Shown here: positions 1-64,000 of the stretch, piece after piece
Position numbering within the stretch: the first letter of the stretch is position 1
Layout of the letters: each line of letters begins with the position of its first letter
The notes under the pieces: model-generated
The model's input: only the letters and a program-made list of their open reading frames with translations
What the model was told of the DNA's origin: nothing
Database searches by the model: none
Made by a program: the position numbers and the translations under genes
Assembly (NCBI GenBank): GCA_051599415.1
Contig: AP039691.1
Location: 62,001-126,000, forward strand
Reading direction: 5' to 3'
DNA length: 64,000 bases
Origin: Savitreella phatthalungensis
Lineage: Eukaryota

Positions 1-473
1 AGTAATCTATATCTGTCAGTGACTGTTTAGGACATGCGGAAGTTGGCACTCCTATAGCTTCAATTGCTTTTCAACCGAGAACTGGTTAACCTTATTTGCG
101 CAGTTTGGTTTGTCATTTTAAGTAAAGCTTAGGAAGGTTGCAGAGTTTATTGACAACCCCGGAAATTCAGAAGCCGAATGTGAAAACTCATTGATATATC
201 GAAATACGCGCGCACGTGTACTGGGGAAACGAGATCGGTTATTCAACCACGTGTTACCACATGGCCACAGTTTCCCGGCCGGTGAAAGGCGATTTGACCA
301 GCAGAATTGACGAGTCTTTATACAGGGCTGAGCGCTTTGTCAAAAGGGCGATTCTCCGTTATCATAGCTTCTGTACACCTCGAGTGACAAGCATAGGCTA
401 ACGAAGACTTTTGTCGTAGATCGGTTTCATGCACGACCGTGATCGCATTTATTACGCCGACAAACTCCCTTGT

Positions 474-503
474 GAGTCGAGTCGAGTCGAGTCGAGTCGA
501 GTC
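474..503. repeat. (GAGTC)6 pentanucleotide microsatellite
   Basis: Six perfect GAGTC units read directly from the sequence, downstream of the P4-ATPase stop. Confidence 0.95.
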
Positions 504-1073
504 GTTCCATTGCAATTGAGACGACTGCTTACGTGCGATTCTGCCATCGGTCGAAATCAAACATGATGTAAACGGCTTTGTAGAGTCTATCATGCACGAT
601 CCCTTGCTCGAGCTACGACTTTGCTGGGCGTCGGCTCCTGAATAAAATGTAACATGAGCTACGTGTACGCAAAGGCATTTACGGACACTTGTGGAATCCA
701 GGTCATGCCGAGCTTCTCGGTAAACTCAGCAGTATGCCTTTCTGATACATACTGTACGCCTTGCGAGCGCTTGAGCCGCAAGGCTTTGATCATGAATCAT
801 CTTTTCGAGCCAGGTACCATTCGGTACTTGTGCTTGAGACGGTATGCGAAGTATTACCATGGCCCACGCTCACTCACCCACTGAACCATTTATTTCCTGC
901 ATGTTGGGTGGTCATTTTCCGTCACCTTGGGAGTACGCCACGGGAATCCTTTCCTTTTGACGATACGATCTCATGTGATTGCACTCGACAGAACGACAGT
1001 GCACATCTAGCCTCTAGTAGCAGAAGTCTCGGTCTGTGATACATTGAGGCACAAATCGAGAAAATCTCGAGAA

Positions 1074-4000
1074 CTACTCGCTAACTGATGTTGATCTCTC
1101 GGAGACGAACGCCACTTTTCCATGCGCGGGTTGACACGATGCAGATGATGCTTGCGGAGTCGTTCTGTTGCGCAAGATGCTGGTGCTCTGCCGAGGCGCA
1201 GTCAATTGCTCGGGATTGTGACTGCCTGCTACCGTGCCGGCAGTCTCGCCGGGATGACGCATTTGGTGCTCGGTGCCGCCGCGGGCAATACCGAGTGAAA
1301 GCCTTCCAAATTTGTAACCAGTCGCTCCCGTGCCAAGTTCCTCGTCCAAAGCACGCCGACGCAAGATTTCCTCCACTTCACGCTCGTCTTGGTGATCCTG
1401 CTGAGCCTGCCAGGATTGCTGCAGCTCCATGGCGGCCTCCTCCTCGAGTCTCGCTTTCCCGGCGACATCCGCCTGCAATTCTCGGAAAATATCGTGCTGC
1501 GTTGGAAAGAAGATGATTCTAATGGACTGTGTGATGATGTCAATTAATGCCGTGAAGATGATCGTGAATAGCAGTGCGGACCACCACCCCACATTCTTGC
1601 CGTAATGATGGAAGAGAGCGCCTTTGACGAAATAGATAGGTTGATACCCGTAGAATGAGTTCAGCAAAACAAGCCAGAGGAACCAGCCACAGACGGTGAT
1701 GGTGAAGAACGCAAAGTTCAGTATTGACCACGAGTGTATCTCGAAGAAGAGCAATTTGAGATTAATCAGGATAACACATGCGGTGAAGACCATGTTGCCC
1801 ATGGGGAAGACATCGATGTTGTTATTGCGGCTCGCATAAGCAAGAAAGACGCAGTAGAAGACAACGACGGACTGCGTGCAAGCCAGAGTCATCCAGCCAA
1901 AGAAAAGTCGAAGATTGAATGCCTTGCCGAGGCGCCCGATCTCATACAGCTCCGGAACAGCGAGCAAAGTTGATGCATTGAGATCCCGCTCGAAAGCCCC
2001 AAGACAGATGACGCACAAAGATGAGAAGAGAGTGTTGAATGTGCTGAGAGACCAGTTCTCATGCAGACTGGTACCTGTGTAACCTGTGAACCTCTGATAG
2101 ATGGCTTGGGTCAGGAAAACAAAAATCTCTTTGTAAAATGTGCCGAGAATGTACTTCGAGACTCGAACATAATTCCATCTGCCGTGAACCAGGAGGAGCT
2201 TGAGCAAGAAGCGAAATTGCGCGATAGAATAGTCCGAGGCACGTGCAGCCTGGAGACCCTCTTTACCTGTAATGCCAATCCCGACGTGGGCTTCGCGAAT
2301 CATGGCAATGTCGTTCGCACCATCGCCAATCGCGAGCGTGACTGCATGAGCGACCTCTTTGCGTATATGCGAGACAAGCGATGCCTTTTGGGCAGGCGAG
2401 GCGCGACAACATATCACGCTGTTGGCCTCCACACAAAGATCGAGGAATAATGACAGCAGTCCTACATCGGCCTCAATAGTGGCGAGTGTCGCCCCATCGA
2501 CGACAACAACACTGTGAGGGACCTGCTCGTCGAGGAATTGCAGTGTGCTTGTCGCCATCAAGCCAGCCATTTCTGAGTCCTGGTGGTCGAGGACAACCAC
2601 TGTTGAGTAATCTTTTATCAACCCGCATGAATGTCCGATATTGATCGCAGTCTCGCGCTTGTCGCCGGTCAGCATCCAGATCTTGATGCCTGCCCGACGT
2701 AACTTCTCGATAGTTTGCGGCACTCCGTCTTGCAGTTTGTCCTCAATTGCTGTAGCTCCAGTCATCTCAAATTCAATCTCGATGAGGTCGGCTGCCTGCT
2801 CGATTTTCAACTGACGATCCGTGAACGCCGTGGAAGCCTCATGGTAAACCTTCTTCCAGGTGTTGTATTGATCGGAACTTAAGAATCGGTGGCCGTATAG
2901 CAGGACTCGAAGACCATCAACAGCAAAGCTTTGCAGATGCTGGAAAGTTTTTTCAAAAGTCGCCGCGTCTGAGCGCACGATTGCTTCATCAATAAATTCT
3001 TCTGGTGAGCGCTCGAGAGGAGACTTTGGCTCACCAAAAGCGATTGAGTGGCGTGAGTCAAGCATGGTTGAGGGGCGGGGACCAAGCTGCGCATTCGCGA
3101 TGTCCGAATCTTCGTGCTGCAGGTCAAGAAATTCGTCGAGGTCACGAATGACGTCTAGGCGATTAACTCCTGACATGCTAGGTCGAGGCAGGGCGGCGCT
3201 GGCGCGTCCCATGCTCATCCTTGCCATGGCTCGCTCAGCCTCCAGAGACTGTCGGAGTCGCGCCTGTCGTTCGACCTCAATCCATTTCTGATTGGCTAGG
3301 TCACCGAGACGCATGCGCTCGACAAGGTATGAGTCAGCGCCCTTACACATAATACAATGTCGACCATCGGGGAATTGTACAACGACCGACATTCGCTTGC
3401 GAGCAGAACTAAACTCGATGACATCTTTGACGATGTACGTCTCATCGACAGGCGGAGCATTCAGACCTTGGGGAAAGGTTCTCAGAACTAGCTCGTGGGC
3501 CGTACGGGATCGGACGACGTAACCGAGTTCCATGGCGGCATTCACGAGGGCTAGCTCGTCTGGCGACGCTGCGCTGTAGGTCGGTAGAGCGTCTTGCGGG
3601 CTGATATCGCCCTCTGCATTGTTATCGTATTCTGGCAGACATGTATGACAGAGCGCGATTGAGAGAAGAAAGAGGCGAACACGTCTCGCAAACAGGGTGT
3701 GAGGATGTGTCTGCGTATATTGAAGCATGTCCATGGTAGAAGGCTGCAGATCATCATTGGCGGTGCTCATTCGGCCTGTCGGATTTGTGAACCATGAAGA
3801 GGTAGATTTGCGACCGCTCGAGGTATTGATATTCATGGAATGCCGCGAACGTCCATGGACTCCTTCAGCGTACGAGTTCGACCGAATTGGGATGTCACGC
3901 ACAGCCTTTCCGTTGTCAGGCCGCTTGCCCTTTCGCATCTTATGAGTAAGGAACGGTCGTTCCGCAGCGTGCTTGCGGCGTAAGTCGATATCATGGAGCC

Positions 4001-5813
4001 AAGCGTGTCCCGCGACTGTCAGGTTACGGAAGACCATGCAGTTGTCCGTCAAGGTACCTGTCTTGTCAGAAAAGACGTAGCTGATCTGGCCGAGCTCTTC
4101 GTTAATCGTCGAGGTGCGAGCCTCCATCGGGGTATTGGAATCTTCGTGGAACATGTCCAGATCTTGTTGTAGGAGGATTTGCTGGATAATTTTGACAATC
4201 TCCATCGAGACGTACAGCGAGAGCGGTACCATAGTGTTGAAGAGAATAAGAAAAGAAACGAAAATCGGAAAGAAAGCAAGCTTGCGCGCACTGGCTAAGT
4301 ACCATAGCTTTCGCTCCGTCGAATTATGCCAAATGTAGTAGGCGACCGTGCAAAACACAGAGAGCGCGATGACAAAGCAAACGATCATCATCACGATGCG
4401 GTTGACCGTCTTCTGCAGGGTCGGTTTCTTGGCGCGTATGTTCCTGCTTGCATTCAACCGGATTTTGGATTCCTCGCCAGTGTTCACAACGACCGCCACC
4501 GCCTCACTCGTGTTGCGCATGATACTACCACGATAAATGACCTGGTCGGACGTGAGCGGAATCTCATTCTCGTAGAAGGTAAGTTTGCCTTCGTAATTGT
4601 ACAAGTCTTGGTTGGGCGATTCACTGTGAAGTTGCGCGCGGAAGTTCTGGAGCTCTTCCAGAGATTTGCATCGGTCGGCCACTTTTGGAATAGCCCGCTT
4701 CGATTTCAGATTTGTCTCGCCATCGAGAGCGGCAGTCTCGATAAAGGCGACACCACCATCGCCTGCAGAACTGAGTAGCACAAGGTCGGCTGGAATCCAC
4801 TCATCTTTGCGCAGGCGGATGATGTCTCCCACACGAATGTCTTTCCATCTTACTTTGATCCAGTCCAGTGCGGTCGCTGTAGCGTTGTAACGCAGCACCC
4901 ATGCATCACGGTTGTTCTCGGCGACGTCTTGCCGATGCCTACGAAGGTCATCGTAGCCCTCTCGAGCCATGGACAAGGTGACGAACACCGCTAGCGGGAT
5001 GATTGTCGTATACGTCCCAGTCGTCGAAAGGCCTGGGATCATCTGCAAAATCGAAACAGACAGAAAGTAAATATTTGCCACCTTTGAAAACTGGAAAGCC
5101 AGTTGTCTGGGGAGGAAATCATAAACCGTGTATCGCGCGGTATTGATCTGATTATCGACATATGGTCTTTTTGATGTGCGCTCGAGCTGAGGTGCATCCA
5201 ATTCGGCATTGATAATTATCTCCCGTCCTTCAGGGTCTGGCGAATAGTCCCGGCGATGCAGTACCCAGTTGGCGAATAAATGACAATTATGCTTGAGGCG
5301 ACGGTAGAGTCGCGAGTTCTGGGCGTAGCGCGAAGCGTACTGACTGTAGAATGGGAGTGAGGCGCGTGTTCTTTCCGTTGTGCGCTCCGTTCTTTTCACA
5401 GCATTGGGAGACGATTTCTTCCCGATGGTAAGTGCCCTTGGTGTCTCGCGTACAGACACTGCTTTACCGACATCATGATGCACGTTCGACGCAGCAGGAT
5501 CCTCCACAGCCTCTATTGATAGACTAGTAGTCCGGCGTGTTTGATGTGGATTTTCGACGAGCTGAATGCCTTGAGGCTCATCGAGGTTTGGAACATCTTG
5601 GTGCGTTTTGTGTATGACGGACGCTTGGCTGCCGAGATTGAGAATTTGCCGATGCAAGGAAAAACTGCGCGGCCTTTGCGACGAGGTTGAGCTCCGATTC
5701 GGCGGCACTTGAGAGGAATCAACGCTCGCCTGGGCAATCCGCGATGACGGAGCTGTGACGCGCTCGACCTCCTCGCTGAAGCGAACTGTCGGATGACGCT
5801 TTGGATCAGACAT
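1074..5813 (-). CDS. DNF3: Phospholipid-translocating P4-ATPase (flippase), Dnf3-like, 1579 aa, single exon
   Basis: P-type ATPase motifs LDGETNLK, FSDKTGTLT (phospho-Asp), SPDELAL, EFSSARKRMS, WMLTGDK, AIGDGAND, plus the P4-type PLSLYV segment. N- and C-terminal TM clusters and long cytosolic inserts fit the Dnf3 subfamily. Confidence 0.9.
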   Translation of the reverse strand: MSDPKRHPTVRFSEEVERVTAPSSRIAQASVDSSQVPPNRSSTSSQRPRSFSLHRQILNLGSQASVIHKTHQDVPNLDEPQGIQLVENPHQTRRTTSLSIEAVEDPAASNVHHDVGKAVSVRETPRALTIGKKSSPNAVKRTERTTERTRASLPFYSQYASRYAQNSRLYRRLKHNCHLFANWVLHRRDYSPDPEGREIIINAELDAPQLERTSKRPYVDNQINTARYTVYDFLPRQLAFQFSKVANIYFLSVSILQMIPGLSTTGTYTTIIPLAVFVTLSMAREGYDDLRRHRQDVAENNRDAWVLRYNATATALDWIKVRWKDIRVGDIIRLRKDEWIPADLVLLSSAGDGGVAFIETAALDGETNLKSKRAIPKVADRCKSLEELQNFRAQLHSESPNQDLYNYEGKLTFYENEIPLTSDQVIYRGSIMRNTSEAVAVVVNTGEESKIRLNASRNIRAKKPTLQKTVNRIVMMIVCFVIALSVFCTVAYYIWHNSTERKLWYLASARKLAFFPIFVSFLILFNTMVPLSLYVSMEIVKIIQQILLQQDLDMFHEDSNTPMEARTSTINEELGQISYVFSDKTGTLTDNCMVFRNLTVAGHAWLHDIDLRRKHAAERPFLTHKMRKGKRPDNGKAVRDIPIRSNSYAEGVHGRSRHSMNINTSSGRKSTSSWFTNPTGRMSTANDDLQPSTMDMLQYTQTHPHTLFARRVRLFLLSIALCHTCLPEYDNNAEGDISPQDALPTYSAASPDELALVNAAMELGYVVRSRTAHELVLRTFPQGLNAPPVDETYIVKDVIEFSSARKRMSVVVQFPDGRHCIMCKGADSYLVERMRLGDLANQKWIEVERQARLRQSLEAERAMARMSMGRASAALPRPSMSGVNRLDVIRDLDEFLDLQHEDSDIANAQLGPRPSTMLDSRHSIAFGEPKSPLERSPEEFIDEAIVRSDAATFEKTFQHLQSFAVDGLRVLLYGHRFLSSDQYNTWKKVYHEASTAFTDRQLKIEQAADLIEIEFEMTGATAIEDKLQDGVPQTIEKLRRAGIKIWMLTGDKRETAINIGHSCGLIKDYSTVVVLDHQDSEMAGLMATSTLQFLDEQVPHSVVVVDGATLATIEADVGLLSLFLDLCVEANSVICCRASPAQKASLVSHIRKEVAHAVTLAIGDGANDIAMIREAHVGIGITGKEGLQAARASDYSIAQFRFLLKLLLVHGRWNYVRVSKYILGTFYKEIFVFLTQAIYQRFTGYTGTSLHENWSLSTFNTLFSSLCVICLGAFERDLNASTLLAVPELYEIGRLGKAFNLRLFFGWMTLACTQSVVVFYCVFLAYASRNNNIDVFPMGNMVFTACVILINLKLLFFEIHSWSILNFAFFTITVCGWFLWLVLLNSFYGYQPIYFVKGALFHHYGKNVGWWSALLFTIIFTALIDIITQSIRIIFFPTQHDIFRELQADVAGKARLEEEAAMELQQSWQAQQDHQDEREVEEILRRRALDEELGTGATGYKFGRLSLGIARGGTEHQMRHPGETAGTVAGSHNPEQLTAPRQSTSILRNRTTPQASSASCQPAHGKVAFVSERSTSVSE

Positions 5814-7526
5814 TCGGGGAGTATCTGGATGCGGACAGATTCAATGCCAGGACATGACGTGTCCGAAGATCAGCAAAACAAGATCTGAATCAGTCTGGCT
5901 TTGAGGCAGCCTGCTCCCGCTGATGACGCTTCGGCGCACACAGCTTTGGCGCTTGAAGGTAGACGGGGGAGTTGGAGACAGAGTTGAGCAGGTTGTCCTT
6001 CGAAATTTGCCGTGCAGCGCGAGATCCTTTCTTGTACTGGGAAATTCAGAGGAGACAATGCCGACCTGGAATGCTGTGGTGCCAGTCAGATCTCCTTAGC
6101 AGATGCCGCGAAGGTAACGAAGCGAAGGACACGGCGACGGTCGGACGATCAAAGTGAGCACTGCGGTCGTCGGATGTAGATGCAAAGCTCTCCCATCACA
6201 GTCTACAATGTACGCGGTGACAGTGATCGATTCAGAGTTGAACTCCCTGGGTCTCGATGAAGCACTCAAGGCTTAGACCCTCATATTGCCAATCATGCAT
6301 TGAAGTTGATATATTAGCACGTATGTATGCGCAGCTGAATTTGTCAAGATCATATAATCAAATTGCATAAATGCGCTTCGGCCTGCCTTCTAATGAGATA
6401 TATGACTTAAGTAAATTTATACACAGCGCTCGGTCATGTGTGGCATGGGTTGCACATCATGAAGTATGAGTTACGATACGCAGGCCGCACGTACTGTGTC
6501 ATGCAGGTCGGTTGCCGAGTAATTGAAGTCCTTTCGATGGTCATTGTGATAAGTCAGAGGACACTTGATGGCTAAGCCGGCAGATGGTACGTGCTGTTGG
6601 GAGAAGTCTTGGCATGCATCCATCGTGAACCGGAAACTGTGATCGACCAAGGTCAAGCTGTAAATCATCTAGGCACGGCTGAATAAATAGCTTGATTGTA
6701 CACGAATGATGAAATTTAATGATTCGCCGGCCTCGAAGTCTAGTATGATCTGATATCCTGTCTTCGAAATAGCGATACCTCGAGGCGAACCTGGCCAGGC
6801 TTTGGCTATAGAAGAAACATGCACTCTGATTATCCAGCAGGAGAGGCTAGAGTCTCAGAATTGACCAGTGACAGTCTACATATCCCGTGCGATCTCAACA
6901 GCGCGCTTGACGGAAAACGAGATCTATGGAAGAGGACGAATTCGATAGGTGGATGTCGACGTCGTGTATACACCTATGCTGCATGTATCGTGGAGAGCTT
7001 AGAGTTCCGTACATATCTTGTACAGATGTGCACGTGATACCGCCCAAGGACGTCTGAATCTATATCGGCAACAAATATCTGCATAATATTCATCTGAATC
7101 TGAATTCACTACGGGGAAATTTGCTGCCAATGAGACGGGAATCACCACGTACGTACGCCTTTCTGTACGCGACGCAAATCCTTATTACGGACATCTTACT
7201 AAATTTATATAGAAATGGATGAATTGCCGCGGTGACTTGGTTTCCGTGGGCGAAAGTGTAATTAATTGATCAATGGCCAATAAATCATGCATTATTCCAT
7301 CCTGTCGGACTCGGACAGTCCCGAGGACACTTATTACGATGCACTGTCGAGAATCGTTGACTTAGAGGCATTGAAGTGGATAAGGAGTCTGTATCAAGTG
7401 ACTGAGCCTCGCAAAGATCCAATCCGGGCGAGAAGTGGCAGGACTTTGTGAGTCCCCTGCGTGCAAACTCGCGTTGAGCTCCAGACCTGTTAGGCGCGAG
7501 TCTGATTGTTTTCGCGAATCAGTGCC

Positions 7527-10500
7527 ATGTCGACTGATCTGGAGGAGGCCGCGGTGTTCAGCGTTCAGACCATCGACATTCCGATCAAAGGGCAGGATGA
7601 CGTCCTGTCGATTGACTGCAGAGATCTCCCAGCAGATCCCAGGGAATTGTGCGATTTTCTTTCTAATGAGGAGGCCGATGCAAAATACTGGCTCCGGGTT
7701 GCTGTCGAGTATCGTAATCAGAACATGTTTGACCAAGCGACGGACATTCTGATCAATGGTCTCGAGTCACCAGCAATTCGAGCGACAGGACAGCGACGCT
7801 TTCCCTTTCACTCACTCCTCGCGGCCATTTACATTGAGCGCGGTCGGCTGGCACCCCACGGTGGTGGCCGAGAACCTGGACCAGGGATATTGCTGAAGGA
7901 CTACTGGCAGCGACTAGCCACACAGGCGTTGAATGAGGCTGCCCGCATTAATCCTAGCAGCCCTGTCAATCAACTCGCAAAAGGCGTTCTCAGCTCGATG
8001 CGAATTGAGACAGACCGAAACTTGGAAGAGGCTCGTCGAGCTTACGATCAAAGCAATCGTCCGCCGCGCACAAATCTCTTCGCACTTCTTGGAAGAGCAC
8101 GCGTACTGTACGCCCGCAAGAGGTATCGTGACGCTCTGCAGTGCTACCAAAAAGTGCTCACTTTGAGACCGAACATGGTCCCCGATCCACGCATCGGAAT
8201 TGGCTTGTGCTTTTGGCAACTGAATATGCATTCTGAAGCACTTTATGCCTTCGAGCGTGCCATGGAGCTTGACTCACACAATTCTGCAGCCGTTCTGCTC
8301 GCAGGTATTGCCGAAATTCATCGTGCCTTTGATCACGTCCGCGATCCCGCGCTCTTCCAGGATCAATACGCAGCTGGCGTCCGACTCGTATCTCGTGCAT
8401 ATAAGGAAAGCAGATCTCCGCTCGCAGGGACGATCTTAGCTTCCTATTATTTTGCTACGCGGAAAATGACGAAGTTGACGGATGTCCTTGACGAAGCTTT
8501 GATGAGCACAGATATGCCGAGTGTTCGAGCTGACGCACTTTTTTGGCTCGGTCGAGCGAGGCATCTGATGGAACAGCCTGTTGAGGCTTCTTCGTTCTAC
8601 AACCTTGCTAGACAGCTTGAGCCTGATGCCCTGCCTATCCTCGTTGGCATAGGACAGATGCAATTAGCCAGAGGAGAAATAACCGACGCAAAGCTGACAT
8701 TCGAAAGCGTCATCGAGAAGTTTCCAAAGTGTATCGAGGCACTCGCGGCACTCGGGAATCTGTACATGCTTGAGGCGTTGGACTCAGCTTTTAAAGGCGA
8801 CTTGGCCATTCACAAGTCGAAAGCACGTGCCTTACTGGATCGAGCCATTGCACTGACGGAAGAAAATCCCAAGAGAACCTTCACAGAACCATCCCTGCAG
8901 CTGGCGAAAGCAATGGTGGCAGATGACGATCAGCCGCTACAAACGTTGCGTGTGCTCGAACAGGCGGCCGAAATTCAAAGCGACAATGCAGAGCAAATCA
9001 GCCCGGAGATTCTTAATAACATGGCGGTTCTACAGACCTTTGCAGGGAACCACGCACTTGCCAAGGACCTCTACTCGCGCGCCATCGAAGATCTCCGGTC
9101 GACCGAACAGCTCAACGAAGCACTTTTCACTCTGCTTTCATTCAACCTCGGGCGCTGTGAAGAAGCTCTTGGCAATCACACAGCGGCCATCGAGATATAC
9201 AACGATCTTACGCGACAACAGCCAGCTTTCACAAATGCTTTTGCACGCCTGGCTTATGTTAAATTCACTACAGGACAACAAAATGAAGCCCAATCGCTTT
9301 TCGAGCAGCTGGCTGGCAATTCTGAGCTTAACATCGAAACACGAGCCCTGTACGGATGGTACCTGAACAAGACAAAGATTATCAAAGGATTACACTACAA
9401 CGAGGACCCGGAGAGACGTCACTTCAACACAACGCTCAAACATGTCGACAACTATGAGCGGTACGCCTTGACCTCGCTGGGCAATTTTTATCTACGCCTT
9501 GCCAGGGAGACACGGAGTGACTCAACCGAAGGCCAGGCAGAGAAGCGGAAACACTATGACATGGCTATCAAATTCTTGGAGCGTGCCCTCCATTATGATG
9601 CCGGCAATGCGTATGCCGCCCAAGGATTGGCAATTGCATTCGCTGAGCATCGTGAATTTCAGCGAGCCTTATCGATCTTTTCTAAAGTACGCGAGACACT
9701 CCGAGACGAATCGACCTTCCTCAATATGGGTCACTGCCTGGCCGAGTTACGCCAGTATGCCCGGGCGATCGAGTGCTACGAGACCTGCCTCCATACATTC
9801 CATGCAGGTAAAGATACGATGCTTCATCAGTGCCTAGGCCGCGCGTGGTTAGCGCGTGGACGGGAAGAACGCGACATTGACGCGCTACGGGAAGCCCTGC
9901 GATACACCAAACTCGCACAGGAAACTCAGCCTGACAATGCAGCCATTGCATTCAACGTTGCCTTCGTGCAGTTCCAAATGGCAGAGGTGCTCCGTAATCT
10001 GCCTGAAATCAAACGCACCGTAGAGGACCTTCGCGAAGCGGCCATCGGCCTCGACGAGGCAGTCCGGACATTTAACAAACTCGCAGAGTCCAAGCATGCC
10101 CCATACAGCCGCGAGGATATCAAGCAACGCGCTACCATGGGAAAAAATACTACATCGAGGCAAATTGAGCGCGCGATACAACAGCAGGTGGAGTATGAGG
10201 CGCGCAATTCGTCAAAGGTTGAAGAAGCTCGGCATCGTCGCGAACAGGACAAGCTTGAACGAGAACGTCAGCAAGCAGAAGCGCGTTCTGCGGATGCAAT
10301 CCGCCAGGAGTCTTTGCGGGAAGAACGTCGCAAAATGCAGCAAGAAGCAATGGATTGGGCAGAAAAGCGACGTATGCAGGAACAGGAGCGCGAGGAGCAC
10401 GAGCGTGAGAAGGAGGAGTTGAAAAAGGAACGTATTGCGAAACGCAAGACGCGCAAAGCCAACGATGATGCCGAAATGTCAGATGGGCTGGACAAGCTCG

Positions 10501-11129
10501 ACAGCGATGGCGAATTGAAGCGCAGACGCAAGGGTAAGCGCAACTCGCGAAAAGATGAATCAGACACCGATGGTGTTGTAAGCGATGCGGATGAAGAGAT
10601 TCTCCCGAAGAAACGGTCAAGAGGCGTCGCGAGCCGCAAGGATCAGGGCAGGAAAAAGAAGCGCGCTTTGCGAAGAGCGAATGACAACCGTTCTGGCGAC
10701 AAGGTCGACCTCGGAAGCCTCGATGAGGACATGGCTGAGGATAGCGGCGACGAAGAGGAGCACGCAAAGCCAATGCAGCGGCGTAATGGCTCGAGCAGAA
10801 AATACATCTCATCGGAATTCGTCGACTCTGACATCGACGATGACGAGGGCCTAGATGATGAGAAATCATCCGCGCTGGCTATTGCCAACGAGTCAATGAT
10901 CGCCAGCGATGATGAAGCTGAAGCAGCATCGCACGACGTCCTCAGAGAACTCCCATCGGAGGTGCCAACGATACCTGTGGCTGACTCGGCTGCCTCTCAA
11001 CCCGCAAACGGTGCTCCGGCAGATATTGCACGGGCTGTCCTCGACGGCAGGTCGAAGGACTCCTTGGCCGCTAACGAGGAGCCTGGGGTCGCAATTGACG
11101 GGACAACGGATGTTCCACGGGTCTTGTAG
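7527..11129 (+). CDS. CTR9: Paf1 complex TPR subunit Ctr9 (Tpr1), 1200 aa
   Basis: N-terminal TIDIP...LPADPRELCDFLSNEEADAKYWLRVAVEY, many TPR repeats, PDPRIGIGLCFWQL and NAYAAQGLAIAFAE, then a coiled coil and a charged tail. First ATG is 7527; the track start at 7506 is TTG. Confidence 0.95.
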   Translation: MSTDLEEAAVFSVQTIDIPIKGQDDVLSIDCRDLPADPRELCDFLSNEEADAKYWLRVAVEYRNQNMFDQATDILINGLESPAIRATGQRRFPFHSLLAAIYIERGRLAPHGGGREPGPGILLKDYWQRLATQALNEAARINPSSPVNQLAKGVLSSMRIETDRNLEEARRAYDQSNRPPRTNLFALLGRARVLYARKRYRDALQCYQKVLTLRPNMVPDPRIGIGLCFWQLNMHSEALYAFERAMELDSHNSAAVLLAGIAEIHRAFDHVRDPALFQDQYAAGVRLVSRAYKESRSPLAGTILASYYFATRKMTKLTDVLDEALMSTDMPSVRADALFWLGRARHLMEQPVEASSFYNLARQLEPDALPILVGIGQMQLARGEITDAKLTFESVIEKFPKCIEALAALGNLYMLEALDSAFKGDLAIHKSKARALLDRAIALTEENPKRTFTEPSLQLAKAMVADDDQPLQTLRVLEQAAEIQSDNAEQISPEILNNMAVLQTFAGNHALAKDLYSRAIEDLRSTEQLNEALFTLLSFNLGRCEEALGNHTAAIEIYNDLTRQQPAFTNAFARLAYVKFTTGQQNEAQSLFEQLAGNSELNIETRALYGWYLNKTKIIKGLHYNEDPERRHFNTTLKHVDNYERYALTSLGNFYLRLARETRSDSTEGQAEKRKHYDMAIKFLERALHYDAGNAYAAQGLAIAFAEHREFQRALSIFSKVRETLRDESTFLNMGHCLAELRQYARAIECYETCLHTFHAGKDTMLHQCLGRAWLARGREERDIDALREALRYTKLAQETQPDNAAIAFNVAFVQFQMAEVLRNLPEIKRTVEDLREAAIGLDEAVRTFNKLAESKHAPYSREDIKQRATMGKNTTSRQIERAIQQQVEYEARNSSKVEEARHRREQDKLERERQQAEARSADAIRQESLREERRKMQQEAMDWAEKRRMQEQEREEHEREKEELKKERIAKRKTRKANDDAEMSDGLDKLDSDGELKRRRKGKRNSRKDESDTDGVVSDADEEILPKKRSRGVASRKDQGRKKKRALRRANDNRSGDKVDLGSLDEDMAEDSGDEEEHAKPMQRRNGSSRKYISSEFVDSDIDDDEGLDDEKSSALAIANESMIASDDEAEAASHDVLRELPSEVPTIPVADSAASQPANGAPADIARAVLDGRSKDSLAANEEPGVAIDGTTDVPRVL

Positions 11130-11655
11130 ACTTGAGAGTCCGGACGCATCAAGACACGAAACTCTTGTGCCCGTGGATGCTATGTCGACATGCTATCTCA
11201 CACGCATGGAAGCATATGTGACACAGCATAGACATCAGAAAATGAACCGTGCATTCAATTCCATGCGGCGCGCATCTATACCAGAATGCCTCCTGTACGT
11301 GCTGTAGGTATCTTCGTAGGACATGCGTACAAGTACGTATACTGTATGTCCCCGACGGATTGACTCGACTTGACTCTGTGGCAAATCTCGTTTAGTTGTT
11401 CGACAGCACGTGCGTGACTTGATTTTGACCACATATAAGCTTGAATTTATATGTTGGGCTATATATGCCCTGATACCTGCCATCCACAAACAACGAATTG
11501 GTCCGCGTACGTGTGATCAATTAAACAATTGATCAATTACGTACGAGATCGTGGCTCGATCGTGTACGTCAATACCTGGATATCGTCTCCATATACCTGT
11601 TCCCCCGCAATCAACGCAGCATCTTCGGGTCATTGGTCGGGTATTCTACGATCGC

Positions 11656-12501
11656 ATGATCTTGAACAGAGCCAGTCCTTATTTGACGAGATCGGTTTCG
11701 TCACCCCTCAGAAACATGCACATCAAACATATCCCCATGTGGGTTGGATCAGGTAACAATTACGCATACTTGATCGAATGCCCAGAGACTCGTGAGGCTG
11801 CTATCGTCGATCCTGCCGAGCCATCGTCAGTGCTGCCGGTACTGAAGCACGCAAAGGCTTCTGGGACCAAATTGACGCGGATCATCACAACACATCATCA
11901 TCAAGATCATGCAGGGGGCAACGCGGAAATACTGAAGCATTATCCAGAACTCGAAGTTGTCGGTAGTCGTCAGGCAGACAAGGTTCAGAAAACTCCTGCA
12001 GACGGCGAGAAATTCAAGATCGGATCCTCCATCGAGGTAACAGCCATTCATACTCCGTGCCACACTCAAGACTCGATCTGTTTCCGCGCGGAATCGTCAT
12101 GTGAGAAAGCCAGTAAGGCGGTTTTCACTGGTGATACGCTCTTCATCGCTGGTTGCGGACGATTCTTCGAGGGCTCTGCAAAAGAAATGGATACAGCCCT
12201 GAATACAAAGCTCGCAACTCTATCGGATGAGACACTCGTGTACCCTGGACATGAATACACGAAGGCGAATGCGACATTTGCGTTACAAGTTATGCCTAAA
12301 AGTACTGCTCTGCAAAAGCTCGTCGAATTCTGCAAGAGCAACCGCGAGACGTGCGGCAGGTTCACCATTGCCGATGAAAAGCTTCACAATCCTTTCATGC
12401 GCCTCGAGGATGCGGAAATACTGGAAAACATCGGATTGGCAGGCTCCCAGAACCGCGAGGCTATCATGGCGAAGCTTCGTGAAATGAAAAACAACTCGTA
12501 G
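11656..12501 (+). CDS. GLO2: Hydroxyacylglutathione hydrolase (glyoxalase II); 281-aa long form and 261-aa short form from ATG 11716
   Basis: Metallo-beta-lactamase motif THHHQDHAGGN, HTPCHT, FTGDTLFIAGCGRFFEG, YPGHEYT and EKLHNPFMR. Confidence 0.95.
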   Translation: MILNRASPYLTRSVSSPLRNMHIKHIPMWVGSGNNYAYLIECPETREAAIVDPAEPSSVLPVLKHAKASGTKLTRIITTHHHQDHAGGNAEILKHYPELEVVGSRQADKVQKTPADGEKFKIGSSIEVTAIHTPCHTQDSICFRAESSCEKASKAVFTGDTLFIAGCGRFFEGSAKEMDTALNTKLATLSDETLVYPGHEYTKANATFALQVMPKSTALQKLVEFCKSNRETCGRFTIADEKLHNPFMRLEDAEILENIGLAGSQNREAIMAKLREMKNNS

Positions 12502-12538
12502 GGCACCTTGCACGAAAATGTGGTCAATATATATTTCA

Positions 12539-14998
12539 TTACTGCGTATCGCCTAGGTCTGCGGTCCAGCCGCGCATCGTGTCAAGCGCAACGAGGTGAC
12601 GGCAGGTTGGTCGACCATGCGGACAGTGCCAGGGCTTGTCCATGGTAGACATGTGCCAGAGCACGGCCCGCATCTGCGCTGGCAACAGAGCTCTTCCAAT
12701 CATGATGGAAGATCTACACGCTCGAGACGCGAACATACGTCGTGCTTTGCGACAGCGTACGACGCAGTCGCGCGACCCAATGGCGACAGATGAGGGCGAC
12801 GCCACATTTGCTGAACCTGGAGCCGCCCGATTCTTCGGAATGTTTCGCCAGGGCGAGTCAACTATGGCGTCCAGAACTTCTCGCAAGTCATCGACGCCAA
12901 ATGCGATAGTGCCAGACACGGGAAGCTTGGTCAGATACAGGTCAGAGTCCTCGCCGTCATACCTGCCATCGGCTTCCGGCCTCTTGACGACTTCAAATCC
13001 ATTCTTACGAAGCATTTCCAAATGCTCATCAATGTTGACCCGATCTGCTGCGGTCAGGTCCAGCTTCAGCGGTACAGCAAGCGGCTGTGCATCGATAACC
13101 GCAAAGCGCATAAGTCTTTCGTAGTTGTACTTCTCGTCGGATGCATGTTGATCGATGATGAAGCAGTGCTGACCCTTGGCGTCCATTGCCACCACGAAGC
13201 CCAGATTGAATTGACCTATCACCCTCATGTCGGCAAAGTCACGTTTTCTCAGGTGCAAGGTCAACGCAGCCTCCGCTTCGGCCTGAGGTCGTCCGATACC
13301 AGCTTTCATGAAGTCAAAGTCGGCAGTATTCGATGTCCATTTCCGCGGCGCAGGAGAACTGCACATGACGATGCTACTCAATGCTGTCTGACGACAGCAT
13401 TGCAATTCGCTATGATGCTCGGCTCGCTCGAAAAGATCAAGCCTGTGTGAGAAGCGTGGAAGGAATCTCTTTGGGGGATCTTCGGTAGGTACAAAATCGC
13501 GTCCCCGATGATGCCCTTCCACATCTTCCTCAATCGTCTCAGGTATTCTTGTTTCAGGGCTGTCTGTTGCTGTACTATCTGCAAGCCTTGCCGCACTTGC
13601 GTCAGGCTGCAGCGCCACCCAGCTACCTGCAGGGAACTTGCTTGTGGATGACAGCGGTGAGGAATGTACATTCTCGCAGTGCGGCCTTGTTTCAAGCGCG
13701 TGCTTGACTGGAGCCGATCCTCTATTGGGCACCAGACTGTCGGTATGGGAGGTCATCTTCAGGCGCTTGTCCTTCTCGGACTGCCACGAAATTGCTCGCT
13801 TGCTGACCTCCCGCGACTCAGGAGACTCAGATTCATCGCTGGACTCGGGCAGGACGCATTTGAGAGTAGTTGAAGGCTCGTCTGCTGCATTGTGCCTCGA
13901 TGGACAGACCGATGACAGTCTCGAGGCGGGAAACATCTGTCGACTATGTCCATTCAAAAAGTGTTGTACATGCTCGAGTAGTCGTGGTAGAAGTACGTCT
14001 TGATCATGCAGAAAGATTGACTGCTTATCTGGGCTGACGTTGACATCGAACGAGTCTGGCGGAGCCTGTACGTCGACGATGAGGAATGGTGTTTTCTGTG
14101 CCACGAACAGATCATAAACATCATTGAAAAGACGACACACTTGCGGCAGACGGCACGGTCGCTGATTGACCATGGTGAATTGGCGCACCGCAATCGAAGG
14201 CATTGATGTGCCATATGATGGTGGAGATATCAAGCCCTGCACACGTACCTCACGTTGAGATCGCTGCGTACCGGTGGGTAGTCGCTCTGTCGGTGCAGGG
14301 ATTAAGAAGTCAAAGGGTAGCAAAATCTGACTTAGTCGGGGATGCACCACCTCTCCGACACAAGTCCGCGTTGACCCGCTGCCTGTTGTGTTGATGAGGA
14401 CGGTCCGAGTTCGTGCGCCTACAGAGTGGATGAGCTCAATCCTGATATCTGGACGAGCGATTGCAATCGACTCAATAAGCTTCACAGTCTTCGAAAGCTC
14501 ACGTCTTGTGTTCTTCTCGAGATCCTTGCGGCGGACGGGTAGATTGAAGAACAGGTCCGTTGCGATGAATTGCGAGCCCGGCTGGGCGGCGACGGTTTTT
14601 CGCGTTAGTAGTGTACCTTGATGATTATACTTGAGAGTGGCGCCGACTGGGGCAGATTGTCGTGTACAGGTGGTCACAACGACGCTGGCGAGTGCACAAA
14701 TTGAGGATAGCGCTTCTCCGCGAAATCCAAGCGACTCGAGCTTCTCCAAATCTGAGTAAATCCTCAGTTTGCTGGTGGCATGACTGATCATGAGAGCATC
14801 AAAGTCGCACTCCGCAATTCCGAAGCCGTTGTCAGTGATCTCGATGCTGTCAAGCCCGTAATTACAGAGCCTGATCGACACCTTCGAGGCGCGTGCATCA
14901 ATCGCATTATCGAGCAGCTCTTTGACGACATCTGCTATGCAAGTGATAACTTGTGCAGCCTGTAAGCGCTGTATCTGATCTGCGTGGATGGCACGCAT
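12539..14998 (-). CDS. PMS1: MutL-alpha endonuclease subunit Pms1 (mismatch repair), 819 aa
   Basis: GHKL ATPase motifs VKELLDNAIDA, DNGFGI and GFRGEALSS; endonuclease motif DQHASDEKYNYE; ACRSSIMIG and CPHGRP. First ATG is 14998. Confidence 0.93.
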   Translation of the reverse strand: MRAIHADQIQRLQAAQVITCIADVVKELLDNAIDARASKVSIRLCNYGLDSIEITDNGFGIAECDFDALMISHATSKLRIYSDLEKLESLGFRGEALSSICALASVVVTTCTRQSAPVGATLKYNHQGTLLTRKTVAAQPGSQFIATDLFFNLPVRRKDLEKNTRRELSKTVKLIESIAIARPDIRIELIHSVGARTRTVLINTTGSGSTRTCVGEVVHPRLSQILLPFDFLIPAPTERLPTGTQRSQREVRVQGLISPPSYGTSMPSIAVRQFTMVNQRPCRLPQVCRLFNDVYDLFVAQKTPFLIVDVQAPPDSFDVNVSPDKQSIFLHDQDVLLPRLLEHVQHFLNGHSRQMFPASRLSSVCPSRHNAADEPSTTLKCVLPESSDESESPESREVSKRAISWQSEKDKRLKMTSHTDSLVPNRGSAPVKHALETRPHCENVHSSPLSSTSKFPAGSWVALQPDASAARLADSTATDSPETRIPETIEEDVEGHHRGRDFVPTEDPPKRFLPRFSHRLDLFERAEHHSELQCCRQTALSSIVMCSSPAPRKWTSNTADFDFMKAGIGRPQAEAEAALTLHLRKRDFADMRVIGQFNLGFVVAMDAKGQHCFIIDQHASDEKYNYERLMRFAVIDAQPLAVPLKLDLTAADRVNIDEHLEMLRKNGFEVVKRPEADGRYDGEDSDLYLTKLPVSGTIAFGVDDLREVLDAIVDSPWRNIPKNRAAPGSANVASPSSVAIGSRDCVVRCRKARRMFASRACRSSIMIGRALLPAQMRAVLWHMSTMDKPWHCPHGRPTCRHLVALDTMRGWTADLGDTQ

Positions 14999-15537
14999 TC
15001 TCAGGCCCGTGATAAATGATGGTGTTGGCGTCAACGTCAACGGACGCGCTCTGAAGTCTCCATCTGCACAAGGATTCCGCCCAGGAAATGCTGTCCCACC
15101 AAGCAATCGCGGAGCTTCGTCCTTTCGAAGCGACTATGCTATGCTCTCAAATGAGAGTAGTGATATAGTCTGGGCTGACCATGCCCTAGCTTACTGAGCA
15201 GCCGGTACCTAAGGATCGGTACCGGTCGGTGCTGTTGGGAAGCTGGCGAGTCAAAGCCTAAAATCAAGCACTTGATCGAAGTCAGTGCATGTGCATATCA
15301 CCGCGGTGATCAATCGATCAATCACAGCGTCAATTTATTTTGACATGACCACGTACTGTAAATCTACGCATCGTACTCAATGAGATTCCCTGGACGACGT
15401 CACTTTGTTATTCGCAATTGTCGCCTCGAGCGAAAACGCAGTCCACTGCTGCGAAGGGGCACGCAGAAAAATAGCCGGGCATAGGCGTGAACTTACAACA
15501 GGTTCCCAAAGCCCATGTCACCGTGGCTGAAAAATAG

Positions 15538-16551
15538 ATGCTTGACCTCCATGCGCCTACCCACAAATTCAAGTCATTAGCTCGCAAGATCAATGCCTTC
15601 TTACCCGTCCTCGCGAGCCATGCTTCGGGCATTTTGACGACTCTCGCTCTCGCAGAAAGTCAGGTTGTGCTACCACGTCAAACTTCACCGGAAGTCCAAG
15701 TGAGGACCAAGCGCAAAAAGCGACGCGATGGGAGCTCAAATAGCTCAAGGTCCTCTAAATCACGTGCTTCTTATGCAAACCATCATCCACGGCAATTGGT
15801 CACCCAGAGTCATACTGGCGTCCTCGGACTCTACAGGCGCACCGCTTTTCGGCATGTCCTGGAAGTGATTCTCATCCGCGAGTTTATCCGTCAGGCGTGC
15901 ACGCGCAGTCAGGCCACCGTCTATGAATCCAAGTGGCTTGCAGGACCCCTTGCTGCGATTCTGTCGCCAATTACATTCGTCCTCATGTCAACCTTATTAG
16001 CACCTGCTAGGTTGCTTTCGACCGAGCTTATACTCTTTCAGCGCGGGGACTGGCGTTTTTTCCAGCTCAACGAGAAGATGATGCCGATCTTCTTACCGAC
16101 CATCGTATGTTCTACTTGGACAGCAATCACGCTGCTCTTCTTACCCAACAGCCACACCGAATTCTCGAGCCTCTTGGTCAAGTACCAGACGGGACTTTGC
16201 ACATGGTCCGACATAATTTGGACAGCTTCAGTCCGAACGGCACTGCCGACTGTGATATCATTCATCGCTTCGACATGGTTAGAATCGCTGCGGGTGCGGG
16301 CAGAGATTCTTGTGCTCAACAGTCATGGCGACGACACGATCATTACTGTGGACGACTCCTATCATGGCGACCTCACAGCCGCGCTCATCGCTGCCGAGCC
16401 CGATTATAGGCCTCTGGATGCCATGTGGCGTTGTGCGAAGCTCGCTTTATCGCTTGATCTAGTTTGCACAGGAACCCGCTTGTTATCTCAATGGCTTGAC
16501 CGCAAACATCTATGGTCAAGCTGGGATGTGCAGAGGCTCTTAGGCGATTGA
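15538..16551 (+). CDS. Uncharacterised protein with several hydrophobic (probable TM) segments, 337 aa
   Basis: 1 kb ATG-initiated ORF divergent from PMS1, with hydrophobic stretches (LAGPLAAILSPITFVLMSTLLAP; IFLPTIVCSTWTAITLLFL) and a basic RTKRKKRR patch. Start and family are uncertain. Confidence 0.6.
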   Translation: MLDLHAPTHKFKSLARKINAFLPVLASHASGILTTLALAESQVVLPRQTSPEVQVRTKRKKRRDGSSNSSRSSKSRASYANHHPRQLVTQSHTGVLGLYRRTAFRHVLEVILIREFIRQACTRSQATVYESKWLAGPLAAILSPITFVLMSTLLAPARLLSTELILFQRGDWRFFQLNEKMMPIFLPTIVCSTWTAITLLFLPNSHTEFSSLLVKYQTGLCTWSDIIWTASVRTALPTVISFIASTWLESLRVRAEILVLNSHGDDTIITVDDSYHGDLTAALIAAEPDYRPLDAMWRCAKLALSLDLVCTGTRLLSQWLDRKHLWSSWDVQRLLGD

Positions 16552-17149
16552 TGTCACGGAAATACTTCTACTCCACCTTGGATTCATAAATCACGGTTGT
16601 CGAGCGCATCATGCGTGTCGGTTTCGAGTTGGCGTCCATATGTACTCGTCATCCGACCGCCAGAGCCCTTGCAGGTCCGTGCCGACCGCAAGGATCCGGA
16701 TGCTCCCGTTCCCTGTCATCATGCATGACATGATGCCTCACATAACAGATGTATACTCTGGTGCTCGTGCACGGTCGTCAAGAAGACTTACATGCGTGCT
16801 TGCCACCATAAATAATATTAATATTATCTCAACGGAAATGTAATTTGAAATATTAAATTCATCATTAACATTCTTCTGATTCTGATGTCCTGAGTCAAAT
16901 TCAATTGAGTTCAGTCGAAGCTATAGCTAGATAGGGAATATATGAATATTGGTGTTGTACATGCAGTACGTACATACGCTCGACCACAGCTCGCGCTTGA
17001 CTCTTTGTGCTGAGTTTCTAAATTTAGCTTAGAGTGATATCCGCTTCCAAGAGCTATACGCGACTCGCATTTGACTGATAGAGTGTATCGGCCAGCGCCT
17101 TGCGAGGTCAGCAGAGATCACATCCAAAGGTGTCTCGATCGGTTGCTTT

Positions 17150-19389
17150 ATGGTAGCTGTCAATCTAGATGAAGCTTCCTGGGTCGAAACTCAACACAGA
17201 ACGTAATGTTAGAGCATCACGACGTGGATCCAAGCTAACTTGTCTCCAAGATTCACGACATGGCTGAATACGCAACTTGCACAGCGTCCGGACATAACTC
17301 CTGCAGATGATATTGTCACGGGTTTGAGCGACGGGACGCGCCTCATTCAGCTTCTTGAGATCATCAGCGATGAGAGTCTCGGTCGCTATAACAGGACGCC
17401 AAGACTGCGCGTGCAGAAAGCTGAGAACGTCAACAAGGCGCTGGAATTCGTGCGATCAAGAGGCATTCCTCTGACCAATATCGGTGCAGAAGGTAAGGCA
17501 CCAGATAGACAAGTCACCCTCGTTCAGCAAGACTGATTCTAGACTTCATCGATGGCAACCTCAAAATCATGTGTGGTCTTTTGTGGACGCTGATCCTGCG
17601 ATTCACAATAGCTGATATCCAGGTGGATGGCCTTAGTGCCAAGGAGGGTCTTCTACTATGGTGCCAGCGCAAGACACAGGGATATACCGGCGTGGACGTG
17701 ACAAATTTCTCCACCAGCTGGTCGGATGGATTGGCCTTCTGCGCCCTCTTACACAAATACAGACCTGACCTTATCCAGTTTGATCGCTTGGATGTACATG
17801 ACGCTCGGTCCAACACTGCAAAAGCCTTCAGTATCGCAGCCGAATGTGTGGACATACCGCCCTTACTCAGTGTCCAGGACGTATGCGACGTCTCGCGGCC
17901 CGATGAACGCTCTGTGATGACATACATTGCGCAGTATTTTCATGCTTTCTCTCATCTCGACAAGGTCGAGACAGCGGGACGGCGACTGGATAAGTTTGTC
18001 GACACTGTGCATTCAGCATGGGTAATGCAGGTTGAGTACGAGCGGCGAATGGCTCACTTGTACAGCTCAATCGAAAAGATCAAGCAAGAATGGGCTGCAA
18101 TGCTTCTCCCAGATCGTTACGATGATGCCAAGGCCTTATCGATTCGATTCTCAAGCTTTAAGAAAGTAGACAAGCGCGCCTGGGTGCGCGAGAAGTCGTC
18201 ATTGGAGTCTCTTTTTGGCAATATCCAGACGAAGTTGCAAACCTATCAGCTTCGCCCATGGCAGCCGCGAGATGGCATGTGCTTGGGTGATCTAGAGACT
18301 TGTTGGCGCGCTCTGCTGGAAGCAGAAGCCAAGGCTGCGACGAAGATCAATCACAGGATTTACACCATCAAGGAGAATCTGCGCATCTCATTTGCAGCCA
18401 AGACCAATGACTTTGCGCACATGCTGTCCGTGCTGTCAAATCACCTGTCCAATTTGGATGGCGAGCTAGAGGAGCAGCAAGCAGCAGTGCAAAACTTGGC
18501 AGAGCATCTAGAGCCTCTCCATATCGTGCTAGAGGAGATTTCGGCTGTCTCGAAGGAATGTGAGCGAGCAAATGTCGAAGAGGAAAACGACCATACGATC
18601 TACAGCTACGATGATGTGGCGTTTCAGTACAAATTGGCTCGAGAGAGTATTCTCAAAAGACTCCACTTCATCGACACACAACTGATAGCGAGGTCAAAGA
18701 GTAACGTGACCCCTGGGCAGCTGGAAGAAATCGATTCCGTGTTCCGCCATTTCGACCGAGACTCCGATGATCTACTTGTTGGGGAGGACTTCGTTGCAGC
18801 GCTTGCGAGTTTGGGCTTGACATATGACGACAACGAAACGCAGCTCATCTGGGAAAGGGTTGGGACAAGTATGCGGCTGCGACAGGCTCAGAACAGTCTG
18901 TCAGCCTTCGCGACCAAAGATCGACAAGGCGGTCATGGCCATCGTCGTGCTCAATCTGTCGCCTCAGCACGCACGCGCAGCACGTCTCCAAGGAAACATT
19001 CGCAACAACCCGAAGCACATCCTTCTGTGGACTATGAAGCGTTTCTGGATCTGATACTCGACGAGCTCGAAGACCAAGACTCTCCAGAACAAGTACTAGC
19101 CGCTTTCAAAGAAGTTGCAGATGGTCGAAACTTTGTGACTGAGCGGGACCTGCAACATGCACAGATCTCCCAGACAGCCATTTCCTATCTACGAGAAGCA
19201 ATGCCCGTTGTGCAGACCTCTGACCGCGATCTTGATGACGACGAGCTGCCGAGCGATCTGCAAAACGATCGCCGTCGCTCTCACGAAACATCGACAGCTC
19301 TCGATTATGTCGCATTTATGTCCGAGCTTGTTTTCGATGACAAACCGGTCGCGCCATCGCAAGACTCAGGTACAGGGTCCACAAAATGA
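17150..19389 (+). CDS. ain1: Alpha-actinin, 3 exons: 17150-17202, 17251-17492, 17543-19389 (713 aa)
   Basis: Splicing of intron 17203-17250 (GTAATG..GCTAAC..AAG) and intron 17493-17542 (GTAAGG..CTGAT..TAG) restores WVETQHRTFTTWLN and IGAEDFIDGNLKIMCGLLWTLILRF. Two CH domains (LLLWCQRKT, SWSDGLAFCALLH, PDERSVMTY), two spectrin-like repeats and an EF-hand region. Confidence 0.93.
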
Positions 19390-20092
19390 GTTCGTCCTTT
19401 CTAGTCCTGCGAAAGATTGCGATCGACCAATCTTTCGTACCATGAAACTCGCCCCTTGAGTGGCGCTTGTCGCAGAAACACTTGCAATGGCAATACATTA
19501 TCGTCCTGCAGTCTCAAACGACTTTTGATTATAGTGAAGCAATGGAATGCTCGAGCTTCGAAAACAGGTTGCAGTGTATGGCTTGATGTTCGCATTGACA
19601 GAGCAGTAGCATCAACTTGTGCCATATGATGTAGCCTCAGGATGCGCATCCTCTTTCTCCGATATCTCACCACTTGTTGAGAATTGAGCACAGCAAAGAC
19701 GATCGATTGAAGACCAAGTGGCGTACACACTTCATTTACTCTCAAGATTGATTTCTTAGTTATTTTGTACGCAGTATTAGTATGTTGATCGATTCCGTCA
19801 AATCTCGAGCACTCGATCGGATTGTGGCAATCGAGTGGATCGAATGGAAGGAATGTGGTCGATCGCAGCTGGCGATTCGATAGGACCGAGAGCAAGGAAA
19901 GCTATTAGACTATGATCCTCCCTCTCATCAGAGAGAGGGAAAAATGTTGGGTGAGAAGGCAGAAGGCGCGGTCGTAAAGTCTGAGTAGTGTTTTGGAGGA
20001 GATCTCCTCAAGAAAAGAGGCGGAGGTCAAAGTGCAGCATGGTTGAATGAACAGGAAAAAAGGAATAAACAACTCTCGTGGAGCACGGCTGA

Positions 20093-21845
20093 TCAGGTGT
20101 GATGGCGTCTGACCATCCATGCCTCGACATAGTGTGAAACCTTCTTCTGCTTGCGGTCTGCGTACTTCTCGAAGATTGCAGCATGATGCGAACGAGCGTC
20201 GAGCAGGCATTCGTTCAGAACGATCTCGGCCGCAGGTCGGATCTGTCGCTCCGTGTACGTGGAGAAATAGACGTGCGCATCCGGCCAGTCGTGGTTCTTG
20301 TCGAGAATCTGTCGGGCAAGATAGCCAGCGATGGCGGCCGAAAACGAAGGCGGACAACCCACAAAGCGGTGGGACATGAGCATGACCTCGAGTAAGTACT
20401 TGGCCACGGTCCGGGTGTCGACATCATAGTCATCAGCTTTCGAGATGCGCCGAAGGAATGACATCGGTCCTGGCCAGCCCAGATCGAAGTCGAGCATGCC
20501 GATCATGAAGCGTTCCGCCTTGAGGATCTCATCGGCCGAGTAGCCATTGTCAACCATGTAGACGATTTCCGAAACCGACGGACATTGTATTTCCTCGTAT
20601 TTGGATGCGAGGAAGAGTGCAGTAGCACCGACGAGTTGCAGCTTGTGTAATGACACCGATTTGACAGAGAGGAAACGGTCAATGAAGTTGATCGTGAGGA
20701 ACAGAGTCTCTGGCAGCAAGTGGAAGCGTGCATGTACCTGCACGAGCCAGTCAATCAAGATGCCGCGCATTTTCCATTCGAGATCAGGTTGGTGGTGCAT
20801 GTAGTGGCAATTGGGTGTCAGCCGACGCTCAACAGTGTGCAAATAGGCGAAAATATCGTCAGCGTACTCCTGTACCATCGATATATCGTTCCACTCGTCC
20901 CATTCATCGACAAAGTCAGTTGCAACACGCTGAAGCTCAGTTCTGTCCGCCTTCGTGTACACCGGTTCGACCACACTGCCATCCAAGAAGCCCGATACTG
21001 GGCGTGGAGCATTTGCTCGTGAGCTCGACTGCGGCCTGAGCACGTTGCTCGACTGGTGAATCTTGTGACGCCTTGCGGCATCGAGATCCATATCTGTATC
21101 AACGTCATCCAGGCTGCCATGGATGTCTTCGTGCTCTCTATCGTCGAAGTATGCCGCAGCTTCGAAGTGCTCGCCTTCATCTCCAGCGAGATCGTCCTCA
21201 TCCTCACCAAATGCTTCTGACTGATGCTCCTCCTCTATTTCGTCAGACACCTCAGTGGCATCGTCATCAACCATATCATCAACTTCGAGATCGATGACGT
21301 GCTGCATAGGTTTGACATCGACGAGAGACTGCTGCCGATCGAGTGGAGCTGAGTGTGTACGAGGGACGGCAGACTGTGGAGCTGCGAGCATGTGACTCGG
21401 AACAAAGGCGTCCTTCAGTGGACGGACGGGACGAGCTGACAAGCCTGCGTTGGAGGTTGCGTCGATCACAACTGTCTTTTGCTGCGGTTGTAGAGCAGCT
21501 GTGCCTCGATTGCTCACATCTCCCAAAGCCGTGCGTTTGGCACCAGCCTTGAGTGGATTGGCAGAGACATTACCCTTCGGCAGGAAGCTCTGGCTGTGGG
21601 CTGCAGCTACAGCGGCAGCAGCTGCGGCCGTTGAGGTGACTGTCACATTGTTGGCCTTGCTAGCTAAGGCAGTGCCTGCTGACTGACGGAGGGTCTTGCC
21701 CTGCAGATGATTTTGGACCTGTTGGTTGGCATTCTCGTCCTGCCGGATGACCTGCTTGGCTCTTGTGGACGGCTGCCGGCGATGCTGCTGCCAGTTAGTA
21801 ACGTAAGAAGCCCAGGATGAATCATTGACTTACCTGAGTGGCCAT
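20093..21845 (-). CDS. CLB3: B-type cyclin, Clb3/Cig1-like; exon 1 21845-21834 (MATQ), exon 2 21787 (or 21784) to 20093, about 568 aa
   Basis: Cyclin box MRGILIDWLVQVH..LPETLFL..LQLVGATALFLASKYEE; WPGPMSFLRRISKADDYD resembles the Clb3/4-Cig1 group; D-box RTALGDVSN. The intron has a GTAAGT donor, a TACTAAC branch and a CAG acceptor and splices in frame. Confidence 0.9.
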
Positions 21846-24761
21846 TACTGGGTGAAGGAGTGTTAAGAGGTGCTGTCAGATGCTGTAAAAGTGGTCTGCT
21901 GAGTTCTAAAGGTTATCCCGACAGCTGAGATACGGTCGATTGTCTGTGCAGGGTCACACAGCAATAATCTTCGCGGGAGTCCGGGTTGCTGTGTGGAGAC
22001 GGCAGAGTAGGTCGTGAGGAAGATGATGTCGCGTGGGGTCACAGAATTAGAGGTAGATGTGTGTGTGAAGTAAGGGAGGGTGTGCAGCGAGCAGTTGGGT
22101 TGGTCACCTGCTTGGAGTATAGCTTCGAAGATAAAGAGAGTAGTGGCTATGCGCTAGTGCTGGCAGGTCGGATGCTCGGCAAAGCGGAACGATTCAGGCC
22201 TTGAACGTTATGGCGTCGCCGTGGTGAATGACGAACGAACGAGGCTGACTGATTTGAAGGACTTCGACGTCAGAGGTATCGGAAGACGTGACACCCAATA
22301 ATATGTGCGAGATAGACGATCTGTAACTCTTGACAGGCGCTTGTCTCGAATTCGATGGGTCGTGTCGGTCAGAGGAGTCAACAGGTCACCCGTGAGTGCG
22401 CGTGGCTAGTCTCGATCGCACTTACCCGATCTAGAGGTGGTCGCGCTCGCGTCTTGTGTTTGATGAGAATGTCCGAGACTCGCAGATGCGTCTGAGGCAG
22501 AGCGTCAGACCGAAACTATCGAGATGAGAGAGAAAAGAATGTCTAGATCACAGTTGCGCTCTTCTCGCTGCAGCTTGACTACGCGTTCAGGTTGACGGCA
22601 CGGTGACACAGTCTGCGTATTGAAGGTCTGCAGACGTGCACGTCGTATGTGGAAAGTCAGGCGTCAATCTAAGCGCTTGATGAAGTGAAGTCGAATCGGT
22701 GTGCTAGTAAGAGATACAGGCCTCGGTGATCCCGGACCCTCTGACGAAGTTCGATCAAGTCAGGGCAAGACCTGGTATTGATTCATTCCTCGCATCCACG
22801 ACGAGAACTCCCGCCTGGTCAGTAGATCAAAAAGAGCGAGAAAGTCTGCCTCATTTTGTGTTTCGATCATTATGCCTGATGCACGCAGACTAGGGCTCAG
22901 GTGTCGGGCCGTCCGTGGGCATGCATGGGGAATGTTGATAGCACTACATCCGTCATACACCGAAGTCAGACTCTACATCTGTGTGTCCACAGTGACTGGC
23001 AGCATCGGTGATACTAGCATTCAATCAGGTCAAGCTTGTCCATCTTGAAATGAGTTTAACCACTCCTGCTGTGGATGATGGATCAGTCAGTGGCCAGTGG
23101 TTAGCAGTGAAGAGATGATCCAGGGCTTGTCGAATGGATGGATGGATGGATGGGATGCCATGTTGTCCCAATTGGTGTTGCACAGGAGGTCGTGGTTGCC
23201 GCACGAGGAATGTTGTTTTTGTTGATTCCATGCACACATGTCAAACAACCACCCAGCCTGTATAGATATCATTCATTCAGATTGATCGTTGTGTGATAAT
23301 GATGATGATGATGATGTTTGATGATGGTGATTCTGAATGATGAATATTTACGCTTTCTCCAGCAGTAGATCTGCGATGATCAGATTCTTTCCTTCTTGAT
23401 TCTGGATTCATGCGATGAATCTCATCCTGGTATAGAGACTTTTTAAACATACGTACACTGATCTGTTTCGATCAACTGAATATTCCTCCTGGGATTGACA
23501 GATTTGAGAAAATATTCAAACAAACAATTCTTATCATTGGCTGCCACTGATGATATTTCGCTTGACCAGTTAAATGAAATCACTTGTTGATGCATGGCCA
23601 TCGTCTGGGTGACTTTCCTTCTTCAGTCTGACTGTTGGACTGGGAACAGTTGGCTATAGATCCTCCAGGTAATCGCGGGAATATATGGTAATATGCACGT
23701 CAGGAATGCAACCTTTGCACCGGTCAGCTTGATACTTGACAAATGCAATTGCTATCCTCAGGTCAAACAAATAGCCTTGCATGCCTGATCCAGCCTGCAT
23801 TCAGATAGGGCATTAGCTATGTAATTCTCCTTCTCCCGTCCTCAAGCTGATTCTCACATTACACAACCAATTATCATCGACTCTTTGACCTTTGAAAACG
23901 TCCAGGTCTTTGTCGCAGACTACTGTAAATGACTCGCAAAGCCGTTGATAATGAGTATGTGCTTGAACTTCCTGGGCCCAAGATGCGGTGTACGACAGGC
24001 TGAGTTATTGACATTTGGACAAAATTTCCACTATCGAATCTACACTCCCACTCACTCACTCACTCAGTCAGATTCGCTCGCAATGCTCGCTTTGACATGT
24101 CAGTGGAGTTACACATGCCTTCTTCCAGATCAAGGTTCCCTATTCAGCACTCAACAGAGTCGTGCATAAGAATTTCTCCAACTGCAGATCTCAATTTCAT
24201 AGCATATGTAGCTTCAACTCAAATTCGAATTGTCCGGAAGAATAAGCGATCGAGCTATGCATACTGTACCTATTAGCTGTGAATCCGGATGCATGATCGA
24301 TCGATGAAATTGTGGTCCCATCATCCACACGTGATTCCTTGGAGCTGTAGGTCGGTTGATCGAGTCCTATTGCTGGGCAGAGATATTTTTAGCGCATCTG
24401 CCTCAGGCCTGTGACAGATCGACGAAAGTATCTTATCACATCGTTCGACCTTGCTGACTGTTGATTCCGTGTATGTGTGCGGTAGCTTGTGCTGGCGCAC
24501 ATATTATTATTGGTATTGCTGCTTTGGAACAAAGTTTGAGGCCTTGCTAAGCTCTGCTGCTCGGGCGTCTGCTACATGGCTATTCTCCCTTTCCCGGAGC
24601 GTTCTGCCATCTGCCGATCGTCCGCAGATTGCGCAGCATGCACGAAGAGTACGAATATATGAATGCCATGCAGTGTTTGCTTTCCTACTCTACTTTCAAT
24701 TATTGTCAAGGACTGTCACAAAAGTCCGATGCTTTTGAACGCTCTCGCTCGGCTTACTCCA

Positions 24762-27356
24762 TCAATCAAGCCGTCCACGCTTCTCAGGCGAGTCTCGATC
24801 GAGCTGCTGTTGCTCAGCTGCTCGCTTGTTGCTCGCTGCAATCTGTTGGAGGAGAGCGATCGGATCGATCTCCCCGAGGCTTGTTTCGACCAGCACGGGC
24901 GCTGCATCCGCATCTGGACTGTTCGTAGTCGGATCGGGTCTTTCGGTCAACTGTCCTTGAAGCTGTCCTGGAGATTCGACGTGCCCGTTATCTGACACCT
25001 GCTTGGAAGCTGCTCGAGACCTGACGAGGTGTGCCGGAGGGGATCCGTCCGGTGTAGTGCTGCCATTGGCGCCGCTCGTCCCATTTTTGCTGCTGTGCTT
25101 CAAAACTTTGTCCATAAAGTCGCGAGCGAATCCCTTGATCTTGAGTTTCTTGCTGTCTGAAAACTCTGACAAGTCTCGTGGATTTCGCTTCATCTCCTTT
25201 GCAACCAATATCTTGCAGATCTCCTTCGCCCGCTTTTTCACAGCTTCCTTGCCGCCCACACGATCGGCATACTTGCCTATGGCGTTCGGCACAACAGCCG
25301 CCAGGTGCGACAGGAGGATGCGCTCGTCTTTCGCGTCTGAGCTCGGATCAGGCGCACTGCTGTCAGTCTTGTGAGTACGCGCTTCGCCTTTCGCTTTTGC
25401 ACGCTGCTTGCGTCTCTCTTCCGCATGCCGTTCCGCACGCTCCTTTCGACGCGCATCGATGATACGTTTCTCCTCTGCAGCCTGCGCCTCGGCTTTCGCC
25501 ACTTCAGCCAATCTTGCGTGCTCAGCCTGCTCTTCTTGCTGCTTTTTCGCGGCGTCGATAATCGCTTGCAGGTTCTCTCCAGTGATGGCAGGAGTCGGCT
25601 TGACATCTGGAGTTGGCGGAGCCGGCGTGGGGGGTCCATTGACCGGTCGTGGAGGACGAGGTCTCTGCGGGCCATCCGGTCTGGTGGTCCGCCAAGAGGG
25701 TTCACGACGCATCAGCCCGCTCTCGCGTCCCCGTCGAGGCGTGTTTTCAGAAGGGGAGTTCTGACCAGTAGTCGATGTGTCCTGTGGAGCTTCCGAGCTC
25801 CTCGCATCGTCACTGGCCGTTGCGTCGACGGAGGCTTTAATTGGCCGGGCTCGTCGCGGGATTCGATAAGCCATCTGTAATTGTCCCCATAGCTCGATCA
25901 GGTCGTTTGCCAGTACCCGTACCCTCAAAGAAGCTGTTTCCTTGGCCACTTGCTGCACGTAGGTCTCGATTTTCGACGACGAGATCTTGTTCTTCGTCAC
26001 TCGAGGCCACTTGTGCAGAATCTCCAGAATGAGCACAGTGATCTCCTCATCTGCTTTCCACTTATCGAGCTTGCTGCCAAGTGCCTGGTATCCATGCAAT
26101 GAGATGAAACGTGCCTGAATCTGATCGTCGGCGTCGGAGTGCATGCGCTGCAGGACCGCTCGTAAAATCCAACGCTCCGTTGTCTGCAATAGTGTATGCA
26201 TGATCTTTGGGACGTCTTTCTCGGTGATGCCGCGAGGAGCCACGTCTGCCACATAATCTTCGTCGTCTTCAGCCCTGCGCTTCTTGCGCTGCGCTTTCCG
26301 AGCGACGCTGCCATCGCCGATCCAGTCGTCCGCCGTACCATCGCCATCGTCGATGCCGAGCGCTTCAACAACGGCGCGCGGCAGCTTGTTGGCCGCCTCA
26401 GTTTGTGTCTTTCCGCCGATATAGCCGAGACACGTGGGCTCTCCACAGTAGCACGGCGTGGCGTCGCCTCCATATCGGTCTACATTATAGTCAAATGTCA
26501 GTTCCTCGCCCTCGACGATCGGTCGCTTCGTGAAAATGCCCATGCGCAGCTTATTGCCCACGACCCACTTATCGACATAGCAATTGGGCTCGCATGAGTG
26601 ATTGATGAAGCGACCGAGACCACCGCGCTTGGTTGCGTCGATGTACTCGCCGCGCTGCAGCATCATGAAGTAGAAATGCCGCTCGCCTTGCTCCTGGTAT
26701 TCGATTTGCCGTTGACGAAATCTGCGTTCGTTAATGACCTCACCGATATACTCGTAGACGAAGACGTCCGATCGGCTGATGGCGTCCAGCGATCGCAGGC
26801 CGTATCCTTTGGCTCCGGCTGGAAACACATCGACGTGTACATACTGCCGCCGCTGGAAGCGCTGGTTAGCACACGCGTCGCCACAGCTGCATTCCCCGTC
26901 AACACACTCGATGGAAGTGACGCGATTGATGCAGTCGGAATCTGGGCCGCACGCTTTGTTGATGCCTGAGCTTTCACTGACCTGAGGTCGACAATCGCAC
27001 GTCATGATCTCCTCCTGTTCGGGTTCGCCGATCCCGCCGGACTGATATTCGCAACATTCGATTTCCTCGAATACCTGTTTCGCCTCTTCGGTAGCCGACG
27101 GCTCGTCCAGATGAATTTGCGGAACATGCTTGACCGCCGTAGCTGCTGTTTTTCGAAGCTTGAAAGAGACTATTCGACTGCGATCGTCCTCACTCGAGGC
27201 TTCAGATTTTGGCGACACTGCAGGCTCATCTGCGGGCCACAATGCGGCCAAACCTGTCGTATGCGAAGGTGATGCCTCTGATGACTTTATAGGCTCGTCA
27301 CCAGCGAGACCCTTCAGCCCAGGCTCCACTTTCACAGATGGCTCCACTGAAGCCAT
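24762..27356 (-). CDS. SET2: Histone H3K36 methyltransferase Set2, 864 aa
   Basis: AWS (CDC..CGPDSDCINR..CANQRFQ), SET (KGYGL, YEYIGEVI, RFINHSCEPNC, EELTFDY), post-SET CYCGEPTCLGYIG and a C-terminal SRI-like segment (KILVAKEMK..KIKGFARDFMDK). First ATG is 27356. Confidence 0.95.
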   Translation of the reverse strand: MASVEPSVKVEPGLKGLAGDEPIKSSEASPSHTTGLAALWPADEPAVSPKSEASSEDDRSRIVSFKLRKTAATAVKHVPQIHLDEPSATEEAKQVFEEIECCEYQSGGIGEPEQEEIMTCDCRPQVSESSGINKACGPDSDCINRVTSIECVDGECSCGDACANQRFQRRQYVHVDVFPAGAKGYGLRSLDAISRSDVFVYEYIGEVINERRFRQRQIEYQEQGERHFYFMMLQRGEYIDATKRGGLGRFINHSCEPNCYVDKWVVGNKLRMGIFTKRPIVEGEELTFDYNVDRYGGDATPCYCGEPTCLGYIGGKTQTEAANKLPRAVVEALGIDDGDGTADDWIGDGSVARKAQRKKRRAEDDEDYVADVAPRGITEKDVPKIMHTLLQTTERWILRAVLQRMHSDADDQIQARFISLHGYQALGSKLDKWKADEEITVLILEILHKWPRVTKNKISSSKIETYVQQVAKETASLRVRVLANDLIELWGQLQMAYRIPRRARPIKASVDATASDDARSSEAPQDTSTTGQNSPSENTPRRGRESGLMRREPSWRTTRPDGPQRPRPPRPVNGPPTPAPPTPDVKPTPAITGENLQAIIDAAKKQQEEQAEHARLAEVAKAEAQAAEEKRIIDARRKERAERHAEERRKQRAKAKGEARTHKTDSSAPDPSSDAKDERILLSHLAAVVPNAIGKYADRVGGKEAVKKRAKEICKILVAKEMKRNPRDLSEFSDSKKLKIKGFARDFMDKVLKHSSKNGTSGANGSTTPDGSPPAHLVRSRAASKQVSDNGHVESPGQLQGQLTERPDPTTNSPDADAAPVLVETSLGEIDPIALLQQIAASNKRAAEQQQLDRDSPEKRGRLD

Positions 27357-27833
27357 ATTGTCGAATCTTATGTCCTTTACGTTCGCTGTCACCGCCGTTG
27401 ACGCTCCATATGGCCAGGCGAATTGCAACTTGCGTCCGCGTCACGAGATCCGAAGCCTGCGCAAGGACTGCTTCTTAGTAGCTCCGCTGATAGGTCGCTT
27501 CGAGAATGGTCTGCGACACGCGACCTAGGCGATATAGTCGAGCTTATACTTTGCCTAATATGAGTTCGGTTCGTCCAAAATGACGGACAAAATAATTGAA
27601 GTTTCCGTTGTCGTTCTGATCGTAGAATATATATGGCTAGGCATGCACAGGCCGGCAGCACAAGCTCATGCGACTTGTCTTGCCCCAGGGAGTGAGATTC
27701 TACTAAATCAGTGACAGGACACACAATCGCTCTCCTAAAACAGGTCGATTGGCACGTCCTCGGTAGAGTCTGGCCAGGATACTGTGATTGAATTGTATGC
27801 TACAAGCAGCAGTCAGCCGCTGCATTGTCGTGA

Positions 27834-29594
27834 TCATGCAATACGCTCTTTGATCGCGGCAACAACACCCTTGTGCGCCTTGCTGTTCTTCTCCGTGTCC
27901 TGATCCGCGAAAGGATCACGATCCGTAGTGACAACTCTGAACGTCTCATTTTTGCGCTCGACTGTCTGCCTGTTGTGCTCCATGCGGGTCTCGATCTGGC
28001 GGAATCGTTCTGCATCACCAATGCCAAGCATGCGAATGGCAAGAAGTGCGGCATTGGTCGAATTACCAATGGCAACGGTAGCGACTGGAATACCTCGGGG
28101 CATTTGCACTTGTGAGAGCAGCGAGTCCATGCCGTCAAGGCAGGTGGCGTTGACCGGCACACCGATCACTGGCAGGGATGTCAGAGCTGCGACCATGCCT
28201 GGCAGGTGAGCGGCGCCGCCTGCTGCGGCGATAATGACCTGAATACCTCTCGATCGTGCTTCTTGAGCATATGTGTACATCTTCGTCGGAGTTCTGTGTG
28301 CGGAAACAACTTCCTTCTCGTATCCGACACCGAACTCCTCGAGAATATCACATGCGTCCTTCATGCTTGGTCCATCGCTATCACTACCCATGATGACAGC
28401 CACTTTGACAGGCAATGGATCTTGGGAGGGCTGCACGTCTTCCAGCGACTTCAGCCCATGTCGGCAATCAGCCATCGTTGCGCCAGTGATGGTGATATGG
28501 CCCATCTTACGAGCTGGGCGCGATTCTGCCTTGCCATAGAGATGGATAGCAGCCCGTGGTAATTCGAGTGCAACGTCATATACCCGATCGATGTAGCCTG
28601 CGTCCTGTGCTCCTAGAAGATTGTACATGATTGCTGGACAGTTTTGTCGTTGGAAACCTTTCGGCAGTGGAAGACCCATCACAGCGCGTAGATGTGCCTC
28701 GTACTGCGAGATGGTGCACGCCTCGATAGTGTAGTGTCCGGAATTGTGCGGTCTGGGGGCAATCTCGTTCAGCAGCACAGAGCCGTCGTCGAGGTGGAAA
28801 AGCTCAACGCCAAAGATGCCAGCGCCCACGAAAGCGTCACGGATGGCTCCCTCAGCAATCTGCTTGGCCTGTTTTGCTACCTCAAAGGGAACTTCTGCAG
28901 GCGCAAAGACGGTCTTGCAGATGTTGTCCTCATGCACAGTCTCAACGCAAGAGTAGGAATGTACCGTGCCATCGCGTTCTCTTAGCACCATGACGGCGAG
29001 TTCTCGTGCGAATTTGACCATCTTCTCGCCGTAGAGTGGACGGTCCTTGAGAGTGGCGAGTGCAGAATCGATGCTGTCGGGAGATTTGACGACAAAATTT
29101 CCTCTGCCGTCGTATGCATCGGTGCGAGACTTCAAGATATAAGGAAAGCCGATTTTGTCACCGAGTTGAAGTAAGCTATCGCGATCTGACTTGACTTCGT
29201 ACTGCTCTGCCACCTTGTCATGCCCGAGGATGTGCTTCATCTTTTCCTTTTGCAAGTATTTGTCCTTGATGAGAGCAATGTCATCTGGGTCGGGGTAGAT
29301 GGCTTTGACAAGACCTTCCTTCTTGATCGCACGCAAGGCCTCAGCGTTGACATGCTCAATCTCAATTGTCAGGACGTCGCATTTGGCAGCCAGCTGTCTG
29401 ATGGCGGCTTCATCGGTGAACTTGCCCTGGACGTGCTTGTCTGAGGCGGCAATCTGTTTTGCAGGCGAGTGTGCATCTGGGTCAAGAAAGACGAGCTGAA
29501 CACCGATGCGAGATGCAGGTTGCTGGAGCATGCGGCCGAGCTGACCACCGCCAAGGACTCCGACAGTCTGGAAACGCGAGTTGAGGTCCGGCAT
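27834..29594 (-). CDS. ADE2: Phosphoribosylaminoimidazole carboxylase (PurK-PurE fusion), 586 aa
   Basis: [20 protein letters not shown] and [14 protein letters not shown] (ATP-grasp); [27 protein letters not shown] and [12 protein letters not shown] (PurE). Confidence 0.97.
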
Positions 29595-29704
29595 GACACA
29601 CAAGCGATAGAATTAGGAGTTGTGCAAATGCCCGTAAGCCTGTGAGCGAACTGAATCAGCCTCCGTTCGATCGACGACTTGGCTAGACTCTACAGTGAGT
29701 TCCC

Positions 29705-29753
29705 AGTCAGTCGGTCGGTCGGTTGGTCGGTCGGTGGGTCGGTCAGTCAGTCA
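29705..29753. repeat. Degenerate (GTCG/GTCA)n tetranucleotide repeat upstream of ADE2
   Basis: agtcagtcggtcggtcggttggtcggtcggtgggtcggtcagtcagtca read directly. Confidence 0.85.
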
Positions 29754-30462
29754 ATCCGTCAATCTGTGAGTCAAAGGGGTGCTCGTTAAGGGTTCTAAAC
29801 CAGTATATAGTATGGTGTAGTCAAATGATTACCTTGAACTCATACACATAGATGCACGTGCTCCGATCTCAACGTTCGTCCGGCCATATCATTTAATTTA
29901 TATAAATTATATATAACCTACGTACATGCATAGTTGAAATCTTTCCTGCTGTGTAGAAGATACATATACTGGATGCAGATATCTTTGACATTCATTCACT
30001 CGTGTGATAGTCATAGGTAGTATGTATCATTCAATGCAGAAACCACATACTCGAGCGCTCAATTACGTACGTGCACATGATCGATGGAGACGTGTACACT
30101 ATACTGATCGATCATGATCAATTGATCACAGTACAGTACAGTACAGATCTTAAATGACGCTCATCCAAGTACTTCACTGTACTCCTGGTCTGCAGTGACC
30201 TCCATACCTAAAACTTTTGAACCATTGGCAACTGGCGATCTGTACAATCCTTGAAAGACGTGGAGCCGTTCAATCTGAATTTCCCTTACTGAGGACTTCT
30301 TAAAAGCTCGCGGCCAGGCCCAACTTGCGCTTCTTGCTCAACGCTGATCGAGTTTGTCGCTGTATGTTCCGTCCGAAATGTGTATTTTCCTGGCACCGGA
30401 TGAGCTCTTGGCCGAGCATTTGAGGTGATCATGCTGAGGATCAGTCACGTTCAAGGTGAGCG

Positions 30463-32184
30463 ATGATTACATCAATCAATAACGATACCCGCGGGTCCCA
30501 GAGGTGGATCACTGTCGACATCTCATCTGCGAAGCGTCCAGTCCTATCAAAGCACGAGTCAATATCTTTCGTCCAAGGGAACGTCGGACTCTATGGCAGT
30601 AATCAGAAGCTACCGGACTGCCAGGACGGCACGGTCTACCTGACCAATGAGCGTATCATTTACGTTGACAATCAAAGACCTTCAACGCGCTCCATGTCGC
30701 TCAGCCTCGCAGAGATCGCAAAGGTGGAGTACTCGCCTGGCTTTCTCAAATCGAGCCCAAAAATCACCATCTCCTATCTCGGGTCTGATCAGAGGCCCGC
30801 GGAGACTTCTGTGCAGACGCCAGTATCTCCACTACCGGTAGCATCTCAAGGAGACTGGCTTTGTCCTATATGTACATTCACCAATGTGCTTAGACCAGAC
30901 TACAAGACCGGAGACGTGCTCTCGCCCTGTACGAATTGCGGCATGAAAGCTTCCAAGACCGTCAAGATCAACTTTCACAATGAGGCACAGCCACCTAGCT
31001 TGCCAGAGAGACGGTCTCTTGACATCAAGCCTGCGAACCAGGATCTCCGTGTTCTTGAGGGAGGTGCCTTTCCGTGCCCGCGATGCACATTTGGTAATCA
31101 TCCAGCAGTCACGTCATGTGAACTTTGCGGCGCTCCCTTAGTGTCTCAAAATCTGCCGCCACAATTGATCGGCCTCATTGACGATCGCAAATTGTCCATC
31201 ATAGCAGCTGACTCTCTCGACGACGGCACGAGGTGTAAGATCTCTTTCCGTGCTCACGGCTCACACACGTTTCTCGAGAAACTTCGGCTGGCAATAGCTG
31301 AGCGCGCTTGGGTGAAGCACGCAGAGCAGGACACTGAGGTTCTGTTAAAGCACAGATCCTCCACTGACCACGATCGTGGTCCCGTCAGCCCGCGAACTGG
31401 CACTGCAGCCCCAATGAGCAGTAAAGCTGCTGGTATTGGCGCTCTACAGTTCAGGCAACGTGTCACAGTTGAAGCGGATGCGACAGTCATGAGCGATGCC
31501 TTCACGGATCTTCAAGCTCTCATGAATCGTGCATCAGCCATGGTCGCTCTGGCGGAATCGTTCTCGAAACGGCTCGCTGCAGCTCCGCAAACTGCTCTGA
31601 CTGAAGATGCGAGACAGCTTGTGGCTGACTCGTCCGCATATCTTGGATTGAAATCTCCTGTCGTTACGAAGGATCTAGCCGGACGCGAGGATGTGTACCA
31701 CCGCGAACTCGCTCGTCAGATTGCGGAATTCCTAGAGTCAGGAGCTCTAAAACGCGTGGGTGGTGTCATCACGCTCGCCGACCTATTTGCGCTCTACAAT
31801 CGTGCGCGCAAGGGCTCCCTCATCTCGCCCGAGGATTTACAAGCAGCGTGCGCTCAATTTGACCCCATTCGGTTACCAGTTGTCACTCGAACCTTTCGCA
31901 GCGGCATCGTTGTAGTACAAGACCGGTCACGCACCGATGCATCCACACGCACCCTAATCCTGAACTGGTTACGCGACAAATCGTCTCTCAGCTGGAGAGG
32001 AGACGGTGTCAGCCCGACGGACGCAGCACAACGCTTCGCTTGGTCCGTAGCCGTGGCTCGCGAAGAGCTGGACATGTGCGAGGCAGCAGGCGATCTCTGT
32101 CGTGATACGAGTATACAAGGCGACCGGTATTATGAGAATCTATTCGGCAAACCGGAGATGGCGACCTGGGCGTCCATTGAATAA
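30463..32184 (+). CDS. VPS36: ESCRT-II subunit Vps36, 573 aa
   Basis: Split GLUE domain (VGLY..GTVYLTNERIIYVD, GFLKSSPKI ... KISFR) with two NZF fingers (WLCPICTFTN..CTNCG; CPRCTFGNH..CELCG), then EAP30/winged-helix region (AFTDLQALM, YNRAR..LISPEDL, LCRD). Confidence 0.95.
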   Translation: MITSINNDTRGSQRWITVDISSAKRPVLSKHESISFVQGNVGLYGSNQKLPDCQDGTVYLTNERIIYVDNQRPSTRSMSLSLAEIAKVEYSPGFLKSSPKITISYLGSDQRPAETSVQTPVSPLPVASQGDWLCPICTFTNVLRPDYKTGDVLSPCTNCGMKASKTVKINFHNEAQPPSLPERRSLDIKPANQDLRVLEGGAFPCPRCTFGNHPAVTSCELCGAPLVSQNLPPQLIGLIDDRKLSIIAADSLDDGTRCKISFRAHGSHTFLEKLRLAIAERAWVKHAEQDTEVLLKHRSSTDHDRGPVSPRTGTAAPMSSKAAGIGALQFRQRVTVEADATVMSDAFTDLQALMNRASAMVALAESFSKRLAAAPQTALTEDARQLVADSSAYLGLKSPVVTKDLAGREDVYHRELARQIAEFLESGALKRVGGVITLADLFALYNRARKGSLISPEDLQAACAQFDPIRLPVVTRTFRSGIVVVQDRSRTDASTRTLILNWLRDKSSLSWRGDGVSPTDAAQRFAWSVAVAREELDMCEAAGDLCRDTSIQGDRYYENLFGKPEMATWASIE

Positions 32185-33984
32185 CAAGGGGCGAGACGAT
32201 TCGCTGTGGAAGGATTCGGACAAATGGGTCTGCTGTGGCTCAAGTGAAACTCGGGAGCTCGATGGGCAGCGCTGCTGTCCAGTATGCAGGTGTCTGCAAG
32301 ATTCACTCGAATGACAATTCAAGGGCGTCAGACGTACCAAGACGCACGCGGCTTTCAGCTCGTCGTGGATATTTTATTGGTCTGTGTATTGGACACGTCA
32401 TTTGGCTACAAGTTGACAGAGTCGGTTTCCTTGTGCGCGAACTGAGCCATGGACGCCCATACTGGGGTTTGTCATATGATGATACACGGCCCAATTGGTT
32501 CGCCTGGAGACTCGCACTGCATACCTGCGCAGCTTGGCGCATGCAGGCTGGAAGGTTCACTCCGATGTGACTTGCATGGCGCAGAGCGCTACAGCGGAAG
32601 ATAAGGCAGCCTAGTGCAACTCGCCAATCAAATGTATGCTATTGAAAATTGTGAACTGTTGAGCATGTTGTAGGTGCTCATACACGGCCGGATGCATCGG
32701 TCGTGGTAGCGGCATCCGTTAGTGCGGTCCATGATAATAATCGAGCCTCGCTGTTTGTACTTGGAACGCAGACGCTAGCGGCATTCGAGAGGATCGAGTG
32801 GATGGTTGCAGATTAGGCACCAGTCAGGGTTTGTCCTCTTCGCGATTTACTGGTCGTACTTCTTCCCCCAATGAAATCTGAAGGGGCAGCTGGCGACTCC
32901 ATTCCTCGAGGCTTGTGATAAGATATCCGCTCCAGTGCTTTTGCTTCGAAACGTCGTCGCCGAGCTGGCAACGCAAGCCGAACGAGAAGTTTTGATGGTT
33001 GTGTCAACTGGCCATGAGAACGAACGAGTCAATTGTTGTCCGCTGGGCGATCGCAAAATTTGGATAAAGGCTTTGAAGCAATGCGCAATCGACAAGGCGA
33101 GTGAGTGAACCTACTATGACGTGTAGTCCCTACGGAACTTACAACATTGACAATGTATCAAACTGCTGGCTGCGACTGTGCAGCTGCTCACCTGTACGTT
33201 AACGGCCACCCTATTCTAGGACATCGCCCTGTTCCTGCATTCTAGCGGGCGCTGGAAATGTCACGTGTACCAAAATTTCTGGTTTCACTCAGACGTTGCA
33301 CGCATTTGCGGATGTAAATATCTCATGCACACTAGCCTCGAGCAAGGCTTCATCCTCGATTGAATGTGACATTCTACTGCAGGCCTTCCCGAGGGGGAAA
33401 GACCAGAGTCTGATCCCGGAGTCTACGACACTTCTTTTACCGATCGATCGTCCGAAGCACACACCGATCCGAGTGCCGCACCTAGCATGATGCCTGCCGT
33501 TGGCTATGGGCGACGGCCAGCATCGAGCATGATGCAGCGTTCGTGCGTTGGTACGACGTGGAATCGTCCGCATGCCTCGCTCTCGCGTGCTGTAACAGTA
33601 GATTGCTGCAACACGATAGCACGCCGATGAGCTGGTGGCTCTGACGACCTTCTGGGCTTACACGCGCACTTGCATTGCAATGGCCGTGTTGCACAGCTAA
33701 GGACACAGAGCCCCGGACTAGAGAAAACTCAAAAAGAGAGCACCCCAACTTTGAGTAAGGCCTTGGGCAGACGCATTCAGCTTCTATTGTCAGGCACTTA
33801 ATTATTAGGGGAGCACATGCTCGAAGAGAATTCGTGCAGATGACCACTGCAGCTAAGTTTACGCGGTCTCTAGTAGTCCAAGCTTCGGAAGCTTCCCGTT
33901 ACTGAAAATTCAGAGGCATTGGCCTGATTTACAGTCTCCATTCGAGTCTATGATTGGAGTGGGCGTGCTCAGACCAGAACCAGC

Positions 33985-35514
33985 TCACACATGGCCAATT
34001 GGCTGCCCGACCTTGACCTTCTGCCCTTCTTCAATGTCGAACTGGAAGCCGTCAGGCGCTTCGAAGACCAAGACGATCGTGCTGCCCAAGGAGAAACCGC
34101 CCATCTCTTCACCGGCTTTGAGGGGTTGCCCACCTAAGAGACGTGAAGCGTTGCGATATGTCGCCTCCACGAAGCCGTCCTCCGGCTTCTCCTTTGTCAA
34201 GGTGTTTGTCTTGAGCTCTCTATCAAATGCAATCTTGATGGAACCAACATTCGTAGCGCCGACCGGAATCATAGAAAAGAAGCCATGACGGTATCTGCCG
34301 AAGAGGACGACGCGTTCATTCAGCACGAACAGGTTAGCCAATCGCTTGGCGATATATGGTGATACGCTGAAGAGCTCACCTGCAAAATGTCGCCGGCGTT
34401 CGACGACCCAGTTTGTAGGCGAGTGGAATCGATGATAATCCCCAGGAGCTAGGTAGACGACAGTGAAGTAGAGCTCATTGCCGTCGCGAAGCTCCTGCGC
34501 TTCCTGAGATGGCGTATCGCGCCCGCCGCCGACATCAAATGCAAGGCGCACTTCATCTGATACCGAGTGCTGCCTCTGCGGAGCACGGTCGGCTGCGTCC
34601 TCAGATGCATCTTTCACTCTGCCTGTCTTACCCCTGTCTTGACCTTGCTTCCCGCTCATGAGATCGTCGAGAGAGTATGTGATACCGTTGATATCGGCAA
34701 AGTCCTCCTCCCGTTTTGTCTGATCGTCTTCATGATCTGACTCAGATCCTCCAAAGTCAATCGACTGAGGTTCACGAGCTGTCTTGCTTCCCAGCAGTGC
34801 ATCCAATGAATAAGTCAAGCCCTTGACCTGCTCTACACGTCTCCCTTCAATTTTCCCGAAGTGCAAGACCTTCCCATCTGCTGGTGAGACAATTAAAGCA
34901 TCAGGATCGATCGTCCGAGCACCCTCCTCAAGTGCACGGTAAAAGAAGTCGGCCAAATTGCGGTATTTCTTCAGATCCTTCTCGCGGATCTCTTCGAGGT
35001 TGCAACCGAATATCCAACTGTAAAGCTTATACCCTGCAGGCCGCATGAAGACTGGTAGATCAATCTCATTGAACCGACCCCATAGCCTGGAGATGCTGCG
35101 GAGAGGCAGAGTTTCGAGCACGTAGACCTGCCACGGACCAGTCGGTCGGACACGTTGTGAGCCCTCAGGCGCTTCTCTGTGCTCCTTGGCAAGCAGTCGC
35201 CGCCTGTACCAGACAGCTGCGATAACCAGCAAGCCTAAAGATACAGGAATTGGTTTCCACTGCAATTTACTGCCGAATCCTGCGTGTGAGTTTGGAGATG
35301 GTGGTATTCTGGTCGAGTAATAGTGCCTTTGCTCATGAGCGGCAGCAGGACTAGACCGTCCGCCAAACTGTGGAAAGGCTGTTGAAGATTGAACGTTGCG
35401 CGAGGCTGCAGCTCGCATGCTGGTCAATTTGCGCTGTGCTTGCGTGCGAAGAGCCATGAGGATGCGCTGTCGGCGAGAGCTCACAAACATCTGGAACTTT
35501 GCAGCTGTAGGCAT
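33985..35514 (-). CDS. PSD1: Mitochondrial phosphatidylserine decarboxylase proenzyme 1, 509 aa
   Basis: Arg/Ser-rich presequence, TM anchor, LPLRSISRLWG, SPADGKVLHFG, YLAPGDYHRFHSP, VGATNVGSI and the autocleavage motif LGST. Confidence 0.96.
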   Translation of the reverse strand: MPTAAKFQMFVSSRRQRILMALRTQAQRKLTSMRAAASRNVQSSTAFPQFGGRSSPAAAHEQRHYYSTRIPPSPNSHAGFGSKLQWKPIPVSLGLLVIAAVWYRRRLLAKEHREAPEGSQRVRPTGPWQVYVLETLPLRSISRLWGRFNEIDLPVFMRPAGYKLYSWIFGCNLEEIREKDLKKYRNLADFFYRALEEGARTIDPDALIVSPADGKVLHFGKIEGRRVEQVKGLTYSLDALLGSKTAREPQSIDFGGSESDHEDDQTKREEDFADINGITYSLDDLMSGKQGQDRGKTGRVKDASEDAADRAPQRQHSVSDEVRLAFDVGGGRDTPSQEAQELRDGNELYFTVVYLAPGDYHRFHSPTNWVVERRRHFAGELFSVSPYIAKRLANLFVLNERVVLFGRYRHGFFSMIPVGATNVGSIKIAFDRELKTNTLTKEKPEDGFVEATYRNASRLLGGQPLKAGEEMGGFSLGSTIVLVFEAPDGFQFDIEEGQKVKVGQPIGHV

Positions 35515-37110
35515 CGGGCTGGGACTGTCGCGACTATTGAGATTGTGTAGAAAGGTGAGTGTGCTGTGTTCCGGGCGAAGACGCGGGAGTTCGGTATGGA
35601 TCGATCAGGAAGTGATTGGCTGCAGTGTACGAGAATAGAAATCCGAATGACAGCGTTTGTGTCACGGGGCAATGGGGGTCGAGCGTTGTGGTAAGGACAC
35701 CCTGTTGGCTGAAGCGAATCGGCCGATGGTGTGTTTCACAACGACTGAGCGTTTCAATCAGGATCGGGATGTGGTAGCGAGGTCGCGTGTTTAAAAGTCA
35801 ACTTGAAAAGTACAACCCCAAGAAGAGAATCGGAAGCAGTTACAATCTGCCTAGCTGTATCCCGCGGCTCGGACTACCTTTATCGAGCACAAAGGTATGA
35901 GTACGACTGCTGCTGTGACAGTTCGACGAGCGATAGGAGAGGTTGTTTGTGGACGACGCCTCAAAGGTTCAACGTTCGATCACGCACAAGAACGCTTGAT
36001 CCATGGTTGCAGTAAATATGCACGCGTGAGCTTTCGTAATTCTATGCACGCTGACGAGGGTGTGTAGATATGCACGCTTAGTTATCGTATGCATGGCGGA
36101 TGCAGTGAAACTTGATCTCTCTTCATTTTCCACCATCTACTAAAAGCTTTCAATTGTGGAAACGATGGACAGATGGCGATTGCCAGGATCTAGAGCTTCG
36201 ATCAGTGCAGCTTTGCTAGTCGTCACAGCTGGATAATTGTTGCTGGCCAAGTGACAGTCAATGGTGGCCCTTGACAGTCACGCGCTTGACATCATCTGTG
36301 TTGAACTATCTTCAGTCAATTTCAATATCCAGCTGTAATCAAAACGGTGACGCCGTGTGCGAAGTAAAATCCTCAGGTAGAATGCAGTGGAACACTACAA
36401 AGCAAGACTCATGAATACGTGTAGACGATGTGCTGGTCTCCTGCACAGGCCCATCATACTCCAAAAAATCTACGCTGGCTTTCGACTTTTGTTTCGAGAT
36501 CAACCTTGGGGCAAGGCCGGTAGATCGACCCCGCATCTCCAAGGAGCTCCCGCGTCGATCATTAATTTATGCATAGACACTGTACATGTTCAATCCTCCT
36601 GGTAAAGAACGCACTGTAAATTCGATTTCAATATATTTGACAACCACCCTTAAGCCCAGATCTCACTCAAGATAGGTCATCAAATCCTGATCGATGAGAT
36701 GGTCCATGGTTTACCCAATGGTATAGCATATGTGGGCTTATAATTCGACTAGCAAATCAGTACGTAGTTAAATTTCGTAAAAGTCAAAACCAGCTGCGCC
36801 TACAAGTAACTACACGTGTCAACCAGAGTCAAACATATTTCAAGTAGATCATCATGCAAGTACTATGTACGTTTTAGGCTGGATAACAAAACAATCCTTC
36901 GGATCAAAGGGTTGTCTGATCTATCGATCAATCTTTTTGCAAGCCCGAGAAACCAGGACACCTTTAGATATACAAACGTACGCGGACATACATATTCTCT
37001 TACCATCGATCTGCACTCTTAGCCTCTTAGAAACTGCGGCTATCCCTGGTCTTCTACTTGTAAATCTCTGTTGCTGAAGTTCATAGCCGCACAATCTCCG
37101 TGCTCTACTC

Positions 37111-37833
37111 ATGCTTGAAGTCATCTACATCACAAGGCATGGCTTCCGCACGAATTGGGAGAACACAAAGTGGAGTCCATCTCCCACAGGCATCGACAGA
37201 GATCCACCTTTGTCCTCTTACGGCGTAGCGCAGGCACAAGAGATGGCCAATCACCTGCAAAAGCTAGATCCACGCATAGATCGGATCTACTGCTCGCCAT
37301 TCTACAGGTGTCTTCAGACAATCAAATATACCTCAGAAGCCCTCAACCTGCCGATACACGTAGACAACGGAATAGGCGAGTGGTACGGCGTCACAACAGG
37401 CCGACACCCATCGCCCGCCAGCAAGCAGAAGTTGAAGACCTTCTTCCCCACAATCGATGTAGGCTACGAGCCAAGTCTGATTCCAACCACTAAGGGCGAG
37501 ACCATGGCAGATATTCACGAGAGAGTGAAGCGAGCCATGGAGCTGGTCGTCCAGGACGCCGAGCGGAATGACTGCAAAGCAATTGTGCTCTGCACGCACG
37601 CCGCCACAAACATCGCTCTAGGCCGTGCATTGACTGGCGAAGAAGAGATGGATGTTCAAACGGGCACGTGCTCTCTCGGACGGTACGAACGCCGCACAGA
37701 TAGCTCAAAAGTCGTCGGCGGATGGCGATGCACGCTGAACGGCGATTGTTCATTCCTCACTGGCGGCGAAGAGCGGAACTGGTCATTCGACGGTGACATT
37801 CCCGTCTACGAAAACGACAAGGCCAATCTGTAA
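37111..37833 (+). CDS. Histidine phosphatase / phosphoglycerate-mutase-family protein resembling the phosphatase domain of TFIIIC tau55 (Tfc7), 240 aa
   Basis: IYITRHGFR catalytic motif, DPPLSSYG, SPFYRCLQT, GIGEWYG, LCTHAA and NGDCSFL..GEERNW. Confidence 0.85.
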   Translation: MLEVIYITRHGFRTNWENTKWSPSPTGIDRDPPLSSYGVAQAQEMANHLQKLDPRIDRIYCSPFYRCLQTIKYTSEALNLPIHVDNGIGEWYGVTTGRHPSPASKQKLKTFFPTIDVGYEPSLIPTTKGETMADIHERVKRAMELVVQDAERNDCKAIVLCTHAATNIALGRALTGEEEMDVQTGTCSLGRYERRTDSSKVVGGWRCTLNGDCSFLTGGEERNWSFDGDIPVYENDKANL

Positions 37834-40598
37834 GCTCTATCTATTAAAGGCAGAATTGTGCCTGTAAACGACGCAGGCCAAATGTCGGCTCTCGGCACGA
37901 AGCGTCTCGGGAACAATATTGCTCGCTTATTCTAGCAGGACGGAGCTGTCCCGTCATTATCCTGTGGGTCCTCTATTACTTTCTCCACCTGTTCACTGAG
38001 ACAGGCTAAGCGATCCGCCTTGAGGAATTCAAACGCGTCGCGTCTTTCGTTTTCATCGTTGCGTTACCTCGACACGACAAAAATGACAAAAATTTGGACG
38101 CTCAATGATGCTGTCCAACTCCGCCGGACTTCACGTGTGGCCATGAAGGGCAGTTTCGACGACGACTGCCGTCATCACCGCAGCACGCCAAAAAAGGAGC
38201 TTCTGACGCATTGTCAGCCCTGGATCCATCGTTCGCGCTTCCTCATCCGTGCCGGGCCGACGGGTTGACGTCTGTTGACCTGTCAACCTGCTGTCAGTGC
38301 TGCATCGACCACTAGATTGGCTTCTCCTGTGTCAGAGAAGAGCCAACACTGCATCGAGATTCTCTCTTTCCCGAATTCACGACCATAGAGCGGACTGTAA
38401 CTGGACGCAGCCAAAGCACCTTTCCGAAATGTCGGTAAGATTGAAATTTTGATTGGACCTCTCTCATTCAGATTCTGACCTCGACGAGCTATCATTATTT
38501 GCGGGAGCCGCCTGGTGAATGTAGAATAGGATGAATTCAGTGCTGTTACTATGTATTTGACAGAATAGCACCTCAATTGCATATCAATAATCTGTTGCCG
38601 ATGTTGGAAGGATTCCGTCTTGTGATAGATAGGGCTAGAGACAGCGCCTCTTCCGCTCCCTCGTGCTGTATTTTCCACCCCGCCCAATGCCCAAATTCAG
38701 ACGACTTCACCATCCACCTCATCAACGGCACGTATGAATGAGTAAAAATGGTGTTCTGTTCTGGTAAACATCGTTCGTTATACAGTACCAGCGCTTCCCG
38801 AGAGGCCTGCCCCTCTTTTCCAAACATATGATCACTGCCTGTTTCCGGCAAACCGACCAAAGACACGTTCAGGTGCGACATTGAGCGATAAGCAGTCAAT
38901 CGGATTAAGATCATGACAGGCAGTCGATTTAGTACATCACTTGATGGATCTATTCAATTATTCCCGTGTTCCATATGACCCTCGAAATCGAAACTGCACA
39001 GGAGATCTAAACAATTCATGGGTTCATGGTGCGCACTATGTAGAACTATCCATACACAAACCTCCATAGTTGATCTTGATCTCAGCGACTCTAAATTCGT
39101 GTAGATCCACCACAATGAAACACGACAGCTGAAACATTTGCAACTATTATGCACCATCACGCCTTGTTTTCCCTTGCAATCATTCGTCACCGAAATAGAC
39201 ATGAGATCGCCATCAGCAGTCGACAGGTGTCAGACAATCCCCTTCAGTGGCGGTGAGCGGCAACGGCACATTCCAAAAGATCCGCTGGACATCATCTCAG
39301 GGGACGGATACACGGCAAGTTGGCAAGATCCGTGTATGCTGTGACAGTAATCACATCAGATCACATCACATCACATCCAAGAAACGCACCACAACATCTG
39401 GCAGTGCGCTCAGCGAGATTCTTCCTTTTAGAGCTATCGATGGGATGCTGGAGCCGCAGCTGCAAGAACGACGTCAGTGCCGGTTGCACGAGTCAAAGTT
39501 AAGAGAAGCTCTCTCAAGCGTGAAAATGTGGTGCCCCAACTTGAAGGTTCGATTCTTCCACGTATTGCCTTCTATTCTCATCTCTACACTCCATCGCTAA
39601 AGCAAGCCTGATATGTTTTTCCAGCCCATGGCAATCAGGAAAGGGTGGAAAGTCACAATCCAGCCTGACTTTCGAATAAATATCTGAATACTGCAGCAAA
39701 ATTTGTTATTCTATGCACGGTAATGCGGGAAAACTGACGGCTTTCCCAATGCAGTAAGGGCTTCTCAAGAGGTCTATGTGCCCGTGGAATCAGAGGTCGG
39801 TCACAGCTTATGTCTTCTTATACCTCTTGAAGCTAAAGAAGGTGGGTATGCACTCAGAAAATCACCAGCCGTGTTTCTATCATCATCTCTAGCTCCAGCT
39901 TGACCCGACCGTGTGTTCGTCCCAATCGAGAAGGACGTCGCCGAAGCGGATGTCTCAGGAAGGTTCCTCTGCCCGTGGAGCCGACTGACTGGTGGCAGGT
40001 ACTGATTTTGAAGACACACTGTTTTACGACTCCGCCCATGCTGGTCCTACACTCTGTTCTGACACTTGCGTCCGAAACCTTCTGAACCATGACATTGACC
40101 AATCGTGCTTACGATTTAGCGACCTTCGTCACTGATCCAGGGCTGTGATCGCAAGGCCGTCGCGGCAACGTGCGCGCTTTACCGTTCCCCTCACTTGCAG
40201 ACGTGACGCTCGTAGCTAGGCTGTGCATCAACCTGGACCCCCCAGAATTTGTCCCTACCTGCTACGTTCAGTCGTCCTGCATACGCCCGCGGCCTATTTT
40301 CGCGGTTCCACAGGATTAAGGACGCGTGCTTTTGCTACCTTTGCACATCGATCACTTCCGCACTTCTCCTCACCCGATCGGTCAGGGCGTGCCTGACAGC
40401 CTACACTTGCGATGACGCCTGCCGTGCAGCTTGGAAGCTGCGGGAATCCGTCACGAATGCGGTCTCCGTGGGCGATCCACTGAAGATGATCTAACGAAGT
40501 GGAGATGTCTGTCATCAGGCACTTCACAAGCCTGCTGCGAATGGTCCGAATGGTTCGGTAGACGAGCTGGTGGGATGTCTTCGTGAAGACAACAATGC

Positions 40599-40605
40599 TA
40601 TAAGA
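40599..40605 (+). promoter_or_regulatory. TATA-like element upstream of the APAFS-repeat gene
   Basis: TATAAGA about 70 nt before ATG 40673; one mismatch to the TATA consensus. Confidence 0.4.
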
Positions 40606-40672
40606 GGACGATGTCCCTCCATGATGTAGACTCCATCCTCATCGGTCGCTCGCCCTTACATCCATATTCATC

Positions 40673-43600
40673 ATGATCGCCGGAGCCATCATTGCCGGCG
40701 CTTTCCTTGGCGCGGCTGAGGCTCTCAACGTTCCTCAGTTCCTTCGTCGTCAGGATGTTAGCATCAGCCAGCGCACCGTCCACGCCACCGTTCCGGCCAT
40801 CACCATTGAGCCGAAGACTATTGACGCCACGGTGCCTGTGCCCGTTGTCAACAGCCCAACCAGCACGCCGACCGTCGTTGTCACTGTCGGTGTGCCACGT
40901 ACTATCGAGGGCCCGACCATTACCGTGCCAAACATTGTGATTCCCTCACAGGCACCAGAAGGTCCACACTACACAATCACACTCAACGACCCTCCGTCGC
41001 TTTCGCCACCGTCATTCACAGCCCCGAGCTTCAGTGTACCTCAGCCACCGGCTTTCAGCGCTCCCTCCTTCAGCGTGCCTGCCTTCCAGGTTCCGTCTTT
41101 CTCGGCTCCTACATTCCAGGCTCCGACCTTCGCCTTGCCCAGCGCGCCCGCACAGCCCTCCGGCGGAAACGGCTCACCACAGCCAGCTCCCTCCGCACCT
41201 GCCTTCAACGTGCCATCTCTTGCCATCCCCTCGCTCCCTGCCTTCTCTGCACCGGCCTTCTCTGCACCGGCCTTCTCTGCACCGGCCTTCTCTGCACCGG
41301 CCTTCTCTGCACCGGCCTTCTCTGCACCGGCCTTCTCTGCACCGGCATTCTCTGCACCGGCATTCAGCGCACCAGCTGCACCATCGCTGCCAGCCTTCCC
41401 TTCGCTGAGCGCACCAGCCTTCAGCGCCCCGGCCTTCTCTGCACCGGCCTTCTCTGCACCGAGCTTCGCTGCACCATCGCTCCCAGCTTTCAGCGCACCC
41501 AGCCTGCCGTCGCTCGCTGCGCCCTCGCTGCCTGCCTTCTCTGCACCAAGCTTCGCTGCACCCTCGCTGCCGGCCTTCCCATCGTTCAGCGCCCCGGCCT
41601 TCTCTGCACCAGCCTTCAGCGCACCTGCTGCACCCTCGCTTCCTGCCTTCTCGGCACCAAGCTTCGCTGCACCTTCGCTTCCTGCCTTCTCGGCACCTAG
41701 CTTCGCTGCACCTTCGCTGCCTGCCTTCCCGTCGTTCAGCGCCCCGGCCTTCTCCGCACCAGCATTCAGCGCACCGGCCTTCAGCGCACCAGCTGCACCA
41801 TCGCTTCCTGCCTTCTCTGCACCAAGCTTCGCTGCACCTTCGCTGCCTGCCCTCCCGTCGTTCAGCGCCCCGGCCTTCTCTGCACCAGCATTCAGCGCAC
41901 CGGCCTTCAGCGCACCAGCTGCACCATCGCTTCCTGCCTTCTCTGCACCAAGCTTCGCTGCACCTTCGCTGCCTGCCTTCCCGTCGTTCAGCGCCCCGGC
42001 CTTCTCTGCACCAGCATTCAGCGCACCGGCCTTCAGCGCACCAGCTGTCCCATCACTTCCTGCCTTCTCGGCACCAAGCTTCGCTGCACCTTCGCTTCCT
42101 GCCTTCTCGGCACCAAGCTTCGCTGCTCCTTCGCTGCCTGCCTTCCCATCGTTCAGCGCCCCGGCCTTCTCCGCACCAGCATTCAGCGCACCGGCCTTCA
42201 GCGCACCAGCTGCACCATCGCTTCCGGCCTTCTCGGCGCCTAGCTTTGCTGCACCTTCGCTGCCTGCCTTCCCATCGTTCAGCGCCCCGGCCTTCTCCGC
42301 ACCAGCATTCAGCGCACCGGCCTTCAGCGCACCAGCTGCACCATCGCTTCCTGCCTTCTCTGCACCTAGCTTTGCTGCACCTTCGCTGCCTGCGTTCCCA
42401 TCGCTGAGCATCCCGGCCTTCCCATCGCGCAGTGCCCCGGCCTTCAGTGCACCAGCTGCACCATCGCTTCCTGCCTTCTCTGCACCTAGCTTTGCTGCAC
42501 CTTCGCTGCCTGCCTTCCCATCGTTCAGCGCTCCGGCCTTCTCTGCACCAGCATTCAGCGCACCTGCTGCACCCTCGCTGCCTGCCTTTTCGGCGCCTAG
42601 CTTTGCTGCTCCATCGCTTCCTGCCTTCTCGGCACCAAGCTTCGCTGCTCCTTCGCTGCCTGCCTTCCCATCGTTCAGTGCTCCGGCCTTCTCTGCACCA
42701 GCATTCAGCGCACCTGCTGCACCCTCGCTGCCTGCCTTTTCGGCGCCTAGCTTTGCTGCTCCTTCGCTGCCTGCCTTCCCGTCGTTCAGCGCCCCGGCTT
42801 TCCCATCCTTCAGCGCCCCGGCTTTCTCTGCACCCGCATTCAGCGCACCAGCTGCACCATCGCTTCCTGCCTTCTCCGCACCAAGCTTCGCTGCACCTTC
42901 GCTGCCTGCGTTCCCATCTTTCAGTGCTCCTGCTTTCCCATCGCTGAGCGCTCCGGCCTTCCCATCGCGCAGTGCACCGGCCTTCAGCGCACCAGCTGCA
43001 CCATCGCTTCCTGCCTTCTCTGCACCTAGCTTTGCTGCACCATCGCTTCCTGCCTTCTCGGCACCAAGCTTCGCTGCACCATCGCTTCCTGCCTTCTCGG
43101 CACCAAGCTTCGCTGCTCCTTCGCTGCCTGCCTTCCCGTCCTTCAGCGCTCCGGCCTTCCCGTCCTTCAGCGCTCCGGCCTTCTCTGCGCCAGCTGCACC
43201 TTCGCTGCCAGCCTTCTCTGCACCTAGCTTCGCTGCACCTTCGCTTCCTGCGTTCTCTGCACCAAGCTTTGCTGCTCCTTCGCTGCCTGCGTTCCCATCG
43301 CGCAGTGCACCGGCCTTCAGCGCACCAGCTGCACCATCGCTGCCAGCCTTCCCTTCGCTGAGCATTCCGGCCTTCAGCGCTCCTGCCTTCTCAGCACCGA
43401 GCTTCGCTGCTCCTTCGCTGCCGGCCTTCCCGTCGTTCAGCGCGCCGGCCTTCCCATCCTTCAGCGCTCCGGCCTTCTCGGCACCAGCTGCACCTTCGCT
43501 TCCTGCATTCTCTGCACCTAGCTTCGCTGCACCTTCGCTGCCTGCGTTCCCATCCTTCAGCGCTCCGGCCTTCCCGTCGTTCAGCGCCCCGGCCTTCCCG

Positions 43601-44521
43601 TCGTTCAGCGCGCCGGCCTTCCCATCCTTCAGCGCTCCGGCCTTCTCGGCACCAGCTGCACCTTCGCTTCCTGCATTCTCTGCACCTAGCTTCGCTGCAC
43701 CTTCGCTGCCTGCGTTCCCATCGCTGAGTGCCCCAGCCTTCTCGGCTCCTACTCTCCCGAGCCTGTCCCTCCCGAGCCCACCGAAGCAGTCGTCTGCTAC
43801 CACGACCTCGAGCTTCGTACTCCCAACGCTTTCGCTCCCGAGCTTGTCTCTTCCTTCCCTGGCTGCTCCGTCGTTCAGCGCCCCGGCCTTCCCGTCGTTC
43901 AGCGCTCCCGCCGCTCCATCGTTCAGCGCTCCCGCCGCTCCATCGTTCAGCGCTCCCGCGTTCCCATCGCTCAGCGCTCCGGCGTTCCCGTCCTTCAGCG
44001 CTCCGGCGTTCCCGTCCTTCAGCGCTCCTGCCTTCCCGTCCTTCAGCGCTCCTGCCTTCCCGTCGCTCAGCGCTCCTGCGTTCCCATCGTTCAGCGCTCC
44101 CGCTGCGCCATCATTCGCAGCCCCGTCCGCACCAGCCTTCTCTGCACCATCGTTCGCGGCCCCCTCGCTGCCGGCTTTCCCGTCGATCTCGGCTCCTGGA
44201 GCACCCTCGCTATCATTGCCGTCTCTGGCCCTGCCAACCTTGAGCCTGCCCAAGCCAGCTTCGACGACAGCGAAGCCAGTCACCTCCAAGACCACTACCT
44301 CAAGCAGCGTCGAACCCACAACCACCTCGTCGGCTGTGCGCTCGACCATGACGACTGTTACTCGCACCAACAGCGCTGCCGCATCGTTCGCCTCCGAGCT
44401 CTCCTCGTTCCTGGCATCGATCTCGACTTTGCGCCCTCACGCAACCTCGGCGACGCTCGGTGGCACACAGACCATCACGTTGGCACTGCCCCAGATCACA
44501 GTCCCTGCCATCGGCTTCTAA
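40673..44521 (+). CDS. Secreted Ala/Pro/Ser/Phe tandem-repeat protein (APAFS-type repeats), 1282 aa
   Basis: Signal peptide [17 protein letters not shown], a dibasic RR-Q site, a roughly 950-aa repeat core and a Ser/Thr-rich tail. Repeat copies differ mostly at synonymous positions, which supports this frame as coding. Confidence 0.88.
41240..41344 (+). repeat. Seven perfect 15-bp units (GCCTTCTCTGCACCG) at the head of a coding minisatellite extending to about 44190
   Basis: Read directly; followed by variants and higher-order units. Confidence 0.95.
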
Positions 44522-47500
44522 GGCGAAGGCTATGCACAGGCTGGATTCCCTCTTACTCCCGCTAGTCGTACCCATCGATGAAGGGATTCATGATGAGCAA
44601 CGTCACAACGATAGAAACTTGCTCTTTCACCTTTGTAAATACTTCAGCTTAGCGACAGTTCTGTAGTCTTTCTCAAGATTCCCTTTCGAACATATTTGGA
44701 ATTCCTGAAGCAGTTGAGTATCATTGTCGAGTCCCTGAGGTGTGCTTTCTGCCTCAAAGCAAGCACCGATGACTGGTCTTATAGGAATGAACCATCATCG
44801 AAGCATCCAGACGGCATGTAGGATGAGCAGGTCGACATACATGCACCTGCACGATTGAGCTATTCGGTAATGAACACCTTGCGGAGCGGAGTTCTCGCTT
44901 CAGAATCAAGATCAAGACGCGGCACAATACTGGACATTCTATCATCGACATGTGACAGGGATTGAGATCACTTAGACTATCTACACGCTCTACAACGGGA
45001 CGACTTGAAGAAGACGCAGAAACGTTTGTCTCAAGCGAAGGAATTCTACGTGTGGCATGCGATTCAAGCAAGGGGGGCCAAGATAACGATAGTCGTAGGA
45101 AAGACAAACGCCAGTAGTATGGGCAAGTGAATCAGATGTGCAGCATGCCAGGACATACCGTTACCAATTAGCGGGCCGCAAGCAAGGTCGCAAGCGTGAT
45201 GCTATGCATTGCCAGGTTTGGGTGGTTGAGAAGTCGGGCGCGGGGATAGATGGTTCACTCAGCCATAGTGGTCACTGACTGAAACAGTACGTGACCAAAG
45301 ATGGCATTCGATGCACGTGCAATTTGTATGCTCCGTCTCAGCATAGCCAAGTCTCAACATTCCGGACATACGCGGATATCGCTTGTCAAGAAAGACCAGA
45401 CATCACAGTCACGTCCTCCAGGTCGCTCGCTGGATGCAGTACGGGGACGAATTGCAAATGAACAATATATGAGATATCATTATGATCAGAAATTCTCAAA
45501 TCTTCATATCCAGAGTTCTCGGCGTCGTGGCAAAGTACTCATACAAACCAGTACTCTGGATCGCGTAAGATGAAAGCTGAATTGACACTGGATTAATCGG
45601 GCACCTAACCATCTCAAACCTCCTCGCACACGTGTCAATTCAGATATCAGACCAAAATTCAGATGCGAATTACCCCGGTACGGCGGTCGACGAGGAGCAT
45701 CTCAAATTTATCCAATTTGAACAGAATCTCTTAAGCGCGGAATATAAGGGTCATACATATTCATGAACCAGAGTACTGGTATATGTAAAACGCAGTTGTG
45801 TCTCTGAACCCCGCCCTTTGAGCGGTTTGAATGTAAGAAGATGAGTCGGGCCAGCTGGCTCTCAATTCTATCTTGTGTGCGCACGCAAAGCGATATTCAT
45901 GACTGTAGCTGACCGAAGCTGCGAAATTCCAAACGATCCAGCCGATCTCTTACAAGACTTACTGGACTGTAACTGGGAGATGAGTCAAGCATGAGCTTGT
46001 ATATGAATGCTTTGAGTTGGCTGGCGTCGCCGGACAGGTGGACTCGTGGCCGAGAGACTTTGTGATCTACCTATCGAGCGCGATTATCTAGCTGATCGAT
46101 CTCCCGTGAATCAGCACTACTAGCTGTTTGGCTTTCGATGCATCGATTCTGCTTTCTCCTCGTACTGTCTGAGATACACGCATGACCGGGAGAATCACTC
46201 GCCATCTGCTAGTTCTGACTAGCTGCACAGACCTCCCTACCTAACCCTTCATTTCTTCACAAGTCACTCAACACAAACATCTTCACGCAGGTCTTACCCG
46301 ATGTTCTTCCATACTCAAAAGACGATTGTGTCTATCCCCAAGCATGCATTCCCATCCTCTACTACGATGTAGCAGCTTTCTTTCTCGCTCTCGGCTTCGC
46401 GCTCGGCTTCACACGTTGCATTCATTGAGAGAAAAGCCCGGCCACGCGACACGGATATGCAGGTTTGTGGAGGGAAAAAGCCGAAGCGTAGGCGAGAGAT
46501 GTAGCTACAGAAGGCTGGTTTGCAAAATGCCCCACAGAATCGATCGGATAGAACGCATGTCAAATACTCGTGGCAGATTTTACTAGAATCGACTGTCCAT
46601 AGTCCGTCCTGCCATGGTGCTCAGTAATGACTAGAGCCTGGAGTGGCTTGAACAATGAATTCAGAGTTGGACGGTCTCCAGACCCAACGCTCGCCTGGGT
46701 TGGCGACATGAAGGTACCATCAATCTACTCATCCGAACACGTTGTCTTGACCATAGAGTGGAGAGCCCTTTTAAAATGCTTCACGATTGGTCAATCGCCA
46801 CAGCTTATACTGCGCTTCACCTTGTCCACTTACTAGAAGCCTCTTCCGCGGAGGGGGCGGGTGGCATTGTGACCGATCACTGAAGATGGTAGATCTGTCA
46901 AGTGTATGTTCCGTTAGTCGGGAGAATCCAAGGTAACGAGGGAGAGAAAGAGTCAGGACGAAGAAGCAGGTTACACTCCGAGCAGATATGAACTCTACCG
47001 TCTACTACTCTCAGTCATTGTCTCTCGATTGACTTGAGAATTATATGATATACCGAATTAGATTCATCCTGTTCTCTCTCTTTCCCACTTTCGCTTTCTC
47101 TCTCATTCAGACATTCGCTCGATTAGGTCAAAAGGCCCAACATAAGTTTGTTCCATTCTTTCATACCTACTTCAGATTGAAATCTAAATTGAGAAGCTCA
47201 AAGCTGATTCGTCATAGACTTTCCCCAAAATTCAGTACTGACGCAAGTCATCATTCGAATCACATCTACACACGTACTTACAGACACTCACACTCACATA
47301 CTCACATCTCACCCACAGACACAAGCTAAACTCAAGCACATTCATGAACTCATCAGCCAGCTTCCCATGTAGCCAGCTATCCTCAACAGACGACAATCCA
47401 CCCATTACCCATCTCGGCATCTATCTCCATCAACAGCGCCCAGACACCTTCACAACACCTTCTAGCTCGCTACAAACCAACGAAAGCGCTGGCGCCAAAG

Positions 47501-48538
47501 AACTACATGTCTCACTCGCACACCATGACAGTACCAACCAGACCAGACTAAAGCCAAAGCTTCTATGCCCCGCTCCTTCAATCTGAACGAATGAACACGT
47601 TGGATAAAGACAACCAAGCTCATCTGAACCTTCTCTCCGATGAGCTATCGGTCGGTCGCCCAGTCTTCCCCTCCTCTGATGAACCAATCTATCACATCTA
47701 ACGGTCCGACGAAAGCTCCCCGTAGCTGACCGTGCAATGCTCAGCTACGAGTTATTCCCTCGTGCGCGCACTTTCATCTCGAGTAAGTGAGGGTAGCTTG
47801 AACCCCTCCCGTCTCAACGTCTACCGTCCTAGACATTATCCAGAGAGAGCCATAGGTCATGTCAGTCCTGCATCCTCCCCGCACCTCGCTTCCCAGGCGG
47901 CTTCCACGCGCGCGCCTTCGCGCCTCTATGCACATACACCAACAATGATACACGTTTTTGATGCTAGCTGGAGAGACGAATGCACTATCTTCTGCATCTT
48001 CGAATGTACTACCGATCTGACAGCTTCAACAGCTCGCTTGCAGATCTCGCTTCCTCGCTTGCTTCCCAGCTCAAACTGTCTGCTCACGTCAAGCTCCATA
48101 GCTGATGTCACTGTCACAGCAAGTCGGCGCGCAACGGCGGCGGCTGCAATGAGTCCTTTCTACGTCCCTCTGCCTGACAGAGCTCGACAGGTAGTCCATC
48201 CTGCAGGACAATGTGGGGAAAAAAGCCACGGCGTCCACAGGTGGACTACGACCATGCACAATTCGCTCAGCTCCACCCCTCCTCGCCCTTTGTGCTGTAG
48301 GTCCCATTGTAAGTGGTAATCTTTGCTCGCAGAGCAAACAACATCATGGACCTTCACGATGACCGGGTAGTTAAGCCGCCGACTGCCCATGTCGTCCTTC
48401 TAGACCATCGTCCACGACGACATCGACTCTGTCGATACAAGACTTGCCGACACCGTGTTGATCGACGCAGTCATCTCCATCCTCAGTTGCTCTACCTGAT
48501 CTCAGTCGCGAACAAGACCTTTCGTGAGAGAGTCCAAT

Positions 48539-51500
48539 ATGCGTTTCGCTTCTCAGGTAGCAACGCTCGCCCTGTTGGCCTCGTCCGCAGATGCCTTACC
48601 ACAATTCGGCGCGAACCCTATAGGCGCTGTGCTCTCGCCGATCCTCGGCGGCGGTCAGCCATCCACTACCACATCTAGTTCGTCGATGCTCGGCTTCACG
48701 CCATCACCGATAGCTCCCGTGGCGCCGCCGCCGAGCTCTAGCACGACCACCGCCGGCGGTGCTTCGACTATCTCATCGTCAGCTCCATCTTCCTCTGCGC
48801 CACAGCAACAGCAGCAGAGTTCCTCTTCTCCACAGCAACAGCAGCAGAGCTCCCAAGCACCAGCTCCTGCACAGGCATTCACTCCGATCCCGAACGTGGT
48901 CGTGGTCGTTACATCGTCCAACTACCTGCCACCTGCTTCGTCCAGCACCGCAACCACGAGTTCATCAGCACCACCCGCAGCTCTCATCTCATCGGTGACA
49001 AATCTGCTGAGTCCTATCATTAACATCTTCAGCAACCCCTCACTCCAGCAACCAGCTTTGCCAATCTCCAGCACCAACCCACTCGCCGCCGGTGCATCGC
49101 AGATCCAGGCCGGCGTCGCCTCTGGCGCATCTCAGCTGCAGGCAGGTGCACCATCTGGCAACCCCCTCGCAGCAGCCGCATCACAGGTACAGGCAGGTGC
49201 TGCCTCCGTCGCTAGCCAAGTCGAAGCTGGAGCACCGTCTGGCAACCCGCTGGCCGCAGGAGCATCACAGGTACAGGCTGGTATCGCATCGGCCGCCAGC
49301 CAGGTCCAGGCCGGTGCACCATCGGGCAACCCTCTGGCCGCAGGAGCATCACAGGTACAGGCTGCCGTTGAGTCTGGCGCTTCACAGCTTCAGGCAGGTG
49401 CACCGTCAGGCAATCCGCTGGCAGCTGCCGCATCACAGGTTCAGGCCGGTGTCGCCTCCGTCGCTAGCCAGGTCGAAGCCGGCGCACCATCGGACAACCC
49501 TCTGGCCGCAGGAGCATCACAGGTACAGGCTGGTATCGCATCGGCCGCCAGCCAGGTCCAGGCCGGAGCACCGTCTGGCAATCCACTCGCTGCGGGTGCG
49601 TCCCAGGTTCAGGCAGGTGTCGCCTCCGTCGCTAGCCAGGTCGAAGCTGGTGCACCGTCTGGCAACCCGCTGGCCGCAGGAGCATCACAGGTACAGGCTG
49701 GTATCGCATCGGCCGCCAGCCAGGTCCAGGCCGGTGCACCGTCTGGCAATCCACTCGCTGCGGGTGCGTCCCAGGTTCAGGCAGGTGTCGCCTCCGTCGC
49801 TAGCCAGGTCCAGGCCGGAGCACCGTCTGGCAATCCACTCGCTGCGGGTGCGTCCCAGGTTCAGGCAGGTGTCGCCTCCGTCGCTAGCCAGGTCGAAGCT
49901 GGAGCACCGTCTGGCGACCCTCTGGCCGCAGGAGCATCACAGGTACAGGCAGGTGTCGCCTCCGTCGCTAGCCAGGCCCAGGCCGGAGCGCCGTCTGGCA
50001 ATCCACTCGCTGCGGGTGCGTCCCAGGTTCAGGCAGGTGTCGCCTCCGTCGCTAGCCAGGTCGAAGCCGGCGCACCATCGGACAACCCTCTGGCCGCAGG
50101 CGCATCACAGGTACAGGCTGGTATCGCATCGGCCGCCAGCCAGGTGCAGGCCGGCGCCCCATCAGGCAATCCTCTAGCAGCAGCTGCGTCCCAGGTTCAG
50201 GCAGGTGTCGCCTCCGTCGCTAGCCAGGTCCAGGCCGGAGCACCGTCTGGCAATCCACTCGCTGCGGGTGCGTCCCAGGTTCAGGCAGGTGTCGCCTCCG
50301 TCGCTAGCCAGGTCGAAGCTGGAGCACCGTCTGGCAACCCTCTGGCCGCAGGAGCATCACAGGTACAGGCCGGTGTCGCCTCCGTCGCTAGCCAGGTCCA
50401 GGCCGGAGCACCGTCTGGCAATCCACTCGCTGCGGGTGCGTCCCAAGTACAGGCAGGTGTCGCCTCTGCGGCTAGCCAGGTCGAAGCCGGCGCACCATCG
50501 GGCAACCCTCTAGCAGCAGCCGCGTCACAGGTACAGGCAGGTGTCGCGTCCGCCGCCAGCCAGGTGCAGGCCGGTGCCCCATCAGGCAACCCGCTGGCCG
50601 CTGGGGCTTCCCAGCTGGAAGCTGGCATTGCATCCGCTGTGTCTCAATTTCAGGCAGCAGCGCCTTCGGACAACCCCTTGGCAGCAGGAGCCAGTCAACT
50701 CCAGGCAGGAATCGCATCAGCCGCGAGTCAGTTCCAGGCTGCTGCACCAAGTGGCAACCCCGTCGCCGAAGGTGCATCGCAACTCCAGGCTGGCGTCGCC
50801 TCGGCAATTTCGCAGTTCCAGGCAGCAGCCCCGTCTTCCGCTCCGGCGTTCCCGAACGACAACCCTCTTGCCGCGGCAGCAAGTCAATTGCAAGCTGGCG
50901 TAGCTTCTGCTGCCAGTCAGTTCCAGGCAGCAGCTCCGTCTGGCAATCCTCTGGCTGCGGGAGCATCTCAGATCCAGGCTGCCGTTGAGTCCGGAGCATC
51001 ACAGCTGCAGGCAGCAGCACCATCGGGCAACCCGCTTGCTGCGGGTGCTTCGCAGGTCGAGGCAGGCGTCGCGTCTGCTGCCAGCCAGGTGCAAGCCGGA
51101 GCCCCATCAGGCAATCCTCTAGCAGCAGCTGCGTCTCAGGTTCAGGCCGGTGTCGCATCCGCGGTCAGTCAAGTTGAAGCCGGTGCGCCTTCAGGCAACC
51201 CACTCGCTGCAGGTGCTTCGCAGGTTCAAGCAGGTGTCGCCTCCGCGGTCAGCCAAGTTGAAGCCGGCGCACCATCAGGCAATCCACTCGCAGCCGCCGC
51301 ATCACAGGTTCAGGCCGGTGCCGCCTCCGTGGCTAGTCAGGTCCAGGCTGGTGCACCATCTAGCAACCCACTCGCTGCTGGTGCTTCGCAGGTCGAGGCA
51401 GGTGTCGCCTCTGCTGCTAGCCAGATCCAGGCAGCCGCACCCAGCGGTAATCCTCTTGCCCAGGCACTAGCATCTGCGGCCTCGCAGCTACAAGCCGGCG

Positions 51501-54500
51501 CGTCGTCAAATCCGCTTGCGGCCGGCGCAAGTCAGTTGCAAGCTGCAATCGCTTCTGGAATCTCTCAGCTCGAGGCCGTTGCAACACCAAGCAGCAATCC
51601 TATCGCCGATGGTGCCAGCCAGCTCCAGGCAGGACTGGCTTCTGGTCAACCCTCCGGAAATCCTCTGATGGCGGTAGCATCGCAGATTCAGGGAAACGTG
51701 CTATCAGTCGCCTCGCAGCTACAAGCAGCCGCTCCCAGTGGGAACCCACTCGCGTCGGTTGCTTCTCAGATTCAGGCTGGTGTCGCTTCTGGCGTCTCGC
51801 AGCTTGAGGCCGCTGCCCCATCTGGCAATCCCCTGGCATCCGCTGCATCTCAGGTACAAGCTGCTGTCGCCTCTGGCGCGTCTCAGCTCGAAGCTGGTCT
51901 GCCTAGCGGCAACCCAGTGGCTAGCATCGTCTCTCAGGTCCAAGCAGGTCTCCCATCCGGCAATCCTGTCGCTAGCATCGTGTCGCAGATCCAGGCAGGC
52001 CTGCCATCGGGCAACCCGGTCGCTAGCATCGTATCTCAGGTCGAAGCAGGTCTGCCATCGGGCAACCCGGTCGCTAGCATCGTCTCTCAGGTCCAAGCAG
52101 GTCTCCCATCGGGCAACCCGGTCGCTAGCATCGTATCTCAGGTCGAAGCAGGTCTGCCGTCTGGCAACCCAGTGGCTAGCATCGTCTCTCAGGTCCAAGC
52201 AGGTCTCCCATCGGGCAACCCGGTCGCTAGCATCGTATCTCAGGTCGAAGCAGGTCTGCCGTCTGGCAACCCAGTGGCTAGCATCGTCTCTCAGGTCCAA
52301 GCAGGTCTCCCATCGGGCAACCCGGTCGCTAGCATCGTATCTCAGGTCGAAGCAGGTCTGCCGTCTGGCAACCCAGTGGCTAGCATCGTCTCTCAGGTCC
52401 AAGCAGGTCTCCCATCGGGCAACCCGGTCGCTAGCATCGTATCTCAGGTCGAAGCAGGTCTGCCATCTGGCAACCCGGTCGCTAGCATCGTATCTCAGGT
52501 CCAAGCAGGTCTGCCGTCTGGCAACCCAGTGGCTAGCATCGTCTCTCAGGTCGAAGCAGGTCTGCCGTCTGGCAATCCTGTGGCTAGCATCGTATCTCAG
52601 GTCGAAGCAGGTCTGCCATCTGGCAACCCGGTCGCTAGCATCGTCTCTCAGGTCCAAGCAGGTCTCCCATCCGGCAATCCCGTGGTCAGTGTCATCTCGC
52701 AAATTCAAGCAGCTCTTCCGAGTGGCAATCCTGTCGCGAGCATTGTCTCGCAGATCGAAGCTGGCGTACCGAGCGGCAATCCTATTGCCAGCGTTGTCTC
52801 GCAAATTCAGGCTGGCCTTCCGACTGGCAATCCCGTTGCCAGCGTCATCTCTCAGATCCAGGCTGGACTGCCGAGTGGCAATCCTGTCGCGAGCATTGTA
52901 TCTCAGGTTGAGGCTGGACTGCCAAGCGGCAACCCTATCGCCAGCGTCGTTTCCCAGATCCAGGCAGGACTTCCAAGTGGCAACCCTGTGGCCAGCATCG
53001 TCTCGCAGGTCGAGGCGGGTCTTCCGAGTGGCAACCCTGTCGCCAGCATCGTCTCTCAGATCCAGGCGGGACTTCCTACAGGTAATTCTGTGGCCAGCGT
53101 TGTTTCCCAGATCCAGGCTGGTCTTCCTAGCGGCAACCCGGTCGCCAGCGTTGTTTCCCAGATCCAGGCAGGACTTCCAAGTGGCAACCCTGTGGCCAGC
53201 ATCGTCTCGCAGATTGAGGCGGGTCTTCCGAGTGGCAATCCTGTCGCCAGTGTCATCTCTCAGATTCAAGCCGGCCTCCCAAGCGGGAACCCAGTGGCAA
53301 GCATCGTCTCCCAGATCCAGGCTGGTCTTCCTACCGGCCTGCCGTCTCCGAGCAACAACCCGATCGCTGGTGGTGTTTCTCAAATCGTTGGAGCTATCTC
53401 GAGTGCTGCTCCTGGTGGATCAGATGGTCCACTCGCTGGAGGCACGGCAAACCCGATCAACAGCATTATTAACCAGTTGCCAACTGCTCTTCCATCCGGC
53501 AATCCAATCCAGGTCGTCCTGTCATCACTCTTGCCAGCACTGACGAGCAACCCGGTCGCGTCAATCATCCAGAATTTGCCATCGGGATTGCCGTCCAATG
53601 GCTTGCCGTCCAATCCTCTTCCGATTCAGAGCATTCTCTCGCAGATCACCAACCAGCCATCCCTGCCCATCAACTTGCCTTCAGTCATTCAGAGTGTCAT
53701 CTCCCAGATCACGGCTCAACCGTCCCTGCCGATCAACCTGCCCAGTGTTGTGCAGAGCGTTGTCTCACAGATCACCTCACAGCCAACACCGACCCTGCCT
53801 GTAAATCTACCAGGCATTCTGTCAAGCGTTGTTTCGCAGATCACGGCCCAGCCTACGCCGACTTTACCAGTCAATGTTCCAAGCATCCTCTCGAGCGTGC
53901 TCTCTCAGCTTACAAACTTGCCAACCAACCTTCCGATCACACTACCGCCTGTACTCTCCAGCATTCTCACCGGATTGCCGATCACCCTGCCAATCGGCCC
54001 GCAGTCGACCAATATCGTTGGACCTTCAGGCTCGGCGACCATTCTGCCAATTGGCAGCACTGCGATCCCTTCCACCCTTCAGACCATTACAACAAGCAAC
54101 CAGCAGCAGCCGGGCTCATCGCCAACTCCGAACCCAGGAAGCGGTACATCGCCTGGCAACGGTAGCGCCGGCGGCAACACCGGCGGCAACACTGGAGGCA
54201 ACACTGGAGGCAACACTGGAGGCAACACTGGAGGCAACACTGGAGGCAACACTGGAGGCAACACTGGAGGCAACACTGGAGGCAACACGGGAGGAAACAC
54301 TGGAGGAAACACTGGAGGCAACACCGGTGGCAATGGCGTCGTGGCCCCAGGCAGCGGCATCGCGCCGGGTTCTGGCAGCGCTGGCTCGAATCCCGTGACC
54401 GGTGGCAACACTGGCAGCGGAGCATCGAGCCCGATCGGCTCAGGCTCCAACACTGGTGCAGGTGCAGTCGCTGGATCCAACTCTGGTTCCGGCTCCAGCT

Positions 54501-54793
54501 CGAGTGCTGGCTCATCGCCGGCCGCTGGTGCTGCCGGCTCTACTTCAGGCTCGACAGCTGGCTCTGGAGCGGCGTCCGGTTCGGCCGATGGTGCCGCCAT
54601 CCTCGGCACTTCCAGGACTCTCCCCGGAGATTCCTCGTCTGGCTCAAGCTCGAGCTCCGGCTCAGGCTCATCCACCGGTGGCAACGCTGCCACCTTGCCA
54701 AAGTCCAATGGAGCATCCTCCCTCGTCACACCTCAGAAGTGGTTCCTGACAGGCGTTGCGACAATCGTCGTCACCGCCCAGTTCGTCTTCTAA
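48539..54793 (+). CDS. Giant secreted, probably GPI-anchored tandem-repeat surface protein, 2084 aa
   Basis: Signal peptide MRFASQVATLALLASSADA-LPQ (first ATG 48539), 28-aa and 17-aa SGNP repeats, (GGNT)13, a Gly/Ser stalk and a GPI-like C-terminus SNGASSLVTPQKWFLTGVATIVVTAQFVF. Confidence 0.9.
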   Translation: MRFASQVATLALLASSADALPQFGANPIGAVLSPILGGGQPSTTTSSSSMLGFTPSPIAPVAPPPSSSTTTAGGASTISSSAPSSSAPQQQQQSSSSPQQQQQSSQAPAPAQAFTPIPNVVVVVTSSNYLPPASSSTATTSSSAPPAALISSVTNLLSPIINIFSNPSLQQPALPISSTNPLAAGASQIQAGVASGASQLQAGAPSGNPLAAAASQVQAGAASVASQVEAGAPSGNPLAAGASQVQAGIASAASQVQAGAPSGNPLAAGASQVQAAVESGASQLQAGAPSGNPLAAAASQVQAGVASVASQVEAGAPSDNPLAAGASQVQAGIASAASQVQAGAPSGNPLAAGASQVQAGVASVASQVEAGAPSGNPLAAGASQVQAGIASAASQVQAGAPSGNPLAAGASQVQAGVASVASQVQAGAPSGNPLAAGASQVQAGVASVASQVEAGAPSGDPLAAGASQVQAGVASVASQAQAGAPSGNPLAAGASQVQAGVASVASQVEAGAPSDNPLAAGASQVQAGIASAASQVQAGAPSGNPLAAAASQVQAGVASVASQVQAGAPSGNPLAAGASQVQAGVASVASQVEAGAPSGNPLAAGASQVQAGVASVASQVQAGAPSGNPLAAGASQVQAGVASAASQVEAGAPSGNPLAAAASQVQAGVASAASQVQAGAPSGNPLAAGASQLEAGIASAVSQFQAAAPSDNPLAAGASQLQAGIASAASQFQAAAPSGNPVAEGASQLQAGVASAISQFQAAAPSSAPAFPNDNPLAAAASQLQAGVASAASQFQAAAPSGNPLAAGASQIQAAVESGASQLQAAAPSGNPLAAGASQVEAGVASAASQVQAGAPSGNPLAAAASQVQAGVASAVSQVEAGAPSGNPLAAGASQVQAGVASAVSQVEAGAPSGNPLAAAASQVQAGAASVASQVQAGAPSSNPLAAGASQVEAGVASAASQIQAAAPSGNPLAQALASAASQLQAGASSNPLAAGASQLQAAIASGISQLEAVATPSSNPIADGASQLQAGLASGQPSGNPLMAVASQIQGNVLSVASQLQAAAPSGNPLASVASQIQAGVASGVSQLEAAAPSGNPLASAASQVQAAVASGASQLEAGLPSGNPVASIVSQVQAGLPSGNPVASIVSQIQAGLPSGNPVASIVSQVEAGLPSGNPVASIVSQVQAGLPSGNPVASIVSQVEAGLPSGNPVASIVSQVQAGLPSGNPVASIVSQVEAGLPSGNPVASIVSQVQAGLPSGNPVASIVSQVEAGLPSGNPVASIVSQVQAGLPSGNPVASIVSQVEAGLPSGNPVASIVSQVQAGLPSGNPVASIVSQVEAGLPSGNPVASIVSQVEAGLPSGNPVASIVSQVQAGLPSGNPVVSVISQIQAALPSGNPVASIVSQIEAGVPSGNPIASVVSQIQAGLPTGNPVASVISQIQAGLPSGNPVASIVSQVEAGLPSGNPIASVVSQIQAGLPSGNPVASIVSQVEAGLPSGNPVASIVSQIQAGLPTGNSVASVVSQIQAGLPSGNPVASVVSQIQAGLPSGNPVASIVSQIEAGLPSGNPVASVISQIQAGLPSGNPVASIVSQIQAGLPTGLPSPSNNPIAGGVSQIVGAISSAAPGGSDGPLAGGTANPINSIINQLPTALPSGNPIQVVLSSLLPALTSNPVASIIQNLPSGLPSNGLPSNPLPIQSILSQITNQPSLPINLPSVIQSVISQITAQPSLPINLPSVVQSVVSQITSQPTPTLPVNLPGILSSVVSQITAQPTPTLPVNVPSILSSVLSQLTNLPTNLPITLPPVLSSILTGLPITLPIGPQSTNIVGPSGSATILPIGSTAIPSTLQTITTSNQQQPGSSPTPNPGSGTSPGNGSAGGNTGGNTGGNTGGNTGGNTGGNTGGNTGGNTGGNTGGNTGGNTGGNTGGNTGGNGVVAPGSGIAPGSGSAGSNPVTGGNTGSGASSPIGSGSNTGAGAVAGSNSGSGSSSSAGSSPAAGAAGSTSGSTAGSGAASGSADGAAILGTSRTLPGDSSSGSSSSSGSGSSTGGNAATLPKSNGASSLVTPQKWFLTGVATIVVTAQFVF
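49070..51904 (+). repeat. Coding array of about 30 84-bp (28-aa) units SGNPLAAGASQVQAGVASVASQVEAGAP
   Basis: Seen in the translation and DNA; degenerates toward the 3' end. Copy number is approximate. Confidence 0.9.
51905..53332 (+). repeat. Coding array of 28 x 51-bp (17-aa) units SGNPVASIVSQV(Q/E)AGLP
   Basis: 28 units counted, spanning exactly 1428 bp. Confidence 0.95.
54170..54325 (+). repeat. 13 x 12-bp coding repeat, (GGNT)13
   Basis: GGAGGCAACACT and variants, 156 bp. Confidence 0.95.
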
Positions 54794-55252
54794 AGGACTT
54801 TTCCTCCTTCCCACCCACCCACAAAACATCTCCAACTTTTTCTTACTATGTAGATATATCAAGTCAGTCGTACATAGCGCTAGCCTTCTTCCCCATATAC
54901 ATATTTTGTGGCACCCACCTAGACGTTCAGGAATCAGTTGACTTTTACTGGTTTTTGCCTGATCAGCCCGAATGAGTGTTGCAAGTCACGTGCTCAGGGA
55001 GTCTTCGTAGGAGTGTAGCTCGTGACTTGGCGTCATATCGAAGCGAGAGCACATGATGGATGTCACGCAATTCTATCTCGCCTTTTCAAGTACACCAGCG
55101 TTCGCAGACCATGCGCATCATCAACGACATACCAGACACTCGCGCGAACGCGCTCGTAAGACGGTAAACGATTTCATTAAACGGTCATTCGTAGGTGGGT
55201 CATAAAATGTTGGTCGTTACGGTGGGTTTGGAGTGAGGGTGCGATCAGATCG

Positions 55253-56638
55253 CTAGCTGACTGCGACTTGGATGGTGATGGGTGTTTGGTAAGCTAGTCG
55301 AGATTTCCGTCTCCCGTGCTCGCGCGGCGGCAAAATCATCCTGGCCCTGCCGCTACCACTGCCGACAGTCGATGAGGATGAAGGCCCTGTCAGATCAGCC
55401 AGTTTACCAGACCGGCGCATGTTGGTCTCGAGCACCAGGACTCTCAGGAAGTCCGCGTTCAGGCGAGGCTCCCGTGGTCGATCAGTCGTGCGTCTGTTTG
55501 GCATGATCAGATCGTCCTTGGTCGAGGCTTGCTGTTTCCGGCCTGTCCAGCTGGGTAGCTCGATCGGTGGCCGTTCATCGACGATGCTGCTGAAGGGACG
55601 CTCCATCTCGACAGCGTCGCCAAAGATGCGTGCTTGGACGGTCGTCGAGGACGATCGACATCCTTGCTGGGAGACCGGTCGCGGGATCTGCTGATGAGCT
55701 AGCATGCCTGCATTGCGGAGACCGAGTGGACCGGACATCGTTCCCCCAGAGATCAGGTCGTCGTGCTGCGCGTTGGCCAAGCTTGTGGCCAGGGAGGTGA
55801 GGGATGAGGTCAAAGCAGCGACCATGAGAGAAGCGCGTCGCTTTGCACGCCGCCCAAGCGCACGAGCAAGCCCCGAGGAGTTACCTCCGTTGCGAAAGTT
55901 CTGTGAGCTCGGAGAGATTTTGACGAAGTTGTTCGGTGCGGTAGCCTCGTCCAGGTCGTCAATATTGTCGGTGCTGTCGCTGCGCAGCGGATCACATGAC
56001 ACATTTACTGACTCACGCGGTGGACTGTTCCGGGGTGCTCTCGCGTTCCGTGCACGTGCAGAAGCCGCGGTCAGGTTGAAAGAGGAAGAGCGTGAAGTGT
56101 GCGCAGTGCTGCTGGACAGACTGCCGCTGAGGTCACTGTCCGCGCAAGTGGAGTCTGAAAATGAGCGGGAAAGTTCTGGGAGGCTGCTCGTGGCTGCCGT
56201 GATAGTGTCAGGTCTGTCCAGCAGGAACGCAAATGCTTCATCAGCTTCCGATGCCGCGATGGAGCCGACGGGGTCATCGGCGCGGTCACTCACATCATCA
56301 AAGATGCTGCTGATGCTGTCTGCTCGACGTGGCAGACTTGACCTGCGTGAGCTGATGCTAGATGAGGGAGGAGTGGTCGGTGCGGAAGGAGAGCCCGCAA
56401 GGTGACGCTTTGGCTTGAATCGAGGGATGCGGGTCTCTGCTAGAAGGACCGCAATGCTGTCTGCTGGCTGAGCCGCTGATGCTCGCATGGTCTTGCCAGG
56501 GATTGAGAGCGGTGACACTGCACTGACTGATGGGAGCTGTGATGGGATGTCGTTGATCGTTTGGACAATCTTGACTTCTGACGCTGATGCGCGCGCGGAC
56601 GCTGTCGTGAGTGGCAGTGGACCCACGAGATGACCCAT
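55253..56638 (-). CDS. Uncharacterised Ser-rich, largely disordered protein with an ordered C-terminal motif, 461 aa
   Basis: 1.4 kb ORF with first ATG at 56638. C-terminal block REPRLNADFLRVLVLETNMRRSGKL..GRARMILPPR resembles a motif I recall from fungal hypothetical proteins (unverified). Confidence 0.75.
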   Translation of the reverse strand: MGHLVGPLPLTTASARASASEVKIVQTINDIPSQLPSVSAVSPLSIPGKTMRASAAQPADSIAVLLAETRIPRFKPKRHLAGSPSAPTTPPSSSISSRRSSLPRRADSISSIFDDVSDRADDPVGSIAASEADEAFAFLLDRPDTITAATSSLPELSRSFSDSTCADSDLSGSLSSSTAHTSRSSSFNLTAASARARNARAPRNSPPRESVNVSCDPLRSDSTDNIDDLDEATAPNNFVKISPSSQNFRNGGNSSGLARALGRRAKRRASLMVAALTSSLTSLATSLANAQHDDLISGGTMSGPLGLRNAGMLAHQQIPRPVSQQGCRSSSTTVQARIFGDAVEMERPFSSIVDERPPIELPSWTGRKQQASTKDDLIMPNRRTTDRPREPRLNADFLRVLVLETNMRRSGKLADLTGPSSSSTVGSGSGRARMILPPREHGRRKSRLAYQTPITIQVAVS

Positions 56639-57160
56639 GGAGGGCTCCTTCACTGCGGATGTGGAATCTTGGGGTGACTTGTGTATGGCGCCGTCGTGTG
56701 AGGTGGCACTAGAAGTGGAGATTGGTTAGATTCGCGATTGGCGTCAGGTGTCAGTGCGACTCCCGGGCTTGTGAGTTGCTTATCGCGAGCAAAACGCTCT
56801 ACTTGAAACTCGGTCGGCGTCGTATCTTTGGTTGTGGTTTGAGTGGGAGAAAAGGATGAATAATGGGCGCGAGCGTTGTGGCGCGGGTATTGTTGAGAAT
56901 GCGCGTGACCGAGATAGACGTCGATTGGACAGGTCCTGCTGCTGCGACTAGTACTGATGCAGGTGATTGGATGGTTGGCAAATGATGCTGATAAGCCCTG
57001 GCAGCGCAACAGGTATCACAATGACAAAAGAAGTGAGTGATTGAGTGATGAATCAGATGAGCTGTCGTCACACCTGTTTCGACCCGCGCTGATGATATCG
57101 TACAAGTAACTCTGTGAATGTGTGAGCGAGTGAGTGATTGAATGAGCGAGTTAGTGGTGG

Positions 57161-57232
57161 TGAGTGAGTGAGTGAGTGAGTGAGTGAGTGAGTGAGTGAG
57201 TGAGTGAGTGAGTGAGTGAGTGAGTGAGTGAG
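57161..57232. repeat. (TGAG)18 microsatellite
   Basis: 72 bp perfect repeat with degenerate flanks, about 520 bp upstream of the minus-strand gene starting at 56638. Confidence 0.97.
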
Positions 57233-58249
57233 CGAGTGATAGATACTAAGGATAGCTAGTGACGAGATAAGACGCGTCCTCGTGACCTCCGAATCTCCCT
57301 TTTTCCCTTGCTCAATTTCATTTGATTTAACGACTGACTCGTTCCTTCAAATGTTCACTCACTTTCAATCAATCTCTTTCCTCTGTTTGATGAGCCTATT
57401 CCGAGTGCCGGGCTCGGACGGGCGTAATCGAAAGTCCAGTCCAGCGAAGGGGAAAAATTGTTTTCTCCTAGCTAGTAGAGATAAAGCCCATTTAGAGATA
57501 AAAAGGAAAAGACAAAGTTCAGTCAGATTCAGATGTTGGAAGTCAAATGAACGTACGGTATCAACTCCGCAGGCGGATTTTAGCACGGTAAGTCATCAAG
57601 TGAAGGAATAAACGGTTTGGGTGAGCAACTTCAGTATAAGCTTAGCGTATTCACAGTTGATAGCTATGAAATCTTTGATGAGTCTTGTTTCTAACTACTC
57701 TCAGATTGACAGGAGCTAAATTTCAAGTCTTCAATCTATGGAGGACTTCAAAATTGAAAGAGTCATGTAGAAAGGTTTGAATTGGTGGAAAAGAATATCG
57801 TCTTTTCCGACGGTCTCTAGACTGGATTTATTCTTTGTCAGGTTTCTGCATTGGGGAATAGACTGTTGGAAAGTTCAAGTGCCTTTCAACCAATTGAATC
57901 AAGCCGATAATAACTCACTCCAATTTCTCAACCGCTGGAAATTCTGAAGATCTGAATCTAGATGCACAGGCTCACTTAACAGACCCGATCAGAATACAAT
58001 CAACCGAACAAAGTCCAGCCTGCTTCCAGCTACCATTCAGATTGTATCAGCACGGGAGAACAAACCAGTATCCAATCTGAAGGAATCCATTCTATATAGT
58101 AAATGCTCATGGAATATACTCAAATCTAAATGGTTAAATCACCCACTGGGTCAGTCACCCATTCACACTTTTAGAGTTGAGTGCCATTGCTTTTATCATG
58201 CTCTAGAGCTCGCCTGAGCACTTCTGCTTCTTAGAGCTCTAAATCATTC

Positions 58250-60949
58250 CTAGAAACCCTCATCTCCCCAACTACTTGCAAAGCTCACCTCGCCACCATT
58301 CACATCACCACCACCACCACTACCACTACCACTACCAGTCGCAACCTCACTTCTACCCACCAGCTCATTCAGCCTTCCGAGTGCACCTTCACTCAGACCG
58401 CCCAACTGACCGCCCAACTGAGGTTTCAATCCAAGCGCTGCATTCACCAGCGCCGGATCAATCGTCCTCTTCCGTAGATCTTCTTCCTCTGCACTCCCAC
58501 TCCTGTAAGCGTCCCAATTCTCAGTGTGCATCGTTGGCACCTCTAACCCTCTGCCCGCCTCCACTGTCTTTGGCCGACTTTGAACTCCCTTGCCATTGTT
58601 GTTGCTGAACCCGGTGACACCACCGCTAGCGGGTCCTGATGCAGACACAGAATTCCCTGCAGGCTTCAACCGGCTAGCTAGCGTGCTCGGTCTGACCATG
58701 CCTGCACTCGTCATAGGCCGAGCCAGTGATCTCTGTCCTGTCCCTCCAACGAACTTGAGTGAGCCAGGAACCACTTGTCCTGCGCGTGCCGATGGCGTGC
58801 ATGGTACTGCCCCTGAAGCAGGCCCGGATGCAGACTCGCCAGCTCGTCTTGTCACTGTCGATGGCGCCTTCAGCCCAGGTCTTCTGATCGCAGACCCGGG
58901 CGCCACACCTGTCCCTGTCACAGACTGACTGCCGGACCTTGGCCTTGTCATCTCACCACGACCACCAACAGCCGGCCTTGTCGACAACATCGTCCGCTGA
59001 CGTCCTTCAGTCGGAGATGACGAGCGAGAGGTCGACATGGCTGATCTCGGCCGGGCGATACTGCTGACGGATCCGATCCGGGAGTGACTTCTGATTGTCG
59101 TTGTCGTCGTCCCTGCTGCTGCTGACTTTGCTGCGGCAGATCCGGGAATCGACGTCATGGCATTCAGTCTCCCACCTTGACGCTCCTGTAACACCACCCC
59201 ACCACCGCGGTGACTCCTTCCAGAATCAGAGAGCACCCTCTTACTCGGAGATGATCCAGCCGTCGTCATCGTTGACACCGGATTCCGAGCGGCGGGCGTC
59301 GATGCACTTCGCGAGTGGCCAGGGGTCGTGATCGGTCTTGACAGGCCATCGACCGGTGTCTTTGGACGCGTGGAGGTAGTTGATGCGATTGACGATGACG
59401 ATAGGCTGGTGCTTGCTGGAGCGGTCGATTTCGTCTGCGTGCCTGCGGTCTTGCGCGTCGTGCTTACTTTCGCTTGCACGGGTGCTGTAGCAGCCTCCTC
59501 CTCCCCCGACCCGCCTTCCCGAGGATACCGCTCACCCCAGACAAGGAAAGGCTCGCCGTGCTCGACCTCGTACTCGCTCATGAAATCCTTGAGCGACTGC
59601 TCCACTCTCGGCATCGTCTTCTCGATCCGTGTCCGCATCTTCGACTCCTGCATGGGGTTGTACCCGCGCTGCGAGAATCGCGCCGGGTCGCTCGACATGA
59701 TCGCAAACTGCTTCTTCTCCTCGACCAGTTCCATGTGTCGAGCGATCTGCTGGATGAGCGGAGCAAGCGACTGAGACAGTCGGTCGAGTCGCTTGACCTC
59801 ATTCTCGTGTTCCTGCAGCGCTTCCTCCGTACACTCATCGGAGAATGCAGGCGCAAATCGCTCCCGCTGCTCGTCCCCATACAGCAGCCTGTCCCACAGA
59901 TCTGCAAGCTCTTCTCGTGCAGCAGAGATGAATTCGCCAATGTGCTGTCTCTTCAACTCCCGCAGACGACCTTCTTCCGCCTCGCACTGACGAAGCACGT
60001 GGTCGCTTACACCCTTGCCGCTGATGATGAGCATGAAATTCTCCAGCTCCATCAATGGCAGTTTAAGCTTGGCGTGCATGCTTCTAATGGCTTCGAGATG
60101 TCTGTCGATGACAAGTTTCCGCTCCTCGCGCAACAGCTCCAGCGCGTTCTTCTTGTCCTGCAGCAGCTCAATATCCTCATCCCGTAAACCTAGCGTCTCT
60201 GGCTTTGTCTTGCCATCGAGCAAGATGCGCCTGTCAAGATCGTTGTCGAGTGTGGTCGAATCAACCGCTAGCTCTGCCCAGAGACCGACGATGCTGCCAG
60301 CCAAACTCTGGACCTGCTGTCGCCGTCGGATCACCTCCTCTCGGCACTTGCGAATCGCGTTGTCCAGGCGGCCTACCTGAGCAAGCGACACATCGCTCAA
60401 AGGTGGCGCCTCTTCTGCAAGGGCCTCTGCCGATGGCATCTCCACGTCGATCACACTGGCCGGGAGGAGTTCCAGGTACTTTGCAAGATCCTTGTACAGC
60501 ATTCGTACCTTCTGTGCACGTTCCCCGAACGCCTTTTTGACGACCGCGTGCTCGATCTTCAGCACCTTCTGCGAGTCCAACAGTGGAGCCTTGATTCGCA
60601 TCCGCCCGGCCATCGGACTCCCTGAGACCGCATCTGCAGCGGCGAATGGATCGTGAGTTGCCCCTGTGGCCGACCTCGCATGTCTCGGATTATCGCCCAT
60701 CGCGACACGCATGAACGACATGTCCTGGACCATCGCCTCGCAGTCCTGCCTGACGCGAGCGCATTCCTGGCGTGTACTGTCGAGACTAGCTTCCAGCGCA
60801 GACTTGAGCACCTCAATCAGGGAGCCGGAAGTCTGTGAATTGTGATTGGGACCACCGAGTTCTAGGTGGAGTGCCTCAAGCTGGGCATAGTGAGCCTCGA
60901 GCGTAGCCTGGAAGACCTTCCACGACGTCGCGTCAGGCGCGCTCGTCAT
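58250..60949 (-). CDS. ASE1: Antiparallel microtubule cross-linker Ase1 (PRC1/MAP65 family), 899 aa
   Basis: Helical rod with IVGLWAEL, REELADLWDRLLY, F..AFSDECTEEALQEHENE, DPARF...ESKMRTRIEKTMPRVE and YEVEHGEPFLVWGE, followed by a basic Ser/Thr/Arg disordered tail. First ATG is 60949. Confidence 0.88.
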   Translation of the reverse strand: MTSAPDATSWKVFQATLEAHYAQLEALHLELGGPNHNSQTSGSLIEVLKSALEASLDSTRQECARVRQDCEAMVQDMSFMRVAMGDNPRHARSATGATHDPFAAADAVSGSPMAGRMRIKAPLLDSQKVLKIEHAVVKKAFGERAQKVRMLYKDLAKYLELLPASVIDVEMPSAEALAEEAPPLSDVSLAQVGRLDNAIRKCREEVIRRRQQVQSLAGSIVGLWAELAVDSTTLDNDLDRRILLDGKTKPETLGLRDEDIELLQDKKNALELLREERKLVIDRHLEAIRSMHAKLKLPLMELENFMLIISGKGVSDHVLRQCEAEEGRLRELKRQHIGEFISAAREELADLWDRLLYGDEQRERFAPAFSDECTEEALQEHENEVKRLDRLSQSLAPLIQQIARHMELVEEKKQFAIMSSDPARFSQRGYNPMQESKMRTRIEKTMPRVEQSLKDFMSEYEVEHGEPFLVWGERYPREGGSGEEEAATAPVQAKVSTTRKTAGTQTKSTAPASTSLSSSSIASTTSTRPKTPVDGLSRPITTPGHSRSASTPAARNPVSTMTTAGSSPSKRVLSDSGRSHRGGGVVLQERQGGRLNAMTSIPGSAAAKSAAAGTTTTTIRSHSRIGSVSSIARPRSAMSTSRSSSPTEGRQRTMLSTRPAVGGRGEMTRPRSGSQSVTGTGVAPGSAIRRPGLKAPSTVTRRAGESASGPASGAVPCTPSARAGQVVPGSLKFVGGTGQRSLARPMTSAGMVRPSTLASRLKPAGNSVSASGPASGGVTGFSNNNGKGVQSRPKTVEAGRGLEVPTMHTENWDAYRSGSAEEEDLRKRTIDPALVNAALGLKPQLGGQLGGLSEGALGRLNELVGRSEVATGSGSGSGGGGDVNGGEVSFASSWGDEGF

Positions 60950-61063
60950 CTGGGCTGTATTACTGATTCTCCAGGCACTCAAGATTCCTTTCTTTACCAG
61001 CTGTTCTTCTCTTCTCCTGTTCTGTAAAGAACAAGACCTGTTGAGGTAATGCTATGGGTGAGT

Positions 61064-61083
61064 TGTTTACGTAGATGTAAACA
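61064..61083. promoter_or_regulatory. Inverted pair of forkhead sites TGTTTAC-N6-GTAAACA upstream of ASE1
   Basis: Exact forkhead consensus twice, 115-134 nt upstream of the ATG; further TGTTTAC copies at 61311 and 61537. Confidence 0.6.
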
Positions 61084-63277
61084 CTGCGCTTCACGCCCCC
61101 TATTTTCACACACAGCCACGTATGCACGCTGCAACGCATGTAAGCGCCAGTGCGATTGATAGAATGCACGAAAACTCGATGCGATGCATCCACTGCCTGC
61201 CAATAACTCAACCATTATTGCATGAAAATCCAAAACTGTTGTTCGGGGTCATTATGCTTAATTCGACCTTCGCTGTGCATTCAACAAAATTTACGGTTTG
61301 TCCACTAACCTGTTTACCCGGTCTCGTCAATGTGAGAAAGATGCACAAAATGGAGAAATGCGGGATCCAGTAGTACATGTGCTCTACTCAACCGCTCTAC
61401 AGGTGGCTGCCTGATGTCAACCAGGCTCACGCTCTAATAGGTGACGAGGCTTGACAGACAGATTTCATTCAAGGACTCATGTACAAATGTAGCCAGCCAT
61501 CACGTCTCATCGGCTCCAGGTCCCACTGAGGTTCACTGTTTACCATTCATAGAGCAGTGGCAGGAAACAGCCTGCACTATATTCAGCAACAAGCTTGGAT
61601 CTAAAGTCGCATGTTCGCAGGTCGTAAGCATATGTATGTTCACTCTTGCCATTTGGCTGTCCAGTCCGTGCAGGCGGATGTGGGAGCGGCCGAAGAGAGC
61701 GGAAGCTGCTCTTGTGAAGATTACGATCATGCATCTTATCCCTCAACTCAGATGTCATCCCTCACATCAGACGGGGTTTACTACAGCTGACCCACGAATC
61801 TCGCATGTCTTGTTCGACATCGTCATTTGAAGCGATAGCGGAACATCGAACCAGCTTTCTGGACGTCCTTCTAATCATCTAGCTATGAACTCACCGCCCG
61901 CTATCGCCCTCCGATGCAGGGAGTACATGAGCACGATATCCTCCCACATTTCTGCCCTCCGTGGCTTCAATCAGCAATTGCTTGAATTCAATTTTGGAGG
62001 TGCATCGGGTGTATCATGCAGGTCTCATTTTCACCGGTATACGACCTGAAGCACACTCTGATCCACCGCATTCTATCGCGCTTAAATACTCGGATGGACA
62101 ACCGAGCCCGAACCGAGATGAAGTTGAACACGAGCGCAGCAGGAGCGAAGGCTACCTACCACCTTAGGCAGACTAAGGCAGATCGTAGTCGTCTGTAAAA
62201 TTCAGTAACCAAGAAATCGTCTACTATCATTTGAGGCAATGAGCCCGTTCTCAATTTTCACTCCTGCCACTAAGTCAATCTGGGCAAATCACACTCGGCG
62301 AACACTGGCCAACAGATTGCCCCCGTGAGATGCATGTCCAAACTGTCCACACTCGCGATCTCATTCTTCAGAACTCGGTCGGCACCGTGCCCCGTGTGCG
62401 TTGAAGAAGACAGGCCAAAATTTGAAGATCATCACTCATTTTCAATCTCCTGCACTCATGAGGAAGCCTCAGGTAAATGATGCAGTGACGTAGATGCATT
62501 CTCGTGATCGTCAGCTTCAAAATCGTCGTCAGTCATTTGATCGTCAGGCTGCTCTACCCTCAATTCCAATATTCTGAAGAAAACCATTTTCTCCCGTTCG
62601 AGTTATGAAATTCGTGTGCAGGAGCATTTCCTATCTGGTTTCGATGAGTGTATCAGTTCACCTCTCGGAGAGTAATCTCGTCATTTTAACCCCCGAGTCT
62701 CAGTCCTTATCCAGATCCGACTAAGGAGTTGGGAATTCATGGCTGCTCACTCGCACTCAACTCCGGTGAATTCGTGGCACTCGAATCTCTCGTGGCTATA
62801 TTCAAACTCGACGAAGACACCTAATTTTGGCCCAATCATCCAATGATACGACATCAATCCCCGTGGACCGGGTTGCCTAATCTATTGCACAAAACAGGGC
62901 ATTTTTGACTGAGTATCATTATCGTACTGATTCTATAGGCGGACACGGGAAAATTTCCAATTTACCGGCTGCTGGATGGATATTCCAGCAATTCATCACG
63001 GCAATAGCTCACTCAATGCATGTGGAGCATTGTCAGCATATCCATACCTGGCTACCCTGTTTCAGAATTGAGCCCAAGATAGTGCAGCTGACTGACGAGT
63101 ATCCGCGTGGTCAAACCACGACCAGGACATCTTTATCAGCCAGCTTACCAGACACCAACCCATCTTTTCTTTAACTGCTGACGACAACGACGTGCCTCCT
63201 ATTAAGGACGGCGACACAGAGACATCTTCCACAGTCGCTGCGGCGCACTTCGGCGTGCACCGACGGCTAGAACGAGG

Positions 63278-64000
63278 ATGCCTACGATAGAGTTGCAGGT
63301 GCGGAAAAAGCCGTTTGAACGGTTCGTCGTGGCTTACTATATCACACTCAAAGGTCGGAACAGACATTTGAGATGCAATTTCTTTTTCAACCGCATGAGC
63401 AACTGCAGAGCCACAGACTCTATCATCACCTACCTACCCGCATTTCTCCGAGCCAAATTCGGTGAGAGTGCCTATGGAGTCCGGGTCGACAATACGGTCT
63501 ACCGTAATGACGAGGACATGATGCGTGATGCAGGGCTCAAGACCGGCGGCAGCTATTTCGTAGTCTACGAAGACTACACACCTTCGTACGCAGAGGCAGT
63601 CGAGCAGCCACCTGTGTATCAGCCAGCAGAGACGGACAGGCAACGCGCCCCGCGGTATGATGATCCGCTCGTTCATGGCTACATGAAGCCAGCATATTTT
63701 GACCGATTCGTCTACTATCCAGAGATTGCCCTGCGTAAGAAACGGTTCTATATCAGGCTCTCTTTTGGCCGTAAGGCTTCCATCGAGCTCAGCAACGTCA
63801 ATCCTGAGCATGTCGACAGTCTGCGATATCAGCTTATCGAGAAGGCCGGATACAAGGCTCGTGCTCTGCTATTGGACGACGGACGACAGGTGTGCACAGA
63901 CGATGCACTGTGGATGGATGAGATCCAGGATGGAGAGTGCTACAAGGTGGCGTATGTCCAGCATGACCTGATGACAGGACTACCAAAAGTGCCGGAGGTC
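63278..64000 (+). CDS. 3'-truncated ORF (at least 241 aa) with two ubiquitin-like repeats and a PPxY linker
   Basis: Hand translation from ATG 63278 (in-frame TAA upstream at 63203) is open to the window end: MPTIELQVRKKPFERFVV...HDLMTGLPKVPEV. It is absent from the ORF track because there is no stop in the window. Confidence 0.75.
   Translation, partial: MPTIELQVRKKPFERFVVAYYITLKGRNRHLRCNFFFNRMSNCRATDSIITYLPAFLRAKFGESAYGVRVDNTVYRNDEDMMRDAGLKTGGSYFVVYEDYTPSYAEAVEQPPVYQPAETDRQRAPRYDDPLVHGYMKPAYFDRFVYYPEIALRKKRFYIRLSFGRKASIELSNVNPEHVDSLRYQLIEKAGYKARALLLDDGRQVCTDDALWMDEIQDGECYKVAYVQHDLMTGLPKVPEV

Follow-up and report, generated by a model that had tools for sequence, protein, structure and literature searches.

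Two genes for very large, predicted secreted repeat proteins lie side by side in a sparsely filled part of the Savitreella phatthalungensis genome, which raises the question of whether they build one surface coat together or act separately. The host is a yeast-like Taphrinomycotina fungus, akin to the leaf-curl fungi, with a genome of 12.7 Mb, and the window analysed is a stretch of 64,000 nucleotides from contig AP039691.1. The lineage was placed with a flanking gene of the Tfc7-like histidine phosphatase family (PF00300; 37111..37833, + strand), for which the nearest named relative is Taphrina deformans (68% over 70% of the length), with Protomyces at 53%. The initial annotation had described positions 37834-58249 as a gene-sparse island. 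Its gene counts hold, with 12 long open reading frames (ORFs) in 1-37833 and 3 in 37834-58249, the lowest number among 47 sliding 20.4-kb windows over C3:1-252000. The sparseness is largely a matter of gene size, since 56% of the island is coding as against 64% of the first 37.8 kb. The long non-coding regions reported ahead of both genes measure 2839 nt (37834..40672, upstream of the first gene, called A here) and 4017 nt (44522..48538, upstream of the second, called B). They take second and fifth place among 101 gaps with a median of 539 nt, as upper bounds, since the gaps come from crude single-exon ORF calls of at least 150 aa over C3:1-252000; five of the 101 gaps reach at least 2800 nt, and one of these precedes a cyclin gene of the dense part.

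Searches of the two spacers with Rfam at the gathering score and for tRNAs gave nothing, and no long repeats or transposon-like ends were seen in them. Upstream of B, a C-rich stretch (47.1-47.7 kb) and two GTAAGT sites (47783 and 48309) suggest a long, possibly spliced leader. The third gene of the island (55253..56638, - strand) encodes a Ser-rich protein of 461 aa with no signal peptide and no Pfam family, and apparently has no tie to A or B. Secreted low-complexity genes account for 4 of the 102 ORFs in C3:1-252000 and are arranged as two adjacent pairs, the second lying 20 kb beyond A and B on the same contig; pairing therefore looks like a habit of this genome. Secreted genes also cluster in Taphrina, according to the available part of PMC7036362.

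Gene A (40673..44521, + strand) is a single open frame of 1282 aa and encodes a predicted secreted polymer of Ala, Pro, Ser and Phe (26, 22, 21 and 13%). The protein has no Cys, 15 K/R, 9 D/E and one N-glycosylation sequon; Ser and Thr make up 25%, Pro, Ala, Ser and Thr together 73%, and Phe recurs every 3-5 residues. Signal peptides were judged from hydropathy and A-x-A motifs, and the usual rules for signal-peptide and dibasic cleavage were applied to both proteins. A would accordingly begin with a signal peptide (residues 1-17, A-E-A) and a short propeptide ending at RR 25-26 (40673..40750), the sole dibasic site in A or B. A Val/Thr/Pro-rich N-terminal region follows (40751..41008), with a beta-prone segment of Val/Ile/Thr-rich 7-mers at 66-74 and TVP[AN]I motifs at 39 and 84. 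The repeat body (41237..44242) consists of about 240 Pro-terminated units of 3 and 5 residues (AFSAP 67, SLP 42, AFP 34, SFSAP 27, SFAAP 25, AAP 18). The Thr/Ser-rich C-terminal region (44243..44518) has a single amphipathic helix at 1234-1252 and, terminally, a TVPAI at 1276, which echoes the N-terminal motif in a 5-residue match (shuffle p 0.008, post hoc). At the C-terminus the best 11-residue hydropathy is 1.55, with Pro and Gln present, and there is no clear GPI signal. Judging from its sequence, A is probably O-mannosylated. Its description as a hydrophobic Pro/Phe polymer captured the Pro and Phe and the unanchored-looking end and overlooked the Ser in nearly every unit. An antisense ORF of 1102 aa (41041..44349, - strand) is a shadow of A and no gene, because it has the wobble position in common with the A frame and, as A has 6 Gln and no Tyr or His there, stops cannot arise.

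Gene B (48539..54793, + strand), again a single open frame, encodes 2084 aa with no Cys, 4 K/R, 39 D/E, 20% Ser and Thr, one N-glycosylation sequon and Gln runs. A signal peptide predicted by hydropathy (1-19, A-D-A; 48539..48595) precedes a Ser/Pro/Gln-rich N-terminal region that holds a beta-prone Val run at 119-126 (48893..48916), likewise of Val/Ile/Thr-rich 7-mers, and no folded lectin domain. Next come an array of 28-residue units (49073..51907; 30 at exact length), each a 6-residue Pro/Asn-Pro linker plus two 11-mers, an array of 17-residue units (51908..53335; 27 at exact length), each the same kind of linker plus one 11-mer, and degenerate helical units of 21-23 residues (53336..53983), the most hydrophobic part of B. 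A Gly/Ser-rich stalk with 14 copies of the tetrapeptide GGNT (54173..54333) leads towards a GPI-like signal (54707..54790). Under the general rules for such signals (omega site, spacer, tail), Asn2057 of an N-G-A triplet is the candidate omega site, followed by a spacer and a 17-residue hydrophobic tail with a best 11-residue hydropathy of 2.09; a Gln among the last ten residues makes the GPI call only moderate. The genome has one GH76 gene of the Dfg5/Dcw1 family (PF03663, 462 bits, G000:C7), a type of enzyme that transfers GPI proteins to glucan. The measurements on both proteins agree with the initial annotation, which had noted a signal peptide and a Val-rich beta-prone N-terminal segment in each, the absence of Cys and the few charges, a GPI-like tail on one, and a Kex2-like site with no clear anchor on the other.

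B is a chain of Asn-Pro-capped 6+11+11 and 6+11 units whose 11-mers form uncharged amphipathic helices, an architecture described here for the first time. Inside the 28-mers, identity at lag 11 is 0.61 as against at most 0.30 at 12 other lags, and taking one 11-mer away from the 28-mer gives the 17-mer. Hydrophobic residues of the 11-mers follow an a-d-e-h pattern with small core residues, the hydrophobic moments at 98 degrees are 0.25-0.26 and 0.37 (shuffle p 0.005 and 0.043), and the array is 2.4% acidic with no basic residues. Hydrophobicity climbs toward the anchor, from 0.30 to 0.66. The Pro-punctuated 22-mers resemble apolipoprotein A-I. AlphaFold2, run with no real alignment, built a single helix in each unit and did not pack the units with confidence (pLDDT 56 and 40, pTM 0.28-0.30). 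With these low-confidence models Foldseek found no fold match at E<=0.001, and the best fold match (Z 7.7 over 56 residues, rmsd 2.5) lies within background. The earlier view of B as an amphipathic-helix repeat protein with a GPI-like tail is supported by the hydropathy, the 11-mer periodicity and, at low confidence, the predicted helices. In both genes the differences between units are mainly synonymous, with pN/pS of 0.137 (19 28-mers) and 0.151 (27 17-mers) in B and 0.36-0.37 (135 pentamers, 98 trimers) in A. A and B are real genes, and their repeats are under protein-level selection.

Both genes are single-copy with no paralog within the genome. Pfam gave no family at E<=0.01 with whole A and B, and none at E<=1 with their N-terminal 190 and 179 residues, in line with the initial failure to recognise a PA14/GLEYA, Flo11, Als or CFEM domain. 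Membership of the Flo/Epa, Flo11, Als, Hyr/Iff, CFEM and WSC groups was rejected, as Pfam detected no folded N-terminal ligand domain. Hydrophobins are secreted proteins of about 100 aa with eight conserved Cys, an identity ruled out for A and B by the absence of Cys and of a Pfam hydrophobin match. Two matches above the cut-off on pieces of B, Sde2_N_Ubi_yeast (35 bits) and VIT_2 (24 bits), were discarded as summed repeat artefacts, since no single stretch passes. Residues 12-150 of A found no homolog among 224 proteins of 30-704 aa, and residues 1095-1830 of B, compared with proteins of 1146-3647 aa, gave one unrelated multidomain match in 7999 scored. In the PDB, the N-terminus of A matched nothing below E 0.29, and a profile of the B 28-mer matched only two designed helical bundles (E 0.002-0.005). 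The ESM Atlas returned a best value of 0.84 with low recognition for A and no usable match for B, which says nothing for novelty. A metagenome scan with the B repeats confirmed 0 of 431 candidate stretches. A scan with a Tfc7 alignment kept 80 of 171 loci, all 30-45% identical and none Taphrinales-like; none of the 80 matches A, B, the 461-aa gene or Ase1, and two carry Psd1. Environmental traces were limited to low-depth pieces in one phyllosphere metagenome, and among the contigs of other samples none joins A and B.

When residues 1040-1260 of B were compared with 1.84 billion representatives, 49 matches were obtained, none below 1e-30, of which 36 have in common with B only a period of 17, 34 or 51. 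Among these 49, the motif N-P-V...Q-V-Q is found in P0132 alone, a hypothetical protein from the Adiantum nelumboides assembly that joins an Atg22-like part to a repeat tail of ten Asn-Pro-capped units of 17 or 21 residues, in the same register as B and 38-40% identical. P0132 looks like a fused gene model, and we infer a fungal origin for it; a literature search did not confirm fungal contamination of that assembly. Homology and convergence are indistinguishable here because the repeat is a 17-mer. No clear homolog of A or B was found, and on the best explanation both would be lineage-specific.

In general architecture the two proteins are closest to the domain-less GPI adhesins of yeasts (Candida albicans Hwp1, Hwp2, Eap1 and Pga22; Saccharomyces cerevisiae Fig2 and Aga1), as treated in the available part of PMC6023273. 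They fall in the same size range (600-2500 aa) and have in common with them a signal peptide, tandem repeats, Ser/Thr richness, beta-prone I/V/T cores and the lack of a recognised ligand domain, to which B adds a GPI-like signal and Gln runs and A a dibasic site. They differ in being built of Ala/Gly/Val/Gln helices (B) and Pro/Ala/Phe units (A) rather than Thr-rich beta repeats, in having no Cys and one N-glycosylation sequon each, and in showing no detected sequence similarity. The same text counts a signal peptide, repeats, a GPI signal, a dibasic site, I/V/T cores and Q runs as typical of adhesins and includes adhesins with no N-terminal domain; the surface or matrix role first proposed for A and B fits this general profile. 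Like the adhesins of Schizosaccharomyces (Gsf2; Map4/Mam3 with DIPSY) and Pneumocystis Msg, A and B are secreted repeat proteins of the same subphylum; some of those proteins lack a GPI signal, and beta-aggregation possibly keeps them in place, which may apply to A as well. A lectin, DIPSY or Msg domain and Cys are absent from A and B. Genome-wide searches for DIPSY and for class I hydrophobins came back blank, as did their controls, and so carry no weight for absence.

The helices of B meet their nearest parallel in perilipin-4 and other 11-mer lipid-surface proteins (apolipoproteins, alpha-synuclein; PMC5889406, in part). Perilipin-4, for which a moment of 0.257 is listed, is nearly devoid of large hydrophobic residues and covers oil directly; B likewise has a very long 11-mer array of small residues with a segregated apolar face, no aromatics and a moment near 0.25. 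Unlike perilipin-4, B is predicted to be extracellular with a GPI-like tail, is nearly uncharged, carries an Asn-Pro linker of 6 residues every 11 or 22 residues, has no PAT or four-helix-bundle domain and shows no homology to these proteins. The signal peptide, the scarcity of charge in the array and the absence of a Pfam match place it outside the perilipin family. Rep1 of Ustilago maydis, a dimorphic fungus associated with plants, is also a secreted protein with amphipathic repeats, and a role in attachment to hydrophobic surfaces has been proposed for it (PMC4617103). Cleavage at Kex2 sites separates the Rep1 repeats (34-55 aa) into peptides that form amyloid, whereas B lacks dibasic sites altogether and the only one in A lies ahead of the mature N-terminus; the initial comparison with repellents fails on the lack of Kex2 sites between the repeats.

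We favour, with moderate confidence, the reading that the two proteins are surface glycoproteins of adhesin or matrix type, lectin-less and specific to the lineage, and that they most likely act separately, B binding apolar surfaces by avidity; their adjacency would then reflect the clustering of secreted genes in this genome. B would be secreted and, through its GPI-tagged C-terminus, stay fixed to the cell surface, with some 60 Asn-Pro-capped 3-11 helices, each weakly amphipathic, with a Val/Ala/Leu face, a Ser/Gln face and almost no charge or aromatics. These helices would have no stable fold alone and would bind cuticle wax, an air-water interface or other B molecules by avidity, with the perilipin-4 helix on oil as the model. 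A would be secreted, shed its short propeptide at RR and remain one long Pro-punctuated chain, probably O-mannosylated, that may self-associate through Phe/Leu and its beta-prone ends into a matrix or mucilage. Biofilm formation on polystyrene and on leaves is on record for strains of Taphrina (PMC12152203, in part). Several points speak against surface binding by B: a charged polar face counts in perilipin-4 targeting and is missing from B, Ser on the polar face of B may be glycosylated, hydrophobicity increases to the anchor although contact with a surface would be expected at the distal tip, and the a-d-e-h hendecad also suits helix-helix packing.

It is unlikely, though worth weighing, that neither protein is an adhesin and that they serve as shield or decoy: in the matrix, A would soak up plant phenolics or antifungal proteins like a proline-rich sponge, and B would be a bulky glycosylated mask over glucan. 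The composition of A suits this role, and the available parts of two reports mention fungal mucilage proteins that are rich in proline and bind phenols strongly (PMC5431061) and a repetitive surface protein of Ustilago, Rsp3, that shields hyphae (PMC5923269); the strict 11-mer amphipathic pattern of B, kept under selection, would be left unexplained.

The two-component coat of the initial annotation also seems improbable; in the form weighed here, anchored B would nucleate or tether released A, and the two would together make a water-repellent or adhesive layer during one stage of the life cycle. A and B are adjacent, co-oriented and single-copy, both stand behind gaps of the top 5%, and each has an I/V/T-rich core towards its N-terminal end; in T. 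deformans, secreted genes that lie in clusters are induced together (PMC7036362, in part). Their upstream regions have three exact words of at least 13 nt in common (13-14 nt; 38392, 38459 and 40094 on the A side), two of them found nowhere else in the genome, an excess over four controls (p 0.025, 0.045, 0/400 and 0.0075) that hints that the genes are not independent and weakly favours co-regulation. However, this post hoc test weakens when words of 11 nt are taken (p 0.04-0.16), the shared words lie out of colinear order, two of them being CT-rich, A and B have no sequence in common, and the second secreted pair 20 kb on makes adjacency unspecial; a joint system is not supported so far. More doubtful is a fuller version, a Taphrinales coat independent of hydrophobins and repellents in which a wall-anchored, perilipin-4-like chain folds its roughly 60 weak 3-11 helices on cuticle wax and holds a Pro/Phe glycopolymer that is co-regulated with it, has no anchor of its own and polymerises by way of the matching TVPAI strands at its two ends; there the Asn-Pro-capped 17-mer, given P0132, may mark out a broader family of fungi on leaf surfaces.

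We give slightly less credence to B as a structural rod or bundle whose hendecads pack, as an intra-chain solenoid or inter-chain coiled coil, and space or cross-link wall layers while binding no external interface. The a-d-e-h pattern with small core residues, the two designed bundles and the hydrophobicity peak beside the anchor speak for it, but the AlphaFold2 models, for which no real alignment existed, lack consistent packing and their fold matches do not rise above background. It is highly improbable that the frames are unexpressed expanded repeats or a mis-assembly left open by chance, as might be thought from the absence of the exact A and B sequences from a protein collection that holds seven of eight tested neighbours and from one same-sample contig over the end of A at about fourfold the depth of its neighbours, but which the strong synonymous excess, the correctly placed signal peptides and tail, the recovery of the C-terminal coding end of A in two other studies (98-99%, one in-frame 3-nt insertion) and same-sample contigs matching the non-repeat parts with 0 differences all contradict.

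On our preferred reading of two separate surface glycoproteins, B could help the fungus stick to waxy surfaces. We found no characterised Taphrinales adhesin in the literature, though these fungi live as plant-surface yeasts and form biofilms: the Taphrinomycotina adhesins in the available part of PMC6023273 are only fission-yeast and Pneumocystis proteins, and the word 'adhesin' is absent from the available text of the Taphrina reports PMC7036362 and PMC12152203. Nor did we find in the literature a GPI-anchored fungal amphipathic-helix repeat adhesin acting on cuticle. B is a cheaply testable candidate of unusual design, in which the 11-mer helix chemistry of lipid-droplet coats would be put to use outside the cell. 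If it does not bind wax or oil, A and B would be two more of the orphan repeat-rich wall proteins common in fungi; if it does, it would represent a new mechanism of fungal adhesion and a Cys-free, protease-poor biosurfactant scaffold.

Gene A (window 40673-44521, plus strand) encodes 1282 amino acids, 26% Ala, 22% Pro, 21% Ser and 13% Phe. Its ends, like those of B, were read by the general rules for signal peptides and GPI signals and by the known specificity of Kex2. A putative signal peptide is followed by a nine-residue propeptide ending at the sole dibasic site. The head behind it is rich in Val, Thr and Pro and has a beta-prone core at residues 66-74; next come about 240 units of 3 or 5 residues, each terminated by Pro. 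Behind the repeats, a Thr/Ser-rich stretch precedes a single amphipathic helix at residues 1234-1252 (shuffle p 0.009), and in the tail the TVPAI motif of the head (residue 39) recurs at 1276 (shuffle p 0.008, post hoc); the hydrophobicity of the C-terminus is too weak for a clear GPI signal. Phe or Leu residues are spaced by 5 (118 times) or 3 (81 times), which would place aromatic rings around a polyproline-type chain rather than along one face. The initial annotation described A as a hydrophobic Pro/Phe polymer, and its Pro/Phe character was borne out; however, nearly every unit carries a Ser, which makes heavy O-mannosylation, a modification of Ser-bearing secreted chains in fungi, likely. 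Rather than purely hydrophobic, the mature chain may be an amphiphilic glycopolymer.

Gene B (window 48539-54793, plus strand; 2084 amino acids) begins with a putative signal peptide and a Ser/Pro/Gln-rich head containing a Val run (119-126). Three kinds of repeat follow: 28-residue units (30 of exact length), 17-residue units (27 of exact length) and degenerate units of 21-23 residues. GGNT then occurs 14 times, and a Gly/Ser stalk leads to a GPI-like tail. The amphipathic helices proposed earlier for B were borne out by a one-sided Leu/Val/Ile/Ala face, with Ser/Gln opposite on a 3-11 wheel, and by hydrophobic moments of 0.25-0.26 (shuffle p 0.005) and 0.37 (shuffle p 0.043). What is new here is how these helices are built: internal identity of the 28-mer reaches 0.61 at lag 11 and does not exceed 0.30 at any of the 12 other lags; removing one 11-mer from it gives the 17-mer, so that each unit combines a six-residue Pro/Asn-Pro linker with one or two 11-mers. 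Repeats of 22 residues are familiar from apolipoprotein A-I. In the AlphaFold2 models each unit forms one helix, and the packing is nowhere confident (mean pLDDT 56 and 40). Mean hydrophobicity rises towards the anchor, from 0.30 distally to 0.66, and this gradient is not an obvious fit for an adhesive tip at the far end. The genome holds a GH76 gene, of the family that transfers GPI proteins to wall glucan, so such transfer of B is possible.

Neither protein matched a Pfam family, including PA14/GLEYA, Flo11, Als, CFEM, DIPSY and Msg, in line with the earlier remark that no known adhesin domain could be recognised in them; two Pfam matches on pieces of B were summed-repeat artefacts. Unit-pattern and other searches of the assembly (12.74 Mb, 27 contigs) found no paralog, all 55 matches to the B-unit pattern and all 50 to the A-unit pattern lying within the two genes. 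No convincing homolog was found for A (N-terminal region among shorter proteins; Atlas) or for B (protein, Atlas and metagenome searches). A full HMMER search with B returned 49 matches, 36 of which share only the repeat period; a single one, P0132, has the N-P-V...Q-V register, ten times, at 38-40% identity. Filed under the fern Adiantum nelumboides, it joins a fungal-type Atg22-like domain to ten B-like, Asn-Pro-capped units of 17 or 21 residues, and may be a fungal contaminant and a true relative.

The other window genes are nearly all single open frames of ordinary fungal Pfam families, among them P4-ATPase, MutL, cyclin, Set2, Ade2, Vps36, Psd and Ase1. The Tfc7-like gene adjoining the island (window 37111-37833) has its closest named relative in Taphrina deformans (68% over 70% of its length; Protomyces lactucae-debilis, 53%), environmental proteins are nearer still (74-78%), and a one-gene tree gave an unresolved group with Taphrina, Protomyces, Neolecta and Lipomyces, pointing to a Taphrinomycotina host near Taphrina, placed no closer. 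Its frame is uninterrupted; most Taphrina-like homologs break after a CTHAATN motif, probably at an intron absent from this lineage. On two distant fungal metagenome contigs (L034, L038) Tfc7-like and Psd genes lie 3-7 kb apart, as in the window, with different orientations and without A or B.

The earlier counts of 12 long ORFs before 37834 and three in the island (37834-58249), and upstream gaps of 2839 nt (A) and 4017 nt (B), were correct. Against 102 single-exon ORFs of at least 150 amino acids (a crude call) in C3:1-252000 of the same contig, the island has the lowest gene count of 47 sliding windows, but its sparseness mostly reflects the size of the two genes, since 56% is coding versus 64% in 1-37833; coding fraction is lower in six windows, four of which overlap the island. 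In length the two gaps come 2nd and 5th among 101 (median 539); yeast adhesin genes such as FLO11 also have long promoters. A 3.4-kb non-coding region before the cyclin gene (21392-24761) matches them in length. Searches of the two spacers found neither an Rfam family nor a tRNA, and no long repeats. Upstream of B, 47122-48538 contains a C-rich stretch, a pair of donor-like GTAAGT sites and two plus-strand ORFs (124 and 110 codons) without Pfam match, which may represent a long spliced leader containing upstream ORFs. A (GTGA)n microsatellite of 32 copies (57114-57239) precedes the 461-amino-acid Ser-rich gene. The window spans C3:62001-126000, and C3 starts with 14 CCCTAA repeats (C3:75-159, L099), which puts the island 100-120 kb from a telomere; the first 20 kb of C3 are likewise gene-poor (42% coding, one 4.65-kb gap).

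Judging from their sequences, A and B are orphan repeat proteins of the cell surface and represent a variant of the adhesin/matrix type found in fungi. Lacking Cys, they are not hydrophobins, and they differ from the Rep1 repellent, whose repeats are separated by cleavage at Kex2 sites, giving amyloid peptides (PMC4617103). They loosely fit the domain-less yeast surface proteins, a class of large proteins that carry a signal, repeats, a GPI signal, a dibasic site and I/V/T cores and that bind through their repeats via the hydrophobic effect (PMC6023273). The likeliest reading, at about even odds, is that the two act separately: anchored B would bind apolar surfaces by avidity through weak 3-11 helices, and secreted A would act as a matrix glycopolymer. 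Biofilm formation by Taphrina strains has been described on both polystyrene and leaves (PMC12152203). A role as shield or phenolic sponge is unlikely; for A it draws on proline-rich fungal mucilage proteins, which bind phenols (PMC5431061).

That A and B form one two-component coat, as originally proposed, also seems improbable. They are adjacent, co-oriented and both behind long gaps, both carry I/V/T cores, and their upstream regions share three exact words of 13-14 nt (post hoc, not colinear; p 0.025, 0.045, 0 of 400 and 0.0075 under four controls), an excess that fades at 11-12 nt (p up to 0.16); two of the words are absent elsewhere in the genome, near expectation for 13-mers. Yet secreted low-complexity genes number only four of the 102 ORFs, and all four sit in two adjacent pairs, an arrangement with a chance probability of about 0.001. 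The second pair is flanked by two expansin-like genes (EXPB1_D1, DPBB) in a four-gene minus-strand group (C3:135457-140896, L107); its Pro-rich products have 162 amino acids, with PPAFSF motifs recalling gene A, and 538, with Pro/Ser/Tyr/Thr/Gly repeats. A third secreted cluster (C3:180197-200106, L111-L113) holds about 13 tandem ORFs of 340-540 amino acids sharing a W-x-L-x-R-I-S motif; one of three scanned matched Peptidase_S8 weakly (E 3.5e-12) and two matched nothing, suggesting a diverged subtilase-like family. Clustering of secreted genes is thus general in this genome, as in Taphrina, where clusters are also co-induced (PMC7036362), so co-regulation of A and B alone would not imply one structure. 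A metagenome scan with the Tfc7-like gene gave 80 loci, none of them from Taphrinales, and a search for RNA runs containing the A-B locus found none.

A purely structural rod is more doubtful still, and an artefact is highly improbable: the genes are real, since differences among repeat units are mainly synonymous and other contigs match. Differences per site by codon position are 0.08/0.08/0.47 in B 28-mers and 0.14/0.04/0.46 in 17-mers (pN/pS 0.137 and 0.151); pN/pS is 0.36-0.37 among A pentamers and trimers, with distinct unit types pooled. Same-sample contigs showed zero differences from the non-repeat parts. The C-terminal coding end of A is present in two other studies (X3 and the phyllosphere metagenome X6) at 98-99% identity, one copy with an in-frame 3-nt insertion, together with spacer pieces (90-99%); these low-depth contigs neither bridge A to B nor cover B. 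Over the C-terminal end of A (44035-44550), a same-sample contig has a depth of 282, about four times the 68-78 of neighbouring contigs, although its 31-mers each occur once in the window and no second copy exists in the assembly; depth does not equal copy number. A 1102-amino-acid antisense ORF, open because A has no Tyr or His and few Gln there, was rejected as a gene; it shares A's wobble position. The exact A and B sequences were not found in a 15-billion protein collection, in which seven of eight neighbours looked up were present.

An array of the same type as in B is found in perilipin-4, with 11-mer repeats, a moment of 0.257 and almost no large hydrophobic residues; it is unfolded in solution, binds increasingly with length and coats oil directly, and its charge matters (PMC5889406). 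B, in contrast, is predicted to be secreted, and its array is nearly uncharged and broken by Pro. GPI-anchored amphipathic-helix repeat adhesins on cuticle were not found in the literature covered, with most subscription journals outside its scope. Such a perilipin-4-like design outside the cell would be unusual, and is directly testable.

Follow-up and report, generated by a model that had tools for sequence, protein, structure and literature searches.

Layout of the locus and repeat grammar

The window analyzed here, a stretch of 64,000 nt, carries on its + strand an open reading frame (ORF) at 40673..44521 that begins with an ATG, continues uninterrupted for 1282 codons plus a stop and does not require an intron. 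The frame does not extend upstream of 40625, which places an in-frame stop shortly before the ATG. A TATA-like box (CTATAAGAGG, 40600..40609, + strand) was read from the sequence approximately 70 nt 5' of the ATG and may act as a promoter element. Judging by the neighboring genes, the host is a fungus-type eukaryote, as the first-pass annotation of this DNA had proposed. Located 4 kb further downstream on the + strand is a second giant repeat ORF, whose product combines a clear signal peptide with a tail of GPI-like type; comparison with this neighboring giant repeat protein gave an E value of 1.5 and paralogy of the two is, therefore, unsupported.

All parts of the ORF are given in + strand coordinates. 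On the basis of a hydropathy heuristic, residues 1–17 (40673..40723) resemble a signal peptide and end in AEA; they are followed by residues 18–26 (40724..40750), which end in RR and may constitute a Kex2-type propeptide. Composition delimits a V/T/I/P-rich head (residues 27–110; 40751..41002), the DNA of which is non-repetitive, and degenerate transition repeats (residues 111–190; 41003..41242). The main array (residues 191–1026; 41243..43750) comprises an (APAFS)n head and then 16 higher-order units, and is separated from a second array (residues 1065–1175; 43865..44197), which is built from the 8-residue units PSFSAPAF and PAAPSFSA with a 24-nt period, by an interruption (residues 1027–1064; 43751..43864) that contains LPSLSLP motifs, the array's one Lys and a Ser/Thr patch. 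The ~950-residue array reported in the first-pass annotation thus corresponds to 836 aa in the main and 111 aa in the second array, with a further 80 degenerate residues preceding the main array. The remainder of the protein consists of a tail that is Ser/Thr-rich by composition (residues 1176–1233; 44198..44371), a single helix predicted by AlphaFold2 (approximately residues 1234–1251; 44372..44425) and a weakly hydrophobic end formed by the C-terminal 31 residues (44426..44518), in which the ITVP motif of the head (residues 83–86) recurs at residues 1275–1278.

Five amino acids account for 1130 of the 1282 residues of the whole protein (A336, P282, S264, F168, and L80), and both Cys and Trp are absent from its entire length. 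Between residues 191 and 1175 the same five make up 970 of 985 residues (98.5%), and the only charged residues are three Arg and one Lys, in agreement with the earlier description of arrays that lack Cys and acidic residues and contain few Arg. The 836 aa of the main array are written in eight letters (A262, P201, S185, F134, L48, R3, I2, and V1) with a mean Kyte-Doolittle hydropathy of +0.67; Ser represents 22% and Phe 16% of the array and Thr is absent. A single N-glycosylation sequon is present in the protein.

The division into Pro-delimited modules of five and three residues that had been proposed for the array is borne out by module counts in residues 111–1190 (PAFSA, 68; PSL, 43; PAF, 34; PSFSA, 28; PSFAA, 25; PAA, 18) and by the Pro-to-Pro spacing in residues 191–1005, which is either 5 (113 times) or 3 (82 times) and never any other value. 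Of 130 intervals between Phe residues, 129 are 5, 8, 3, or 11 residues long. Each of the 16 higher-order units, which range in length from 37 to 84 aa, starts with APA[AV]PSLPAF; three of them are 42 aa long, and two match exactly the 42-mer that had been noted before. At the DNA level, Tandem Repeats Finder detected nested periods of 15, 24, 39, 126, and 291 nt, including 8.4 copies of 15 nt at 41240–41365 (99% matches), 3.5 copies of 126 nt at 41666–42106 (96% matches), and 9.7 copies with a period of 24 nt at 43868–44100 (89% matches). The length of the array is based on the assembly alone because no read or contig from X1–X4 spans it. A single contig of organism B, a close relative represented by runs X3 and X4 from one sample, hints at variation in length or arrangement between isolates.

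Coding frame and protein-level constraint

The + strand carries the coding frame and the array is under protein-level constraint. In ungapped self-alignments, the offsets are multiples of 3 in 518 of 518 cases, and among the 4710 differing site pairs between repeat copies, 3730 are at codon position 3. The + frame renders 4008 (85%) of these 4710 differences synonymous versus 2846 (60%) in the antisense frame, the neutral expectations being 28% and 26%, respectively. The Ser in PAFSA is encoded by TCN as well as by AGC codons, and the 66 PAFSA copies in residues 191–1175 exist in 25 DNA versions. The synonymous variation between copies, which had been taken as a sign of selection on the protein, is therefore real and far above the neutral share. 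The codon-usage score is 0.103 for the + frame and 0.036 for the antisense frame, compared with 0.024–0.087 for ten neighboring genes. The comparison with organism B was confined to the covered coding part; 39800–41247 is without X3/X4 cover. In this part we identified four substitutions, all of which are at third positions and synonymous in the + frame, and one in-frame insertion of ACT after codon 1207; the non-coding segment 44760–45082 shows 13–16 differences. Clearly, the protein has been kept by selection.

These data also bear on two other accounts of the open frame. Because the antisense strand is open for 1109 codons, the other frames contain open stretches of up to 445 codons and the homolog searches described below came back empty, the locus might be no gene at all but a GC-rich minisatellite that is open by compositional chance, with the + ORF an annotation mirage. 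However, the + ORF reaches into non-repeat sequence on both sides of the antisense ORF, by 368 nt at its upstream and by 151 nt at its downstream end, and an ATG, the TATA-like box, and a signal-peptide-like start are all present on this strand. Together with the synonymous share between copies, the retention of Ser across two codon families, and the exclusively synonymous changes and in-frame codon insertion in the relative, this makes the minisatellite account improbable. Alternatively, the true gene could be the antisense ORF itself (41041..44370, − strand), which encodes a 1109-aa repeat protein rich in Ala, Gly, Lys, Glu, and Leu and has a codon-usage score within the range of the neighboring genes. 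Against this, the antisense ORF does not reach beyond the array into non-repeat sequence at either end, its copies toggle between K and N, E and D, and S and R (40% non-synonymous differences vs. 15% in the + frame), its choice of Gly codons is opposite to the local preference, and of the four changes in the relative, one is non-synonymous in the antisense frame. We give this option hardly any weight and regard the antisense ORF, which shares its wobble position with the sense frame, as a by-product of the sense composition.

Termini, predicted structure, and searches for homologs

The N-terminus is hydrophobic over residues 2–15, reaching 2.41 in an 11-residue Kyte-Doolittle window, and the putative signal peptide has small residues at −3 and −1 (AEA) and no basic n-region. 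By this hydropathy heuristic the N-terminus resembles a cleavable signal peptide, which is in line with the first-pass annotation of a secreted protein. At the other end, hydropathy peaks at 1.55 on the Kyte-Doolittle scale in a tail that includes Pro, Gln, and Thr, whereas the GPI-like tail of the neighbor P0002 reaches 2.09. As judged from its sequence, the C-terminus is not convincing as a GPI signal and no other wall-linkage motifs were seen in the protein; attachment to the cell wall is, therefore, unsupported.

AlphaFold2 predicted no fold for the fragments covering residues 1–330 and 1050–1282, with a mean pLDDT of 42.2 and 47.8, respectively, and values of ~34–46 across the N-terminal 110 residues; a solenoid was absent from the model of the first fragment. 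The predicted helix at positions 185–202 of the 1050–1282 fragment stands alone, with a block pLDDT of ~75. These low values are consistent with the disordered chain that had been suggested from the sequence, with a polyproline-II backbone as a conceivable alternative. A folded N-terminal ligand-binding region or a Cys-rich region is absent, as indicated by the lack of Cys and of Pfam domains and by the low pLDDT.

No homologs were detectable among 1.8 billion representative proteins. The N-terminal 125–130 residues had 0 matches in an exhaustive HMMER search, and 0 of 551 candidates passed in a word-indexed search. In a Pfam scan that admitted E values up to 1, the sole entry was GLTT, which at E = 0.83 did not reach its cut-off, and the pentapeptide-repeat profile PF00805 (A[D/N]LXX-type) was not matched. 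The PDB sequence search yielded one match, a phycobilisome linker (E = 0.017), which was rejected, leaving no solved structure that matches the protein in that search, and the best scores for the whole protein in the ESM Atlas (0.82–0.84) were under the lead threshold. A search with residues 1000–1282 gave eight matches among 8000 scored candidates, every one of which is a low-complexity look-alike and was rejected as a homolog; they comprise a deer cornifin-like protein, a periaxin-like protein, LPSISLP proteins from Mucor and Rhizopus, and a GH18 protein from Apiosordaria, the linker of which contains LPSVSLP. When residues 1–190 were used to scan metagenomes, four loci out of 512 pattern matches passed tblastn, and all four were rejected. 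In L001 and L003, the two loci for which frames were compared, the match is out of frame with an overlapping pentapeptide-repeat ORF; L003 and L004 contain similar ORFs, all on AT-rich contigs. In literature full text, the motif words matched 110 papers, of which the 20 listed all proved to be acronyms, and neither PSFSAP nor APSFAAP occurred in any of those listed; a literature search on secreted fungal repeats that are disordered and rich in Phe brought up no relevant work.

Similar short xPxFS arrays are present in unrelated bacterial and algal-type proteins. The best look-alikes are P0023 and P0053, which are 213–215 aa in length and consist of a signal peptide, a Cys-rich part, a stalk, and a hydrophobic C-terminal end. 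The stalk of 66 aa is 58% identical to the array modules and shares their LPSxSx-type vocabulary; the alignment with P0023 covers residues 1043–1113 of the present protein, including the interruption. P0023 adjoins ascomycete clusters in the ESM Atlas that are automatically named 'putative GPI anchored serine-threonine rich protein' (0.93, a lead only). Whereas in P0023 and P0053 this stretch is a ~65-residue linker between the Cys-rich domain and the membrane/GPI end, here it is expanded ~15-fold and forms the whole protein. The resemblance is one of low-complexity sequence to low-complexity sequence and may be convergent.

Comparison with known systems and proposed role

Fungal adhesins are typically secreted mannoproteins of 600–2500 residues with tandem repeats and hydrophobic-effect binding, and in the classical adhesins the repeat regions add to this binding and vary in number (PMC6023273). 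Measured against that description, the protein is similar to the Als/Flo/Hwp1-type adhesins in its size range, putative secretion signal, tandem repeats, and dibasic motif, and its Ser-containing array and Ser/Thr-rich tail correspond to their Ser/Thr-rich glycosylated stalk (PMC6023273). It is unlike them in lacking a folded N-terminal domain, a Cys-rich region, a convincing GPI signal, and Thr in the array, in having only one N-glycosylation sequon and in an array Ser content of 22%, which is below that of classical Ser/Thr-rich stalks. A run of 836 residues in eight letters with strict 3/5 Pro spacing has no counterpart among the 8 + 56 protein matches. Ustilago maydis Rsp3 is a secreted non-GPI protein of variable length that has a complex repeat array and coats hyphae, and experiments have shown that it shields them from mannose-binding maize proteins (PMC5923269). 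Rsp3 and the protein studied here share a signal peptide, putative in the present case; Rsp3 has no predicted GPI anchor and the present protein no convincing GPI signal. However, Rsp3 is negatively charged with Gln/Pro-rich and Cys-rich regions, whereas the present protein is uncharged, Phe-rich, and Cys-free. No similarity in sequence to Rsp3 emerged, and none of the 8 + 56 protein matches is named Rsp3. Variable surface proteins with intragenic repeats were reportedly found in Zymoseptoria by Rudd in 2010 and in Aspergillus fumigatus by Levdansky in 2007 (both cited in PMC5923269); no member of these repeat-protein sets is among the matches found.

Outside the fungal surface proteins, the Ala/Pro/Ser-rich modules with their many AP dipeptides recall the backbones of plant arabinogalactan proteins (AGPs), a likeness to which the first-pass annotation had drawn attention in case the fungus is plant-associated. 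The likeness stands as far as AP is concerned (130 in the main array), but it does not extend to SP, TP, or PP, all of which are absent (0 each), nor to Phe, which at 16% is foreign to AGPs, and no tie of the organism to plants was seen in the window or in the runs. AGP function relies on plant prolyl hydroxylation and the addition of arabinogalactan to Hyp, and the secretory pathway of a fungus is not expected to supply the machinery for these steps. Although secretion is plausible, there is no similarity to plant proteins among the 8 + 56 protein matches, and mimicry of plant AGPs is unlikely; that a plant-associated fungus uses the protein as a mimic of AGPs or proline-rich wall proteins to act on host walls is very unlikely. 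A secreted repeat protein with a dibasic site near its N-terminus could also be a polyprotein precursor that is cleaved into many small hydrophobic peptides in the manner of the Ustilago Rep1 repellent. However, the RR at residues 25–26 is the only dibasic pair in 1282 residues and lies outside the arrays; the repeats are, therefore, not separated by Kex2 sites, and we consider such processing extremely improbable.

A more serious contender, which takes up the self-associating polymers of the first-pass annotation, is an extracellular sticker-and-spacer polymer that coacervates with temperature or concentration, similar to elastin or FG domains. Instead of a brush of single glycoprotein chains, it would form a hydrogel or glue that coheres. 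Like elastin and FG domains, the chain is of low complexity, predicted to be disordered, Pro-rich or charge-poor, and has regularly spaced hydrophobic or aromatic residues; its positive hydropathy, its near-zero charge (three Arg in 836 residues), the four prevailing Phe spacings, and the absence of a predicted fold all fit this description. The defining motifs of these systems are VPGXG in elastin-like peptides and FG in FG nucleoporins, the FG domains of which are intracellular. By contrast, the main array contains 0 Gly, 0 FG, 0 GF, and no VPGXG, and the chain has a secretion-type N-terminus and is probably extracellular and glycosylated. O-mannosylation of Ser, if present, would weaken cohesion, and no homolog backs phase separation. 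We regard such a coacervating polymer as rather unlikely.

We favor, with a probability of roughly one half, the view that an intronless fungal gene encodes a disordered polymer of the cell surface or matrix that is secreted, carries O-linked mannose, and makes hydrophobic contacts through Phe; that it is secreted and glycosylated, where it is located, and that it functions in adhesion or cohesion are what we infer from the features described above. The protein would enter the secretory pathway via its 17-residue signal peptide, possibly with trimming at the RR site, and outside the cell would be a very long, uncharged, unfolded chain in which a Pro at every third or fifth residue would block regular folding and amyloid formation. 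Ser is a likely substrate of fungal O-mannosylation, which would make the chain stiffer and more soluble, and many weak hydrophobic contacts could come from Leu and from the ~150 Phe residues that recur at regular intervals. Most likely, such a surface or extracellular-matrix polymer would serve as a coat, a stalk, or an adhesive layer that binds to itself or to hydrophobic surfaces by the hydrophobic effect, as do the repeat regions of known fungal adhesins, and the array would gain and lose copies by slippage and unequal recombination of its nested units.

Among the repeat-rich surface proteins of fungi, the protein appears to be an orphan of an unusual kind. Fungal surfaces are largely made up of repeat-rich secreted glycoproteins, few of which have been studied beyond the yeasts, and this example is extreme in its size, its compositional purity, and its strict 3/5 Pro grammar. 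A bolder proposal, which we put forward as speculation with low odds, is that a charge-free, Gly-free, Phe-studded Pro/Ala/Ser material of ~1000 residues gels or coacervates extracellularly into a hydrophobic glue or sheath and arose by ~15-fold expansion of a short stalk motif of small GPI-type wall proteins; if true, it would represent a class of protein materials of its own, separate from elastin, resilin, silk, hydrophobins, and repellents. If the gene is never expressed, the array would be a mere curiosity of repeat expansion; if it is expressed, it would offer a natural system for asking how spaced aromatics on a Pro-rich glycosylated backbone contribute to adhesion, hydrophobicity, and cohesion, and possibly a template for protein materials.

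The APAFS reading frame and its repeat grammar

On the forward strand of the window, an unbroken ORF runs from an ATG at position 40673 to a stop codon at 44519–44521 and comprises 1282 codons; its frame is closed shortly 5′ of the ATG, being open from 40625 only, and a TATA-like CTATAAGAGG lies ~70 nt 5′ of the ATG. Ala (336), Pro (282), Ser (264), Phe (168), and Leu (80) make up 1130 of the 1282 residues of its product, the APAFS protein, which contains neither Cys nor Trp. Over residues 191–1175 the same five amino acids account for 970 of 985 residues and the charged residues are limited to three Arg and one Lys; the main array (residues 191–1026, 836 aa) is built from eight amino acids. 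The five-letter array described in the first-pass annotation is therefore real.

Module counts between successive prolines over residues 111–1190 are 68 for PAFSA, 43 for PSL, 34 for PAF, 28 for PSFSA, 25 for PSFAA, and 18 for PAA. Pro-to-Pro spacing across residues 191–1005 is either 5 (113 times) or 3 (82 times), with no other value, and 129 of 130 Phe-to-Phe intervals over the same residues measure 5, 8, 3, or 11. We identified 16 higher-order units of 37–84 aa, each composed, in order, of one opener (APA[AV]PSLPAF), one to three copies of a 13-residue block, zero to four copies of an 8-residue PSFSAPAF block, and one to three copies of APAFS. Three of these units are 42 aa long, two of them identical to the 42-mer singled out previously, and Tandem Repeats Finder recovers the same nesting in the DNA with periods of 15, 24, 39, 126, and 291 nt, which bears out the proposed hierarchy.

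Coding strand, selection, and read support

An antisense ORF of 1109 codons at 41041–44370 on the reverse strand, composed of Ala/Gly/Lys/Glu/Leu repeats, has the same wobble position as the sense frame. No Tyr, His, or Gln codons occur in the sense array, and this is the only reason that the antisense ORF stays open; gene callers can be misled by it. The forward ORF extends beyond it, by 368 nt on the upstream side and 151 nt on the downstream side, entering non-repeat sequence, and begins with a signal-peptide-like segment. Comparison of the array DNA with itself gave 518 ungapped alignments, every one offset by a multiple of three, and the 4710 copy-to-copy differing site pairs fall mostly at codon position 3 (3730 pairs), with positions 1 and 2 accounting for 595 and 385, respectively. 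Synonymous pairs number 4008 (85%) in the forward frame versus 2846 (60%) in the antisense frame, where random single-base changes would give 28% and 26%, respectively; because the site pairs are non-independent, these shares are to be read as ratios and not as statistics. The 66 PAFSA copies within residues 191–1175 are written in 25 DNA versions, with Ser encoded by TCN as well as AGC codons, between which there is no silent single step. The excess of synonymous differences and the retention of Ser across both codon types uphold the earlier claim of protein-level selection. The codon-usage score is 0.103 for the forward frame and 0.036 for the antisense frame, and ten neighboring genes used as a reference set score 0.024–0.087.

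Contigs of a close relative, organism B (runs X3 and X4 from one sample, depth ~4–6), cover 43991–44341 and 44462–44711. Their coding part carries four substitutions, all at third positions and all synonymous in the forward frame, one of which replaces Asp with Glu when read antisense, as well as a single ACT insertion exactly 3′ of codon 1207; the non-coding region 44760–45082 has 13–16 differences. The ORF ends, the differences between copies, the codons, and the close relative all favor the forward frame, and we consider the APAFS ORF to be a genuine protein-coding gene in that frame with a probability of about 0.9.

Reads from organism A (runs X1 and X2) support the array's sequence content; they come from a single sample that is possibly the source of the window's own assembly and in which 0.76 (X1) and 0.61 (X2) of sampled words are present. 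Contigs from these runs show zero differences from both array flanks and fragment into many short pieces inside the array. Among 60 array pieces from X1, 59 match at ≥99% identity, depth is present in 30 of 30 bins, and several pieces are at single-copy depth (~44–58 vs. 47 in the flanks). Array length and unit order come from the assembly alone because no record spans the array. A 372-nt X3 contig joins sequence like 42349–42400 directly to 43991, which hints that the array of organism B is shorter or differs in unit order; the hint comes from one contig of low depth within a repeat.

Protein anatomy and a second giant repeat gene

The APAFS protein begins with a hydrophobic, signal-peptide-like segment ending in AEA (residues 1–17), followed by residues 18–26, which end in the sole dibasic pair (RR), a possible Kex2-type site, and by a head rich in Val, Thr, Ile, and Pro (residues 27–110). 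Degenerate xPxF modules (residues 111–190) precede the main array, after which come LPSLSLP motifs with a single Lys and a Ser/Thr patch (residues 1027–1064), a second array of 8-residue units (residues 1065–1175), a tail rich in Ser and Thr (residues 1176–1233), the sole predicted helix (residues ~1234–1251), and a weakly hydrophobic end segment (residues 1252–1282). An ITVP motif is common to the non-repeat head (residues 83–86; 40919–40930, forward strand) and the extreme C-terminus (residues 1275–1278; 44495–44506, forward strand), and both copies sit in similar Thr/Ile/Val/Pro surroundings. A single N-glycosylation sequon is present, at N166. AlphaFold2 run without an alignment gave a mean pLDDT of 42.2 for residues 1–330 and 47.8 for residues 1050–1282; the models show the lack of a predicted fold, and the low values are weak evidence, compatible with disorder.

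The neighbors of the gene are ordinary eukaryotic, fungus-type housekeeping genes (P4-ATPase, MutL, alpha-actinin-like, cyclin B, Set2, ADE2, Vps36, PS decarboxylase, and Ase1, among others), together with a second giant orphan repeat ORF at 48539–54793 (forward strand, ATG at 48539, ~2084 aa), 4 kb downstream. In its product, a clear signal peptide and a head rich in Ser, Thr, and Gln are followed by ~28-residue GNPLAAGASQVQAG...-type repeats, 14-residue GLPSGNPVASIVSQ-type repeats and, beyond these, a (GGNT)n run, a region rich in Gly and Ser, and a hydrophobic GPI-like tail. It matched no family in Pfam and showed no similarity to the APAFS protein in a direct comparison. Judged by the maximum Kyte–Doolittle value of the C-terminus (1.55 vs. 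2.09 for this neighbor's tail), the APAFS end segment appears to be a poor GPI candidate. The ~4-kb spacer between the two genes (44600–48500), in which the first ORF longer than 125 codons is a 197-codon frame at 47726–48319, is unusually long and gene-free for a gene-dense window and might be a large regulatory region of the downstream gene.

Relatives, proposed working, and class

Neither the first 125 residues searched against 1.84 billion representative proteins nor the first 130 searched against proteins of 705–2244 aa gave a match, and Pfam, PDB (sequence search), and ESM Atlas returned nothing usable for the APAFS protein. Eight matches to residues 1000–1282 were rejected as low-complexity look-alikes, including fungal LPSxSLP-array proteins such as a GH18 protein with an LPSxSLP linker. 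Residues 100–460 gave 56 matches among shorter proteins, and the 23 examined form four groups: bacterial-type secreted proteins of 142–146 aa with (A/S/N)P(A/S/G)FS-unit tails; algal-type proteins with short PSFSAPS runs; one membrane protein whose tail is a (PSFSA)n run; and the database proteins P0023 and P0053. The latter two (213–215 aa) have a signal peptide, a Cys-rich part, a ~65-residue stalk, and a hydrophobic C-terminus, and their stalk is made from the same modules as the APAFS array (58% identity over 66 residues). The Atlas neighbors of P0023 are ascomycete clusters that bear the automatic name "putative GPI anchored serine-threonine rich protein" (score 0.93, 184 shared features), which we treat as a lead only. 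The module vocabulary thus appears elsewhere as short linkers in surface proteins, and no counterpart of APAFS-like length or purity was found among the proteins matched, scoring having covered the 8000 candidates with most shared words.

The bacterial-type proteins P0015, P0024, P0025, P0027, P0050, and P0065 are one family of 142–146 aa. Its members carry a signal peptide of bacterial type, share the conserved core PAPS(S/A)WTPPERIP, and have 10–15 (A/S/N)P(A/S/G)FS pentapeptides as their tail; P0015 matched no family in Pfam, and the family represents the APAFS repeat on a small scale, reached by convergence. Pentapeptide-repeat (ADLSGANL-type) ORFs were noted on AT-rich metagenome contigs (L001 6722–7426, L003 156–665, and L004 3669–4151), the one on L001 adjoining genes that resemble those of phages or viruses (an SbcCD-like pair); these loci were retrieved solely through low-complexity matches, out of frame in the two loci compared (L001 and L003), and were rejected as relatives.

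We propose that the APAFS chain probably enters the secretory pathway and that its Ser residues are probably O-mannosylated, like other fungal secreted Ser/Thr-rich regions. Pro at every 3 or 5 residues would keep the chain extended and non-amyloid, and the spaced Phe and Leu would let it bind surfaces or other chains through weak, multivalent hydrophobic contacts. Such contacts match the behavior of fungal adhesin repeat regions, which are reported to attach through the hydrophobic effect, with adhesion becoming stronger as the number of repeats rises (PMC6023273). The architecture likewise matches that of Rsp3 of Ustilago maydis, which is reported to be secreted without a GPI anchor, to carry a complex repeat array, to decorate hyphae, and to vary in length (PMC5923269). 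The elastin- or FG-like polymer suggested previously is a physical behavior possibly open to the array, which is hydrophobic (mean Kyte–Doolittle value +0.67) and nearly uncharged; however, the main array lacks the motifs that define those families (0 Gly, 0 FG), and glycosylation would oppose cohesion. The proposed likeness to plant arabinogalactan-protein backbones holds for AP dipeptides alone (130 in the main array) and fails for SP and TP (0 each), making that analogy unlikely.

Orphan repeat proteins are a common feature of fungal genomes. The APAFS protein most likely represents a hyper-expanded orphan variant within a known class, the secreted repeat proteins of fungi; its purity, size, and Phe content make the sequence unusual, and selection on it is clear.
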